From the NCBI GenBank assembly GCA_036785375.1, contig JAWMAR010000261.1, positions 930,001-994,000 on the forward strand: a stretch of 64,000 nt of DNA, in the 5' to 3' direction. The translations under genes were made by a program, and so were the position numbers. Shown piece after piece: positions 1 through 64,000 of the stretch. The DNA comes from Leucoraja ocellata (taxonomy: Eukaryota). Numbering within the stretch: the stretch's first letter is position 1; every line of letters starts with the position of its first letter. Under the pieces are notes generated by a model that worked only from the letters and a program-made list of their open reading frames with translations, was not told the DNA's origin and searched no databases.

Positions 1-566
1 AAAAATCCTCGGGGCTGGCTCAGCGGAGGAGGACTGTGAGTAAGATGGCCAAAAATCACAGCGTTACAGGATAGTGATTTTTCTAAAATCAATATACAGC
101 GTAGACAGGAAGTGGTCAAGATGAGACTTTTAATTACATAGATGAAGAGAAGATAGGAAGCCGGATATCCAAGTTTGCAAATGCCACAAAAACAGTTGGC
201 ATTATGAGCAGTGTATTTCTTGGAAGTATAAAATCACGAATGATATTGGCAGATTAAGCAAATGGGAATGAATGGACAATGTATTTCAAAGCAAACAAAT
301 GTGCAGTCATCGAGTTAAAAGGCAAGGGTAGACTTCTAACTAAATGAAAAACCTGAAGGCACTATGGTTCAAGGGCCCTTTGTAATCTGTGCATGAATCA
401 AAACAACATCATGGATAAGTACAGAAAATAATCAAAATGTCTAACAGGACCTGGTCCTTGTTTCTAGAAAATCAGAATCAGGTTTATCAGACTATTAAAA
501 ATAAATTAAATTAAAATAAATTGGAACTTCATTGCTGGATCTACCACAGAGGGGTCTTGAACTACG
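1..566. repeat. Near-identical direct duplicate of 2648-3213, ending at an N-gap
   Basis: Base-by-base match with scattered substitutions and small indels. Confidence 0.9.
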
Positions 567-778
567 NNNNNNNNNNNNNNNNNNNNNNNNNNNNNNNNNN
601 NNNNNNNNNNNNNNNNNNNNNNNNNNNNNNNNNNNNNNNNNNNNNNNNNNNNNNNNNNNNNNNNNNNNNNNNNNNNNNNNNNNNNNNNNNNNNNNNNNNN
701 NNNNNNNNNNNNNNNNNNNNNNNNNNNNNNNNNNNNNNNNNNNNNNNNNNNNNNNNNNNNNNNNNNCCTTTTCCCTCT

Positions 779-1719
779 AGTTTAGTTTAGAGATACAGCA
801 CGGAAACAGGCCCTTCGGCCCACCGAGTCCGTGCCGACCAGCGATCCCCCGCACACTAACACTATCCTACACTACGAATAATTTTTACATATATACCAAG
901 CCAATTTTACCTCAAAACCTGTACTGTCTTTGTACTGTGGGAGGAAACCGAAGTTCTCAGAGAAAATTTGATTTGAGTATAGGAGCAGGGAGGTTCTACT
1001 GCAGTTGTACAGGGTCTTGGTGAGACCACACCTGGAGTATTCCGTACAGTTTTGGTCTCCTAATCTGAGGAAAGACATTCTTGCCGTAGAGGGAGCACAG
1101 AGAAGGTTCACCAGACTGATTCCTGGGATGTCAGGACTTTCATATGAAGAAAGACTGGATAGACTCGGCTTGTACTCGCTAGAATTTAGAAGATTGAGGG
1201 GGGATCTTATAGAAACGTACAAAATTCTTAAGCGGTTGGACAGGCTAGATGCAGGAAGATTGTTCCCGATGTTGGGGAAGTCCAGAACAAAGGGTCATAG
1301 TTTAAGGATAAGGGGGAAATCTTTTAGGACCGAGATGAGAAAAACATTTTTCACACAGAGAGTGGTGAATCTCTGGAATTCTCTGCCACAGAAGGTAGTT
1401 GAGGCCAGTTCATTGGCTATATTTAAAAGGGAGTTAGATGTGGCCCTTGTGGCTAAAGGGATCAGGGGGTATGGAGAGAAGGCAGGTACAGGATACTGAG
1501 TTGGATGATCAGCCATGATCATATTGAATGGCGGTGCAGGCTCGAAGGGCCGAATGGCCTACTCCTGCAACTATTTTCTATGGTTCTATGTTTCTAAAAC
1601 CCATGTGGCCACAGGGAGAATGTACAAACTTCGTACAGACAAGCACCCGGAATCAGGATCGAACCTGGGTCTCTGGCGCTGTAAGGCAGCAACTCTACCG
1701 CAGCGCCACTGTGCCGCCC
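779..1719 (-). mobile_element. HE1/V-SINE-type tRNA SINE split by a CR1 insertion
   Basis: SINE 3' part at 779-966 with (tttag)n tail; head with A/B-box-like motifs at 1597-1719; AAAA at both junctions. Confidence 0.85.
967..1596 (+). mobile_element. CR1 LINE 3' fragment (young)
   Basis: ORF 1005..1499 has LVRPHLEYSVQFWSP...RRLRGDLIE...[14 protein letters not shown]; 3' UTR ends in an (tctatgtt)n-like tail. Confidence 0.92.
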
Positions 1720-2245
1720 TTATACAATCACAAAGTCCTGGTGTTTTGTCGATCTTTAACAACTCTAGCAAATTACTCGCTTAATGTTAGCTTTAGTTAT
1801 TTCCAGATATTAATTTATTTGTCAGATCTGGTACCTTATCCTATTAAATAATTAATCAGGTTTTTTACTTCATAATTCTGAACCTACTTTGGCCTTAATT
1901 TTTGCAACTGAAGAAGTATCTTCATCTGGTTTTAAGGGTCCAAATTTCTTAGACCAGCTCTTTTCCTTCTGATAACCTCTCACACATATACCCACCAGAA
2001 AATTTGAAGAGATGTCAGGTCATTGATTGATTGATCTTATTTACATAGACACCTAAAGAAGTCCATCATAAAAGACTACCATGGAAAGTTAAAATGTATG
2101 AAATTGAGGAAAAACTATTGAGCAGTTAGGAAATAGACAACCAGCAGGAAAGAGGTAGATAATCAAATTGGCAGAACATAATTTGAAGCTTAGTATAAAC
2201 ATCGGTATTGGGACATTAACAATTCACTGCATTTGTAAATGAAAA

Positions 2246-2789
2246 CTAGACTAAGTGGGACCCGTTGGGTCCCAGCTTCACACGGGAGGGCTGGTCCCCC
2301 AATGCAATATTCAACCTCTCCACCAATTCTAATATACACACTCACACACCCTCCACTTCACACACGCACACACACACTCACTCACATACACACTCACACA
2401 TGCACACACTCCCGCACAGACTCATATACACCCACACACACACATACACTCACACACACGTAGCCTCTCCTTCGCGATCTTGCAGAGCAACTGACTCGCG
2501 TCCAGGCATCCGGAGTTTTATAGTCCTGCCCCCCCCCCTGGAAGGAGCGTTACCTTCATCCCGGTGATTAACAGGCGAGAGGGCCAATCAGTTGACCGCA
2601 ATGTTTTTTTTTAAACACTCCTAACTTTTATATTTTTCATCAATGGGAAAAATCCTCGGGGCTGGCTCAGCGGAGGAGGACTGTGAGTAAGATGGCCAAA
2701 AATCACAGCGTTACAGGATAGTGATTTTTCTAAAATCAATATACAGCGCAGACAGGAAGTGGTCAAGATGATACTTTTAATTACATAGA
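2246..2789 (-). mobile_element. Non-autonomous Helitron
   Basis: Minus strand begins A|TC at 2789 and ends with hairpin GGGACCC-AAC-GGGTCCC then ACTTAGTCTAG|T at 2246; no TSD; internal CA-rich microsatellite; interrupts an old CR1 RT remnant. Confidence 0.85.
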
Positions 2790-3299
2790 TGAAGAGAAGA
2801 TAGAAAGCCAGATATCCAAGTTTCCAAATGCCACAAAAACAGTTGGCATTATGAGCAGTGTATTTCTTGGAAGTATAAAATCACAAAATGATATTGGCAG
2901 ATTAAGCAAATGGGAATGAATGGACAATGTATTTCAAAGCAAACAAATGTGCAGTCATCGAGTTAAAGGCAAGGGTAGACTAACTAAATGAAAAAACCTG
3001 AAGGCACTATGGTTCAAGGGCCCTTTGTAATCTGTGCATGAATCAAAACAACATCATGGATAAGTACAGAAAATAATCAAAATGTCTAACAGGACCTTGG
3101 TCCTTGTTTCTAGAAAATCAGAATCAGGTTTATCAGACTATTAAAAATAAATTAAATTAAAAATAAATTGGAACTTCATTGCTGGATCTACCACAGATGG
3201 GTCTTGAACTACGCTGTTCTTTGCTATCCAAATGAAATAGAAAATTACAATCCCATTTTACTGGTTTCACTACACTTCTCTCAATTTATTAATTCAGAC

Positions 3300-4140
3300 T
3301 TTAAGATGAGGTTTATGTTTAGTTTTGTTTATTGTCACGTGTACCGAGGTACGGTCGACGTTAATGAGAGTTGATGGGGACATGCCGAACTTGCTCATCC
3401 GTGGAAGGAAGCAGGAGGGTTGGTGTGCATTCTTGGCCATCTCTTCGACGTGGCTAGTCCAGGACAAGATGATGGTGATATTTACTCCTAGGATCTTGAC
3501 GTTCTCAACCATCTCCACTTTGGCACTGTCAATGTATACCAGGGTAAGAGTTCTTCATTTCCTGAAGACTATTATTAACATCATCTCCTTTGTCTTGCTG
3601 ACACTGAGAGAAAGGTTGTTGTCTCGACACCAGGGCATGAGATTCTCAATCTAATTTCTGTACTCCGTCTCATGAATATTTGATATCCAGCCCACAATGG
3701 TGGTGTCGTCCGCGGATTTGTAAATTGAATTGGATTTGTACTTGGTTCCAATGTCATAGGTGTACAAGGAGTAAAGAAGGAGGATAACACATCCTTGCGG
3801 AGTACCAGAGTTGAGGATTATGGTAGAGGATGATTTCTCCCCTACCCTCAATGATTGTGGTCTGTTGGTCAGGATGTCGAGGATCCAGTTGCAGAGGGGA
3901 GTGCTGACACTGAGTTCCATGAGTTTGGTGAACGAGTTTGGATGGAATAATGGTATTAAAAGCAGAGCTGTAATCTATGAATAGAAGTCTGACGTAGGAG
4001 TCCCTCTTATCCAGGTGTTCCAGGGATGGGTGTTGGGCCAGGTGGATGGCATCAGCTGTGGACCTGTTGTGAACTGCAGTGGATCAAGGCTGTTTGGTAG
4101 ACTGGATTTAAAGCGTTCCACCACCTGCTTCTCAAAGCAC
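3300..4140 (-). mobile_element. Rex1/Babar-like LINE RT remnant
   Basis: Frameshifted ORFs 3294..3518, 3651..3920 ([31 protein letters not shown]) and 3975..4181. Confidence 0.8.
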
Positions 4141-6050
4141 TTATTTGGAAAATCAGCGTTGAAATTTGTCTCTAGTAACAACAGCTGGACCTAAATGCAT
4201 GAGTGCATTAAATAAATGCATATGCTGTGGTTATTGTACTGTTACAGAAGATTCGGTTACACGTTGTATATGGTTGTTTTGCCAGAAAGAACAATTTTAA
4301 ATTGATTCTTTTTCACTGGCAATTTTGTCTGGACTTCAAATATAAATGCCTGAATGTTGCTGTTGATTTATCTTGTTAATCTCAACCAATATTGCCATTA
4401 TATATATTGAATAATTCAAACCAAATGTATCGAAGTAAAGAATTGAGAGTTGGTGGGACACAGCATTTAGTTGAGTTTTGTTTATTGTGTACCGAGTGAA
4501 AAGCTTTTGATGTGTGCTAACCAGTCAGCGAAAAGACAATACAATGATTACAATCAACCCATCCACAGTGTACAGATACAGGATAAAGGGAATAAAGCTT
4601 AGTGCAGGATGAAGTCCAGTACAGTCTGATTAAAGATAGTCTGATGGTCTCCAGTGAGATAGATAGTAGCTCTCTAGTTGTTGATATTATAGTTCAGTTA
4701 AAATATTCAATATGAAACATGGTCCCTAGAACTAAAATGAGATGTTGGGTCAGTATCACAAATAGGCAGAGCCTACTTGAGATAATGACAAACACCAGCA
4801 AACAAAGACAAAAAAACGTCCAGGCGGCGTAATTCAGTGCCACACTACAGCAATCCACACTGTCACCCTAAGGCAGCATTGTCAAATGAAGGTTCCAGGT
4901 TAAACTGGAACATGCGGAGGATCACGTACAACTGCATGAATTGTGTTTTCTTTGACCAATTTTGCTTTTAAAACTGCTAATATAGCAAAATCGATTGTCA
5001 TGTGAAGTTGGTTATCTTGGTGTAGTGTTGGTGTATGAAGGGGAAGTCTTGTTATGAGCCTTTGGTCTTGTCCGAAGGCATAGTCCATGCCAGGAACACT
5101 GGAATGAGCACTCCAGACCAGCTGTCGTTCAAGTGGAATCCCCAATGTGTAGAAGAGCCTGCGACTTGCTGCTTTACCTTACTTTCAATGTTTTGCTGAA
5201 TGTTTCCCTTTTGTTAATAAATGAGTTACAGCTATTTTGTCACTCTCTTCACTGATGGGCCAAACATAAAAGTACTGTAGCCCAGATAGGTGGGATCTTA
5301 TTAACAGCGTTATAAAAGACATGCAGAAATTAATGAATTAAACCAGGACAAACAAAATTTGGTGGCCACTCTTGCGTTGTCTGAGGAACCGTGGAAACTT
5401 CAGTATGACAAGAGTTAAGATAGCTGCGCAGTACAAGGACCTTTGAAGATCCTGTGATGAACAGCACGAGGTTCTTAATAGTCACCCAATGACTTACAGC
5501 TAACTATAGCCTAGAGCACAAGGTTCTTGATCATCATTCTTACTCAAAATTGAATACAAATAAAGGATTGAATAGCATGCAGTTTTATTTGTATTAGTGT
5601 TTATTTGTATTTGCGTTAATGTTTTCGAGAATGTATTGTGATCGATGATATGAAATTAGAAAGTGCGCACCATTTCAAGGGTCACAAATCTGTGTAAAAG
5701 CTGAGCGTTGTGAGTGAAATTTCAGAGTAGTACGGTAACGGGGACTGTGCTGCTCTCCTTGAGCACAAGAAAATAAAGTGTGTGTGGAAAACCAACGCAC
5801 GTTGTTAGAGTCCAGTTGATCGGTAACGGCAGAACTAAATGTAGCTCTAACAGAGGAAGTGGGGGGAGGTGGGGCGGGGGGGGGGGGGGAGTGGGGGGTG
5901 GGGGGTAAAACAGCTCGGGGACGAGCAGAAGGTAGAGCACAAACTATCATTGACTGTGGATTATGCCAATACTGGTCAATGCAGCCTGATCCTATCTTCC
6001 AGCCTACAACTCTATTCACCTTTTTAGTACAGTAGACCTTTGCTATAACG

Positions 6051-6267
6051 CTTTGAATTCCCTGCCACAGAGGGCAGTGGAGGCCAAATCACTGGATGGA
6101 TTTAAGAGAGATTTAGATAGAGCTCTAGGGGCTAGTGGAATCAAGGGATATGGGGAGAAGGCAGGCACGGGTTACTGATTGGGGACGATCAGCCATGATC
6201 ACAATGAATGGCGGTGCTGGCTTGAAGGGCCGAATGGCCTCCTCCTGCACCTATTTTCTATGTTTCT
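6051..6267 (+). mobile_element. CR1 3' end inserted into a Tc1/pogo-like MITE remnant
   Basis: CR1 3' UTR; TAACG on both sides; TA-CAGTAGACC...TATAACG terminus-like sequence at about 6028-6050. Confidence 0.65.
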
Positions 6268-6894
6268 AACGGACCATGGGGGTTGGGGCATTTGTTTTTG
6301 CCGATTGTCCACTATAATCGAGTGAGGGAGGGTGAATATTAACTAGTTTAACCCAAGGCTGGTTGGGAAGATTGTAGTTTGTAAACATGGTGAGAGTTTC
6401 TGCATCCATCCAACCATTATCTCAATGCAGCAAGTTCTGGACCCCCTTGGTCTCAGCCCTCTGGGTTTAAAAGAGACATCTAATTTTCCCTCTAATATTT
6501 CTACCATTAAATGTACGCTCCTTGTTTTATGAGCTGGACACACTTGTATCTCCATACTTCGTTAATGACCCCCCCTCAGCCTCCTCAGAAACCAAGGAGC
6601 TGTTCCAACAAAAACAATTTGTTCAGCCTCCCTGACGCATTATGTAAAAATGCATTTTCCAAAGGACAAAGTTGTCTCAAAAACAACGGTCAGATTTTGC
6701 TAATCGTGACCACATAGCTCGACAATGATGCTGTCATGTAATATGCGATCACAGGCTCAATGGCCATCAAAGAGAATTAACACTTTCAAGGGAGATTTTG
6801 AAGAACTGCATGCGAAACTCAGCAAAAATAGGATGGCAAGTGAAGTGTGCAATCCAGCCTGAAGCTGTACTGAAATTGGGCACATTAGTTATGG

Positions 6895-7136
6895 AGTTTA
6901 GATTAGTTTAGTTTGGAGATACAGCGCAGAAACAGGCCCTTTGGCCCACCGAGTCCACGCTGACCAGCGATCCACCAGCCATTCCTGCACTATCGGACAC
7001 ACTAGGGACAAACTTTAAAAACATTTTTACCATGCTAATTAACCTACAAACCTGCACGTCTTTGGAGTGTGGGAGGAAACCGAAGCCAGGATCAAACCCG
7101 GTTCTCTGGCACTGACAGCAACTCTACCGCTGTGCC
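6895..7136 (-). mobile_element. HE1-type SINE (internally deleted)
   Basis: Same tail, body and head as the other SINE copies. Confidence 0.8.
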
Positions 7137-8385
7137 TTAGCTGTTGGCTCTTTCAGAGGCAGCTCATCAAATATTTAGCCTTGCTGTGTCACTTGTCACT
7201 CCGAGGTAAACAGAGAAAAACAAACACACGAATAATATCATGATGGCGTATCTCAGCGGATCAGGAAATATCTCTGGAGAACAAGGATCGCTGATGTTTC
7301 GGGTCAGGACCCTTCTTCAGACTGTCACAACTATTTGGCTGATGGGCAGAGTGATCCCTTAAGGTTGTTGAGAAATGGAAAAACTAATTGGAGCTGGTGC
7401 AATCTGGTTATGCCACACATTTTCCAGAAGAGCCACAAAATAATTGTTTGGACTACACATTGTGCAAAACAAAACAAAACAAAACAAAACAAAATCCTGG
7501 AGTAATTCAGCAGAACAGCTAGCATCTATGGTGGAAATACATAGGCGACGTTTTGGGTCCCGACCTATTTCAGACTGATTGTAGTGGGGGGGGGGGGGGG
7601 GGGGGGAGGGAGAAAGCTGGAAAAGAGAGGTGGGGGCAGGCCGAAGCCTGCCAAATGATAGGCGAATATAGGTGGGGGAGAGGGGGTTGATTGCCAGATT
7701 GGGTGGAGTGAGTGACAAGGGCTAGAGGTGAAAAGGAGACAAAATGGTGTCAGATAAGGAAAGAAGAGTGAAATGTGAAGCCAGAGAGAGGACCTATGGG
7801 CAGAAGGGGACAAGGGAAGGGGAGAAAGTTCCACTGTTCACATCCCTGTATCCCTTCGTTATCACATCTTCCCCAGCCAACAATGGGCCATTGTGGGCTC
7901 CGCCCTTCCTTGGTCATGTTTTGCAGGCCCTGATTTGTTCTGGCCTTTTCCTTCCCCCCCCCCCCCCCCCCCCTTACGGGGATGAGTTACTCCAGCATTT
8001 TGTGTCTCTCTTCGGTGTAAACCAGCACCTGCTGTTCCATCCTACACAATACTCCAAATGTGGCTTCACCAATTCTTGTACAACTGCAACATAATGCGCC
8101 AACTTTTATACTCCGTTCCCTGACTGATGAAGAGAGACTGATGAAGAACAACAGACCAAAAGTTTTTGTTACCACCCTATCGACCTGCAACGCCAGTTTC
8201 GCTCGTTTTATGCTCCCCCTAAAAGATATACCAAATGTACACCACTTTCCAGTGTACCCAAATAATTCTGCACAATGTGACCAACATTAAGTGGCATATC
8301 AGGCAATCCGAGAAATACGTTTGACATGCCTGAAGCACATCCAAATCATGCTTCAATTAAGCTGTAAAAACAAATGTCCTCATAC

Positions 8386-8491
8386 CTGTAAGAATCATCT
8401 GGGTAGGCTTTTGCTTCATAATCCTGGAGTTCCATATATGCCTTCTCTTGAAACTTATCAATTTGTGCAGCATTAATTAGGCCTGGGTGGT
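8386..8491 (-). CDS. NR2C1: Exon: [36 protein letters not shown] (penultimate LBD exon)
   Basis: cttAG acceptor, GTATG donor; 106 nt; ends in phase 2. Confidence 0.96.
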
Positions 8492-11400
8492 CTAAGAAAG
8501 TCAAATGAAAGATGCTTAGATTGTTGCACAGAATGTATATTCTAGAGGAAAATTATAATCATCTCTTTTTTGTGGTTGCAATAACAATCAAGCAACCACA
8601 ACTATTCACAACCATTACATCTTGGACCTGATGTTTGATTAAAAGTGAAGTTACTCATAGATTTCATAATCACACAGTGTGAAAACAGGCCCTTAAGTCC
8701 ACCTTGCCTACACAGACCAATGTGTTTCATCCATACTAGTCCCACCTACCCGCGTTTGGCCCGCATCCCTCCAAACCTGTCCTATTCACCTGTCTAAATG
8801 TTTCATAAACTTTGGGATAGTCCCTGCCTCAACTAGCTCCTTTGTGTGAAAAATGTTACCCCTAACGTTCCTATTAAATCTTCCCATCCCTCACCTTAAA
8901 CCTGTGTCCTCTGGTTCTCGATTCAACTACTCTGGCCAACAGACTCTGTGTATCTACCCAATCTCATGAATGTGTACACCTCTATAAGATCACCACGCAA
9001 CTTCCTGCGCTCCAAGGAATGACTATCAGTGATTCCTTCTTCCACAGGATTTCCTGAAGTCCACACAGATGGTGCTTTGGTGGACAAATATTTAAATCAG
9101 GGCAACTTGAAGGCGTATAGTCAGATATCACGGGGATGAGACTAAACAAATATTTTCCCCACACACACAGTTTAAAATAAGCCATGAGAAGTGTGGTAAA
9201 GTTCAAACAGGTTTGAGAAAGTCACACTCTATGTTTGGTCATGCTGTTTCGTTTATTTTAGAGATACAGCACGGAAACAAGCCCTTCAGCCCATCGAGTC
9301 CCCGCCAACCAGCGATCCCTGCACACCAGAGACAATTTCCATTTTTACCAAAGCTAATGAGCCTACAAATACGTACATCTTTGGAGTGTGGGAGGAAACC
9401 GGAACACCCGGAGAAAACCCACGCAGGTCACGGGAAGAACGCACAAATTCCACAGCATTGAAACATAGAAAATAGGTGCAGGAGTATGCCATTCGGCCCT
9501 TAATAAGCACGATAACATCCAAGTAAGCTCTGAACTAGACAGGCTTGGGGGCACTGGCTTTGTCTTTTTGCACTATCATATTCAATATGATCATGGCTGA
9601 TCATCCAACTCTGTATCCTGTACCTGCCTTCTCTCCATACCCCCTGATCCCTTTAGCCACAAGGGCCACATCTAACTCCCTCTTAAATATAGCCAATGAA
9701 CTGGCCTCAACTACCTTCTGTGGCAGAGAATTCCAGAGATTCACCACTCTCTGTGTGAAAAATGTTTTCCTCATCTCGGTCCTAAAGGAAATCCCCCTTA
9801 TCCTTAAACTGTGACCCCTTGTTCTGGACCTCCCCAACATCGGGAACAATCTTCCTGCATCTAGCCTGTCAAACCCCTTAAGAATTTTGTAAGTTTCTAT
9901 AAGATCCCCCCTCAATCTTCTACATTCTAGCGAGTACACGCCGAGTCTATCCAGTCTTTCTTCATATGAAAGTCCTGACATCCCAGCAGCTGTGGTCAGG
10001 ATGGAACCCGAGTCTCTGGTGCTGTAAGGCAGCAACTCTACCGCTGCGCCACCGTATACATCTTGCCTGTATACATTTCAGCGTTCCTCACCTGGACTAA
10101 AGAGTACGATTGCTTTCAGGTAGGCGTACTCGTATCCATCCAGAGTTAGTTTGACCATGCTGTTGCAGAACTCCTGCAGCTTCCAGATGTGTTCCATCAC
10201 CACTTTCACTCGATCTGCCGACAATTTATCTGTTTATTAAAAAAACAAAGATCATCACGACGCAACCTCCAAATAGACTGGTTCAACAGAAACAAGTCAT
10301 CGTGCTGCAAATACTTGACACGGTTTACAGGAGTCGCTGCCTCAAAAAGCAGCCGGCATCATCAGAGACCTACACCACCCTGGCCACACTCTTATTTCAC
10401 TCCTGCCATCGGGAAGATATAGGAGCCTGGAAACTGTAACATCCAGGATCAGGATCAGCTTCTTCCCTCCAGCCATCAAGTTATAAAGCACGATAACATC
10501 CAAGTAAGCTAGGAACTAGATAGGCTTGAGGGGCACTGGCTTTGTCTTTTTGCACTATCATTGTTTGTTTGTTATGTGTGTTAGTATATTGTTCACAGAG
10601 CACTATCTTTACATATTCTGTCATGCTGCTGCAAGGAAGAATTTAATTGTTGTGTTGGGACATGTGACAATAAAACACTCTTGACAATACAACGATACTG
10701 AACCACAGCACATTTTGTCGTCAGCCTAATTTATCCATTTCCGCCACCCCTTCTGATTATGCTGCTCCACAGAGACGAAACCTCTTTTGTGAACTACTCT
10801 TGCATTTCCTCAAGTGTTCTTTTGCATCCTCACAACTTAAGGTGGGCGCTCCCAGTCCGGTAAAACATGCCAAAGGTTTACAATAGGACACTGGACGCTA
10901 ATCCTACCCCGTTGCTGAATACCTTCCAGTAATTGAAATAATAAATGGACAATTATATTTATTCATTCATGCGAGTGAAGACTAATTTGCTGCACAGCTC
11001 TCCCACAGTTTAACAAAGGGCTTTTGGTTCCTAAAGAACCATTTGTTGTGCAAATATTTATGTTGCAATAGGTACAGTGATCCCTTTTATTTGTGTGGGG
11101 AATACCAGCTGCCGTGGACGGTGAGAAGAGAAGTCAGGAGCTAGTCAATCCCCTCCCGGAAAGGATGCAGCAAATCAAAAGCACACCATGCTAGTTTGAT
11201 GAGCTGAAGCATACAGATCATCGAGAGGCAACTGTGGCCAGATAGAAGAACACAGATGGAATCCTCCCCCTCCCGTGTCATTTAAAATAGTGTTTAAGAA
11301 GGAACTGCAGATGCTGGAAAATCAAAGGTACACAAAAATGCTGGAGAAATTCAGTGGGTGCAGCAGCATCGATGGAGCGAAGGAAATAGGCAACGTTTCG

Positions 11401-14400
11401 GGCCCCGAAACGTTGTCTATTTCCTTCGCTCTATAGATGCTGTTGCACCCACTGAGTTTCTCCAGCATTTTTGTGTACCTTCATTTAAAATAGCGAATAT
11501 ATTTAACAGATTCCTTCCTGTTAACTCTGTCAAAAAAGACTTACAATGTTAAGGATCTACAGTGTTCTCCATAATGTTTGGGACAAAGACACAGCAGTCA
11601 TTTATTTGCCTCTGTACTCTGTACAATTTGAGATTTGTAATTAAAAAATCACATGGGGTTAAAATGCAGAGTCAGATGTTATTAAAGGCCATTTTTATAT
11701 ATTTTGGTTTCATCATGTAGAAATTACAGCTGTGTTTATACATAGTCCCCCCATTTCAGGGCACCATAATGTTTGGGACACATGGCTTCACAGGTGTTTG
11801 TAATTGCTCAGGTGTGTTTAATTGCCTCCTTAATGCAGGTATAACAGAGCTCTCAGCACCTGGTCTTTCCTCTAGACTTTTCATCACCTTTGGAAACTTT
11901 TATTGCTGTTTATCAACATGAGGACCAAAATTGTGCCAATGAAAGTCAAATAAGCCATTATGAGACTGAGAAACAAGAATAAAACTGTTACGCATCAGCC
12001 AAAATTAGGCTTACCAAAATCAACTGTTTGGAATATCATTAAGAAGAAAGAGAACACTGGTGAGCTTACTAATCGCAGGGACTGGCAGGCCAAGGAAGAC
12101 CTCGACAGCTGATGCCAGAAGAATTCTCTCTATAATAACGAAAAATCCCCAAACACCTGTCCGACAGATCAGAAACACTCTTCAGGAGTCGGGTGTGGAT
12201 TTGTCAATGACCACTGTCTGCAGAAGAGTTCATGAACAGTAATACAGAGGCTACACTGCAAGATGCAAACCACTGGTTAGCCGCAAAAATAGGATGGCCA
12301 GGTTACAGTTTGCCAAGAAGTACTTAAAAGAGCAACCACAGTTCTGGAAAAGGGTCTTGTGGACAGATGAGATGAAGATTAACTTATATCAGAGTGATGG
12401 CAAGAGCAAAGTATGGAAGAGAGAAGGAACTGCCCAAGATCCAAAGCATACCACCTCCTCTGTGAAACACTATGGTGGGGATGTTAACGTTGTCCGGCCT
12501 CAAAACATTGTCCGGCGGTTCATTCTACAGCAAGACAATGATCCCAGGTGACTTTTCAGGTCAGGATCCTTCTTCAAACTGATTCAGCTGCGAGTTCAAA
12601 GTCCCATAATAGCAAGCCGTGTAACCGAATTTCACATAATTGGAGCCTGAGCCAGAAAAGTATCTTTAAGGAAACGGGACCAGCAACAATCACAGCTGGT
12701 TGATGGAACCTCCTGGGTGGCAGCAGTAGTGTTGCAGTCTTACAGCGCCAGAGACCCAGGTTCAGTCCTGACTACGGGTGCTGTTTGTACGTTCTCCCTG
12801 TGACCATGTGGGCTTTTTCAGGTTGCTCCAGTTTCCTCCCACATTCCAAAGACGTGCAGGTTTGTAGGTTAATTGGCTTCTGTAAATTGTCCCTAGAAAG
12901 TAGAATAGAACTAGTGTATGAGCTAATTGTTGGGACGGTGCAGACTCGGTGGGCCAAAGGCCACAGTTCCACGCTGTATCTTGAAACTAAACTAAAACTA
13001 AACTGAGTTGAGATTTATTTTGGGGCGATCAGGTGTGATGTGGAGTTTCAGCTCCACACCAGGTGAAGACATGGGCTTCTCCAATCATACGCAAATGGCC
13101 TCTAACTTTATTATGATCCTCCTTGTCCCAAACTATCCCACCTGCAAAGTGCCGGAGGAGCTCGGCAGGTCAGGCAGCATCTGTGGAGGTAATGGGCAGG
13201 CAACGCTTTGGGCCAGGTCCCTTCTTCAGACATGGTGTAGGGGAGAAAGCTGGAAATGAAAGGTGGGAGTGGGGCTGAAACTTGGCAAGTGATAGCTGGA
13301 TACAGGCGAGGAAGGGGGTCACAATTCGCAGATGCGTGGAGATAATGAGAAGGAAGCAAAAGGGTGTCAGGTAGGGGAAGACGAAGATGTGAAATGTGAT
13401 GATGATGGCAAGAATAAGAGTGGAAGGGGATGGAGAAAGGAAAAGAAAATATGGGACTTGGGGATGGAAAGAAGGTTACGGGAGGGGGAGAAAGGAGAAA
13501 TATGGCTGGGGTGGTGGGAGAGATGGGTGGGCATTGGAGTGGGGTGGGGCAGGGGGAAGAGTGAGGGGATGAGGGTGGGGGGGGGGAAGGGTTACTTGAA
13601 ATTGGAGAATTCAATGCTCATACATTGGACTGTAAGTTACCCGTGGAATATGAAGTGCTATTCTTCCACTTTGTGTGTGGCATCACGCTGGCAATGGAGA
13701 AGGCCAAGAACAGAAAGGTCAGTTTAGGATAGAAAAGAGAGCAAAAATAGTTGGCAACCGTGAGATCCAGCAGGCCTTGTTGGCCAGAGGACAAATGTTT
13801 GATGAAATGGTTGTCTAGTCAATACTTGATCTCTCCGATGAAGGAGGCCACATCGGGGGCACTGAATGCAATAGAAGAGGTTGGAGGAGGTGAGTGTGAA
13901 ATTCTGTCTCATCTCAATGGGTTGTTTGTGGTCCCTGGATGGAACTGAGAGATGAGGTCATAGTCATACTGCACGAAACAGGCCCTTTGGCCCAACTTGC
14001 CGATGCCAACCAAGATGCTCCATCTATTCTAGTCATCTATTCTAGGCCCACTTATCTACATTTAGCAATTATCCCTTTAAACCTTTCCCATCCATATACC
14101 TGTCTATGTCTTTGAATGTTAAACAGTACTAGCCTCAACTACTTCCTCGGGCAGTACGCTCCATGTACACACTGTATTAAATAATTGCCCCTCGGGTTCT
14201 TATTAAATCTTTTCCCTTGCACTTTAAACGTTTCCTCTGGTTATTGATTCCCCTACTCTTCACCCTAGGGTCTTCTACACATTGTCTGAGGAAACAATCC
14301 AGAACACATTTGACAAATTCCACCTAGTCTAAGCCCTTGACACTGTAGCAGTCCCAGTCTATATTGGGAAAGTTAAAACCTCTACTGTGACAACCCTATT

Positions 14401-17400
14401 AGTCTTGCAGTTTCCTGGCAGATTTGTTCTTCTAATTCCCATCGACTGTTTGGAGGCCTATAATCCATTCCCAACAAGGTGTTCATCCCTTTTTTTATTC
14501 CTCAGCTTCACCCATATCGTCTCACTGGACGAACCATCAGTAATGTTAATCTCAGACTACTGGCGTGACATTCTCCTTCATCAATAAAGCACCCCGCCTC
14601 TTCTACTCCCACCTCTATCTCACCTATAGCATCTAGACCAAGAGTTCAAGAGAGTTTTATTGTCGTGTCCCTGATAAGACAATTAAATTCTTGCTTTGCT
14701 TTAGCACACCAGAACATAGTAGGCACGAATACTGAACAGATCAGTGTGTCCATATACCATTGCATAAATATATACACACATGAATAATTAAACTGATAAA
14801 GTGCAAATAAACAGATTATTGGCTATTAATGTTCAGAGTTTTGTCCAAGCGAGATTAATAGCCTGATGGCTGTGGGGAAGTAGCTATTTCTGAACCTGGT
14901 CGTTGTCGTCTTCAGGCTCCTGTACCTTCTACCTGAAGGTAGTGGGGAGCTGAGTGTGTGGCCCGGATAGTGTGGGTCCTTGATGATGCTGCCACCCTTT
15001 TTGTTCAGCTGCCGTGGAACATTAAGCCAGTCCCTATCTTAGCTGGAATTCTGCAATGGCTACAATGTCCCTGTGGCACATACCCTACATACCCCAATTC
15101 AAAATAAATGCTATTCAGTCCAACAGACCTTCCTTGCTCCCTGCTGTGTTCCTACCTATCCGGTTCAGTGGACTTTCTTTCATCACCTTCCATACCGACT
15201 TCCATCCTTAACACCCGCCTCAGTCCGGCATTGGATCCCACATCCCTGCCAATGCCCCTTATGATTTTATAAACCTCCATATGGGGTCAAATAAAACCTC
15301 CAAACCTGTCCTATCCATGCATCTGTCTAACTGTTCCTTAAACGTTGCGATAGTCCCAGCCTCAACTACCTCCTCCGCCAGCACGTTCCATACACCCACC
15401 ACCCTCTGTGTGAAAAAGTTACCCTTCAGAATCCTATTAAATCTTTTTCTCTTCAGCTTAAACCTATGATTCTCGATTCCCCTGTTCTGGGCAAGAGTCT
15501 CTGTGCGTCTACCCGATCTATTCCTCTCATGATTTTATACACCTCCATAAGATCACTCCTAGGAATGGAGTCCCAGCATGCTCAACCTCTCCCCATAGCT
15601 CAGGCCCTCGAGTCCTGGCAACATCCTCGTAAATCTTCTCTGTGTCCTTTCCAGTTTAACAACATGCTTCCTACAACAGGGCGCTCAAAACTGAGCACAA
15701 TACTCTAAGATTTCACTGGAGACATGGGTGAAAGTTCCATCCACATCAGGCGGGGGTGGGACAAGATGATGATACGACCACAGCGACATCTCAGATGACC
15801 TCGAGTGGAAAGCCTAATTTTTGCTGCCTGACCCGCTGAGTTCCTCCAGCACTTTGTGTTTTGCACATAATTTCAGCATCTGCATTTTCTTGTAAATGCC
15901 GCCTTTCTTGAATCTTTTAATTTTTTCCAAACACCTCTATAAGATCAGCCCTTAAACTGCTAGAGGGAAAGACAATCCTAATCTGCTCTTTTAACAAAAC
16001 CATTTCAACTCTGTTATCATTCAAGCATGCACAATGCTCAGAAATAAATCCTGTCTCCAGCATTAAGTATAAATGTAGTATAGCCTCAACCCATTATCAT
16101 TTCTCTCACTTCAAGATGAAAGGCATTTGTCGTTTCAAATTATTTTTCATGAGCTATGTATACCCGTTTCATGATTCACACCTTCTCACTGCTCATAATG
16201 CCAATGATTTTTTTTGTCCCAAGTGGATGACACCAAATTTGCAAACTGAATTCAATCTGCCAGAGTTTTACCATTATTCTGTGGCAATGGCACAATCCTG
16301 CTAGGACAAGTTTGGAGGCATATGGACCAAGCGCAGGCAGGTGGGACTAGTGTAGCTGGGACATGTTGGCCAGTGTGGGCAAGTTGGGCCGAAGGGCCTG
16401 TTTCCACACTGTATCACTCTATGACGAGTAGCAATTTACAGAGGCCAATTAACGTACAAACCCGCATGTCTTTGGGATGTGGGAGGAAACCCACGTGGTC
16501 ACAGGGAGAACGTGCCAACTCCACACGGGAAAGACCCGAGCCCCTGGTGCTGTGAGGCAGCTGCTCTAGCGACTGTCCTGCCCACAAGGTTTGCATCCCA
16601 GTGCAGATCCTTGGTCAACTCTACAGGTCAGACAGTGCCATTTGAAATATATATCCATATGTGGCATCACCTCTAGTTCATAAATAATTCCCTGCCCATG
16701 CTAATGAAACTGCCTCAAAATCCATGCAGACGTACTTCTTATGTGCATTCTGTGGAAATGTATTGATTGTGTTCAGAAGTACACACAAGTGGCATGCACA
16801 GGTACAACTATGTGCCAGATTAGTGGCCTCCTCTAAAATAACAAGATGACTTCAGACATCCACTTCAACGGAACAATTCCTAAACCAAGTGATTGTTGGG
16901 AGGTGGCGATTATAGGATCTACATTTTTTTCTATTATCATTTGACTACAGTAGTCCCATTTAAAAAAATATCCTTTAATATTAAATCGAAAAATTCTCTC
17001 CTTTTTGTTTATTCATATCTATTTCTTTATTCTCTTCCTGTACCAAGAGGTTTAGTTTAGTTTAATTTAGAGATACAGCGTGGAAACAGACGCTTCGGAC
17101 CACCGAGTCCATGCCACCCGGTGGTCACCCTGTGCACTAGCACTATCGTACACACTAGGGACAATTTAACAACTTACAGAAGCCAATTAACCTACAAACC
17201 TGTGCGTCACGGGAGGAAACCAGAGCATCCGGAGAAAACCCACGTGTTCACGGGGAGAACATACAAAATCCGTACAGACAGCACCCGTAGTCAGGATCGA
17301 ACCCGGGTCTCTGGTGCTGTAAGGCAGAAACTCTACCGCTGCGCCACCATGCCTGAAGACTATAGTGGTCTCATTATTTTTTTCCCAATTTCCTTTAATA

Positions 17401-20400
17401 TCTAATGTTTTCCTCTCCATTTTTGTTCTATTCATATTGATTCCTTTATTCTCTTCCTGTACTGAGAGATTGGATGCAATTATTTGTAATGTGTCACTTA
17501 CGTTTTATCAATTACGTCTCCAGGGGCCTAAATCACCGCTCACCACTTCCATTCTTCTAAAAACTTTAGAAATGTCTCTTATAACTCACACAAGATTTTT
17601 AAATGATATATTTTAAATTCCTATTGCCACATTAATTCCCCTCTCTAGTTGATGCTGTCTCCCAGCTTTGATTTCCACTACTCTTTGCATTTATAATCCC
17701 AGATACACCATCATACATTTCGAAGACAAACTTTTTCATTTCTTGTACCACCCGATGGTACAGCATTGCAGTGCTGACGTGGGGACTATTAGTTCATGGC
17801 ATAGCACCAGAACTCACACATGCATTACAGGATTTTATAGGGAGCATATATACATGTTTTGTAACTGTGAGGTACAAAACTGCAAAGTATGCATGCATTA
17901 CCAATCAGAGCAGCATTTTAAATGCCACCTTAATCTATCATATCACATTTCACAGCCGGCACAACGACATTGCTTAACGGCACAGCATATCACAGCACAC
18001 ACATGCTCTACAATTCTATGATACAGCATTTCAGAACACACATGAATCAACCGTTTGAAGATTAGCTCCCTGCCAACCTTGCTGGAGACTTGTTTGTAGG
18101 TGGTTTACGATTGCTGTGAGTATGGTCGATAAATTCATCACTTGGGAACACTGGGCAAGACCAAGTGTAAAGAGTTCATTCCAACAAGCGCGTACCAAAG
18201 CTGTATTATTGTCCGGCCTGTGGGAAAAGATAAGCATGTTTTAATTCTTAGTCCTCATTAAAATTGTGATACTGAAAGAACATTATATCATAAATAAACT
18301 TCGGTGTGAATCGCAATGAATCGGTGTTTACGAAGGAACCGCAGATGCTGGTTTAAATCGAAGACAGACACAAAATGCTGGAGTAACTCAGCGGGACAGG
18401 CAGCATCTCTGGACAGAAGGAATAGGTGACAATTCGGGTCTAGACCCTTCTTCAAACTGACGTCAGGGGAGTGGGTGGTGCATAGATAAGGAAGTGTGTA
18501 GATAAGGACGTGTAAAGTGTGAAAACAGGACAAAGGGAATAGAGATCAAGGAAAATGTAGAATAGATCATTGTTAGTTGGGAGAAGGTAACAACAAAGCA
18601 AACAGAGATAAAATGTAGTCGGAGACCGTAAGACTGGTCGGAGAACTCGGAAGGGGTAGGGGATGGAGCGAGAGTGAAAGCAAGGGTTACTTTAAGAGAG
18701 AGAAGTCAGTGTTCATACCGCTGGGGTGTAAACTGCCCAAGCGAAATACGAGGTGCTGTTTCTCCAATTTGCGCTGGGCCTCACTCTGACAATGGAGGAG
18801 GCCCAGGACAGAAAGGTCAGTGTGGGAATGGGAGGGGGGAGTTGAAGTGTTTAGCAACCGGGAGATCAGGTAGGTTTAGGCAGACTGAGTGGAGGTGTTC
18901 AGCGAAATGATCTGTGCTTGATCTCGCCGATGTACAGAGGGAGTTCCTGTCTGACCAATTTGCATTTTTCAAAGGAGATACCAATAAATACACATGAGAG
19001 CAATGTAACTGAGAGAGTATACATGTACTTCTGTGAGTTCTTTAATAAGTTCCCACATGCAAAACTGGTCCAGAGGGTTAGAAACATTGGGATCCAAGCT
19101 AAGTTGCCAAATTGGATCCAAAATTGGCTAGGAAATAGGGGGCAAGTTGCTTTTGTGACAGGAAGCAAATTTGAGTAGTGCAGGGACCTTTACTGTTTGT
19201 TATAATCATAAAATCAGTATGATTTGGATGATATGAAAAATGGTTGTGTTGTTGGTAGTGAGGAGGGTAGTCTTAGGCTAGACAGTCATAGTGATACATC
19301 GTGGAAACAGGCCTTTTGGTCCAACTTGCCCACACCGGCCAACATGTTCCGGCTACACTGGTCCCCCCTGTCAGCATTTGGTCCATATCCCTCCAAACCT
19401 GTCCTATCCATGTACCTGTCTAACTGCTTCTTAAGTATTGGGATAGTCCCTGCCTCGACTACCTCTTGTGGCAGCTTGTTCCATGCACCCACCACCCTTT
19501 GTGTGAAAAAGTTACCCCTCAGATTCCTATTAAATCTTTTCTCCTTCACCTTGAACATATGTCCTCTGGTCACACTATAATTAATTAATTTCTAAGACAG
19601 GCAGAACAATGGTAGATCAAATGTAATCTTGGCAAGTATAGTTTGGGAGGAGTAACAAGGCTCGGACATATACATTGATCAATTGGGCATTAGAGAGCAC
19701 ACGTCGTTCCTGGGTAACAAATTGGCTGTGTTTTTATGTTGATTTTGCCATGTTGGGAAATCAACAAAATTCACGATATAGTAAGCATACCACCTAAGTA
19801 TGGTAATGAAAGGCAGCAAAAATAACACGACTCATAACAATCAACAATGAGAGAGAGAGAGCGAGAGAGAGAGCGAGAGCGAGTGATCGAGAGAGAGAGG
19901 AATGTAGTTCTACAGGACGAAACGGATGTACGTACCAGAGTTCTTTAACATAATAACATTATAGGAACTCAAGTGTATGTACGGATGTCTATGAATTGGG
20001 CATTTGTAACCAGGGACTGTCTGGTGTACCAAAAACAACCTGGTACTCAACCCATCAAAGACAAAAGAACTGGTCGTTGACTTCAGGAGGAAGAGGAGAG
20101 AGGAACCTGCTCCCTTATACATCAAAGGAGACATGGTGGAGAGAGTCACTGGCTTTAAGTTCCTGGGAATAAACATCTCCCAGGACCTCAAATGGCAAAT
20201 GAACACCGTCACTCTCGTGAAGAAGTCACATCAGCGGCTGTATTTCCGTAGGTCTCTGCGGAGAGCAAACGTCTCACAGCCGCTGCTGCTGTCCTTCTAC
20301 CGATGCGCCGTGGAAAGTTTCCTCTCCTATGGAATCCTGGTGTGGTTTGCTAGCTGCACTGTGGCTGAGAGGAGGGCGCTGCAGGGAATTATAAAAACTG

Positions 20401-23400
20401 CACAGAGCATTACAAACGCCCAACTGCCCTCCTTGGATGATGTATATATAGGGCCCGATGCTTGAGCCGGGCCACAAATATCAAGCAGGACAACTCCCAC
20501 CCTGCCAACCACCTTTTCACTCTGCTACCCTCTGGGAGGCGATTCAGGTCTCTGAAGGCTCATTAAAAAATAGTTTCTACCCATGTGCGATAAAAGAACT
20601 TAATTCCAACAGAGAACACTGGGGAAGCAAAATGTAATTCCAAGAAATGCCGCCAAATTCTTTTTAAATACTTATTTATTATTTTACTAATAAGTGTACG
20701 TATGTGTCAATGGTTGTCGTGTTTGTATTTTTTTAACCGGAGGAGATGTAATAGAATTTTGTTGCACAGTATTGTCGAATGACAATAAACGTATTCATCA
20801 TCATTGTATTGAGAACAGAAGGACCTTGGTGAAGATGGCATTACAAGTAGATAAGGGAGTGAAGGAGGCATATGGTATTACTTGTGTTCATTAGCCAGGC
20901 AGCAGAATATGGTATGGTGCAACAGAGGTTAAGGTACAACTTTTAAGACAATGGTTTTATAATGAGACTTGAGAGAGGCATAAATAGGGTAGGTAAGTGC
21001 CATAAATAGGGTAGATCGTACAAACCTTTCCTCCATACTACAGGTGGCTAAAACTAGAAAAGACAGATTTAATGCATGGGGTGGTACGTTTAGAAGGTTT
21101 AAAATGAATCCATTTTTCACCCAGAAGTTAGTTGGAAACTGGACCCACTTGCTCAGTGGGCAGTGAAGGCAGAGACACATGTAACATTTAAGTATCTGGA
21201 GAAGCACTTGAATTGTCATGGAACAGAAGGCCATGGACGGTGATAAATGGGATTAGTATAGATAGATACCTATGGTCGGCATGGAAGTGTTGGGCCAAAG
21301 GAACTGCATCTGAACTGTATGATTTTATGACTATGTAATATTCTGAAGACCCCTTCCACCCCATGCAACGGACTGTTCCAGCTGCCACGGTCAGGCAAAC
21401 GCCTCCGTTGCCATGCTGTGAGAACGGAGAGGATGAGAAGGAGTTTCTTCCCAGAGGCCATTAGGACTGTAAACTCCTATTTCACCAGGGACTAACTTTA
21501 CTGTACCACTCTACTGCTGTGTGGTGTCTTTTTAAAATTGCTGTTTTTTTCTTTTTTTTCCTCCCACAAATATGTAATATGTGATTCTGTTCCATTCTGT
21601 TTTGTAGTTTTTTTGCACAATCCGCAAACATTGCCACTTTTCATTTCACTGCACATCTCGTATGTGTATGTGACGAATAAACCTGACCTGACAAGTACAG
21701 CCCATGACTGTGCAACGGGTATATATAAACTTATATATATTCTGACATGTATATAGAAATTTGAGTAAAGATGGACCTCAAGCTGCTAAATACCAATTCA
21801 TGACACCGTACAATATTGGTCGCCCTAATGAATTCTCTTAGAAAAGGCACCTGCAAACCGCTGATCTGTTTGAACTTATAAAAGTATTTCGTTAATTTTC
21901 CATCAAGGATCCAAACTTCATTAAAAATGCAAGAATACAGTTACACTGTAAAATACTAATTTGGATCCTGAAATTTATAAGCAAATTCCAGCGAATAGTC
22001 AGAATGGTATCATGTGTGGTGGCCTTACAGAGACATGGCGGATCTGCAGAGAGAAGAACAAAACTGTGCACTGTAGCTCACGGTATGGAAACGCTGTACA
22101 TACAAGAGTGGCACAGTGGCGCAGCTGTAGAGCTACGGCCTTACAGCGCCAGAGCCCCGGGTTTGAATCCGACTACGGGTGCGTGTGGTACCTGGTTTGT
22201 ACGTTCTCCCCGTGACCTGCGTGGGTTCTCTCAGAGATCTTCAATTTCCTCCCACACTCCAAAGACATACAGGTTTGTAGGTTAATTAGCTTGGTATAAA
22301 TGCAAAATTAGCCGTAGTGTGCATTGGGTAGTGTCAATACGTGGGGGGTCGCTGGTCGGTGCGGACATCTCCGATGACCTCTCTTGGACCCACAATACCT
22401 TAACTCTGGTCAAGAAGGCTCACCAACATCTCTTCTTCCTGAGGAGACTGAAGAAGGTCCATCTGTCTCCTCAGATCCTGGTGAACTTCTACCGCTGCAC
22501 CATCGAGAGCATCCTTACCAACTGTATCACAGTATGGTACGGCAACTGCTCCGTCTCTGACCGGAAAGCACTGCAGAGGGTGGTGAAAATTGCCCAACGC
22601 ATCACCGGTTCCTTGCTCCCCTCCATTGAGTCTGTCCAAGGCAAGCGTTGTCTGCGGAGGGCGCTCAGCAATGCCAAGGACTGCTCTCACCCCAGCCATG
22701 GACTGTTTACCCTCCTACCATCCGGGAGGCGCTACAGGTCTCTCCATTGTCGGACCAGCAGGTCCAGGAACAGCTTCATCCCTGCGGCTGTCGCACTACT
22801 CAACAATGTACCTTGGTGGCTGCCAATCACCCCCCCCCCCCCCCCCGGACACTCCTCCCACAGGAAAAAGAAGTCTATGACTGTATGCATGTAAATAGAT
22901 TTATTTATTGAAATCATATTCTATGTCGCTCTTCCAGGGAGATGCTAATTACATTTCGTTGTCTCTGTACTGTACACTGACAACGACAATTACAGTTGAA
23001 TCTGAATCTGAATCGGGTGGGCCGAAGGGCCTGTATCTCTAAACTAGAAACTAAACTAGATACGTGCACGTCACCATAGCATTAAATGACAAATTGAAAC
23101 ACATGATTGTTAAAACTTGATCACTAACCCAAGAGCCTGGAAGGCTGGAATAGATCTTGCCCAATGCATGGAAAGGAACAATAATCTTGATGCAGACTCG
23201 CAGATATAGTGCACATTCAGGTACTCTGGCATTGGTGACGGCATTGTTAGCTGCGGAGAGCAAAGAAGAACTTACTTGAACATCAAGTTATCCCATGACT
23301 GCAAAGTTTCATTTTGTAGTAGAGGAATGCAGTTTGCAGCTGGCAACAATATTCATAAAAGCAAATCACATTCTTGACAAGAATCAAACTGATTTCTCAC

Positions 23401-26400
23401 TTAGTTGGCTCGAAGGGCCGAATGGCCTACTCCTGCACCTATTGTCTATTGTCCCCATAACCCCTGACCCGTACTGATCAAGAATCTATCTATCTCTGTC
23501 TTGGTTTGTTGTTACGTTAATCAGCCAGCAGAGTTACAGCAGTAAGAATGTAATTGTTCTGTTCCAGTGCACATGACACTTAAACATTCTTGACTCTCGA
23601 GTCTCTTTATTAAATTGTTTAAGGTGGCAAAATATAAAAGCTGAACGCTATTTTGGCTGAAGTTACATCAGCCCTGTTCCGCCATTGGAAAAGTGAATGG
23701 GTAGGACTCTGCTTCCTGCAGATACCAAGCACTTGGTAAATGGAAGGGAAAAATACATTTAAGCTCGGAATGATCTGTGTAAATCTAAATCAGTGATACA
23801 TCTCTCAATCAGTTGGCATATGTGGGAGTTGCACTCCAGCTGCTTCTGGAGGTCCAAAGACCCAAACTGACACAACAGTAGGAGAATCTTAGGGGGAGGA
23901 TGTATTCAAGAGAGAGTTAGATATAGCTCTCAGGGCTAACAGAATCAAGGGATATGGGGGGAAAGCAGGAACAGGGTACTGATTCTGGATGGTAGACAAA
24001 AGTGCTGGAGAAACTCAGCGGGTGCAGCAGCATCTATGGAGCGAAGGAAATAGGCAACGCCCGAAACATTGCCTATTTCCTTCACTACATAGATGCTGCT
24101 GCACCCGCTGAGTTTCTCCAGCATTTTTGTCTACCTTCGATTTTCCAGCATCTGCAGTTCATTCTTAAATACTGATTCTGGATGATCAGCCATGATCATA
24201 TTGAATGGCGGTGCTAGCTTGAAGGGCCAAATGGCCAACTCCTGCACCTACTTTTTATGTTTCTATGTTTTTAATTCCTGCAGAAACCTGATCTGTGAAA
24301 GGCCTGGATAGAATGAATGTGGAGAGGATGTTTCCACAAGTGGGAGGGTCCAGGACCGGACGTCAAAGCCTCAGAATAAACGGAACGTTCCTTTCGGAAG
24401 GAGATGAGCAGGAATTTCTTCAGTCAGAGGGTGGTGAATCTGTGGAATTCATTGCTGCAGACGGCTGTGGAAGCCAAGTCAATAGATATTTTTAAAACAG
24501 AGATTGGCAGGTTCTTGATTAGTACGGGTGTCTGGGTTATGGGGAGAAGGCAGGAAAATGGGGTTATGAACTTATCAATTCCTCAACCAGTACCACTTGA
24601 GAGCAGACTTCTAATCAATGGATTGAAACATTTAGATGTATAATTTGGCACTAAATCGATATGCAGTACAAAAATACTTAGTTGCCTATAATTCATTATG
24701 TCATGTCTTGAGATTATAAATAAAGCTGTATAAAGATACAGTTCTTTTTTTCAAAGGTTGATAAAAGAGAAACATTGGTAAGCTTGCAATTTTCTTAACA
24801 TTTGACTAAAGACTTGCCTCGAATCTGCCATGGACTGACTGTGATCTATTTCTGAGTAGAAGTCGAGTGGGCCTGTACCTTGGTCCTTCATCACCCATGC
24901 GGAGAGCAGGGATGACACATGGGAACCTAGCACAGGTCTGCGTATAATGACCTTCATGCACTTGGAAAGTTCAAAATACAACGTGGGAACCAAAATGGTA
25001 AAACCTAAGTTGGGATATGTACCATTCTGTGATCAGCCATTCATTTTTGACAATTGCTTCCAAAACAGGGTGTGGGCAGACGGCATGGGAAGGAGGCAGG
25101 GGGTAATCAAACAAATTGATCAAAATGTCCTTACCTCTTAAGTCACGGGACACTCATCCCTTCTCATTCTCTATTTCACTCTCTTGCAGTCTCCAACTCT
25201 CTCTCTCCTCCCTCCCCCTTCTGCACCCACTCCTTCTTGATTGCCCTCCCCACATCCCCAGACTCACTCTATCGAGCCACATCACTCACAATTCCCCGAC
25301 ATACCTCCCCCCGCTTGCCCTTCAAAGGTATTGGCATTCCATTACATAGACATAGAAATTAGGTGCAGGAGTAGGCCATTCGGCCCTTCGAGCCTGCACC
25401 GCCATTCAATATGATCATGGCTGATCATCCAACTCAGTATCCCGTACCTGCCTTCTCTCCATACCCTCTGATCCCCTTAGCCACAAGGGCCACATCTAAC
25501 TAAACATTATTGTTGATTAAAGCAGTGATCAAGAGATACATTTTCTTTTTAAATTTCCCATCTACCCCAATTATAATGCTGTCGTTAACCATGTTAATAA
25601 TGAACGCAATAAATGATGCAACTTTCTATTAATAAAATCTGTGCTTGCCATTATTTGAGTTCCTGCCATCTTAGCAAATTATGCATGCAGTCATGTGCCC
25701 TTCATGTTATCTGGCTTTTCTTCTGCGGCTTCCTACACCTCAACCACTCCAGGCACGAGAATTCCAGGTTAATTAATACAAATAAATGTCCACAGTTGAA
25801 CACAGAACTACCAACAAAAACAGGCGTGGAATTTTAGAATTCTGAAATAGCTTATGAGAGGGGAAGGACAGTGGGGCATATCTCCGTTTTTTTTCCTTCT
25901 TTCTATTTTTTCTTCTCGCACTTCTTTGGTAGTTCAGGGGTCTTTTTTTCTCTCTCTCTTTTACATCTTTCTTCTTTTTCTTCATTCTTTCCCTTTTTCT
26001 CTTTTTCTCGATTTATGTATCAATTTACACTTCTCGATTTATGTATCAATTTACACTTCTCGATTTATGTATCAATTTATAAAATGTTAAAAATGAAGCT
26101 GTACGAAAATTGTATAACTCTCATGCCGATTGCTTTATTCTTGTAAAATTGCTTCTAACAAAATAAACATTAAAAAAAAGACAAGAGAACATCAGGGAGC
26201 CTTATGTACAATATCAAGAGGTTTGTAAATGCCTGATGAAAACAGAAGAAATGTTTGAATCAGAAATATTGAAAAGGTGGTCTAGAATTTAGCCTTATTG
26301 CATCCTTCATAAGAAATTGTTAAAAAATAAGACATTTTTTAAAAAAGGTATGTTAAAATCCCGTCATTTTAATGAACACAAGCAATGGACATAAGTGTAC

Positions 26401-29400
26401 CTTGAAAGCAACATGCACGTCACTGAGAAGGGGACCCTCAATCTCAACGATAGGAAGGGACTGCTCTCCACTGATGAGCTGGATGTTGGTGCCCGAGGTA
26501 TCCATGCACTCCGCTGAGTTCTGGACAGCTGATCCCTCTGCGGGATTCAGTGCTTTTGCAAGTGTGTCGAACGCCCTGAAACACCAATGGTCAGAAAATG
26601 CAAAGATATTTTATTTTGATGTCATTTTGCCAGGTATATTTCTGCATACCAAATATATATTAAAAAAACAAATGCAAAGTGAGAAGGGCACAGCATAACT
26701 AAAGGAATCAACTATGTAGGAAGGAACTGCAGATGCTGGTTTACACCGAAGATAAGACACAAAATGCTGGAGTAACTCACAGGACAGGCAACATCTCTGG
26801 CGACAAGGATGTTTTGGGTTGACACCCTTCTTCAGAGTCTGAAGAAGAGTCTCGATCCAAAACGTCACTCATTCCTTGTCTCCAGAGATGCTGCCTGTCC
26901 CGCTGAGTTACTCCAGTATTTTGTGTCTACTAAAGGAATCAACTGACTGAAGAGGGTTACACTCATGTGCTGCAGGCTACGTTTTGAATATTTTTAGACT
27001 GTACCTCACCAACATCATTTAGGACGGTGGCAGATTGTTTAGTTTTACTTCAGTGACCTGGATTGCTTCATTTATTTTTTTCTTTTACTACGTTAGGCTC
27101 ATTTAGTTTTAATCCTAATCCTAATTTCCTAATTTAATCCTAATTTCAATCACGTTTTTTGTTTATAATAGGCGGAGAATGGGCTTTGTGAAGTACTTTT
27201 GTAAATCATTGGTTGCGCAATGAAAGATGAAAGCTGGAAAAGATGAAGACAGAACAAAGCCTGGCACGTGATAGGTGGATACAGATGAGGGGGGTTTGAT
27301 TGGCAAATGGGTAATGAAGGCTAGAGAAGGAAAGGAGACAAAAGCATAGGTTTATGCTTCAGTTACACGGCACATTAAGGCACTATTTATGGAAGGATGT
27401 AAATACATTGCAAGCAGCTAAGGGAAACTTTATTCGACTGATATCTGGAATAAATGGACTGCAATAAGGAAATGTTGAACAGTCTAGGCTTGTATCTGCG
27501 AGAGTTCAGAAGAGCTTGAAAGGAAACACACAAGATCTGGGGGAGGGGGCGGCTTGACAGGGTGGACATGGAGAGAATGCCTCCTTTTATAGACAAATTT
27601 TGAATGAAGGGTTACTCATTTAAGGCAGAGATGATGCCAACTGGTCCCAAATATTCGCCGATCTCTTTGCAAAGTGGCAATAGGAGCAGAATTTTTGAAT
27701 AATTTTGGGGCAGATGTAGGTAGATTCGTCAACTGTAAGGAAGTGAAAGTGACTGCAGGTAGACACAAAATGCTGGAGTAACTCAGCGGGTGAGGCAGCA
27801 TCTCTGGAGAGAAGGAATGGGCGACGTTTCGGGTCACCTCACCCCCATTCAACAATCCTGCCTCACCTGCTGAGTTACTCCAGCATTTTGTGTCTACCTT
27901 CGATTTTAAACCAGCATCTGCAGTTCTTTCTTTCACATGAAAATGACTGCAGATAGACGGGAATGTGGAGTTGAGTCTGCAATCTGATCTTAATGAATGG
28001 TGGAGTCCACTCAAGGCTGAATGGTATCTCCTTGCTCCGAGTTCATGTAAGTTTGTTTGATGATTACCTGGTAATATCACTCGCAGACTGGTCATCCTGC
28101 TGCATTTCTGATAAAGAAGCATCACCATTACTTAGGGCATCTATCCCCGACAAATCGGCACTGCTTTGGGACAGATCCTTGGACTTGCTTAGGTTTGCAA
28201 GTGATGTGACCACATTTGCGAGAGTGCTTAAATCACCTTGACAGGTTTCAATCTGAAATAACACAACAGCCCTGGTAAACAATCACTCTTTATCCATCTA
28301 ATAGAATATTACGGCAGGCACGGAAATTCAGCAGAGTAGACTGGACCATATCGCACCTTGTTCTCAGCTGTGAGTAGCATAGCACTCTCTGTCTTCATCA
28401 GTGGTTGTTGGATATTTACCAGCATTCCAGGCTCTAAAAGACCTCCAGATCTTTGTAAAACAAAATAATAAAAGCATTTGCATTTATACAACACGTCTTT
28501 GCAAGCTCTTTCATAGTCAGGCTATTAATCTTTTTCCCCACAAAGACACCACTGCCTCATCACTACGTTAGGAAAGATGCTGTCAAGCTGCAAAGGGTGC
28601 AAGGAAGATTTACGAGGATGTTGCCAGGATTCGCGCGGGTTCAAGGTTCGAGATTCAAGATTTAATTGTCACATGTACCAATTAAGCTACAGTGAAATTT
28701 GAGGGAGAGGTTGAGCAGGCTAGAACTCTCGTCCTTGGAGCGCAGGAGGATGAGGGATGATCTTGTAGAGGTGTACAAACACACGAGAGGAATAGATCGG
28801 GTAGGCGCACAGAGTCTCTTGCCCAGAGTAAGGGAATCGAGAACCAGAGGACATAGGTATAAGGTGAGGGGGGGGGGAAAGGTTTGAAAGGAACCTGAGG
28901 GGTAACTTTTTCACGCAAAGGGTGGTAGGTGTATAGAGGAGGTAGATGAGGCAGGTAGCATCACAACGTTTAACAAACATTCAGACGGGTACATGGATAG
29001 GACAGGTTTGCAGGTATATGGGCCGATCGCAGGCAGGTGGGACTAGAGTAGATGAGACATGTCGGCAATGTACAACTAAATTCTAAAACCACTCCTCAAA
29101 ATTAGATTTTGCTGCTGTTTGAAATCGATCAGGTGCACACAAATGGGATGGAAATCCACAGTAGAAAGTGTACAATTTTAGGCAACAAAAGCATTGAACA
29201 TCCCTGTGTTGCTTATTTTGTAACAAATGAAGAGATTGATCCATCTTCAATATTACAATCATCACTTTAACCTCAAACATGATCTCTATTAATAAAAGTA
29301 ACAGTTTATTTTTTTTAAAACCCTCTTCCCAACATCAGTTTTGGTCAGAAGATTCACAAAATGCTGGAGTAAAGGGGCTGTCCCACTGTATGAGCTAATT

Positions 29401-32400
29401 CAAGAGTTCTCCCGAGTTTAAAAAAAAATCAAACTCATGGTAAGCACGTAGAATGTACGTAGCGGGTACGTCGGAGCTCGCGGACGTCTCTTAGCGGCTC
29501 GTAACGCTAACGGCAGGTACTCGGGAAATGCGGTAAGCTCGTGAAGATTTTTCAACTTGTTGAAAAATGTCCAGGAGAGCCCCGAGAACCTATTACCGTA
29601 ATTCGCCGAGTTCGAATCGGGGAAACTCGGGAGAACTCTTGAATTAGCTCGTACAGTGGGACAGCCCCTTAACTCAGTGGGTCAGGCAGCATCTCTGGAG
29701 AAAAGGAATGGGTGACATTTTGGGTCAATACCGAGAGTCAGGGAGGGGGTAAACTAGAGGTATGGGAAGGTACAGAACAAAGCAGAGCCCGCATCGATGA
29801 CTCAGAGTAGGTGGAGCCCACAATGGTCCATTGTTGACTGGGGATGAGATGATAACGGAGGAATACAAACGGTGAACATTTTCGGTCAGCTTTGGGTCTA
29901 AACTGGAGTGTTGGTGCACCAGAACACCAGGTTATTTTCCTGTTGAATTCTCCTTCAGCTGAGATGTTACCTTGCACTTTCCTTGTCCGTTACAAACGTT
30001 GGCGTTGCAGCCAGAGGACTACGCAAATCTTTCCGGATGTAAATCTTTTCAGTCGACGCTGCGCAATTTGCTGACTTTTCTCGAGACACTTCGATGGGTT
30101 TCCGCTCACACTGCACAGCTATTGAGAAAGCAGACGCTGTCAACCATTTACGGTGAAACTACTGAATGGCCTCAAGATATATTGGTCTGGAGATATGGGG
30201 CTTCACTTACAATCCTGCTTCATGCCCAGTACCAGGCATCTCTGCAACCGACAGTACTGGCAGCGGTTCCTGTGGTGCTTGTTAATCACACAGTCCTTCG
30301 ACCCCCTGCACACATACACTAAGTTCTTCCTTATACTTCTTTTGAAGAAGCCTTTACAACCTTCGCAGCTCACTGCCCCATAATGACGTCCTGAAACGTT
30401 AGGGAAAACAAAAATAGAATCAGATTAACTTCTCAGGTTAAATACAAGTGATTCTTCAAAATCTGACAATGGTTATAATCAGCTAAATAGAACTGTCAAA
30501 TACCGATGTATAGGAAGCAACTGCAGATGCTGGTTTACACCGCAGATAGACATAAAATGAGGGAATACCTCAGCAGGTCAGGCAGCATCTCTGGAGAAAA
30601 GGAATGGGTGTTGTTTTGGTTCGGGACATCTGTTCTGCTAGTTTGACAGTTGTTATCCCCTTGCTATCTCCTCCTCCACAGCACACAATGAACTATTGTG
30701 GGTACTTTGATCAGCACTATCAGCTCTGATCTGTTCTGTACCTCTTCATACCTCTGGTTTCCCTCTCCCCTGACTCTCAGTCTGAAGAAGGGGCCCGACC
30801 CAAAATGTCACCTATTCCTCTTCTCCAGAGATGCTACCTGGCTCGCTGAGTAACTGCACATGTTGTGTCAAATACCCATATTTCACATGAAAAATACTCC
30901 AGGAGATAACGAGGACAGAGAACAAGAAACAAGAGGAGGAGGCCAATTGGCCCTTCAAGTCTGCTTTGCTGTTTAATATGACGGTGGTCCATCCAAATTC
31001 TGGCTTCTACACCACTTCCCCCCTTCTCCATAAACCTCGACTCCTGTGCAATTGAAATATTTGTCAATCACTGCCTTGAATATGCTCAACTTTTACCACA
31101 GAAGTTCTCCAAATCAAGAATTCCAAAGATTCACGACCCCCAGGAGAAATTTTGCCCTGTCAGTCTTAAACGGACAACCCATTCTTCCAAAACGACCCTG
31201 GCTATAAATAGTCCCCACCAAGGCAAACATGCTCTCTGACTGCACCCAGTCAACCCCTTACAGCACCTACAGATCTAATCACAGAGTATATTGAACTTCT
31301 CCAATTACTCCAGGTAGATTATGGGGCAGCACGGTGGCGCAGCGGTAGAGTTTCTGCCTTACAGCACCAGAGACCCGGGTTCGATCCTGACCACAGTTGC
31401 TGTCTTTACGGAGTTTGTATGTTCTCCCTGTGACTGGGTGGGTTTTCCCGGGTGCTCCGGTTTCCTCCAGCACTCCAAAGGCATACAGGTTTGTGGGTTA
31501 ATTGGCTTGGTATAAATGTAAATTGTCCCTAATGTGCGTAGGACAGCGTTAGTGTGCGGGGATTACAGGTTGGCACGGACTCGGTGGGCCCAAGGGTCTG
31601 TTTCCACACTGTATCAATAAATTAAACATAGAACTGTATATTAACAGAACATTGTTCCCAAGTATAGAAATCCAGCATTCCAAAGTATAGGCTGCTGACC
31701 CAAACAACGCACCAATCCCATTTGTATTTCATTCAAAACTCCATTTAAAAAAAAAGTTTACCCATTCAATTTCAGTATTTCTGGAAATTAAAATGACCAA
31801 TTTAGATGGCCTTGTTATGGCAATGCATTGAATAGAGTTTCCCCATGTGGTTGACTTTCAATTGCCTCCTCAGTTCAGAGGGAATAAGGAATCATGCTGT
31901 GATGCATCCTGATAAAATGTTTTCTACAGCATACCTGTAGAAGTTGGTGAGGGTTATTGGGGACATGCCAAACTTCCTAAAGGGCCTGTCCCACTTTCAC
32001 AACCTCTGCCGAGTTTGCCCTTGACTCATACTCGCAGCATGGTCGTCACGAGGTCGTAGCAGGCCGTGATGCTAGTCGTAGGTACTCGCGGCATCAAGTG
32101 GGTCGGGGCGTTTTTTCGAGCATGATGTAAAATATCCACGAGTAAAAAAGGTTGTGAATTAGGTTGTGAAAGTGGGACAGGCCCCTAACCCTTCTGAGGA
32201 AGCAGAAGCTTTGGTGGCCATTGCTTCAACATGGGTGGTCCAGGACAGATTGCTGGTGATATTTAATCCTGAGAACATGGACCTTTCAACAATCTGGACT
32301 TCGGCTCTGTCAATGAATGTGTACTGCTTTGCTTATTGAAGTCGATCACCATCTCCTTTGTCTTGATGCCATTGAGGGAGAGGTTGCTGTCTGGGCACCA

Positions 32401-35400
32401 GGTTCTCAATCTCCTTCGTGCTGATCAATCGGCTGACCATTGAGTTCCCCCAGCACTTTGCTTTTTTTTTTTGTTTTCTTTCTTGCTACATTTAGTGCAG
32501 TTTTGGACTTTACCACTCTCTCGGGGAACTTCAGAGCAGAATCAAGTACTGGATCAGAGCTTTGATAGCAGATTGACAACAGTTACTGAAGGGCCTGTCA
32601 TGAAAATGGCGCGCAAAGATTTTGTACATCCCAAAAATCCTGGGGCACCGCGTGTCACTGCCTACGTCACCACGCACGCATCACAACGCACGCGTCGTGA
32701 CGTGTACATGATGTCGCAAAAAAGACTCGCAAATGACACCCAAGTGGGACAGGCCCTTTAATCTCAAATGTAATTGTTCTTTCCCCCCCAAAGGACATCA
32801 TCACTTTCTAAGGACAATGGTTGTTAACTCCGTCAATTAAACATATGCAATGCAAGCAGAATAAGTGAATTTGGGCTAGAAAGACCAAATCAGATCAAAA
32901 TCCAGCTACCAATAGACAGAATATTAGATTATTGACTTTCATGTTGGATATACAATGAGTAGGAATCAGCTTTACGAATCTTCAGATTTAGAATGTCAAA
33001 CCATCACCTGCATTGAAGGATATGATTGTGAATAAACATGTGTTATCAAACGTAAGCTTTAGTTTAGTTTAGTTCCGAGATACAGCGTGGAAATAGGCCC
33101 ACTGAGTCTGTGCCAATCAGCGATCCCCATACACTAACACTATCCTACACACTAGGGACAATTTACAATTATACCAAAGTCAATTAACCTACAAACCTGT
33201 ACATCTTTGGAGTGAGAGAGGAAACCGGAGCACCCGGAGAAAACCAACACAGGTCACAGGGAGAACGTACAACCTGCGTAAAGACAGCACCCCGAGTCAG
33301 GATCGAACTTGGGACTCTGGTGCTAAAAGGCAGCAACTCTACCGCTGCGCCACCGTGCCGCTATCTTTAAATAAAAGTCCGAATTTAAAGTAACTTTTTC
33401 TTACCCGATGCTCTGTCACCACAAACTACACAAAACTCCAGTGGTGGCTTGACTGCACTTTGCTCAGCCGAAGATGCATCCGTTACAATCTACATAGATG
33501 AAAATATGAACATGTTTAAAAAAAACACATGCAGAGCAAACCAAGGCAAGAAATTCTGCAACACAAGACCTGTATATATAACTTCCAGTTAAAGCTTTGG
33601 CCGAGTTATGATACATACCTGCACAAGTTCTAAGTGCAACCACTATCAGCTGAACGGGAGTAAGCTTTCAATTATTTTTAAAATAAGTCCCTGCAGTTTG
33701 ATAAACTCAGTTACTCTCAAGTTACTCAAGTGAAGTTTAGGCAGGGAAAAGTTTAGACACAGATTAATTGTTCACCACCAATTTTGAACCATCAAGTCTG
33801 TACTGTGCTCAACACTGTAAGCGGGGATTTCTTCTTACGTAACCTTTCAGTATGTGCTGGGTGGGCTGACATTTCTTGGACAATCCTTGTGACCCTGAGA
33901 AGGCACGTCAGCTGGTTGGTTTGCTTTGTCAGTTCCGAGAATAGTTAGGAATGGACTAAGAGCAAAGTCACCCATAGAAACATAGAAAATAGGTGCAGGA
34001 GGAGGCCATTCAGCCCTTCGAGCCAGCACTGCCATTCAATATGATCATGGCTGATCATCCAAAATCAGTACCCTGTTCCTGCTTTCTCCCCATATCCCTT
34101 GATTCCGTTAGCCCTATGAGCTATATCTAACTCTCTCTTGAATACATTACAGTTTAGACATGGAGACACAAGCAGATGCTGGTTCACATAAAAAGACACA
34201 GAGTGCTGGTGTAATTCAGCAGGTCAGGCAGCACCTCTGGAGAACATAGATAAGTAGCGTTTCAGATTGGGACCCTTCTTCAGTCTGACAATGAGGGAAA
34301 TCTATATTTGCCAAAGATGCTGCCTGACCCACTGAGTCTATTTTCACACTGTAGACATAATAGCCGATTTCCTTTTTTTGAAAAGCGGTTATTGAACCCA
34401 AATACCAACCTTTCTCCCCAAATACCAATCTTAATTTTTTTCCTTCAAATATAAAAGGTTTTTATTTCCGTCCAGCAAGTGTGATTTTAATTCTTGTCCT
34501 CTGGGTTATTGGATTACTTGACCAATACTGTAAATAACACTATACCCAGGAAAGGACATGTCAATCCTTTAACTCGCTCAACTCTCTAGCACCTCAGAAA
34601 CACTTCCTTTTTTTTGCAGAATCTGAAAAAGTCAAAGTATGGAGTGCAGCAAAAACAAAGGATATTAAGTGGACAAAGCAAATGAGGATGGAGATTGCTG
34701 GCAGCACTCGAGTTTGTGTTTTAAAAGCCCAATGATTGTAGGAGGAAGAATCTGAGAGCCCTATAAAATGATCTGATTTTCAAGATGATAGGAAAAACGG
34801 AAGTGAGAGAAGACAAAGAGGCATTTGGATACGCACATGAATTTGCAGGGAATGAAAGGGTCTGGATCATGTGCAGGCAGATGAGATTAATTTACCTTGG
34901 GATCATGTTTGGCACAAACATTAAGGGCTGAAGGTCCTGTTCCTGTGCTGTACTGTTCTAATTTTGAATGAGGTTTCAATCAAGTGACTATTAGTTATCT
35001 CAGAAGAAATGGACACAGATACCAGACTGAATGAACAAGGAAACAATCCACCACTCAAGCATCAATTCTACTAACCAAAATTATTTCAGTGGCTTTTAAT
35101 AATAACGCTCTTCTGGGGAGAAAAAAGCACTAAAAATATACATTTAAAAGTTAGTCTCAGTAAAAATTATTATAAAGCCTTTAGGATATTGCAAATACAA
35201 ATGTTTTCTTTACTGTCTGACTCTGGAGAATTGAATGCTAATTTTGCCCGTAACTGTCTGACTGGAATAAAAAAATAAAATAGAAATCAAAGGAAAGGTG
35301 GAAAGGCTAGATTGTGGGGGGAAGAAACAAAACACAATGCTTTAATTTAATAACAGGCTTGTACAAAGTTTTCAGGTTCCAAAGGTCACCACACATTGCA

Positions 35401-38400
35401 ACGTATAATTTATGTCCACTCTACCTGTATGTGCTGCGCTGATCCATCGGGAGATGTAAAGATGAGTTGGTTGAGACCAGCAGAATCAGGCGTGGACAAG
35501 ATGACCTTTCCTTGTCCTGAATCAGGCCGGGCTAATATCACTTTGTTCGATGGTGTGCCATCTGAATTCGTTAATATGAATTGCTTGCTTGCACCATGGT
35601 CCATCGACGTGACTATCTGAATCTTTTGGCCCGTCTGCTGATCAGTGACAATCTACAATTAAAAACACATCATTTGGCAGCTGCCATTTATCATAGGACA
35701 CAGAGGAAAACAATCTAACGGTGCCCTCTGTAACCTTGCATGTCCAAATACCAACTTCAACATTCCATGATCCACACACAACCATTTAAGAAATTGTTTC
35801 CCAAAATGTCACTGACCTCATCTCCAGAGATTCTCCCTCTCTGACCATATTCTCCAAATCTCTATAAAAGCCACATTTCTACCTTCCTTCTTATGGATCC
35901 CAGCTTTATTTGCCTCGGTCAGATACATGCAATATTCTCTGCTCCAGTTCTTCCGGATCTAATCCCTCCCCCTTTTTCAGTTCACTTAAATTTACTACAG
36001 CAAAATGTTCTCCTCTCCGTGAAGAGCGTCATCAACTTTCCGACCATTTTCTCTCCCTCTTTTCTTCATGTGATTCACATTTGACCTTCCTTCCCTCACA
36101 TTTTCATTACTTTTGTGGGGAATAGACTAGCGATCGATATTCATTACATAATCAATGGCCCCCTCGCTTACCCTTCCATCCCACTTCCCATAAGTGTTCC
36201 ATTCATCCAGTTTTCCATTCTTCTCCCAGCTTGCACCATCTGATCTTGCAACATTATCTTCTGCAGCAGTGTTGCTTATGCGGCTTCCTTAAGACTTAAC
36301 TGAGCTTTCTCTCTGTACTTGACATGCCCCACGACCGTATATATTCCACCCTGTACCATTTGTTAATTTTGTCCCTCCATCACAGAACTTTGAGAGGTCT
36401 ACCTGTCCTCACCACCCTCCAACCCATTCCAGCAGCTTTTAAATTCACCTGTTATCATGACCTCTTGTTTTGTGAGGAAACCCACAAACACATACCTTCC
36501 TGTATCAATTTTCCAATTGCTCCCTCCACTCCTTGCTGGTTCATATCACCAGCACGCAACTTTTTAAAAAAATTGCACAGCCTATTTGCATGAAAGGTTT
36601 CCCCCATTTATGTTCTCCTTTCCTACTCTCCGGAGCATGTATTCTTAAGGCGAAATAACAATTTATATGCCCCTTTCAATGTAGTATAGTATACTCGCCA
36701 CTCATGGTATGTCTTCCCTGAGAACATATGAAAAAGAGGCACAGCAGACCATACTATCCTTTAATCCTACTTCACCATTCAAAAAGGTCATGGTGGACTG
36801 ATCAGTGGCCCCAACTCCACTTTCCAGCCGAACTGTTATAATACATGATTTCCCCATGAGAATCTCAACCTTCAATAGATTCAGCGATCACACCTTTCTG
36901 GGGTAAAAATAAAATTCTGAACATCCTAAGAAATTCCTTTTTACTTTTTACCTCAAGACTTGAAGGCGTTTTGAGATTCTCCTCTCATGCACTCTCACCC
37001 GAGAGCATCAGATACAATCACCCATCCACTCTTCCAAACTCTAGACAGCAAACATCTATTCTCTTCAACCATTCATAAAACAAACTCTCTAGTGCACAAA
37101 TCAATCGGGAGAACCTTTCTGTTCCTCATTAGGATTACCAGGTATAATCTTAGCAAATGAGCACCAGGCTTTAATCTCGAACACCATTACTGATCTCATC
37201 ACTTCTGACTGTCTGCCTTCCACAGCCTCCAACCTTATCGTTTCCCAGCCCCGCACAGCCCGTCTTTATCTTCTCCCAAAATCCCCAAACACAACTGCCC
37301 TGGCAGACCCTTTCTTTCTGCCTGCTCCTGTCCCACAGAAATGATTTCTACGTACTTTGACTCCATCCTATCCCCCCGGTCCAATCTCTCCCGACCCATG
37401 TCCAAGATACCTCGCATGCCGTTCGTCTCTTTAATGACTTCTGCTTTCTCGAGCCCCCGCTCCCTCATCTTTACAATGGACGTTCAGGCACTCTACACCT
37501 CCATCCAACACCAGGAAGGCCTTAGAGCCCTCAATATCTTCCTCGACCGCAGAACCATCCAATTTGCCTCTACTAACACTCTACTCCACCTAGCGGAGCT
37601 GGTCCTCACCCTCAACAACACCTTTGACTCCTCCCACTTCTTCCAAGTCCAAGGCTTAGCTATGGGCACCCGCATGGGCCCCAGCTATGCCTGCCTCCTT
37701 GTAGGGTACGTTGAAAAATCCCTGTTCCAGGTGTACACTGGCCCCATCTCCAAACTCTATGTCCATTACATGATGACTGCATCGGTGCTACCTCCTGCAC
37801 CCATGCAGAACTCATGGGCGTCATCAACTTCACCACCAATTTTCATCCTGCACTCAAATTTTCCGCCCAAGATGTGGTGTTCCATATTAGAACATCCGAG
37901 ATGTCCTCATTCTTTAGGGGACAGGGGTTCCCCTCTCCCATCATAGATGAGGCCCTTACTCGTGTCTCCTTGGTTCCCCACAGCTCCGCCCTTGCTCCCC
38001 TCTCCGTAGTCACAACAGAGACAGAATCCCCATAGTCCTTACTTTCCACCCCACCAGCCTTCGCATATGACCTCCAATTCCTCCAAAATTTCCGCCACCT
38101 CCAACGGGATCCCACCACTAGCCACATTTTCCCATCTCCACATCTTTCCGCCTTCTACAGAGACCATTCCCTCCACAACTCCCTGGTTAACTCATCCCAT
38201 CCCACCCAAACCACCCCCTTCCCAGGTACCTTCCCCTGCAAGCGCAGAAGATGCAACACCTGTCGCTATACCTTCTCCCTCGACTCTGTCAAGGGGCCCC
38301 AACAGTCCTTTCAGGTTAGGCAGAGGTTCACTTGCACCTCCTCCAGCCTCATCTACTGTATCCGTTGTGCAAGATGTGGACTCAAACGCAGACTGTGCGA

Positions 38401-41400
38401 TTGCTTCACGGAACATCTTCGCTCAGCCCACATGAACCAACCTGATCTCCCGGTTGCTGGACACTTTAGTTCTCCTTCCCATTCCTACACGGACCTTTCT
38501 GTCCTCGGTCTCCACAATTGTCAGAGTGAGGCTAAACGCAAATTGTAGGAGCAGCATTTCATATTTCATTTTCGCAGCTTACAGCCCAGTGGTATGAATA
38601 TTGATTTCTCTCACTTCAGGTAGCCCGGCTCTCTATCTCCCTCTCTCTATCCCTCCCCCACCCAAGGCACACTAGCTTCTCATTTTCTCCCTTCAAACAG
38701 CTACCAACGGCCTGTTTCCTTTATCATCGTTACTTTTTTGCACATCTTATTCATTGTTCTTTATCTCTCCACATCACTGTCTATATTTCTCATTTCATTT
38801 ATCCCTAACCAGTCTGAAGAAGGGTCTCGACCCGAAACGTCACCCATTCATTCTCTCCAGAGGTGTTGCCTGTCCCACTGAGTTTCTTTAGCTTTTTGTG
38901 TCTATCTTCGGTTTAAACCAGCATCTACAGTTCCTTCTTCCACATTTTGTCTGCTCCACAGATAATCTTAGCAAAGATCAATACAATTACAACAGGACAC
39001 CTACTCCATCCCTCTTGCATTGAAGGGCATCATTAATTTTCCCTTCCTGATTACTTGCTGTACCTGCATCTAGTTTGGTTGCCGACAGCAGGACACTCGG
39101 CTCTCTGTGAACAACAGCATTCTTTCGTCTCACTGTCTACCATCTTCTAAACTTCCTACCGAAACAAACTTGAAATGTCCCCACATTGGACTTCATCAGC
39201 TGCCTCTTTCTACTTAGTCAATGTTCCGTTTCAGGTTCTTAGTTAATTTTGCATCTATTTTCATGCTGTAGCAAAATTGGATGAATTATGCGTAATCCCC
39301 CCCTTCTAAGTCATTAATATTAAATGTAAATAACTGATGTCACTGCAGTGATCCCTGTGATACTCCACTATTTAGTTTGTTGTACTGAAAGCAACAATTA
39401 ATCTTGCTCTGTTTTCACTATTCCACTTTACTCACCTCAACACCAAGAATGATTCCATTGTAATCTTGGTACCTTGTATGGTACCTTATCAAATGCCTTT
39501 GGGAAATGTATTTGCACTATATCGACTTGTTTGCCTTTATTTGCACACACTGCTAGTTACTTACTCCGTCATAGGGTGATACAGTGTGGAAACAGGCCAT
39601 TCGGCCCAACCTGCCTACACCCGGCGAACACGTCACAGCTACACTGGTTCCACCTGCCTGCGTTTGGCCCATATCCCTCCAAATCTGTCCTATCCATGTA
39701 CCTGTCTAACTGTTTCTTAAATGTTGGAATAGTCCCAGCCTCAACTTCCTCCTCTGGCAGCTCGTTCCATACACCTACCACCCTTTGTGTGAAAACGTTA
39801 CTCCTCAGATACCTAATAACCCTTACCCCTTCACCTTAAACCCACTACAAGGACCCTACTAAACTTTCCAAACACAAATTCCTTTCTGAGTACTTGGAAT
39901 CATAGGGTCATACAGCATAGAAACAGGCTCTTTGTCCCTCCAAGGCCATGGCAACCAACTAGTAACATTGATACAAATATCAATAACCAACACTTAACCC
40001 ACAGCTTTCTATGCCTTGGCAACAGAGGTTTTTGTCTGGACTCTTAAATGTCAGAATCTCTGCCTCCACTACTCTCTCAATAAGTGTGTTTCAGATTGCA
40101 ATCACCCTTTAAGTGATAACGCTTTTCCCATTCTCTCAGATGTCAGCGCAGTGATCACGAATCATTTCAATGACATCTCCTCTGTCGTACCTTTGCTTTT
40201 GCACCTCTGCTCCGGGAAAAAAGATCCGACTATCCACCTTGTTTATGCATCTCATTATATTGTACACCACTCTCAGACTTACTTTAGCTTGCTCTGCTCA
40301 AAGGCAAACACATCCAGGTGCTCCAATCACCCCTAAAAGCGCAGCATACCAGCCAGCATCCTGATGAATCTGCTCCGCACCCTCGCTAGTATTTATCACA
40401 CCCTTCTTATAGCGCAGTGACCAGACGTGTACTTTACCTCAGCTGTCCTTGTTCCTTGTAGGCTAATGAAGACAAGTATTGCATATGTCTTCTTCACCAC
40501 CTTATCCACCTTCAGGAATCCTTAGATTTGCACATCTGCTGTTCTGCAAAATGCCCTAGAGCCTTTTACCATTAATTATGTTGTAGCCGTATAGACCTCA
40601 TAAATGCATCATCTCATATGCATCAGGATTAAATTCCATCCGACTTTGCTCTGCTCATTTTGCACAAACATCAATATCATTTGTATCCTGCTCACTAAAA
40701 ACAACACCAATTTGCACGTCTTCTGCAAACTTACCAATCATATGTCCGACATGTAAATCCAAATTGTTAATACAAATAACTAAAAATTCTAGCACTAATC
40801 CCTGTGGTCATAGCTTCGAATCACAAAAATAATGCTGCATGATTACCCTCTGTCCCCTACAATCAAACCCGTTTTGGATTCAACTTGACACAAAGCCCAC
40901 GGGCTCTTGCCTTTTGGACCAGTTTCCCTACGTGGGACTTTATCAAAGGCTTTCCCCAAGTCCATGTAGACCACATCGAGTACAGAGCGCTCATGAAGGG
41001 ACTTTGTTACCTCTATGGAAGAAATTCAATCAAATTGGTCTCCCTAACTAAGCCACACAGACCATCCTTGATACTTCCCTTCCTTTCCAACAGCAGATTA
41101 ATCCTGTCCCTCGGCTATTTTATCCCAAATACTTCCCTACCATTGATGTTAGAATCAAGTGCTTTTAATTACCAAGCTTATACCTGTTGTCCTTCTTGAA
41201 GAAAGATTCTGCAACCATCCAGCATGGAACCAAGACATCTCTAAGCACTTGCCTCATAGCCTTCGATGCCTAAACAATTCAAGTGTTCCTCTGGACAGTT
41301 ACTGTAAGTACGGTCAGTGACCCAGCCTCAACCATGTTCTTGGACTGTGCATTGCAGATACTTCCTACTCTCTCTGGGTGAAGATATTCTCCCTAATATC

Positions 41401-44400
41401 CCAGCTAAATCTCTACCCCAGTATCTTGAACAGCTTCTTGCAGTCTATCCTATCCCCACCCCTCAGAAATATAAGTGCCTCAACCAGTTTGCCATAGTGC
41501 CCTGGATCCCCGGACCATAACTGTTTGAACCTCCTCCAATAATGAACTCCTTAATTAGTATTAGAATGTCAGAGTCATAGTCCTTGCTATTTGTTTCACT
41601 GGCTTTATGATCCATGACTTGTTACCAGACTCAATGTTGTCTGTTCTGGTAGTGCCGGTCATTAAGGACAAAGCTGGTAAAGTAGGCAGCCTAAATAATT
41701 ACAGGCCCATAGCTTTAGCCAGCATATTGTTAAAAGTCTTAAAAAGAGTTCTGCTGGATAGAGTAAATGAATTTGTTAACTCCACAGATAACCAGTTAGG
41801 TTTTAAAGCTAAACATGGACTGACGTGCATATATGGCCCAAAGGAGATTGTAAACAAATATAGAGGCAAAGACTTCAATTCGTATGTGCTTTATTGATGC
41901 TTCCAAAGCCTTTGATCGTGTTAATCACAGAAAGCTGTTTGTTAAAATGTCAAATACATATTAAATGTATTAAGTGTATTAAATGCCTAAATACATTGTG
42001 AGAATTCTGGCTTACTGGTATGCCCACCAGACTATGCAAATAAAATGGGGCAATAGGGTCTCAGCCCCATTTGGGGTTAGCAATGGTGTTAGACAAGGGG
42101 GGGTTTTGGCCCCAGTCCTTTTTAATCTTTACATTGATGAACTGTCCAAACAATTGAAAGCCTGTAATACTGGGTGCATGATTGGTAATATTTTAATGAA
42201 CCATATTATGTATGCAGATGATCTTGTGATCTTTAGTCCATCTAGCGCTGGTCTCCAGCCGCTCCTTACTATATGTTCTCTGTATGGTGTGGAACATGAT
42301 ATTAAATATAATGCTAGTAAGAGTGCTGTTATGATCTGTAAAACCAAAGAGGATAAATGTCTAAAATGTCCTGATTTTAAATTATCTGACAATAATCTTA
42401 GTGTCTGTAATAAGATAAAATATCTAGGGCATTTTATTACAGAACAAATGACAGATGAGGATATTTATAGGCAATGACGTATGCTGTATATACAGGCGAA
42501 TATTCTCTTGCGTAAGTTTGGTGTGTGTACAGATGTGGTGAAGATGTCGCTGTTAAGAGCATATTGCACACCACTCTATACTACAGAAAGACAAGCTTGC
42601 AGAGACTAAAGGTGTCCTACAATGATGCCATGAGAACACTGCTAAGGAAACCTAGATGGTGTAACATGTTTGTGGCTGCAGGAATCAGTACTTTAGAAGC
42701 TATCCTAAGAAATCATATATATATAAATTCATTTGCAGGATAAATGACTCTAAAAATGTAATTATTGTGGCCTTGTGGCATAAGGTTTAGCACTAGATTC
42801 ATGCTACGAATCCCAATTGTGGAGACACTGGTATCATTGTCCCGTTGTAGGACATTGATCATTCCTTTTTATTCTGGATCTTTATTCATGTATTGTGGTT
42901 TTTTTTTAATATATAATTTATGATGCCTTTATGTGATATCCTCGGATTTTATATATATTTTTTGATGTTTTTATATGCCATGTATTTTTATGTAATGTTG
43001 TCCCTTGTCTGGAACTTGAGTCCGAAATAAAGTTTGTTATTACTTATTATAGAGCATGGAACTAGGACCTTTGGCCCAATCCATCCATGCCCATCTAAGC
43101 TGGTCCCATTTTTTTTAGTTTAGAGATACAGTGCGGAAACAGGCCGTTCGGTCCACCGAGTCTGCCCCAACCAGCGATCCCCGCACACTAACACTATCCT
43201 GAACACACTGGGGGCAATTTATATTTATACCAGGCCAATTAACCTACAAGCCTGCATGTCTTTGGAGTGTGGGAGGAAACAGGAGCTTCCCAGAGAAAAC
43301 CCACCCAGGTCATGGGGAGAGTGTACAAACTCTGTACAGACAGCACCTATAGTCAGGATCAAACCCAGGTCTTTGGCGCTGTAAGGCAGAAATTCTACCG
43401 CTGCGCCACCATGCCCGAGTTTGACGCATATCTCTCCTGCTCTCTTTTTCATCGCCTCATTACACATGGAGATTCTGTCGAGTTGACCTTCTTGCAACCA
43501 TGTTTCACCAATTTTCCTCATGCAAACTAATGCTCTTGGTTTCTTCAGTCTCTTTACATTAAAATCAATGAAATTTAGCCTTGCATTCTTCCATCATACC
43601 TTATCATGCCATGTATTAACCTTCTGCCTTCTATAACCTTCTACCTATCTACGTCCCTGTCACACCACTCCCCCCCCCACCCCAATTGTAAATATATTCT
43701 GTGCCCCATTCCCTGGCCAAATTAGTTTATACCCTCCACAAAAGCACTGACAAATCTCCCCACAAGAACGTTCGACCCGTTCCAATCCAGATATAACCTG
43801 TCCAGCGTGTACAGATCCCACCTCTTCGAGAAAAACCCCCCAGCATTTTTATTTCTCATTCTAAACTTTCAGCTTGCGCAGTATTTGTTTGCAGCAATAC
43901 TGCCCCGATCAGGAGTTCTGCCTGTAAAAAACATCAACAACCACTGAAATAGTTCATGTATTATGAAACACCGGGAGAAAGACATCACATGGACGAGGAA
44001 GGAAAGTGGACATTTTAACCCATTACATGTTATCACTTTTTTTTATTAAGACTGAAACTTGTTTCCATTAGGGATGGAGCAAGTTTACAGTATTTTAATG
44101 CTCGAGTACATGCAGCTTTTAAGTTAGTTCACCACATTTTAGTAAGAGAAATTCTACCTGAATGCGCTGTGCTACTGTGACACCAGAGTCTGTGGGAACA
44201 ATCTGAATCCTCTGTGGGGTGCTGGTCATTATTGGTCGTCCTATTACAGTTCCTGGAGCTACAGTGGATAATATCCCTTGAGAGTGGGAGACCTGTGAGG
44301 AAGTTGCCAGGAAATATACAGTAAAAAAAATAAATCAATAAAGGCACTTCTAACCATATCTATTTCTTTAAAATATAGCATCCTTGTCCATTGGACTTAA

Positions 44401-47400
44401 GGCAGATTTAAAGGATGCCATCCTGCCCCACATTCTTTTCCTCTTGCTTTCCACAATAGCGGCTCAAGACCCAGCTCCCCACTCAACCAAAAGCAAGGTA
44501 GCCTGATCCACTATTGTTATTGCTGTTTATTAAAGCATGGAAAGTGCATCTCATTCGAGCCAGGGTGCGCTGAATTACAGTTCTCGGTGAAAACTTCATG
44601 TGGAAAAACAAGCTCAAATCAAACAAGACTCTAAATGTTATAAGTTTGAAATTAAGTGTATTCTCATTTTAAGACGAATGTGATGCGACAGCATATTTTA
44701 AGAAAATGCTGGAAGTATTCAGCAGGTCAGGCAGCATCTGTGGAGGGAGAAACAGAATTAACGTTTCAGCTCAGGTAGACGAAACTCAGCGGGTGAGGCA
44801 GCATCTATGGAGCATCAAATTGAAAAAGGGTTTTGACCGAAAATGTTGCCTGTTTCCTTCGCTCCATAGATGCTGCCGCACCCGCTGAGTTTCTCCAGCA
44901 TGTTTGTCTACCTTCAATTTTTTACCAGCATCTGCAGTTCCTTCTTAAACATAATGTTTCAGCTCAATGACTTTGGCTTGAACCGGGAAGGAAAATTAAA
45001 ACGGAAACACATTTTAAATTGCAGAAGTGGGAAAGAAAGAGAACAAAAGGGAAGCTGTGTGACTGGGTGACGTAAGGTTACGTTTTGATTACACAGGGCA
45101 TATACAGTGTATCGTATCTGAAGTACTGTGAATACTATCGGTCTTATTTAAGGAACGATATAAGCAGTTCGAAGAGATTTATAAGATTGAAATCAAAAAT
45201 GTAAATTATAAAGACAATTTGGACTGGATTGCACCTACTGGATTTGAAGAGTGACAGGGGATTTGACTGAACCATACAAGATCTAGAGGTCACTGTTTAA
45301 AAATGTGATATCCATCTAATTAGGATTTCGACGAGTCAAAATATTTCCTCTCAGAGGATCCCGAGTCTTTCAAACTTTCTTGTGCAAATGGCAGTGGAAG
45401 GAAAGTCTTTGAATATAGATAGTTTCTTGATAAATAGCATGGTTGAAGAATGGCATTGGTTTACGGTGCTGAAGTTACAACCAGATCTTACTGAGTGGAA
45501 TGGGAGGCTTGAGAAGCCAAGTGGGCGACTCCTGCTCTTAATCTGCATGTACGTTCATATATAGAATGACCGGGGATGGTGAAGCCAGCTGAAAAAAAAT
45601 GTGGAGCTGTAAACATGAGTTAACGAACAACCTGAAAAAGCAGAAGAGGAGAAATAGAAACTGAATTTTGATCATTTGAGACGAAAGCTTGATTAACCTG
45701 AACTAGGTGAATTCAATACAGCATCTTCAAGGCTTGTACTATGCCAGGCTGTACAAGGCCAAAGACAGTGAGGTGATAGAAGATGATAACATGAAAGTCC
45801 CAGACAAATGGAAGCTCAAGGTCACCCTTGCAGGTACTGGGTGTTCTGCAAGTCTGGCCACTGAAGGCTGTGGGGGCCAAGTCAGTGTATTTAAGGCAGA
45901 GATAGATAGATTCTTGATTAGTACAGGTGTCATGTTATGGGAAGAAGGCAGGAGAATGGGGTTAGTAGGGAGAGATAGATCAGTCATGATTGAATGGCTG
46001 AGCAGACTTGATGGGCCGAATGGCCTAATCTGCACCTATCTCTTATGATCAGGCACCCAATTCTTTTTTCCACATTGTGAACAGCCCACATAGTTGGAAG
46101 AGTTCAATAGCTATTTCATCGTGAAGAAGTGCAAGGTCCCTGTACAATGATTCATTTTATCCTCTCATCTGGTATGGTGCTAATCACTCATCTCTTTCTA
46201 TTTGCACCAGCTCCAGACATGTTTTTATTGCTTCTTTCATCTGGCACACCATTGTATCCGTGAATCCCTAGTATCACAGAATTTGCCCTCTGTCTTGCTT
46301 CACCTCCCAACTTCTTCTTCTTGCTTCTCTTTCTTCTTAAGCCCTTTGCTCTTCTGGGGAGCACAGGCCATTGACAAATGTCCTCCACCTCACTCGGTTG
46401 TTAGCAGGTCTTTCAAGATTGAGTCCCCAGTTGAGGCCACTCAGACATTTCTGTCTGGACACCTGTTCTCCAGCTGTTCCTGGGGAGACCTCTTTTCCTT
46501 TTTCCTTGAGGGTTCCATTTCAGGGCTTGCCGGGTGATGTTTGTGGCAGGTTTCCTGAGGGTGTGTCCAATCCAACTCCATTTGTAATTTCGGATTTGAA
46601 AGTCAATGGGCTCCTGGCTTGTTCTTTTCCACAGGTTCACATTGCTTACTTTGTCTCTCCTCCAGATGTTAAGTATTGTCCTAAGGCAGGTGTTAATGAA
46701 TGTTTGCAACCTGTTTGTAGTATCTTTTTTGTTGTTTTCCATGTGTCTGATCCATACAGCATCACCACTTCTGTTACCAGTTTAAATCTTGTTTCATTTC
46801 CAAAATGTTTCCCAGTACTGATGAAGGATTGACTGCAAACATTGCTTATCTCTGCACAGGTGCTCCCTGACCTTCTGAGTGTTCCCAGTAGTTTGTGCCA
46901 TTACTTCAGATGTCCAGAATCGACAGGATATTCCTTTTGCAACAAGAATATTCGTCAAGATGGCTGTTCAGGGGGAAGCTAACCAAATAAGAGAACGGAA
47001 CAAAAGAAGGATGCACAGCAATTTGACGAAACAGAGTGAGAGGCAAGTCACTTTAAGCATAACCATCCTTCCTCCATCCTTCCTCCCGTGACAGCAAACA
47101 GACAGGCCAAATGGACATCTGTGTGCTGTGAATTCCATGCCATGCTGTTGATTTAATCAGAAAGCATTTTATTCAAGACAAATTATCCTTGCTCCTCAAA
47201 CTGCTGAGGTGTAGAAATTAAGTCCATTCTTTCAAATGACTGATTCATTTTATTTCTACTGGGGGCATGAGGACTGGACTGCTTTAGTTTCTCACTATCC
47301 TCCACACAGCACTGCAGCTGCAGGTATGCAGCCTGTAATACATAGTGCAACACCTCGAATTGTTCAAGATTGAATAATATACAAGGATGGTAAACCTCAC

Positions 47401-50400
47401 ACAATGCCGATCTGACGATTATGTCTAATTGTCCATGTCCATCAGTGTGAACCACATGCCAACCACCAGATCCAACCAGCAGGAAGAAAAAGCCCTCCCA
47501 TACCATTTAAAGATATGAGTGTTGAGATCAGAACAAACCCAAGCTGCATGGGTATCCATTCCGACCCAACAACAAGGTTGATCTACTGTATATTAGGCTG
47601 TAGCATATCTGAGAGAAGCAAAAGGAGAGAAGGCAGGAGGTGAGTCCACCATGCCATAGAGCCAGAAGAAAGGGCAGCACAGTGGCACAGAGGTAGAGTT
47701 GCTGCCTTACAGCGCCAGAGGCCTGGCACCGATCCTGATTATGGGTGCTATCTGTACGTTCGCCCCATGACCGCGTGGGTTTCCTCCGGTTTCCTCCCGC
47801 ATTCCAAAGACGTACAGGGTTGTCGGTTAAATGGCTTTGGCAAGTTGTAAAATTGTCCCTAGTGTGTAGGATAGTTTTAGTGTACGAGGCGATCGCTGGT
47901 CATTGCGGGCTCGGTTGTCTGAAGGGCCTGTTTCCGCGCTATATCTCTGAAGTCTAAAGTATAGTCTAAAGAAGGGGAGAAGAATAGTCTGAAGAAGGGA
48001 TTCGACCCGACCTGTCACCCATTCCTTCTCTCCAGACATGCTGCCTGTCCTGCTGAGTTACTCCAGCATTTAGTGTCTATCTTCAGAAGAACTTCATCCT
48101 GGGGAATTTATTCTCCAAGGGTCTATAGGGGGTAAGGGTCATTTTTCTAATTGACAAAGTAGCAATGTGGCTGGAAACAAACTGGTCTCTGGGATCTGCC
48201 ATGCTGTAGGTCGAGCTCTAGACATGCAGGCTTGGCAGTCCCTGTCAGTGGCAGTGAAGGTTGACTTCATCTTCATTCCAGGGACATGTGGCAAATATCA
48301 GCCACATGTTGCATTCAGCATCTCTGAATGAAGGGAGGAGAACTCCACAACTCCTCCAGATAACGTGGACAGACAGTCTCACCAAGGCATTAGGCCTTCC
48401 TCTAATTCAGGAAGCAACAAAGTGGACAACAAATGTCCCATTAAACACTCTGCACGGGAACAACCACCTCTTCAGAAATGCAAGAGGCTTCACTCAGCAA
48501 ACATTAAAATTAGTTTATTATCATGAAAAGTTCGTTGAGACTGCGAGTCATTTGGGAAGCTAAAAAGATACCTTGTATCTTTAGTAGTTTGTTCTATCCA
48601 TCATATTTCAGCTATCACGCTAGACCAACATGGAATAGGACCAGCCCTTAAATCCACGGCTCTTGATACCAAACCAGGTTGCAGTCGTCTTTGCTGATCA
48701 TTTAGTCATGGGCTGATACAAGGTGGAAGCAGGCCATTCAGCCCAACTTGCCCACACCGACCAACATGTCCCATCTACATTACACTCTTCATTTGTGTGA
48801 GGAAAACTAGGGAGAATACTAGAACATGGCGGAGAGAGAAAATACCATTCTGATCACGACAACAACTACAGGATACGTTGTCACCTGTTATATCTCAAAT
48901 AGATTTGTCTGTACGTGGGCACGGTCTTTGACTGCAACACATCAGCGAGGAGAAGTGCAGAGGAGTGGAGGAAAAACAGTAGGAATACAATCAGAACAGT
49001 AGATGAAGAAAGGCCCTCTGCTTGGGTTGGGAAAAAAACCCTTCAATTTGGTTAAGGAGCCAATTTAACATTTTCAAAACTCAAAGACTGAAGCACTATG
49101 TGTCAGCGTAGAGCAAGACCTGCACAGCATTGTGTTTTGGGCTCATGCAAATCAAGCACAAAGCAATGGATCATCTCTAAAGGAACAAATCTAAAGATCT
49201 CCCCTTGATTTCCAACAGCAACACCATCGCCAAAATCCCACCACTTGCATCCTGGAAATGGTCACTGACCAGAAACTTACCAGGATCTTTAATACCGTGG
49301 CTTGCAGAGCAGATCAGAGGCTGTGTATTCTGCAGCGAGGAATTCAACTCCTGACTTCAGAAAGCCTTTTCCTCATCTGCAAGGCACAAGTCAGGGTTGT
49401 AAAAGAACATTCTTCACTTGCTTGGAAGACACTCAACTTCAATTTAGGATAAAACAGTCCAGTTGTGGGTTCCCTAATCAACACCCTGAACATTCACTGC
49501 CATGAGACTGTACACAGTGGCTGCAGTGTGAACCATCTATGAAATGGAGGACAGCAACTTGGCAAAGTGTCTTCGACAGCAAGCGGACAACTGATCACTG
49601 TCAGTCCATTGTTGCCGGCAGAGATTATGTGCCGTCTCCTACTGCAGGAAGGGAAGTGGGTTGCCAAGTCTACTTTGATGTATCTGAGCGAAGTGTCCAT
49701 TAGAACAGAAAGATTGGCAACATATACACAAGGCTATAGATATGGGTGCAAGCTGAGTAATGGTGAGCTTTTGAGGATGTGAAAGTGGAGGTACGAACTG
49801 TAATTGTCAGAAATTGTTATACAGTGATTGCGGGGAACCATGTGTGACGTGGGATTTAATGATGTATTCACTGATCTAAACCACATGAGGAAGCTTCTTC
49901 AGGCAGAACATCCTTGGTGAAAAATTCGGGTAGTGGACCACAGTTAAAACATCTTCCAACGGCATTTCACAATGGACCTGAATAGCTTCCTGCATATCCT
50001 CATTACTACCTCTTCCACTTGAGAATCCACAACCGTATGCAAAAGCTGGGGGGGGGCCAGCTCTAGATGCTGGTCTTCCAATGCTTGCACCAACCTTGCC
50101 AAAGTCAGAAGAGCCAGAGACGGGAGACAATGAACAGCTCCCCTTTGAGAGATGCAATCTTAGGTTCAGTCAGTGTCAGCTAACTGCCGTAGAAATAGCA
50201 TAACGTGTATATGCAGAAATGAGATAAAGAGTGGTGTTGGCAGTGGCCACAATTCGGAAACATTACGAATGAAGTATGCACATGATTTTTTGGTATCACC
50301 TTCACTCAGTCACAGTGGCTCTATTTACTTATATATTTCCAGCGTGAACCAATTTCTAACTCCACATCCGTCTCCAGCTTTCTCGCCAGGGAAACTGATT

Positions 50401-53400
50401 CCCATGTTCATTAATATTGATGTGCTGCTTTCTAGTTGGGGACTCACCAGCCAACATAATTATCCTATTTGTATTTATGTGCTGGTTACCAAGTAGTCAT
50501 ATCTAATAAATCTATTAATCGAGAAAATAACAAATATTTCTGCAAATATACCATTTCTTGCCAGCTTTTCAGCATTCCTACCAACCCAGGGTGTCTAAAT
50601 GTCTGCACAGTATTCAAAATATTACCTCAGAAATGATTGCAATGTTTGCAGGAAATCAATGTATCGTGACGGAAGGTACGTATTTTATTTATCTTTAAAA
50701 AAGTGTGGGAAATGGCACTGTTAAGTCTATGAAGCCATCAAGGCTTTTCCCCACTTATCTGAAGGACATCTTTGAATAATATATGCATTTCATTTATAAT
50801 TTCAATGCCTATTCATCACATTCAAATTGCTATTATTTCCCTTGTTCTTTTGGGTATCCAGTTCTCTTTTCTGCTTGCCCATAATGCCAACAATGACCTC
50901 TAAACCTAATCAACAGGCCAAGTAAAGTGGTTTAGTTATCACTAAAACTCAACACTAAGCGTGACACTTTGTATTGTAGCCTCCTAGATGCAAAGGCAAT
51001 GTAAATACACATTTCCTCGCTTGTTCTGTCTGGACACATTGTAAGAAGCTAAAAAATAAATTAACTATTTCACCGGAAAATTACGCACACAAATTTACAT
51101 TATTGCCAAAATGATCGGAAAGGTCACATCCTCGGTGTCAAATTGCCTCAACTCCAAACGCAGTTCGAGTATCTCTCCAGTTTTACCGTTTAATTTTCCA
51201 GCTATCGACAGCAAACAAACACATCAATATATATTGCTTTAAGGGAATCAAGGGATATGGAGTTTGTGCAGAAATGACTAGGTACACAAACAGCCATGAT
51301 CTTACTGAATGGTGGAGCAGTCACAAAGCACTGAGCGGCCTACACCTGGTTCTAAAATAAATGATATGTTCTTCAAGAAATGACACAAACAAAATTCTCA
51401 TGAAAAGTAACATACAGTTAAACTGCTTTTATTTAAGTTACAGGTCCAAAGGCAGCGTGCGATTTTAGGGAATTTACAGACCGATGATTGTTTCAAACAG
51501 GTGAGCTTTAAAGATTATTTAAGAGGTTGAGAGCAAAGTACTGAAGTTTAAGGAATAAATTCCAGACAGAGGCATTGCCATCAGTGATGTATTGATTAAA
51601 ATTGGGCATTCGCCAAAGGTCACAGTAGGAGCGTAGAGGTTATTAATGGTTGTGGGACAAAGACGACTCAAGAAATAAGAGCCCTTTCTAGCCCATCTGG
51701 CTGAGAAGGGACTTGCCATTCAAAACTACTATTTCATGTTAAAAGCTTATTGCAGTGGGAGACATGGCAATTCTTATACTATTTGGTCAAGCTCAAATAA
51801 AACCAGAAAATGCTGACAACTCTCAGCAGGTCAGGCAGCATCTATGGAACGAGAAACAGTTAAAACATTTCAAGTTGATAGTCCTTTGTTGTAAATGCAA
51901 AAATGAGGAAACAAATTATTTTTAAGTGAAAGCACAAAGCAAAAAGGATCCAAGGGCATCATGTTGGAGAGAAGATCAGAAAGTCAAGGTTAGCAAGCTT
52001 GGAATAGAAGTAGCAATAAATTCAACATCAAATGAAAATCCCCCACAAAAAATAGCAGGTGCTGGATATGTGAAATAAAGAGAGAAAATGCTGTAAATTC
52101 TCAGCCGGCCAGACATAGGACTTCCATTGGAAAAGAAAGACTGAGAAATGTGGGATGCTAAAACAAACCCATGAAGTCTGACAGAATCCTCGCCGTTCAT
52201 CTTCAGAATAGTTAAGTCAAGTTTATTTGTCACATACACATTCAAGATGTGCAGTGAAAACAAAATATGATGATATAGGCACTGAAATTAAGGAGGTGGA
52301 CTGATATAGTGTTTTGCACGTAAACATATTGCTAGAATATAATTAAATATTTTCAAGGTACTCTGAACAATGAGGGAAGACATTGCTTAGGGTCTGACTC
52401 TTGTTACCCATCGCTGTCTACTGACACAGTACTGGAGGGACCATCGTTTGCAACGGGGAAGGTCAAGTAACGTGTAGGAAGGACCTGCAAATGCTGGTTT
52501 ACCTGATGGTCACAAAATGCTGGAGTAACTTAGGCAGCATCTCTGGAGAGAAGGAATGGGTGACGTTTCGGGCCGAGACCCTTCCTCAGACCTGATACTG
52601 GTCGAGTGAGCACAGCCCAGGCAGTCTAACATTGGTGGTGCACCGATGTTAAGGCACTGTGGGGGGGGCGGGGGGGGGGGCAGAAAGCAACATTTGGAGA
52701 GTGGTTAATCAAGGACAGTCAGTGTCAGAAAATGCTGGAAACACTCATCAGGACAGTCAACATCTGTGTGAAGAGAAACAGGGATAGCATTCCATGTTGA
52801 AGATCCTTTGTCGGAACAGGGAAGGGGAGAAAATGAGTTAGTTAATTTACCAATAAGACTGAACTGAAGCCATTAAATATTAAAAGCATTCGGCAGGTCA
52901 GACAGCCAGCCTCTACAAAATGAAAAACTAAATGAGTTAATTAAATGAGTTAATGTTTCAGGTCAAAGACTCTTTGTTCCAACTGGAAAGGGCAGCAAAC
53001 AAATTAGTATTAAGCTGCAGGGAGGGTGGGCATGGGATGAATAGGATAAAAGGAATATGTCATGGGGTGAGCCCAGGATTGCCCTGGGGATAAAATGTAA
53101 CTGAGGTCATCTGGTCAATGGGTTAACCAGCAGAAAGAACATGACCTTTTATTTATCAAAGCTTTGAAATGAGTGCAGTTAGTGAGGGGCACAGGCAAAG
53201 GAATGGAAGAGTTGTGAAATACTGAGGCTGCAGGACATGCCCAGCAGGTCAAGTTGTTCTAACGGAGAGAGGAAAAACTGAGCCCTAACCACAGACCAAT
53301 GGTGAGGCTGGTTCTGACAGGAGACAGAAAGCAAGTTACCTGAAGTTGTGGAATTCAATATTGACGCCAGAAAGCTGCAATGGGCCCGGACAAAAGACGA

Positions 53401-56400
53401 GCTTACATTACAACAGCACAGAAGGCTGCTGACAACCGTGTGGGATGGACAATCCACATCTGCAGCTTCTGTGCTTAGAAAATTAAACTAAGGCAGTATT
53501 ACAAAATGCTAATACTTCCAGATGATACATTTACATATATTAATACATATCCATTACGTATCCCTACTGACTAATTGATTTTACGTTCCCATGAATCATG
53601 ATGCTACGATTTCAAAATCCACACTGACTTTCTCTGTTTGGCTTCAGCATACAAATGTTTGCAAATGTAATTGTCATTTTCTTTATAGACTGAGTTTGCT
53701 CAGCATTCATGCCTGATTTATTACTTTTACATTTAGCTAAAAGGCTTTATTCATATATTAGCCCAAAATATATAGCACTTTAAAACTTAGCATTCAACTA
53801 ACACCCCATGTCACATGCAATGAAGCATCAGAGTTACAGAAATTGGATAGCTCCATTCGTATTTGACAGAAGTATTTTTTAACAGCTAACAATTACTGCA
53901 ATTTTTATAAAGATCTTCTTAATAAAGATTTAAAGATTTAATTTTTTTTTATAAGATCTTCACTCCAGCTCTTTTACAGCACGAAAGGTTTTATTTTAGA
54001 TTCAGATTCAGATTCAGATTCAATTTTAATTGTCATTGTCAGTGTACAGTACAGAGGCAACAAAATGCATTTAGCATCTCCCTGGAAGAGCGACATAGCA
54101 AACGATTTGAATAAATAATTTAGAAAATGTAAGCAATAACATTTTTGAGTTTCATTGGCTAAATCCTCTGGGATTGTGTGCGTGGCCGCTGAGACAACAA
54201 AGAGGGACCATTGGCAACTACATTGACCACTTTGTAATCTGTCAACGCTCTATACGTGGCGACTCTTTGCATACCTTGTGTATGGTATGCAGAACAAGGA
54301 ATTTCACTGTGGCATGTGATAATAAAGTATCAATCCATGTTCAGCCCTATTCTTCCAATAACAAACCAGCAAGAGATATCCCTGGCTTCCATTATTGGAA
54401 CCTCAATGCTCATTACACACTGCTTTTAGATACAAATTCTAAAACGTAACCTTTGCAGTCTTCTCAACTCTCTGTTAAGTTATAGCGTGCTGCAAATACA
54501 ACTATCACCTCAACCTAATGCATTTACTCCTATTGGCATGAGCTTTGGGAATTCCAATGCTTGCTTGAATAATCCTCATGTGACACACCTAGATCAAAAC
54601 TAACCCAATATTACAAATAAGCACATTTTAACATCCTCGCAGTTACACAATTCCTGAGATGCTTCTCTGCTTGTAGAAATTAACCTTGTATTTCATAGCA
54701 ACAGAGTAAGTTAACCTTCAAGATTTTTTCAATTGTAAAAAAACAAATATATATTTAATGCTGAGCACCGCACAATCTCCAAAATTTCTCAACCTAACCT
54801 TAAATTTGTTGCAGGGAACCAAAGAACTGCAGGTGCTAGAATCGTGAGCAAAATACAAAGTGCTGGAGTAACTCAGCGGGTCAGGCAGCATCGCTGGAGG
54901 ACATAATTGTTGACATTTCCGGTTGAGACTTCCATCGCTATGATGAAGGGTCCCATCCCATAATGTCGCCTATCCATGCCCGCCATGGATGCTGCCTGAC
55001 CCGCTGAGTTACTCCAGCGCTTTGTGTTTTGCTTTAAATTTGCTGCCACAGACTACAAATAGGACCCTATACTTAAAATCAACATCAACTTTAACGGGGC
55101 ATCTCACAGCATGCAGTTTTCTCTTTCCCCAAAATGATGTTTTTCAACCATTCAACATATTGCATGGAAACTGCTTGATAAAGACAGCTAGGTCAGAGAC
55201 TAGGTAACTCTTCCTCCGTGCTGCTGTGATCATCTACTGGGTGGGAGAATCATGCAGACGGATCCTGCAGTTTAACTTGAAAACACTATCCAAGGCTGAT
55301 TTTGAACATGACTACGAGTACAAGGCCAAATAGCTGATTAGTTATTTGGACAGTGCAAGATTTTTGAGGAACTGGATTGGAAAATGGAGCATTAAAAATT
55401 GAAGATTCGGAGATGGCAAAGATTCAGCAAGTTCAACATTATTGGAGGAAATTATTTTTTATCTCTGATTTAATGAGGATTTCGATTTAATTTCCCCTAA
55501 TATTTACTGGAACTTATTCAATGCAAAAGGTTTGTTAGGCGTGTCCCAGATGGTTTCCCAAAACAGCGTGTGGATAGTCCAAGTCGAGGAGGGATAATAC
55601 AGGCCCTTGTATTGGGAAAAGAGCTTAGCCTGGTGCCCGGCATTTTATTGGAAGAGCATTTAAGGAGCAGTGAACACATCTCTGGAGAGAAGGAATGGGT
55701 GACGTTTCGTGTCGAGACCCTTGGAGGATAGTGAGATCAGTGTGGAAGCACTAATATGCCAGGGCATGTTGAGATCTGCAATTCCTTGTTTCTACATTGA
55801 GATTAAGGAGGTAGTCTTGTGGTTCTTGATGAGCATCATGGTGGATAAATGCTCAGTGCGTTTATCCCATGTTATTCATAGAGGCAAGAGAGGAGATTGC
55901 CGGAGCCTTGATGAAGATCTTTTTTGTCTTCTCCAGCCTCAGGCGAGGTCCCAGAGGACTGGAGAGTAGCCAACCTTGTTCCTTTTGTCTAAGAAGGGAA
56001 GTAGAGATAATTCAGGAAATTAAAGGCCAATGAGCCTCACATTGGTGGCAGGGAAGCTATTGAAGAGGATACTTCGGGATAGGATTTATTTCCTTTTGGA
56101 AGTGTATGGGCAATTTAGACGCAGTCAGCATGGCTTTGTTAGCAGGTCATATCTTATGAACATGATTAGGTTTNNNNNNNNNNNNNNNNNNNNNNNNNNN
56201 NNNNNNNNNNNNNNNNNNNNNNNNNNNNNNNNNNNNNNNNNNNNNNNNNNNNNNNNNNNNNNNNNNNNNNNNNNNNNNNNNNNNNNNNNNNNNNNNNNNN
56301 NNNNNNNNNNNNNNNNNNNNNNNNNNNNNNNNNNNNNNNNNNNNNNNNNNNNNNNNNNNNNNNNNNNNNNGGTAAAATCGAAGGTAGACACAAAATGCTG

Positions 56401-56889
56401 GAGAAACTCAGTGGGTGAGGCAGTATCTATGGAGAGATAGAATTGGCGACATTTAGGGTCAAGACCCTTCTTCAGACTGATGTCAGGGGAGGGGGTAGGA
56501 CAAAGAAAGAATGTAGGCGGAGACAGTGGGACGAGTGGGAGAACTGGTATGGTTAACCAAAGCTATTATAAAAGGTGAATTGAATTGCAGTGGAACATTT
56601 ATAGAATGTCAATTTTTTCCAAAATTTATTGAGATAAATTGTTGACCAGTGAATTAATAATGTTTTAAACCAAAATGGGCCATATGGAATTGTTCCTGAA
56701 CGATTTCCAGCTGGTCCAACAAATCACAATACAGACTTAATTACTTACATACATGCAAATTCAAAAACTGTTCCATAACCCGATAAATCATACCTGATGC
56801 TCAGCTAGTTGCTGAACTAAGTCATCAGTGACTGTGATGAGCTTTACTTGAGCCTGTTCAGCCAAGGAGACTGGTGGGCTTCCAGCCAT
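8386..56889 (-). CDS. NR2C1: Nuclear receptor subfamily 2 group C member 1 (TR2), multi-exon; 13 coding exons seen, last exon missing from window
   Basis: Manually spliced exons give a continuous frame with a C4 zinc-finger DBD ([61 protein letters not shown]) and an [47 protein letters not shown] and [26 protein letters not shown] match NR2C1 rather than NR2C2 as I recall them. All introns are GT-AG with matching phases. Confidence 0.9.
9249..10055 (-). mobile_element. HE1-type SINE split by a CR1 fragment (about 9458-9984, minus)
   Basis: ORF 9601..10035 is a chimera of SINE head and CR1 C-terminus; CAGCA at both junctions. Confidence 0.85.
10092..10229 (-). CDS. NR2C1: Exon: [46 protein letters not shown] (LBD)
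   Basis: aacAG acceptor, GTGAG donor; 138 nt. Confidence 0.98.
10330..10690 (+). mobile_element. Rex1/Babar-like LINE 3' end
   Basis: Degenerate [19 protein letters not shown]-type coding remnant followed by a 3' UTR with AATAAA. Confidence 0.65.
11291..11480. mobile_element. Fold-back Penelope-derived mini-element with 13-bp TSD
   Basis: TSD TCATTTAAAATAG at 11278-11290 and 11481-11493; palindrome centred on gtttcgggccccgaaac. Confidence 0.85.
11560..12546 (+). pseudogene. Decayed Tc1-like DNA transposon (left IR/DR plus transposase remnant)
   Basis: TA|CAGTG terminus; repeated ccataatgtttgggaca at about 11569 and 11764; ATG at 11918; [25 protein letters not shown] and LQQDNDP motifs with stops and a deletion; no right end. 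Confidence 0.88.
12716..13004 (+). mobile_element. HE1-type SINE
   Basis: tRNA-like head, V-domain, (ctaaa)n tail. Confidence 0.85.
13140..13935 (-). mobile_element. Older Penelope-like remnant (GIY-YIG region plus 3' UTR)
   Basis: ORF 13724..13912 [19 protein letters not shown] resembles the endonuclease region of the element at 37158-38961. Confidence 0.7.
17050..17353 (-). mobile_element. HE1-type SINE, full length
   Basis: Head, V-domain and tail present. Confidence 0.88.
18078..18217 (-). CDS. NR2C1: Exon: [46 protein letters not shown] (LBD)
   Basis: cacAG acceptor, GTTGG donor; 140 nt; overlaps ORF 18031..18237. Confidence 0.97.
18327..18939 (-). mobile_element. Penelope-like 3' fragment (endonuclease end plus terminal repeat)
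   Basis: Reverse complement resembles 38400-38945. Confidence 0.8.
19283..19570 (-). mobile_element. CR1 3' fragment
   Basis: ORF 19286..19573 TRGH...[14 protein letters not shown]. Confidence 0.85.
20019..20805 (+). mobile_element. Rex1/Babar-like LINE 3' fragment
   Basis: ORF 20133..20465 [15 protein letters not shown]...KKSHQRLYF...FYRCAVES; AATAAA and (cat)n tail. Confidence 0.82.
22110..23058 (+). mobile_element. HE1-type SINE split by a Rex1/Babar LINE 3' fragment (about 22367-23014)
   Basis: ORF 22319..22894 [15 protein letters not shown]...[19 protein letters not shown]; (ctgaat)n tail; SINE resumes at gggtgggccgaagggcc. Confidence 0.88.
23129..23250 (-). CDS. NR2C1: Exon: [41 protein letters not shown] (LBD)
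   Basis: cgcAG acceptor, GTTAG donor; 122 nt. Confidence 0.98.
23992..24169. mobile_element. Fold-back Penelope-derived mini-element with 15-bp TSD, inside a CR1 3' end
   Basis: TSD TACTGATTCTGGATG at 23977-23991 and 24170-24184; removing it restores the CR1 UTR. Confidence 0.88.
25830..26179 (+). mobile_element. L1/Tx1-like 3' UTR with poly(A), containing a 26-bp tandem repeat
   Basis: T-rich UTR, AATAAA and A-tail; TTCTCGATTTATGTATCAATTTACAC repeated about 2.9 times at 26005-26079. Confidence 0.55.
26401..26575 (-). CDS. NR2C1: Exon: [15 protein letters not shown]...[17 protein letters not shown]
   Basis: ttcAG acceptor, GTACAC donor; 175 nt. Confidence 0.96.
26714..26928. mobile_element. 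Fold-back Penelope-derived mini-element with 16-bp TSD
   Basis: TSD ACTAAAGGAATCAACT at 26698-26713 and 26929-26944; axis cttcttcaga-g-tctgaagaag. Confidence 0.88.
27759..27937. mobile_element. Fold-back Penelope-derived mini-element with 15-bp TSD
   Basis: TGAAAGTGACTGCAG at 27744-27758 and TGAAAATGACTGCAG at 27938-27952. Confidence 0.8.
28068..28252 (-). CDS. NR2C1: Exon: [29 protein letters not shown]...DQSASDITR
   Basis: ttcAG acceptor, GTAAT donor; 185 nt; overlaps ORF 28064..28282. Confidence 0.96.
28357..28450 (-). CDS. NR2C1: Exon: [32 protein letters not shown] (hinge)
   Basis: AG/GT boundaries; 94 nt; overlaps ORF 28309..28494. Confidence 0.93.
29373..29669. mobile_element. PIF/Harbinger-type MITE
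   Basis: TIR of about 45 bp, AGGGGCTGTCCCACTGTAYGAGCTAATTCAAGAGTTCTCCCGAGTTT; TAA TSD; inserted in a Penelope-type terminus (gagTAActcag). Confidence 0.88.
29971..30118 (-). CDS. NR2C1: Exon: [50 protein letters not shown]
   Basis: AG/GT boundaries; 148 nt; follows a 92-bp intron. Confidence 0.97.
30211..30390 (-). CDS. NR2C1: Exon: [60 protein letters not shown] (DBD)
   Basis: P-box CEGCKG and second zinc finger; ttcAG acceptor, GTAAG donor; 180 nt. Confidence 0.98.
31324..31628 (+). mobile_element. HE1-type SINE, full length
   Basis: A-box TGGCGCAGCGG, B-box GGTTCGATCC, V-domain, tail. Confidence 0.9.
31981..32185. mobile_element. PIF/Harbinger-type MITE
   Basis: 25-bp TIR (A/G)GGGCCTGTCCCACTTTCACAACCT; TAA TSD; inserted in a Rex1-like remnant. 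Confidence 0.88.
32590..32757. mobile_element. PIF/Harbinger-type MITE, left TIR partly deleted
   Basis: AGGGCCTGTC...AGTGGGACAGGCCCT; flanks TGA and TTA. Confidence 0.65.
33058..33361 (-). mobile_element. HE1-type SINE, full length
   Basis: Ends about 43 bp from the donor of exon 33405-33489. Confidence 0.9.
33405..33489 (-). CDS. NR2C1: Exon: [29 protein letters not shown] (start of zinc finger 1)
   Basis: tgtAG acceptor, G|GTAAG donor, 85 nt. Confidence 0.95.
35425..35652 (-). CDS. NR2C1: Exon: [32 protein letters not shown]...[10 protein letters not shown] (A/B domain)
   Basis: tgtAG acceptor, CAG|GTAG donor, 228 nt, phase 0-0; overlaps ORF 35410..35604. Confidence 0.95.
37158..38961 (+). 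mobile_element. 5'-truncated, decayed Penelope-like element (RT plus GIY-YIG endonuclease, Neptune-like) with 14-bp TSD
   Basis: ORF 37341..37946 [10 protein letters not shown]...[16 protein letters not shown]; downstream [10 protein letters not shown] and [14 protein letters not shown]...EH...PVAGHF remnants; TSD ATAATCTTAGCAAA at 37144-37157 and 38962-38975. Confidence 0.9.
38814..38841 (+). ncRNA. Minimal hammerhead-ribozyme-like core in the Penelope 3' terminal repeat
   Basis: CUGAAGA-A-GGGU(CUCG)ACCC-GAAAC-GUC. A second near-intact copy lies at 59645-59672 on the minus strand. Minimal hammerheads in PLE termini are established; activity here is untested. Confidence 0.6.
41580..43050 (+). 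mobile_element. RTE-X-like LINE, 5'-truncated
   Basis: NYRPIALAS; ILAYWYAHQ...[22 protein letters not shown]...HIMYADDL; AATAAA and (tta)n tail; splits a CR1 tail (gagtcatag|agcatgg). Confidence 0.8.
43113..43414 (-). mobile_element. HE1-type SINE
   Basis: Matches the other copies. Confidence 0.88.
44158..44292 (-). CDS. NR2C1: Exon: [45 protein letters not shown]
   Basis: Pyrimidine-rich tract plus cacAG acceptor at 44293-44294; open frame; internal ATG at 44229 gives MTSTPQRIQ..., like TR4 MTSPSPRIQIISTDSAVASPQRIQ; donor CAG|GTAGAA. Confidence 0.85.
44774..44951. mobile_element. Fold-back Penelope-derived mini-element with 15-bp TSD, nested in an older Penelope-type terminus
   Basis: TAACGTTTCAGCTCA at 44759-44773 and TAATGTTTCAGCTCA at 44952-44966. 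Confidence 0.8.
46311..46770 (-). mobile_element. RTE-clade LINE 3' fragment
   Basis: ORF 46413..46742 [11 protein letters not shown]...[10 protein letters not shown]...[13 protein letters not shown]; (AAG)n tail. Confidence 0.85.
47672..47970 (+). mobile_element. HE1-type SINE
   Basis: Head, body and tail present. Confidence 0.82.
53998..54110 (-). mobile_element. Rex1/Babar 3' tip, same family as the 22367-23014 copy
   Basis: (gattca)n tail; reverse complement of about 22915-23014. Confidence 0.8.
54813..55033. mobile_element. Fold-back Penelope-derived mini-element with 13-bp TSD
   Basis: TTAAATTTGTTGC at 54800-54812 and TTAAATTTGCTGC at 55034-55046. Confidence 0.78.
56794..56889 (-). 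CDS. NR2C1: Putative first coding exon: [32 protein letters not shown]
   Basis: Acceptor ...ctgaccatgacAG at 56911-56912; in-frame ATGs at 56904 and 56889; donor CAG|GTATGA, phase 0, matching the next exon. [11 protein letters not shown] resembles mammalian NR2C1 EEIAHQIIEQQ. Confidence 0.65.
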
Positions 56890-57102
56890 AGACACCCGAT
56901 GCATATGAACCTGTCATGGTCAGAAAGCACCATTTAGCAAAGAGTACAAAACCCCAGCGGAACAAGTATTCAACCAAGATAGACACACAAAGCTGGTGGA
57001 ACTCAGCCGGTCAGGCAGCATCTCTGGAGAAAAGGAATAGGTGACGTTTCAGGTCTCGACCTGTCTTCAGTCTGAAGAAGGGTCTCGACCTGAAACGCCT
57101 CT

Positions 57103-57635
57103 ATTCCATGGAGCGTAGGAGGATGAGGGGAGATCTTTTGGAGGTATACAAAATCATGAGAGGAAAAGATCGCTTAGATGCACAGAATCTATTACCCAGA
57201 GTAAGGGGATTGAGGACCATAGGACATAGGTTCAAGGTGAAGGGGAAAAGATTTAATAGCAATCCAAGTGATAACGTTTGTGATAAGGGGGGGTTGGAGC
57301 AGTCGCTCTCTCCAGCTCTCCAGCTATATGGGACTAGGGGAGATTATGTGTTCGGCACGAACTAGAAGGGTCGAGATGGCCTGTTTCCGTGCTGTTATAT
57401 GGTTATATGGTTTTCACACAGAGGGTGGTGGGTGTATAGAACAAGCTGCCAGAGGAGGCTGGGACTATCCCATCCTTTAAGAAACAGTTGGACAGGTACA
57501 TAGTTAAGACAGATTTGGTGGGTTATGGACCAAGCACAGGCAGGTGGGACTAGTGTAGCTGGGACATTGTTGGCCGGTGTGGGCGAGTTGGGCCAAAGGG
57601 CCAATTTCCACACTGTATCACTCTATGACTCTATG
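57103..57635 (+). mobile_element. CR1 3' fragment with a nested second CR1 tip (about 57280-57410)
   Basis: [16 protein letters not shown] motif; nested tip ends in a (ttatatgg)2 tail. Confidence 0.8.
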
Positions 57636-57660
57636 CCTATTAAATCAGTTTTAAAATTAA

Positions 57661-58350
57661 CTAGACCAAGTGCAGACCCGTTGGGCCTGTTCCCCCAACG
57701 TGCAGTTGACGGGGGGGTGGGCTGCTCTATCTGCGGGGAGAGGGCGAGAGGAAGGAGAGGAAGGGGCAGAGAGGTGAAGGGGGGGGGGGGGGGGGGGGCG
57801 GGGGTTGGAGCAGTCGCTCTCTCCAGCTCCAGGCTTTGCTCGAGCCCAGGCAGCAGAATCCCCACCAGGCATGGACTGGAGAGGGGCCACGGGCGGGGAT
57901 AGACCTGAGGATGCCGAGCGAGGCGGCGGGCGGTCGTCGAACCGGGCTTTGCCCGCGGCGGCAGTCTCCGGAGAGGGAGAGGGAGAGACAGAGACAGAGA
58001 GACAGAGAGACAGAGAGACAGAGAGACAGAGAGACAGAGAGGGCAGAGACAGAGAGAGGGGGGAGACAGCTGGCGGTCGTGGGGCGGCTTCTCACGGCTG
58101 TTTTTAAATGGCATCTTTGAGGCGAGAGGCGGGTGCCAGCAGCCGTTATGGTCGCTGGCCAGCAGGAGGCGACAAAATGAGTGAATTGGGGGGGGGGGGG
58201 GGGAGAAGGATTTTATTAAAAATGTGTATATAAACACGACAAGATTTAATCAGGAATGGATACTTGGAATGAAAAGTGAAATCTCTACCGAAATGGAAAA
58301 AATCTCTGCGTTTTTGCGTGTGGTGTTGGCGTAGCAACGAATCAAAGGCT
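57661..58350 (-). mobile_element. Second non-autonomous Helitron family (5' end lost in gap)
   Basis: 3' terminus CTAG|T at 57661-57664 with subterminal hairpin CAGACCC-GTT-GGGCCTG, same geometry as the 2246 element; internal (GAGAGACA)n. Confidence 0.7.
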
Positions 58351-60285
58351 NNNNNNNNNNNNNNNNNNNNNNNNNNNNNNNNNNNNNNNNNNNNNNNNNN
58401 NNNNNNNNNNNNNNNNNNNNNNNNNNNNNNNNNNNNNNNNNNNNNNNNNNNNNNNNNNNNNNNNNNNNNNNNNNNNNNATAAGAAAAATACTTTAAGAAA
58501 AATTGTATGCATTCAGATTTTCAAATAAAATATTTGCTAATAGAATAAATCAGTCCATTGGATATATTTAATAGTTTATTTTTCATAATATCAAAAATTG
58601 TGCACTTCAATATTTTTGAGTGTGTATTCCTGATAACAGGAGATAGAAAACAAACCAGACAGCTGTCCCAACACCAATCCCATGAGTACTGATGTTGTTA
58701 CTACAAAATTAGTCTCAATATTCATGTATATTGGGGGCAATTAATCTTCAAACAATGCAGGTGGACAGATCTTAATATATTATAAAATAGGATAAATACA
58801 TTGTGTGTGCAATCAGATAACATTAAATATTTCCACAGAGTACAGCCCTGTAGACTGCCATAGGCAAGAAGAAACAGCTGTATAATTAGTGTCAAGATTA
58901 TTCTACATATGCAACATGCTGTCGTAATGGCCCATATACGAGAATAATTGCAAACTCAAAACCTATTACCACTCCCAAAGTGGCAAAAAAACAACTTACC
59001 TCCTACTTGTCCTCACAACGTTCTCAAGCTTTCATACGTCTTAATGCTACTTTTTCTCCCAATTACTTGTTTTTCAGCATGCCTAAGAGGAGGAAGAAAA
59101 TAACATTTTTTTTAAATGAGCAAATTGAAGATATATTACAACATTATTAAGATTGACACAAAAAGCTGGAGTAACTCAGCAGGACAGGCAGCATCTCTGG
59201 AGAGAGGAATGGGTGACCTTTCGGGTCGAGACCCTTCTTCAGACACGAAACGTCACCAATTCCTTCTCTCTTGAGATGCTGCATGTCATTTCTGGAGCTA
59301 ACAAGCTAACCAGCATCTGGAGTTCCTTCCTATACATCTCATTTAATTAAATGGACTTCAAAGTATACGTACATACTTTCTGTTACCACGTTCCTAGTTT
59401 CGCACTTGTTTTTGTTTTACATAGTTTTTTCTTAAATTTAAGAGATTAGATCTGTGGTCAAAATTCAGGTTGCATTGATGTGCAGCAAAGAATCAAATAT
59501 CCAGAAGTATAATGGAAAACAGAGTGAAAGTCAAAAACTGTTCATTCCAATATCCCAGCCCTCGTTCTGACCGAAAGTTGGGGGTGAGTGTTAGTGAACA
59601 CAAGCAGCTGGGACAGGCAGCATCTCTGGAGTGAAGGAATAGGTGACGTTTCGGGTTGAGACCCTTCTTCAGACTAGAGTCAGGGGAAAGGGAAATGAGA
59701 GATAGAGACGGTGAAGTGGAGAGATATAGAACAAAAGTAACGATGATACAGGAAACAGGCCATTGTTGGCTGTTTGCCAGGTGAGAACGAGAAGCTGGTG
59801 CAACTTGGTTTGTGGAGGGATGGAGAGAGAGAGGGAATGGACGGGAACAAAGGCAAGACATTACTTCAACCTACCAATCATGGTCATTAAATTGTACAAG
59901 ACAGAAATTAATATTTTTTTCCTTCCTCATATGCAAATGTAAATTTGCCTATGTTAAAATTAATTCGGCAATAAATCCAGAAATCACTGAATGAAATCCC
60001 CTGGCCACTTTCACAGTTCCAAGTTGTCTCTTCAATGGTTCAAGAGTCAAATTAACCCTGCTGGCATGTTTGCTCCCTCTTCTCTCTCCAGCTTTGTTAA
60101 GGTAGGGACATGCAGATAAGTGAAACCAATGGGGAGATGGCATATATTGGACAGGCAAAGCAAATGTTATACTGCCCAAGGTGAGAGTGAGAAGAGTTTA
60201 ACTCACTTGGCATTCGAGAATACTCGCAATCCAGGGTAGCAGTGCATGGCAGCTGCAATAAACCAACCAGTGGCAAGACCAGCTT

Positions 60286-60703
60286 ATAGAGTCATACAGC
60301 GTGGAAACAGGCCCTTCGGCCCAACATGCCCACACGGACCAACATGTCCATCTACACTGGTCCCACCTGCCAGCCTTTGGCCCATATCCATCTAAACTTA
60401 TCCTATCCATGTACCTGTCTAATTGCTTCTTAAATGTCACGATAGTGCCTACCTCAATTACCTACTCCAGCAGCTCGATCCATACACCCCCCACTCGTTG
60501 CGTGAAAAAGTTACCCCTCAGATTCCGATAAAATCTTTCCCCCCTTCACCTTAAACCTCTGCCCACTGTTTCTCGATTGCCTCACTCTGGGCAAGAGACT
60601 GTGTGTGTCCACCTGATCTATTCCTCTCATGATTTTACACTCCTCTTTAAGACCACCCCGCATCCTCCTGTGCTCCAGGGAATAGCGTCCCAGCCTGCTC
60701 AAC
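60286..60703 (-). mobile_element. CR1 3' fragment
   Basis: RLGRYSLEHRRMRGGL and [11 protein letters not shown] motifs. Confidence 0.82.
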
Positions 60704-60925
60704 AATGCTGTATAACATTCTACAAGGAGGCCCAGTGTGACCGCCATATTCACCCAGTCACACGTTGAACATTGAATATCTTCCTCTTTTATCCCTGGAA
60801 TAAATAAGATGGTATCAGAGTCCACTACTTTATATAGAGTGCTTAATTGCAAAACAGGGGTCCCCAAATTACTCTGCAAACATGGAATCACAGAAGTGGA
60901 CAGCACAGAAATGGCTCTTAACTCT

Positions 60926-61555
60926 TAGAAACATAGACAATAGGTGCAGGAGGAGGCCATTCGGCCCTTCGGGCCAGCACCACCATTCATTGTGATCATG
61001 GCTGATCGTCCCCTATCAATAACCCATGCCTGCCTTCTCCCCATATCTTTTGACTCCATTAGCCCCTAGAGCTCTATCTAACTCTCTCTTAAATCCATCC
61101 AGTGATTTGGCCTCTACTGCCCTCTGTGGCAGGGAATTCCACAAATTGACAACTCTCTGGGTGAAAACGTTGTTTCTCACCTCAGTCTTAAATGACCTCT
61201 CCTTTATTCTAAGACTGTGGCCCCTGGTTCTGGACTTGCCCAACATTGGGAACATTTTTCCAGAATCTAGCTTGTCCAGTCCTTTTAAAATTTTATATGT
61301 TTCTATAAGATCCCCCCTCATCCTTCTAAAATCCAGTGAATACAAGCCTAGTCTTTTCAATCTTTCCTCATATGACAGTCCCGCCATCCAGGGATCAATC
61401 TTGTGAACCTACGCTGCACTGCCTCAATCACAAGGAATGAGATTCTCAAATTAGGAGACCAAAACTGCATACAAAACTCCAGATGTGGTCTCACCAGAGC
61501 CCTATACAACTACAGAAGAACCTCTTTACTCCTATACTGAAATCCTCTTGTTGTG
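60926..61555 (-). mobile_element. CR1 3' fragment (young)
   Basis: ORF 61016..61387 [16 protein letters not shown]...[13 protein letters not shown]. Confidence 0.9.
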
Positions 61556-63192
61556 ACTCACCTCGCTCATGCTGACTGTGATGTACATCGACACTAATCC
61601 CATGTGCCTACATTAGACCTGTGTTCCTCCATGTCGTCCCTATCCAATTACCTGTTCAAATGCCTTTTAAGAATTGTAATTCTATCTGCCACTTCATCTG
61701 ACATCTATTTCCAGGCATTCACCAGTGTGTGAGAAAAAATTACCCCTCAGATCTCCTTTAAATTTCTCCCTTCTCATCTTAAATCTGTGCCCTTTAGTCT
61801 TCCCTGCCCACAAAAAACTCTCGACTGTCTTTGCCCTTCAAGATTGTATAAAGCTCCACAAGGTCTTGCCTCAGTTACCTACGTTCCAGTGAGAATACAC
61901 CCAGCCTACCCAATCTCTCTTTGTAACAAGTCTTCAATTCTAGACGACATCCACGTGAATCTCTTACGCAACCTCTCTGTTACCACATCCTTCCTGAAAC
62001 GTGGCAACAAGCACAGTTCACAATACTCTTACTGAAGTCTGACCAATACAACATGACATACCAACTATCACACAATGCCTCAGCCTACGAAGGCAAGTAT
62101 AGAAAATGCCCTTTTCACCACCCCATCCACGTGTTACCACCTTCAATAAACAATGGACTTGCACCCCAAGGTCTCCGTGTACATAATTGCTCCTCAAGTC
62201 CCTGCCATTTATTCTTTGTGTCCTACCAGAATTTGACCTTCCAGATATGATCTCACTGTTATCTTGATTCAATTCCATCTGCTAACACAGCTGCCAACCT
62301 TCCATCTCATCTTTGTCCTGCTGTACCAAGGCAAACTTCTTCATTATCTTCGACTCCATCAATGTTTGCACCATCTGCATAATCCACCCTTCAATTTCAT
62401 TCAAGTCATATATACGTTAGAAACAGTTCCCCGCACTGATCGCTGATATGCCACTTGAAGATGTCCAGTCATAAAAGCAGCCATCCACCCATCTGCCCCG
62501 TATCACATCTCCAACAGTAGTTGTCCACAACTAAAACACAGCAAGATGTGGGACAAAGTGTCCAAAGTTCAGGCACAAGTTGCTAGCTGTCCTCTTAACT
62601 ATTTCTGTCTTTTAAACATTGATCTAGCATTATGCAGATATGAACCTTCTGCGTAAAGGTTGCAATGTATTAGACACCCATACAATGCAATTTCTGCCAT
62701 TAACAGTTGTTCATGCATGCTTGCTTTGGCTAGGTTTTTTAGTTTTGAGATACAACATGGAAACAGGCCCTTCGGCCCAATGAAACCATGTCACCAATTG
62801 ATCACCTGCTCACACTAGTTCTATGTTATTCCTACGGAAGCCAATTAATCTACAAACCCGCACGGCTTTAGGATGTGGGAGGATCTGGAAGAAACCCTCA
62901 TCATGCAAACTCCACACAGACAGCATCCAAAGTCAGGATTGAACCCAGATCTCTAGCACTGTGATGCATCAGTTCAACAGGCTCTATGCCACCCTTCTAG
63001 TGGACAATGAGTCAGAAACAACATACACCAATTGTTCTCTTCTTTGTGACAGAAGGGAAAATTGGCTCTGGAATGACAGAATAGCTAGCCTGCATTTCAA
63101 CATCAGGTGTCATTCAGTGACTAATGCTACCCTGCTGTGGCAAGCACAGGGTCAAACTTTGTTTAAAGCTCATTGCCAAATAATGTCTCAAC

Positions 63193-63353
63193 GTGAGACA
63201 CAAAGTGCTGAAGCAAAGAAGGGTCAGAAATAGGGTCCCGACCTGAAATGTCAACTGTCCATGTGCTCCAGATGTGTTGCCTGATCCAAGAAGTTATTCC
63301 AGCACTTTGTGTCTTTTGTTTTGGTAAACCAGCACCTGCAGTTCCTTGTTTTG
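63193..63353. mobile_element. Decayed fold-back Penelope-derived mini-element with 12-bp TSD
   Basis: TAATGTCTCAAC at 63181-63192 and 63354-63365. Confidence 0.72.
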
Positions 63354-64000
63354 TAATGTCTCAACATTCTTTGACAAGCATACATGAAAATAGCTTGAAG
63401 CTTCCAGATAGAAATGGCTCATTGCTGGTGTTTGCTTTCCCCATAAGCAAAGATCCCAGTCACATTTATACATTTTGTTCCTGTATCCTTTGACTTCAAA
63501 CATCAAATCAATTTAATCTTGAATTTTGACAGCTAATGATTTTAACTGCAAACCATGAAAATTAGTACCCTAAATGCTTAACTTACATCCATATTCTATG
63601 AAATTGAACCAAATAATTTGTTCATCAAACTTCCATGTTCAAACACTATCCAACAGAAACTGCAGCCAGCTACTTTTGTGCTACCTTTTGCTGCTGCTAT
63701 TTCCTCTAACAGTTGAGTCATATTTGATCATCTAAGATGAGCCGACCCCCAACCCCTCAAAAAAACCAAACAATTTGCAGTCTTCCCTCATCCAACTGAA
63801 AGTCCCAAGTGTAAAGAATAAATTACTTACATCCTAAAAATGTGAAGATCAGATTTTTGCACCTCTGATGTGTTGGGAATGACTGCCAAAAATGAATTAA
63901 GTGTGAAACTCTTAGCAGTTTCAGGGACTTCAAATTAACTCAGTCATGTAGCTTGCTTCGAAGGTAGACAAAAATGCTGGAGAAACTCAGCGGGTGCAGC

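Follow-up and report, generated by a model that had tools for sequence, protein, structure and literature searches.

Short palindromic insertions recur through a 64,000-nucleotide stretch of Leucoraja ocellata DNA (the window), and they raise the question of whether such hairpins are mobile elements in their own right or products of some other element. A preliminary description presented them as a family of mini-retroelements derived from a Penelope-like element (PLE), resembling MITEs and possibly made by fold-back. Here we examine what the arms are copied from, where they begin and end, and which process could have joined them.

The source element and the hairpin insertions

On sequence grounds, both hairpin arms represent the 3' pseudo-LTR (pLTR) of a Neptune/Nematis-type PLE that is now dead, and three copies link the pLTR to PLE coding sequence:

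37158..38961, plus strand: dead 5'-truncated PLE copy (the coding copy) with RT, CX4CX2C linker, GIY-YIG remnant, 3' UTR, pLTR, tail and 16 extra nt; coordinate reference
18325..18930, minus strand: truncated PLE copy (18k) with endonuclease end, 3' UTR, pLTR and tail; second pLTR-coding link
13145..13939, minus strand: older, truncated PLE copy that retains the pLTR and a remnant of the endonuclease; third pLTR-coding link

The putative source is an EN+ PLE, with a predicted PLE-type RT followed by a C-terminal GIY-YIG domain, and other traits of such elements were found as well: a pLTR with a hammerhead motif, a one-sided tail of 30-40 bp (optional in such elements) and a copy that is inverted and 5'-truncated. 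The CX2-5CxxC linker before GIY-YIG, a Neptune/Nematis trait, is present in the coding copy as CX4CX2C; from this type of linker and the occurrence of Neptune elements in vertebrates we infer that the source belongs to the Neptune clade. The RT of the coding copy gave a weak RVT_1 match (E 0.00037, under the curated cut-off), and collinear tblastn matches to named shark proteins run across RT and endonuclease, relatives that indicate a cartilaginous fish as host. This copy, previously described as coding, is dead: it is 5'-truncated and frameshifted, about 60 aa are missing, and the YIG of the endonuclease motif is deleted. Its reported 14-bp target site duplication (TSD) is exact (37144-37157 / 38962-38975). 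It has no inverted arm, and since the 18k copy has none either, single-arm insertion also occurs.

Eight head-to-head hairpins have their own TSD and are 161-221 bp long, except for one of 361 bp. The seven short insertions and the longer one that had been claimed were all recovered at their coordinates, each consisting of a minus-strand arm and then a plus-strand one, both from the 3' end of the coding copy (37158-38961):

11291..11480 (11k): hairpin; tailed arm left (minus), tailless right; TSD 11278-11290 / 11481-11493, 13 bp exact; arms 72/77 identical
23992..24169 (24k): hairpin; tailless left, tailed right; TSD 23977-23991 / 24170-24184, 15 bp exact; arms 64/68 identical
26714..26928 (26k): hairpin; tailed left, tailless right; apex immediately 5' of the hammerhead core; TSD 26698-26713 / 26929-26944, 16 bp exact; arms 73/82 identical
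27759..27937 (27k): hairpin; tailless left, tailed right; apex overlap 3 nt; TSD 27744-27758 / 27938-27952, 15 bp with 1 mismatch (to 21 bp with 2)
30505..30865 (30k): longer asymmetric copy, 361 bp; short tailed arm left, tailless right; TSD 30494-30504 / 30866-30876, 11 bp exact
44774..44951 (44k): hairpin; left arm tailless, short and with an internal deletion, right arm tailed; TSD 44759-44773 / 44952-44966, 15 bp with 1 mismatch
54813..55033 (54k): older hairpin; tailed left, tailless right; TSD 54800-54812 / 55034-55046, 13 bp with 1 mismatch; arms 68/89 identical
63193..63353 (63k): hairpin; 24-nt tailless arm left, tailed right; TSD 63181-63192 / 63354-63365, 12 bp exact; weak fold, z -2.0

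The tailless right arm of the 30k copy holds at least 130 nt of additional 3' UTR. A host splice acceptor lies 115 nt beyond the end of this copy, and the insertion target of the 44k hairpin is an older pLTR-like relative. Four further head-to-head pairs were found without a convincing TSD:

7476..8049 (7.5k): long head-to-head copy, about 575 bp; both arms with 3' UTR, tail on the right; no significant TSD
34162..34345 (34k): additional old hairpin; tailed left; borderline 13-bp TSD with 2 mismatches, null fraction 0.04
56965..57107 (57k): additional head-to-head pair; apex overlap 4 nt; right arm only about 37 nt, outer ends blurred; no TSD
59149..59338 (59k): additional hairpin; left arm tailless, right arm tailed; TSD not significant

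A pLTR profile search gave 46 matches in the window, against a single marginal one (E 0.48) in the reversed window, and 24 of the 46 belong to head-to-head pairs. Among neighbouring matches no more than 30 nt apart (n=11), 10 are head-to-head, one is tandem and none is tail-to-tail; the tandem pair is a nested insertion. Nested self-insertion was rejected as a source of the hairpins, as only one TSD pair adjoins both arms. The predicted RNA folds of nine of the 11 pairs are far more stable than dinucleotide shuffles (z -5.9 to -21.7), while z is only -2.0 for the 63k and 7.5k pairs.

TSD scores are at least 10 for all nine insertions (the eight hairpins and the coding copy), against a best of 9 among 400 random placements. 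The claim that every named copy has its own TSD holds for all eight, but the lengths (11, 12, 13, 13, 15, 15, 15 and 16 bp) range over 11-16 rather than 12-16 bp, and their AT-richness is a mild bias (84/124 bases, 68%, against 57% for the window). None of nine solo or long copies checked has a convincing TSD, the best being 7 bp at 47.9k (null fraction 0.04).

Arm ends, tail and hammerhead-like motif

The ends of the arms fall at a few places in the pLTR, given here on the reference copy:

38807..38818, plus strand: pile-up where arm 5' ends concentrate; overlaps with a short palindrome, an initiator-like word and an AG-terminated pyrimidine tract
38814..38841, plus strand: minimal type I hammerhead-like motif, with core, extra A, 5-bp stem II, GAAA, 2-nt palindromic insert and UH
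38898..38909, plus strand: site A, 3' end of tailless arms and candidate upstream RT start site
38940..38946, plus strand: site B, 3' end of tailed arms and candidate downstream RT start site

In every subfamily, arm 3' ends lie at two sites separated by about 37-40 nt, and the tail is the stretch from site A to site B; the two sites are about 77-88 and 119-125 nt past the start of stem II. The unpaired arm of about 30-40 nt noted previously is present but not new, being the 30-40 nt PLE tail described by Craig 2021 (PMC8557442). One tailed and one tailless arm are paired in all eight TSD-bounded hairpins and in 11 of 11 pairs with readable ends, which has a probability of 0.0005 under independent 50:50 choice. 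Tailed arms vary little in length (107-139 nt). The 5' reach of the arms is less regular: in 10 pairs, the tailed arm extends further in four, the tailless arm by at least 10 nt in three (10 nt at 27k, 21 nt at 59k and 138 nt at 30k), and the two agree within 5 nt in three. Even at 30k the tailed arm ends in the hot zone 38807-38839, as in the other nine.

Arm 5' ends fall inside the 12-nt pile-up zone at the hammerhead-like motif in 15 of 37 cases, where 1.8 are expected. Nine of the 46 matches were left out of this test (four weak, four divergent older relatives and one cut by the window end), and end positions were taken from local alignments and adjusted by hand. Very short arms would escape detection, which could account for the deficit of ends downstream, not for the peak. 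A spliced template was considered as a cause of the pile-up. In D. virilis the intron ends at hammerhead helix I (Cervera 2014). The upstream flanks of four solo copies stopping at the pile-up match no PLE sequence in the window, so no upstream exon is seen; solo copies may be collapsed hairpins and therefore do not separate the causes of the pile-up.

A hammerhead descriptor scan found four intact copies of the motif, all in pLTR copies, against 0.04 expected, and none in the eight TSD-bounded hairpins. Over the window, Rfam gave no match at gathering score and just two chance-level matches on the pLTR. RNAalifold returned no consensus pairs from 15 sense arms, and five single arms folded no more stably than their shuffles (z -1.3 to 1.3). 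Given the lack of an Rfam match and of a folding signal, the hammerhead is a candidate drawn solely from the motif scan. It shares with the D. virilis hammerhead of Cervera 2014 the core, the extra base before stem II, the G10.1-C11.1 pair, the 2-nt palindromic helix III insert and the 2-bp helix I. In that study pairs of such motifs lie 100-700 bp apart on opposite strands, whereas the two putative motifs here abut at the apex or are cut through.

Origin of the hairpins

The copies represent at least four subfamily motif types, and the two arms of one copy are of the same subfamily: pooled identity is 0.80, against 0.71 when arms are re-paired, none of 20000 permutations reached as high a value, and the result holds without CpG columns. 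Strong homogenisation of arms was not seen, arm-to-arm identity being about equal to or below that with the best other copy. On a tree of arms, neither tailed nor tailless arms form clusters of their own (7 changes for 8 rows and 7 for 7) and hairpins are interleaved with long copies; 10 of the 36 arms, short or deleted, were left out and four of 23 branches are well supported. Within a three-copy subfamily, none of 22 variable columns separates tailed from tailless arms. No two of the 12 apex junctions are identical. Palindromes can lose their centres after insertion, so differing apexes alone are weak evidence. Taken with the several subfamilies, the same-subfamily arms and the lack of tailed and tailless lineages, they favour repeated de novo formation over one amplifying family, as the preliminary description had also preferred. 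Its notion of a single family fits less well with at least four motif types that grade into the 361-bp, about 575-bp and ORF-bearing copies. All of this is drawn from one window with 8-12 copies, whose arms of about 100 nt are already 6-38% diverged from each other.

We consider it probable that insertion by autonomous Neptune-type PLEs leaves the hairpins as dead-end products, remade many times by several subfamilies through two coupled target-primed cDNAs. Judging from the TSDs, the GIY-YIG endonuclease would nick both target strands 11-16 nt apart. Each 3' end would then prime RT on pLTR RNA in a coupled fashion, with site B giving the tailed and site A the tailless arm. Both cDNAs would usually end at, or be trimmed to, the hammerhead-bearing 5' part of the pLTR, where arm ends are in fact observed. 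The two antisense cDNAs would be joined 3' to 3', often through short palindromes of the pLTR, and host repair would fill in. With longer cDNAs the same process may yield the copies of 361 and 575 bp, as well as the long PLE copies in the literature that have an inverted 5' arm. Scripted tests at seven of the 12 junctions gave apex overlaps of at least 3 nt at two (27k and 57k), 1 nt at two and no value at three; a 3-nt overlap at 59k was read by eye. Filler or small duplications at the 34k, 54k and 63k junctions count against this model. In vitro, an anole Poseidon element cleaves and extends both target strands and has two internal start sites (Frangieh 2024, PMC11167929), although this biochemical precedent is from a different clade.

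The strict pairing of tailed with tailless arms needs no coupling of two primers if a cDNA started at site B folds back on itself at one of the pLTR palindromes and RT copies its own cDNA, with the endonuclease or a tail block setting the second end at site A and later apex deletions blurring the result. Published accounts lean this way, ascribing the same head-to-head junctions to self-priming (Arkhipova 2013, PMC3846280) and the tail to endonuclease resolution (Craig 2021, PMC8557442), and the 11k, 26k and 57k pairs are almost perfectly symmetrical, with apexes on pre-existing palindromes. Fold-back, which the preliminary description had proposed, nevertheless predicts a tailed arm that always reaches at least as far 5' as the tailless one; the longer tailless arms at 27k, 59k and 30k could not come from one snapped-back cDNA unless the apex was deleted later, and random deletion would not favour a 30k tailed arm that ends in the hot zone. 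The single-arm copy 47986-48084, with its borderline 7-bp TSD, also terminates at site A. We regard a fold-back origin as rather unlikely. Still less probable, in our judgement, are a few non-autonomous hairpin masters, each formed once per subfamily and amplified in trans by PLE proteins, with apex differences arising by post-insertion deletion of unstable palindromes. Their density (eight TSD-bounded copies in 64 kb), the narrow range of tailed-arm lengths and the existence of non-autonomous PLE derivatives (Craig 2021, PMC8557442) would suit them. The 11k and 24k copies share a subfamily and a tailed-arm start, and loss of 8 nt from an 11k-like apex could have given that of 24k, so that these two, in a small sample, may have a master in common. 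Such masters are opposed by the absence of identical apexes and of arm-class variants, by 11k-private variants at reference 38877 and 38902 in both 11k arms, and by tailless ends that differ by several bases inside one subfamily. A hairpin RNA has no evident means to stop at the far arm end, and the anole protein requires ORF RNA past the tail (first 172 nt; Frangieh 2024, PMC11167929), which hairpin copies lack.

It is very improbable that the hairpins arose after insertion, whether out of two pLTR insertions that happened independently side by side or by internal deletion of long inverted-repeat copies. Long inverted copies are present (7.5k and 30k), pLTR fragments are dense and inverted repeats are deletion-prone; yet one TSD pair adjoins both outer ends, the arms of a copy share a subfamily, close pairs are head-to-head and never tail-to-tail, and deletion would not be expected to place both breakpoints in a 40-nt zone unless palindromes drive it. 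Hardly credible is that pLTR-derived inverted repeats are moved as true MITEs by a DNA transposase, for all that they are short, palindromic, numerous and non-coding. The variable TSD length, where a MITE has a fixed, superfamily-specific one, and the ends, asymmetric because one of them carries the 30-40 nt tail, largely refute this reading and bear out the view that the insertions look MITE-like but retrotransposed. In three copies the arm sequence is continuous with PLE coding sequence, and the window also contains a real MITE (29375-29669), whose ends are symmetric and whose TSD is 3 bp long.

Within the twin-primed reading, a more specific version is possible but speculative: that the hairpins are genome-captured run-off, or strong-stop-like, cDNAs of the first pLTR of each transcript, with both nicks priming at two fixed sites, and are the commonest Neptune retrotransposition product in cartilaginous fishes. 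The pile-up coincides with an initiator-like word, but also with a splice-acceptor-like signal and palindromes. If this version is true, very many intronic dsRNA stems of 60-100 bp are scattered through such genomes and could feed editing or small-RNA silencing of the element.

Relation to known systems

In L1 twin-priming inversions both target nicks prime cDNA, leaving a head-to-head junction with microhomology and an ordinary TSD, and a non-overlapping part of one RNA is inverted. Both hairpin arms here instead copy the same stretch, so that one RNA would be read twice or two RNAs used.

Among PLEs the likeness is closer. EN+ insertions as described in Craig 2021 (PMC8557442), Arkhipova 2013 (PMC3846280) and Schostak 2008 (PMC2377424) have head-to-head inverted pLTRs with a tail at one end, palindromes or overlap at the inverted junction and a single TSD around the unit; in A. 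vaga Pen2a, reported among these, the inverted pLTR is 37 bp shorter and the overlap 15 bp. In those accounts the inverted arm flanks an ORF- or gene-bearing body and TSDs are 8-10 bp, whereas here two arms of about 25-140 nt are the whole insertion and TSDs are 11-16 bp. The Poseidon element PAc of Anolis carolinensis (Frangieh 2024, PMC11167929) likewise starts RT at two internal sites, one on either side of the tail, cleaves and extends both target strands and has AT-rich targets, and its hammerhead lies about 110-125 nt 5' of the distal start site; it belongs to a clade without the CX2-5CxxC linker, and its account of insertion includes no short head-to-head genomic products or pile-up of 5' ends at the ribozyme. 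Non-LTR retrozymes, as presented in bioRxiv 10.64898/2026.07.22.740005, are also short non-coding pLTR derivatives with type I hammerheads that depend on PLE proteins, but form head-to-tail tandems with intact ribozymes. Full-text literature searches returned no prior description of minimal hairpin PLE copies, of strict tailed and tailless pairing in every minimal copy, of a tailless arm reaching at least 10 nt further 5' (3/10) or of arm 5' ends piling up at a minimal hammerhead motif.

Later steps of PLE insertion are undefined according to Craig 2021 (PMC8557442) and Frangieh 2024 (PMC11167929), and minimal copies, which pack both priming ends, the apex junction and the TSD into about 200 bp, could help show how PLEs copy themselves. 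In the window the density is about one minimal copy per 8 kb; at this density and size, counts from a single shark or ray genome could be enough to decide between twin priming and fold-back. The two arms also provide an internal age estimate, as paired LTRs do, and annotation would tend to take such hairpins for MITEs. Their positions are within or close to introns of an NR2C-type nuclear receptor gene, so host pre-mRNA would be predicted to carry long dsRNA stems; in Drosophila, inverted Penelope copies yielded siRNAs (PMC3681739). The tail and the inverted truncated copy, whose novelty had been implied, are both published PLE features (Craig 2021, PMC8557442), which makes the hairpins a minimal form of a known structure rather than a DNA MITE. 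They look like the known PLE insertion at its shortest, with the element's end present twice, back to back, and the usual short tail on one of the two, and not like a separate mobile family.

Hairpin insertions and their source element

The final ~135 nt of the dead, 5'-truncated Penelope-like element (PLE) at 37158-38961 (+), here termed the coding copy, was found repeated across the window by BLAST of the element against the window and by a profile search. The profile, made from 15 end copies of the element, gave 46 matches, versus one marginal match in the reversed window. This sequence is the PLE terminal repeat, or pseudo-LTR (pLTR), because the coding copy and two further copies (13.1-13.9k and 18.3-18.9k, where it joins endonuclease remnants) link it to PLE coding remnants. 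A perfect target site duplication (TSD) of 14 bp flanks the coding copy. The RT and GIY-YIG frames of this copy are broken; their best named relatives are proteins of the bamboo shark and the whale shark. The copy is dead and unable to serve as master. It carries a CX4CX2C linker, and CX2-5CxxC-type linkers are a marker of the Neptune and Nematis clades. We infer that the source PLE belongs to Neptune.

All eight insertions named in the preliminary description (11k, 11291-11480; 24k, 23992-24169; 26k, 26714-26928; 27k, 27759-27937; 30k, 30505-30865; 44.8k, 44774-44951; 54813-55033; 63193-63353) consist, by BLAST and profile, of a minus-strand arm with a plus-strand arm immediately after it, and each is flanked by its own TSD, which outscores all 400 random placements. 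The TSDs span 11-16 bp rather than the claimed 12-16 bp (exact in five, one mismatch in three), and their reported AT-richness is present in mild form (68% AT versus 57%). Four additional head-to-head pairs lack a convincing TSD: 34k (34162-34345), 57k (56965-57107), 59k (59149-59338) and a 575-bp copy at 7476-8049. Among 11 neighbouring profile matches no more than 30 nt apart, ten are head-to-head and none tail-to-tail. Copy lengths form a gradient from 161 bp through 361 bp to ~575 bp, and 9 of 11 pairs fold, as RNA, far better than shuffled sequence. Of the 22 matches outside the 12 pairs, 16 by simple count lie on the minus strand, which is also the sense of the host gene. Divergent older pLTR relatives, all minus strand, occur at 44703-44774, 51784-51879, 52050-52115 and 52724-52792, and the 44.8k hairpin is nested inside such a relative.

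Arm ends and the 5' pile-up

In coding-copy coordinates, arms end 3' at either ~38898-38909 or ~38940-38946. The "unpaired arm" noticed earlier is real, corresponding to the 37-40 nt between these end sites, and is the known PLE tail: passages in Craig 2021 (PMC8557442) and Arkhipova 2013 (PMC3846280) describe an extension of 30-40 bp, frequently confined to one end, beside an inverted 5'-truncated copy. One tailed and one tailless arm make up all eight TSD-bounded pairs and all three further pairs with readable ends. The coding copy extends 16 nt beyond the usual tail end (38946-38961), terminating in a pyrimidine-rich stretch and CAG; this segment has no second match within the window and may represent what lies beyond the tail in the full-length element.

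Random truncation would not produce the observed distribution of arm 5' ends: 15 of 37 fall within 38807-38818 (1.8 expected; no 12-nt window was so full in any of 20000 simulations), and 25 of 37 within 38807-38845, based on 37 of the 46 profile matches with positions partly set by hand. Each of the ten tailed arms in hairpins measures between 107 and 139 nt. The pile-up zone includes the pLTR's own palindromes and a word that we take to be initiator-like. At the pLTR start (38814-38841 in the coding copy) lies a minimal hammerhead-like motif with the features that Cervera and De la Pena set out; a motif scan found four intact copies in the window, all within pLTRs, versus 0.04 expected. An Rfam search did not detect the motif, and folding analyses gave it no independent support. 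A pyrimidine tract ending in AG stands at the zone in six of seven long copies. A splice acceptor would be as good a reading of the zone as a transcription start site, because in the D. virilis PLE the intron ends at hammerhead helix I and transcription starts ~120 nt before it; the sequence preceding four solo copies revealed no upstream exon. It is possible, if doubtful, that the hairpins are genome-captured run-off cDNAs, primed at both target nicks. Two arms start with a short direct duplication of the 5' end of the hammerhead (15 nt at 47960-47995, 9 nt at 63217-63236), suggesting RT slippage or re-priming at the zone.

Origin of the hairpins

The preliminary description weighed an amplifying family against a fold-back product formed anew and favoured the latter. 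Repeated de novo formation is the better reading; a single family is not supported, given at least four subfamily motif types (distinguished by eye) and the graded lengths. Arms of one copy share a subfamily (pooled identity 0.80 versus 0.71 when re-paired; 0 of 20000 permutations as high), and two variants are present in both arms of 11k. Arm-to-arm identity of 0.62-0.94 points to old insertions in several waves. Amplification from a hairpin master is quite improbable: in a tree of 26 of the 36 arms, with 4 of 23 branches well supported, neither the tailed nor the tailless arms form a group, and hairpins are scattered among long copies; in a three-copy subfamily, the two arm classes are not told apart by any of 22 variable columns; and the 12 apex junctions all differ from one another. 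Such a master could nonetheless have given rise to 24k, from an 11k-like form, by an 8-nt apex deletion, and palindromes can lose their centres, which would weaken apex differences as evidence of de novo formation.

The main rival to de novo formation from two cDNAs is fold-back of one cDNA with later apex deletion, which we consider unlikely. The tailed arm extends further 5' in four copies and the arms lie within 5 nt in three; against a snapped-back cDNA, the tailless arm reaches further by 10 nt (27k), 21 nt (59k) and 138 nt (30k). Simple fold-back is disfavoured because a single folded-back cDNA cannot give the second arm sequence absent from the first. This two-way spread of 5' reach favours two separately primed, coupled cDNAs, one from each site. 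Both target strands would be nicked, one cDNA would start at each end site, and the two would be joined via short self-complementary words, there being no other way for two antisense strands to anneal; the resulting copies would be unable to move again. Junction overlaps (in a scripted test of seven, 3-4 nt at two, 1 nt at two and no value at three) are only suggestive of such joining.

Host gene and known systems

A domain scan of 136 further open frames gave two minus-strand nuclear-receptor matches, 30206-30424 and 18034-18240. Of the solved structures NR2C2 comes nearest; the gene may be NR2C1, not NR2C2. The 24k, 26k and 27k hairpins sit between these exons, and 115 nt separate the end of the 30k copy from the splice acceptor. 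A putative regulatory role of intronic hairpins may be considered.

Other features of the window
30209-30390 and ~18034-18240, minus: NR2C-type (TR2/TR4) nuclear receptor exons, covering the DNA-binding zinc finger and some of the ligand-binding domain
29375-29669: MITE-like element within a pLTR copy, flanked by a TAA duplication (3 bp), its inverted ends symmetric over ~50 bp (96%); presumably PIF/Harbinger type by its TSD
12009-12548: Tc1/Tc3-type transposase fragments
972-1499, 9601-10077, 20010-20465, 22286-22894, 41565-42477: other retrotransposon fragments, presumably LINE-like by motif (Pfam RVT_1 and ALKBH8_N matches at 20k, 22k and 42k)
57623-58249: low-complexity, GC-rich stretch whose long open frames have no Pfam match; possibly a promoter or first-exon region

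The preliminary description saw the hairpins as MITE-like in appearance but retrotransposed. Their variable TSD lengths and asymmetric ends lead us to reject a DNA MITE, and the MITE-like element at 29375-29669 has a 3-bp TSD, in contrast to 11-16 bp at the hairpins. Hairpin architecture is already published for PLEs; in a search of the literature outside Repbase and Dfam, neither the minimal high-density form nor the 5' pile-up at the ribozyme turned up. The hairpins form a natural data set for the PLE insertion mechanism. Passages in Frangieh 2024 (PMC11167929) report that in vitro an anole PLE protein cuts both target strands, extends them, and begins reverse transcription at two internal sites on either side of the tail, 111-118 nt beyond the start of hammerhead stem II. 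In the window, the distances of the two end sites from stem II are ~77-88 nt and ~119-125 nt.
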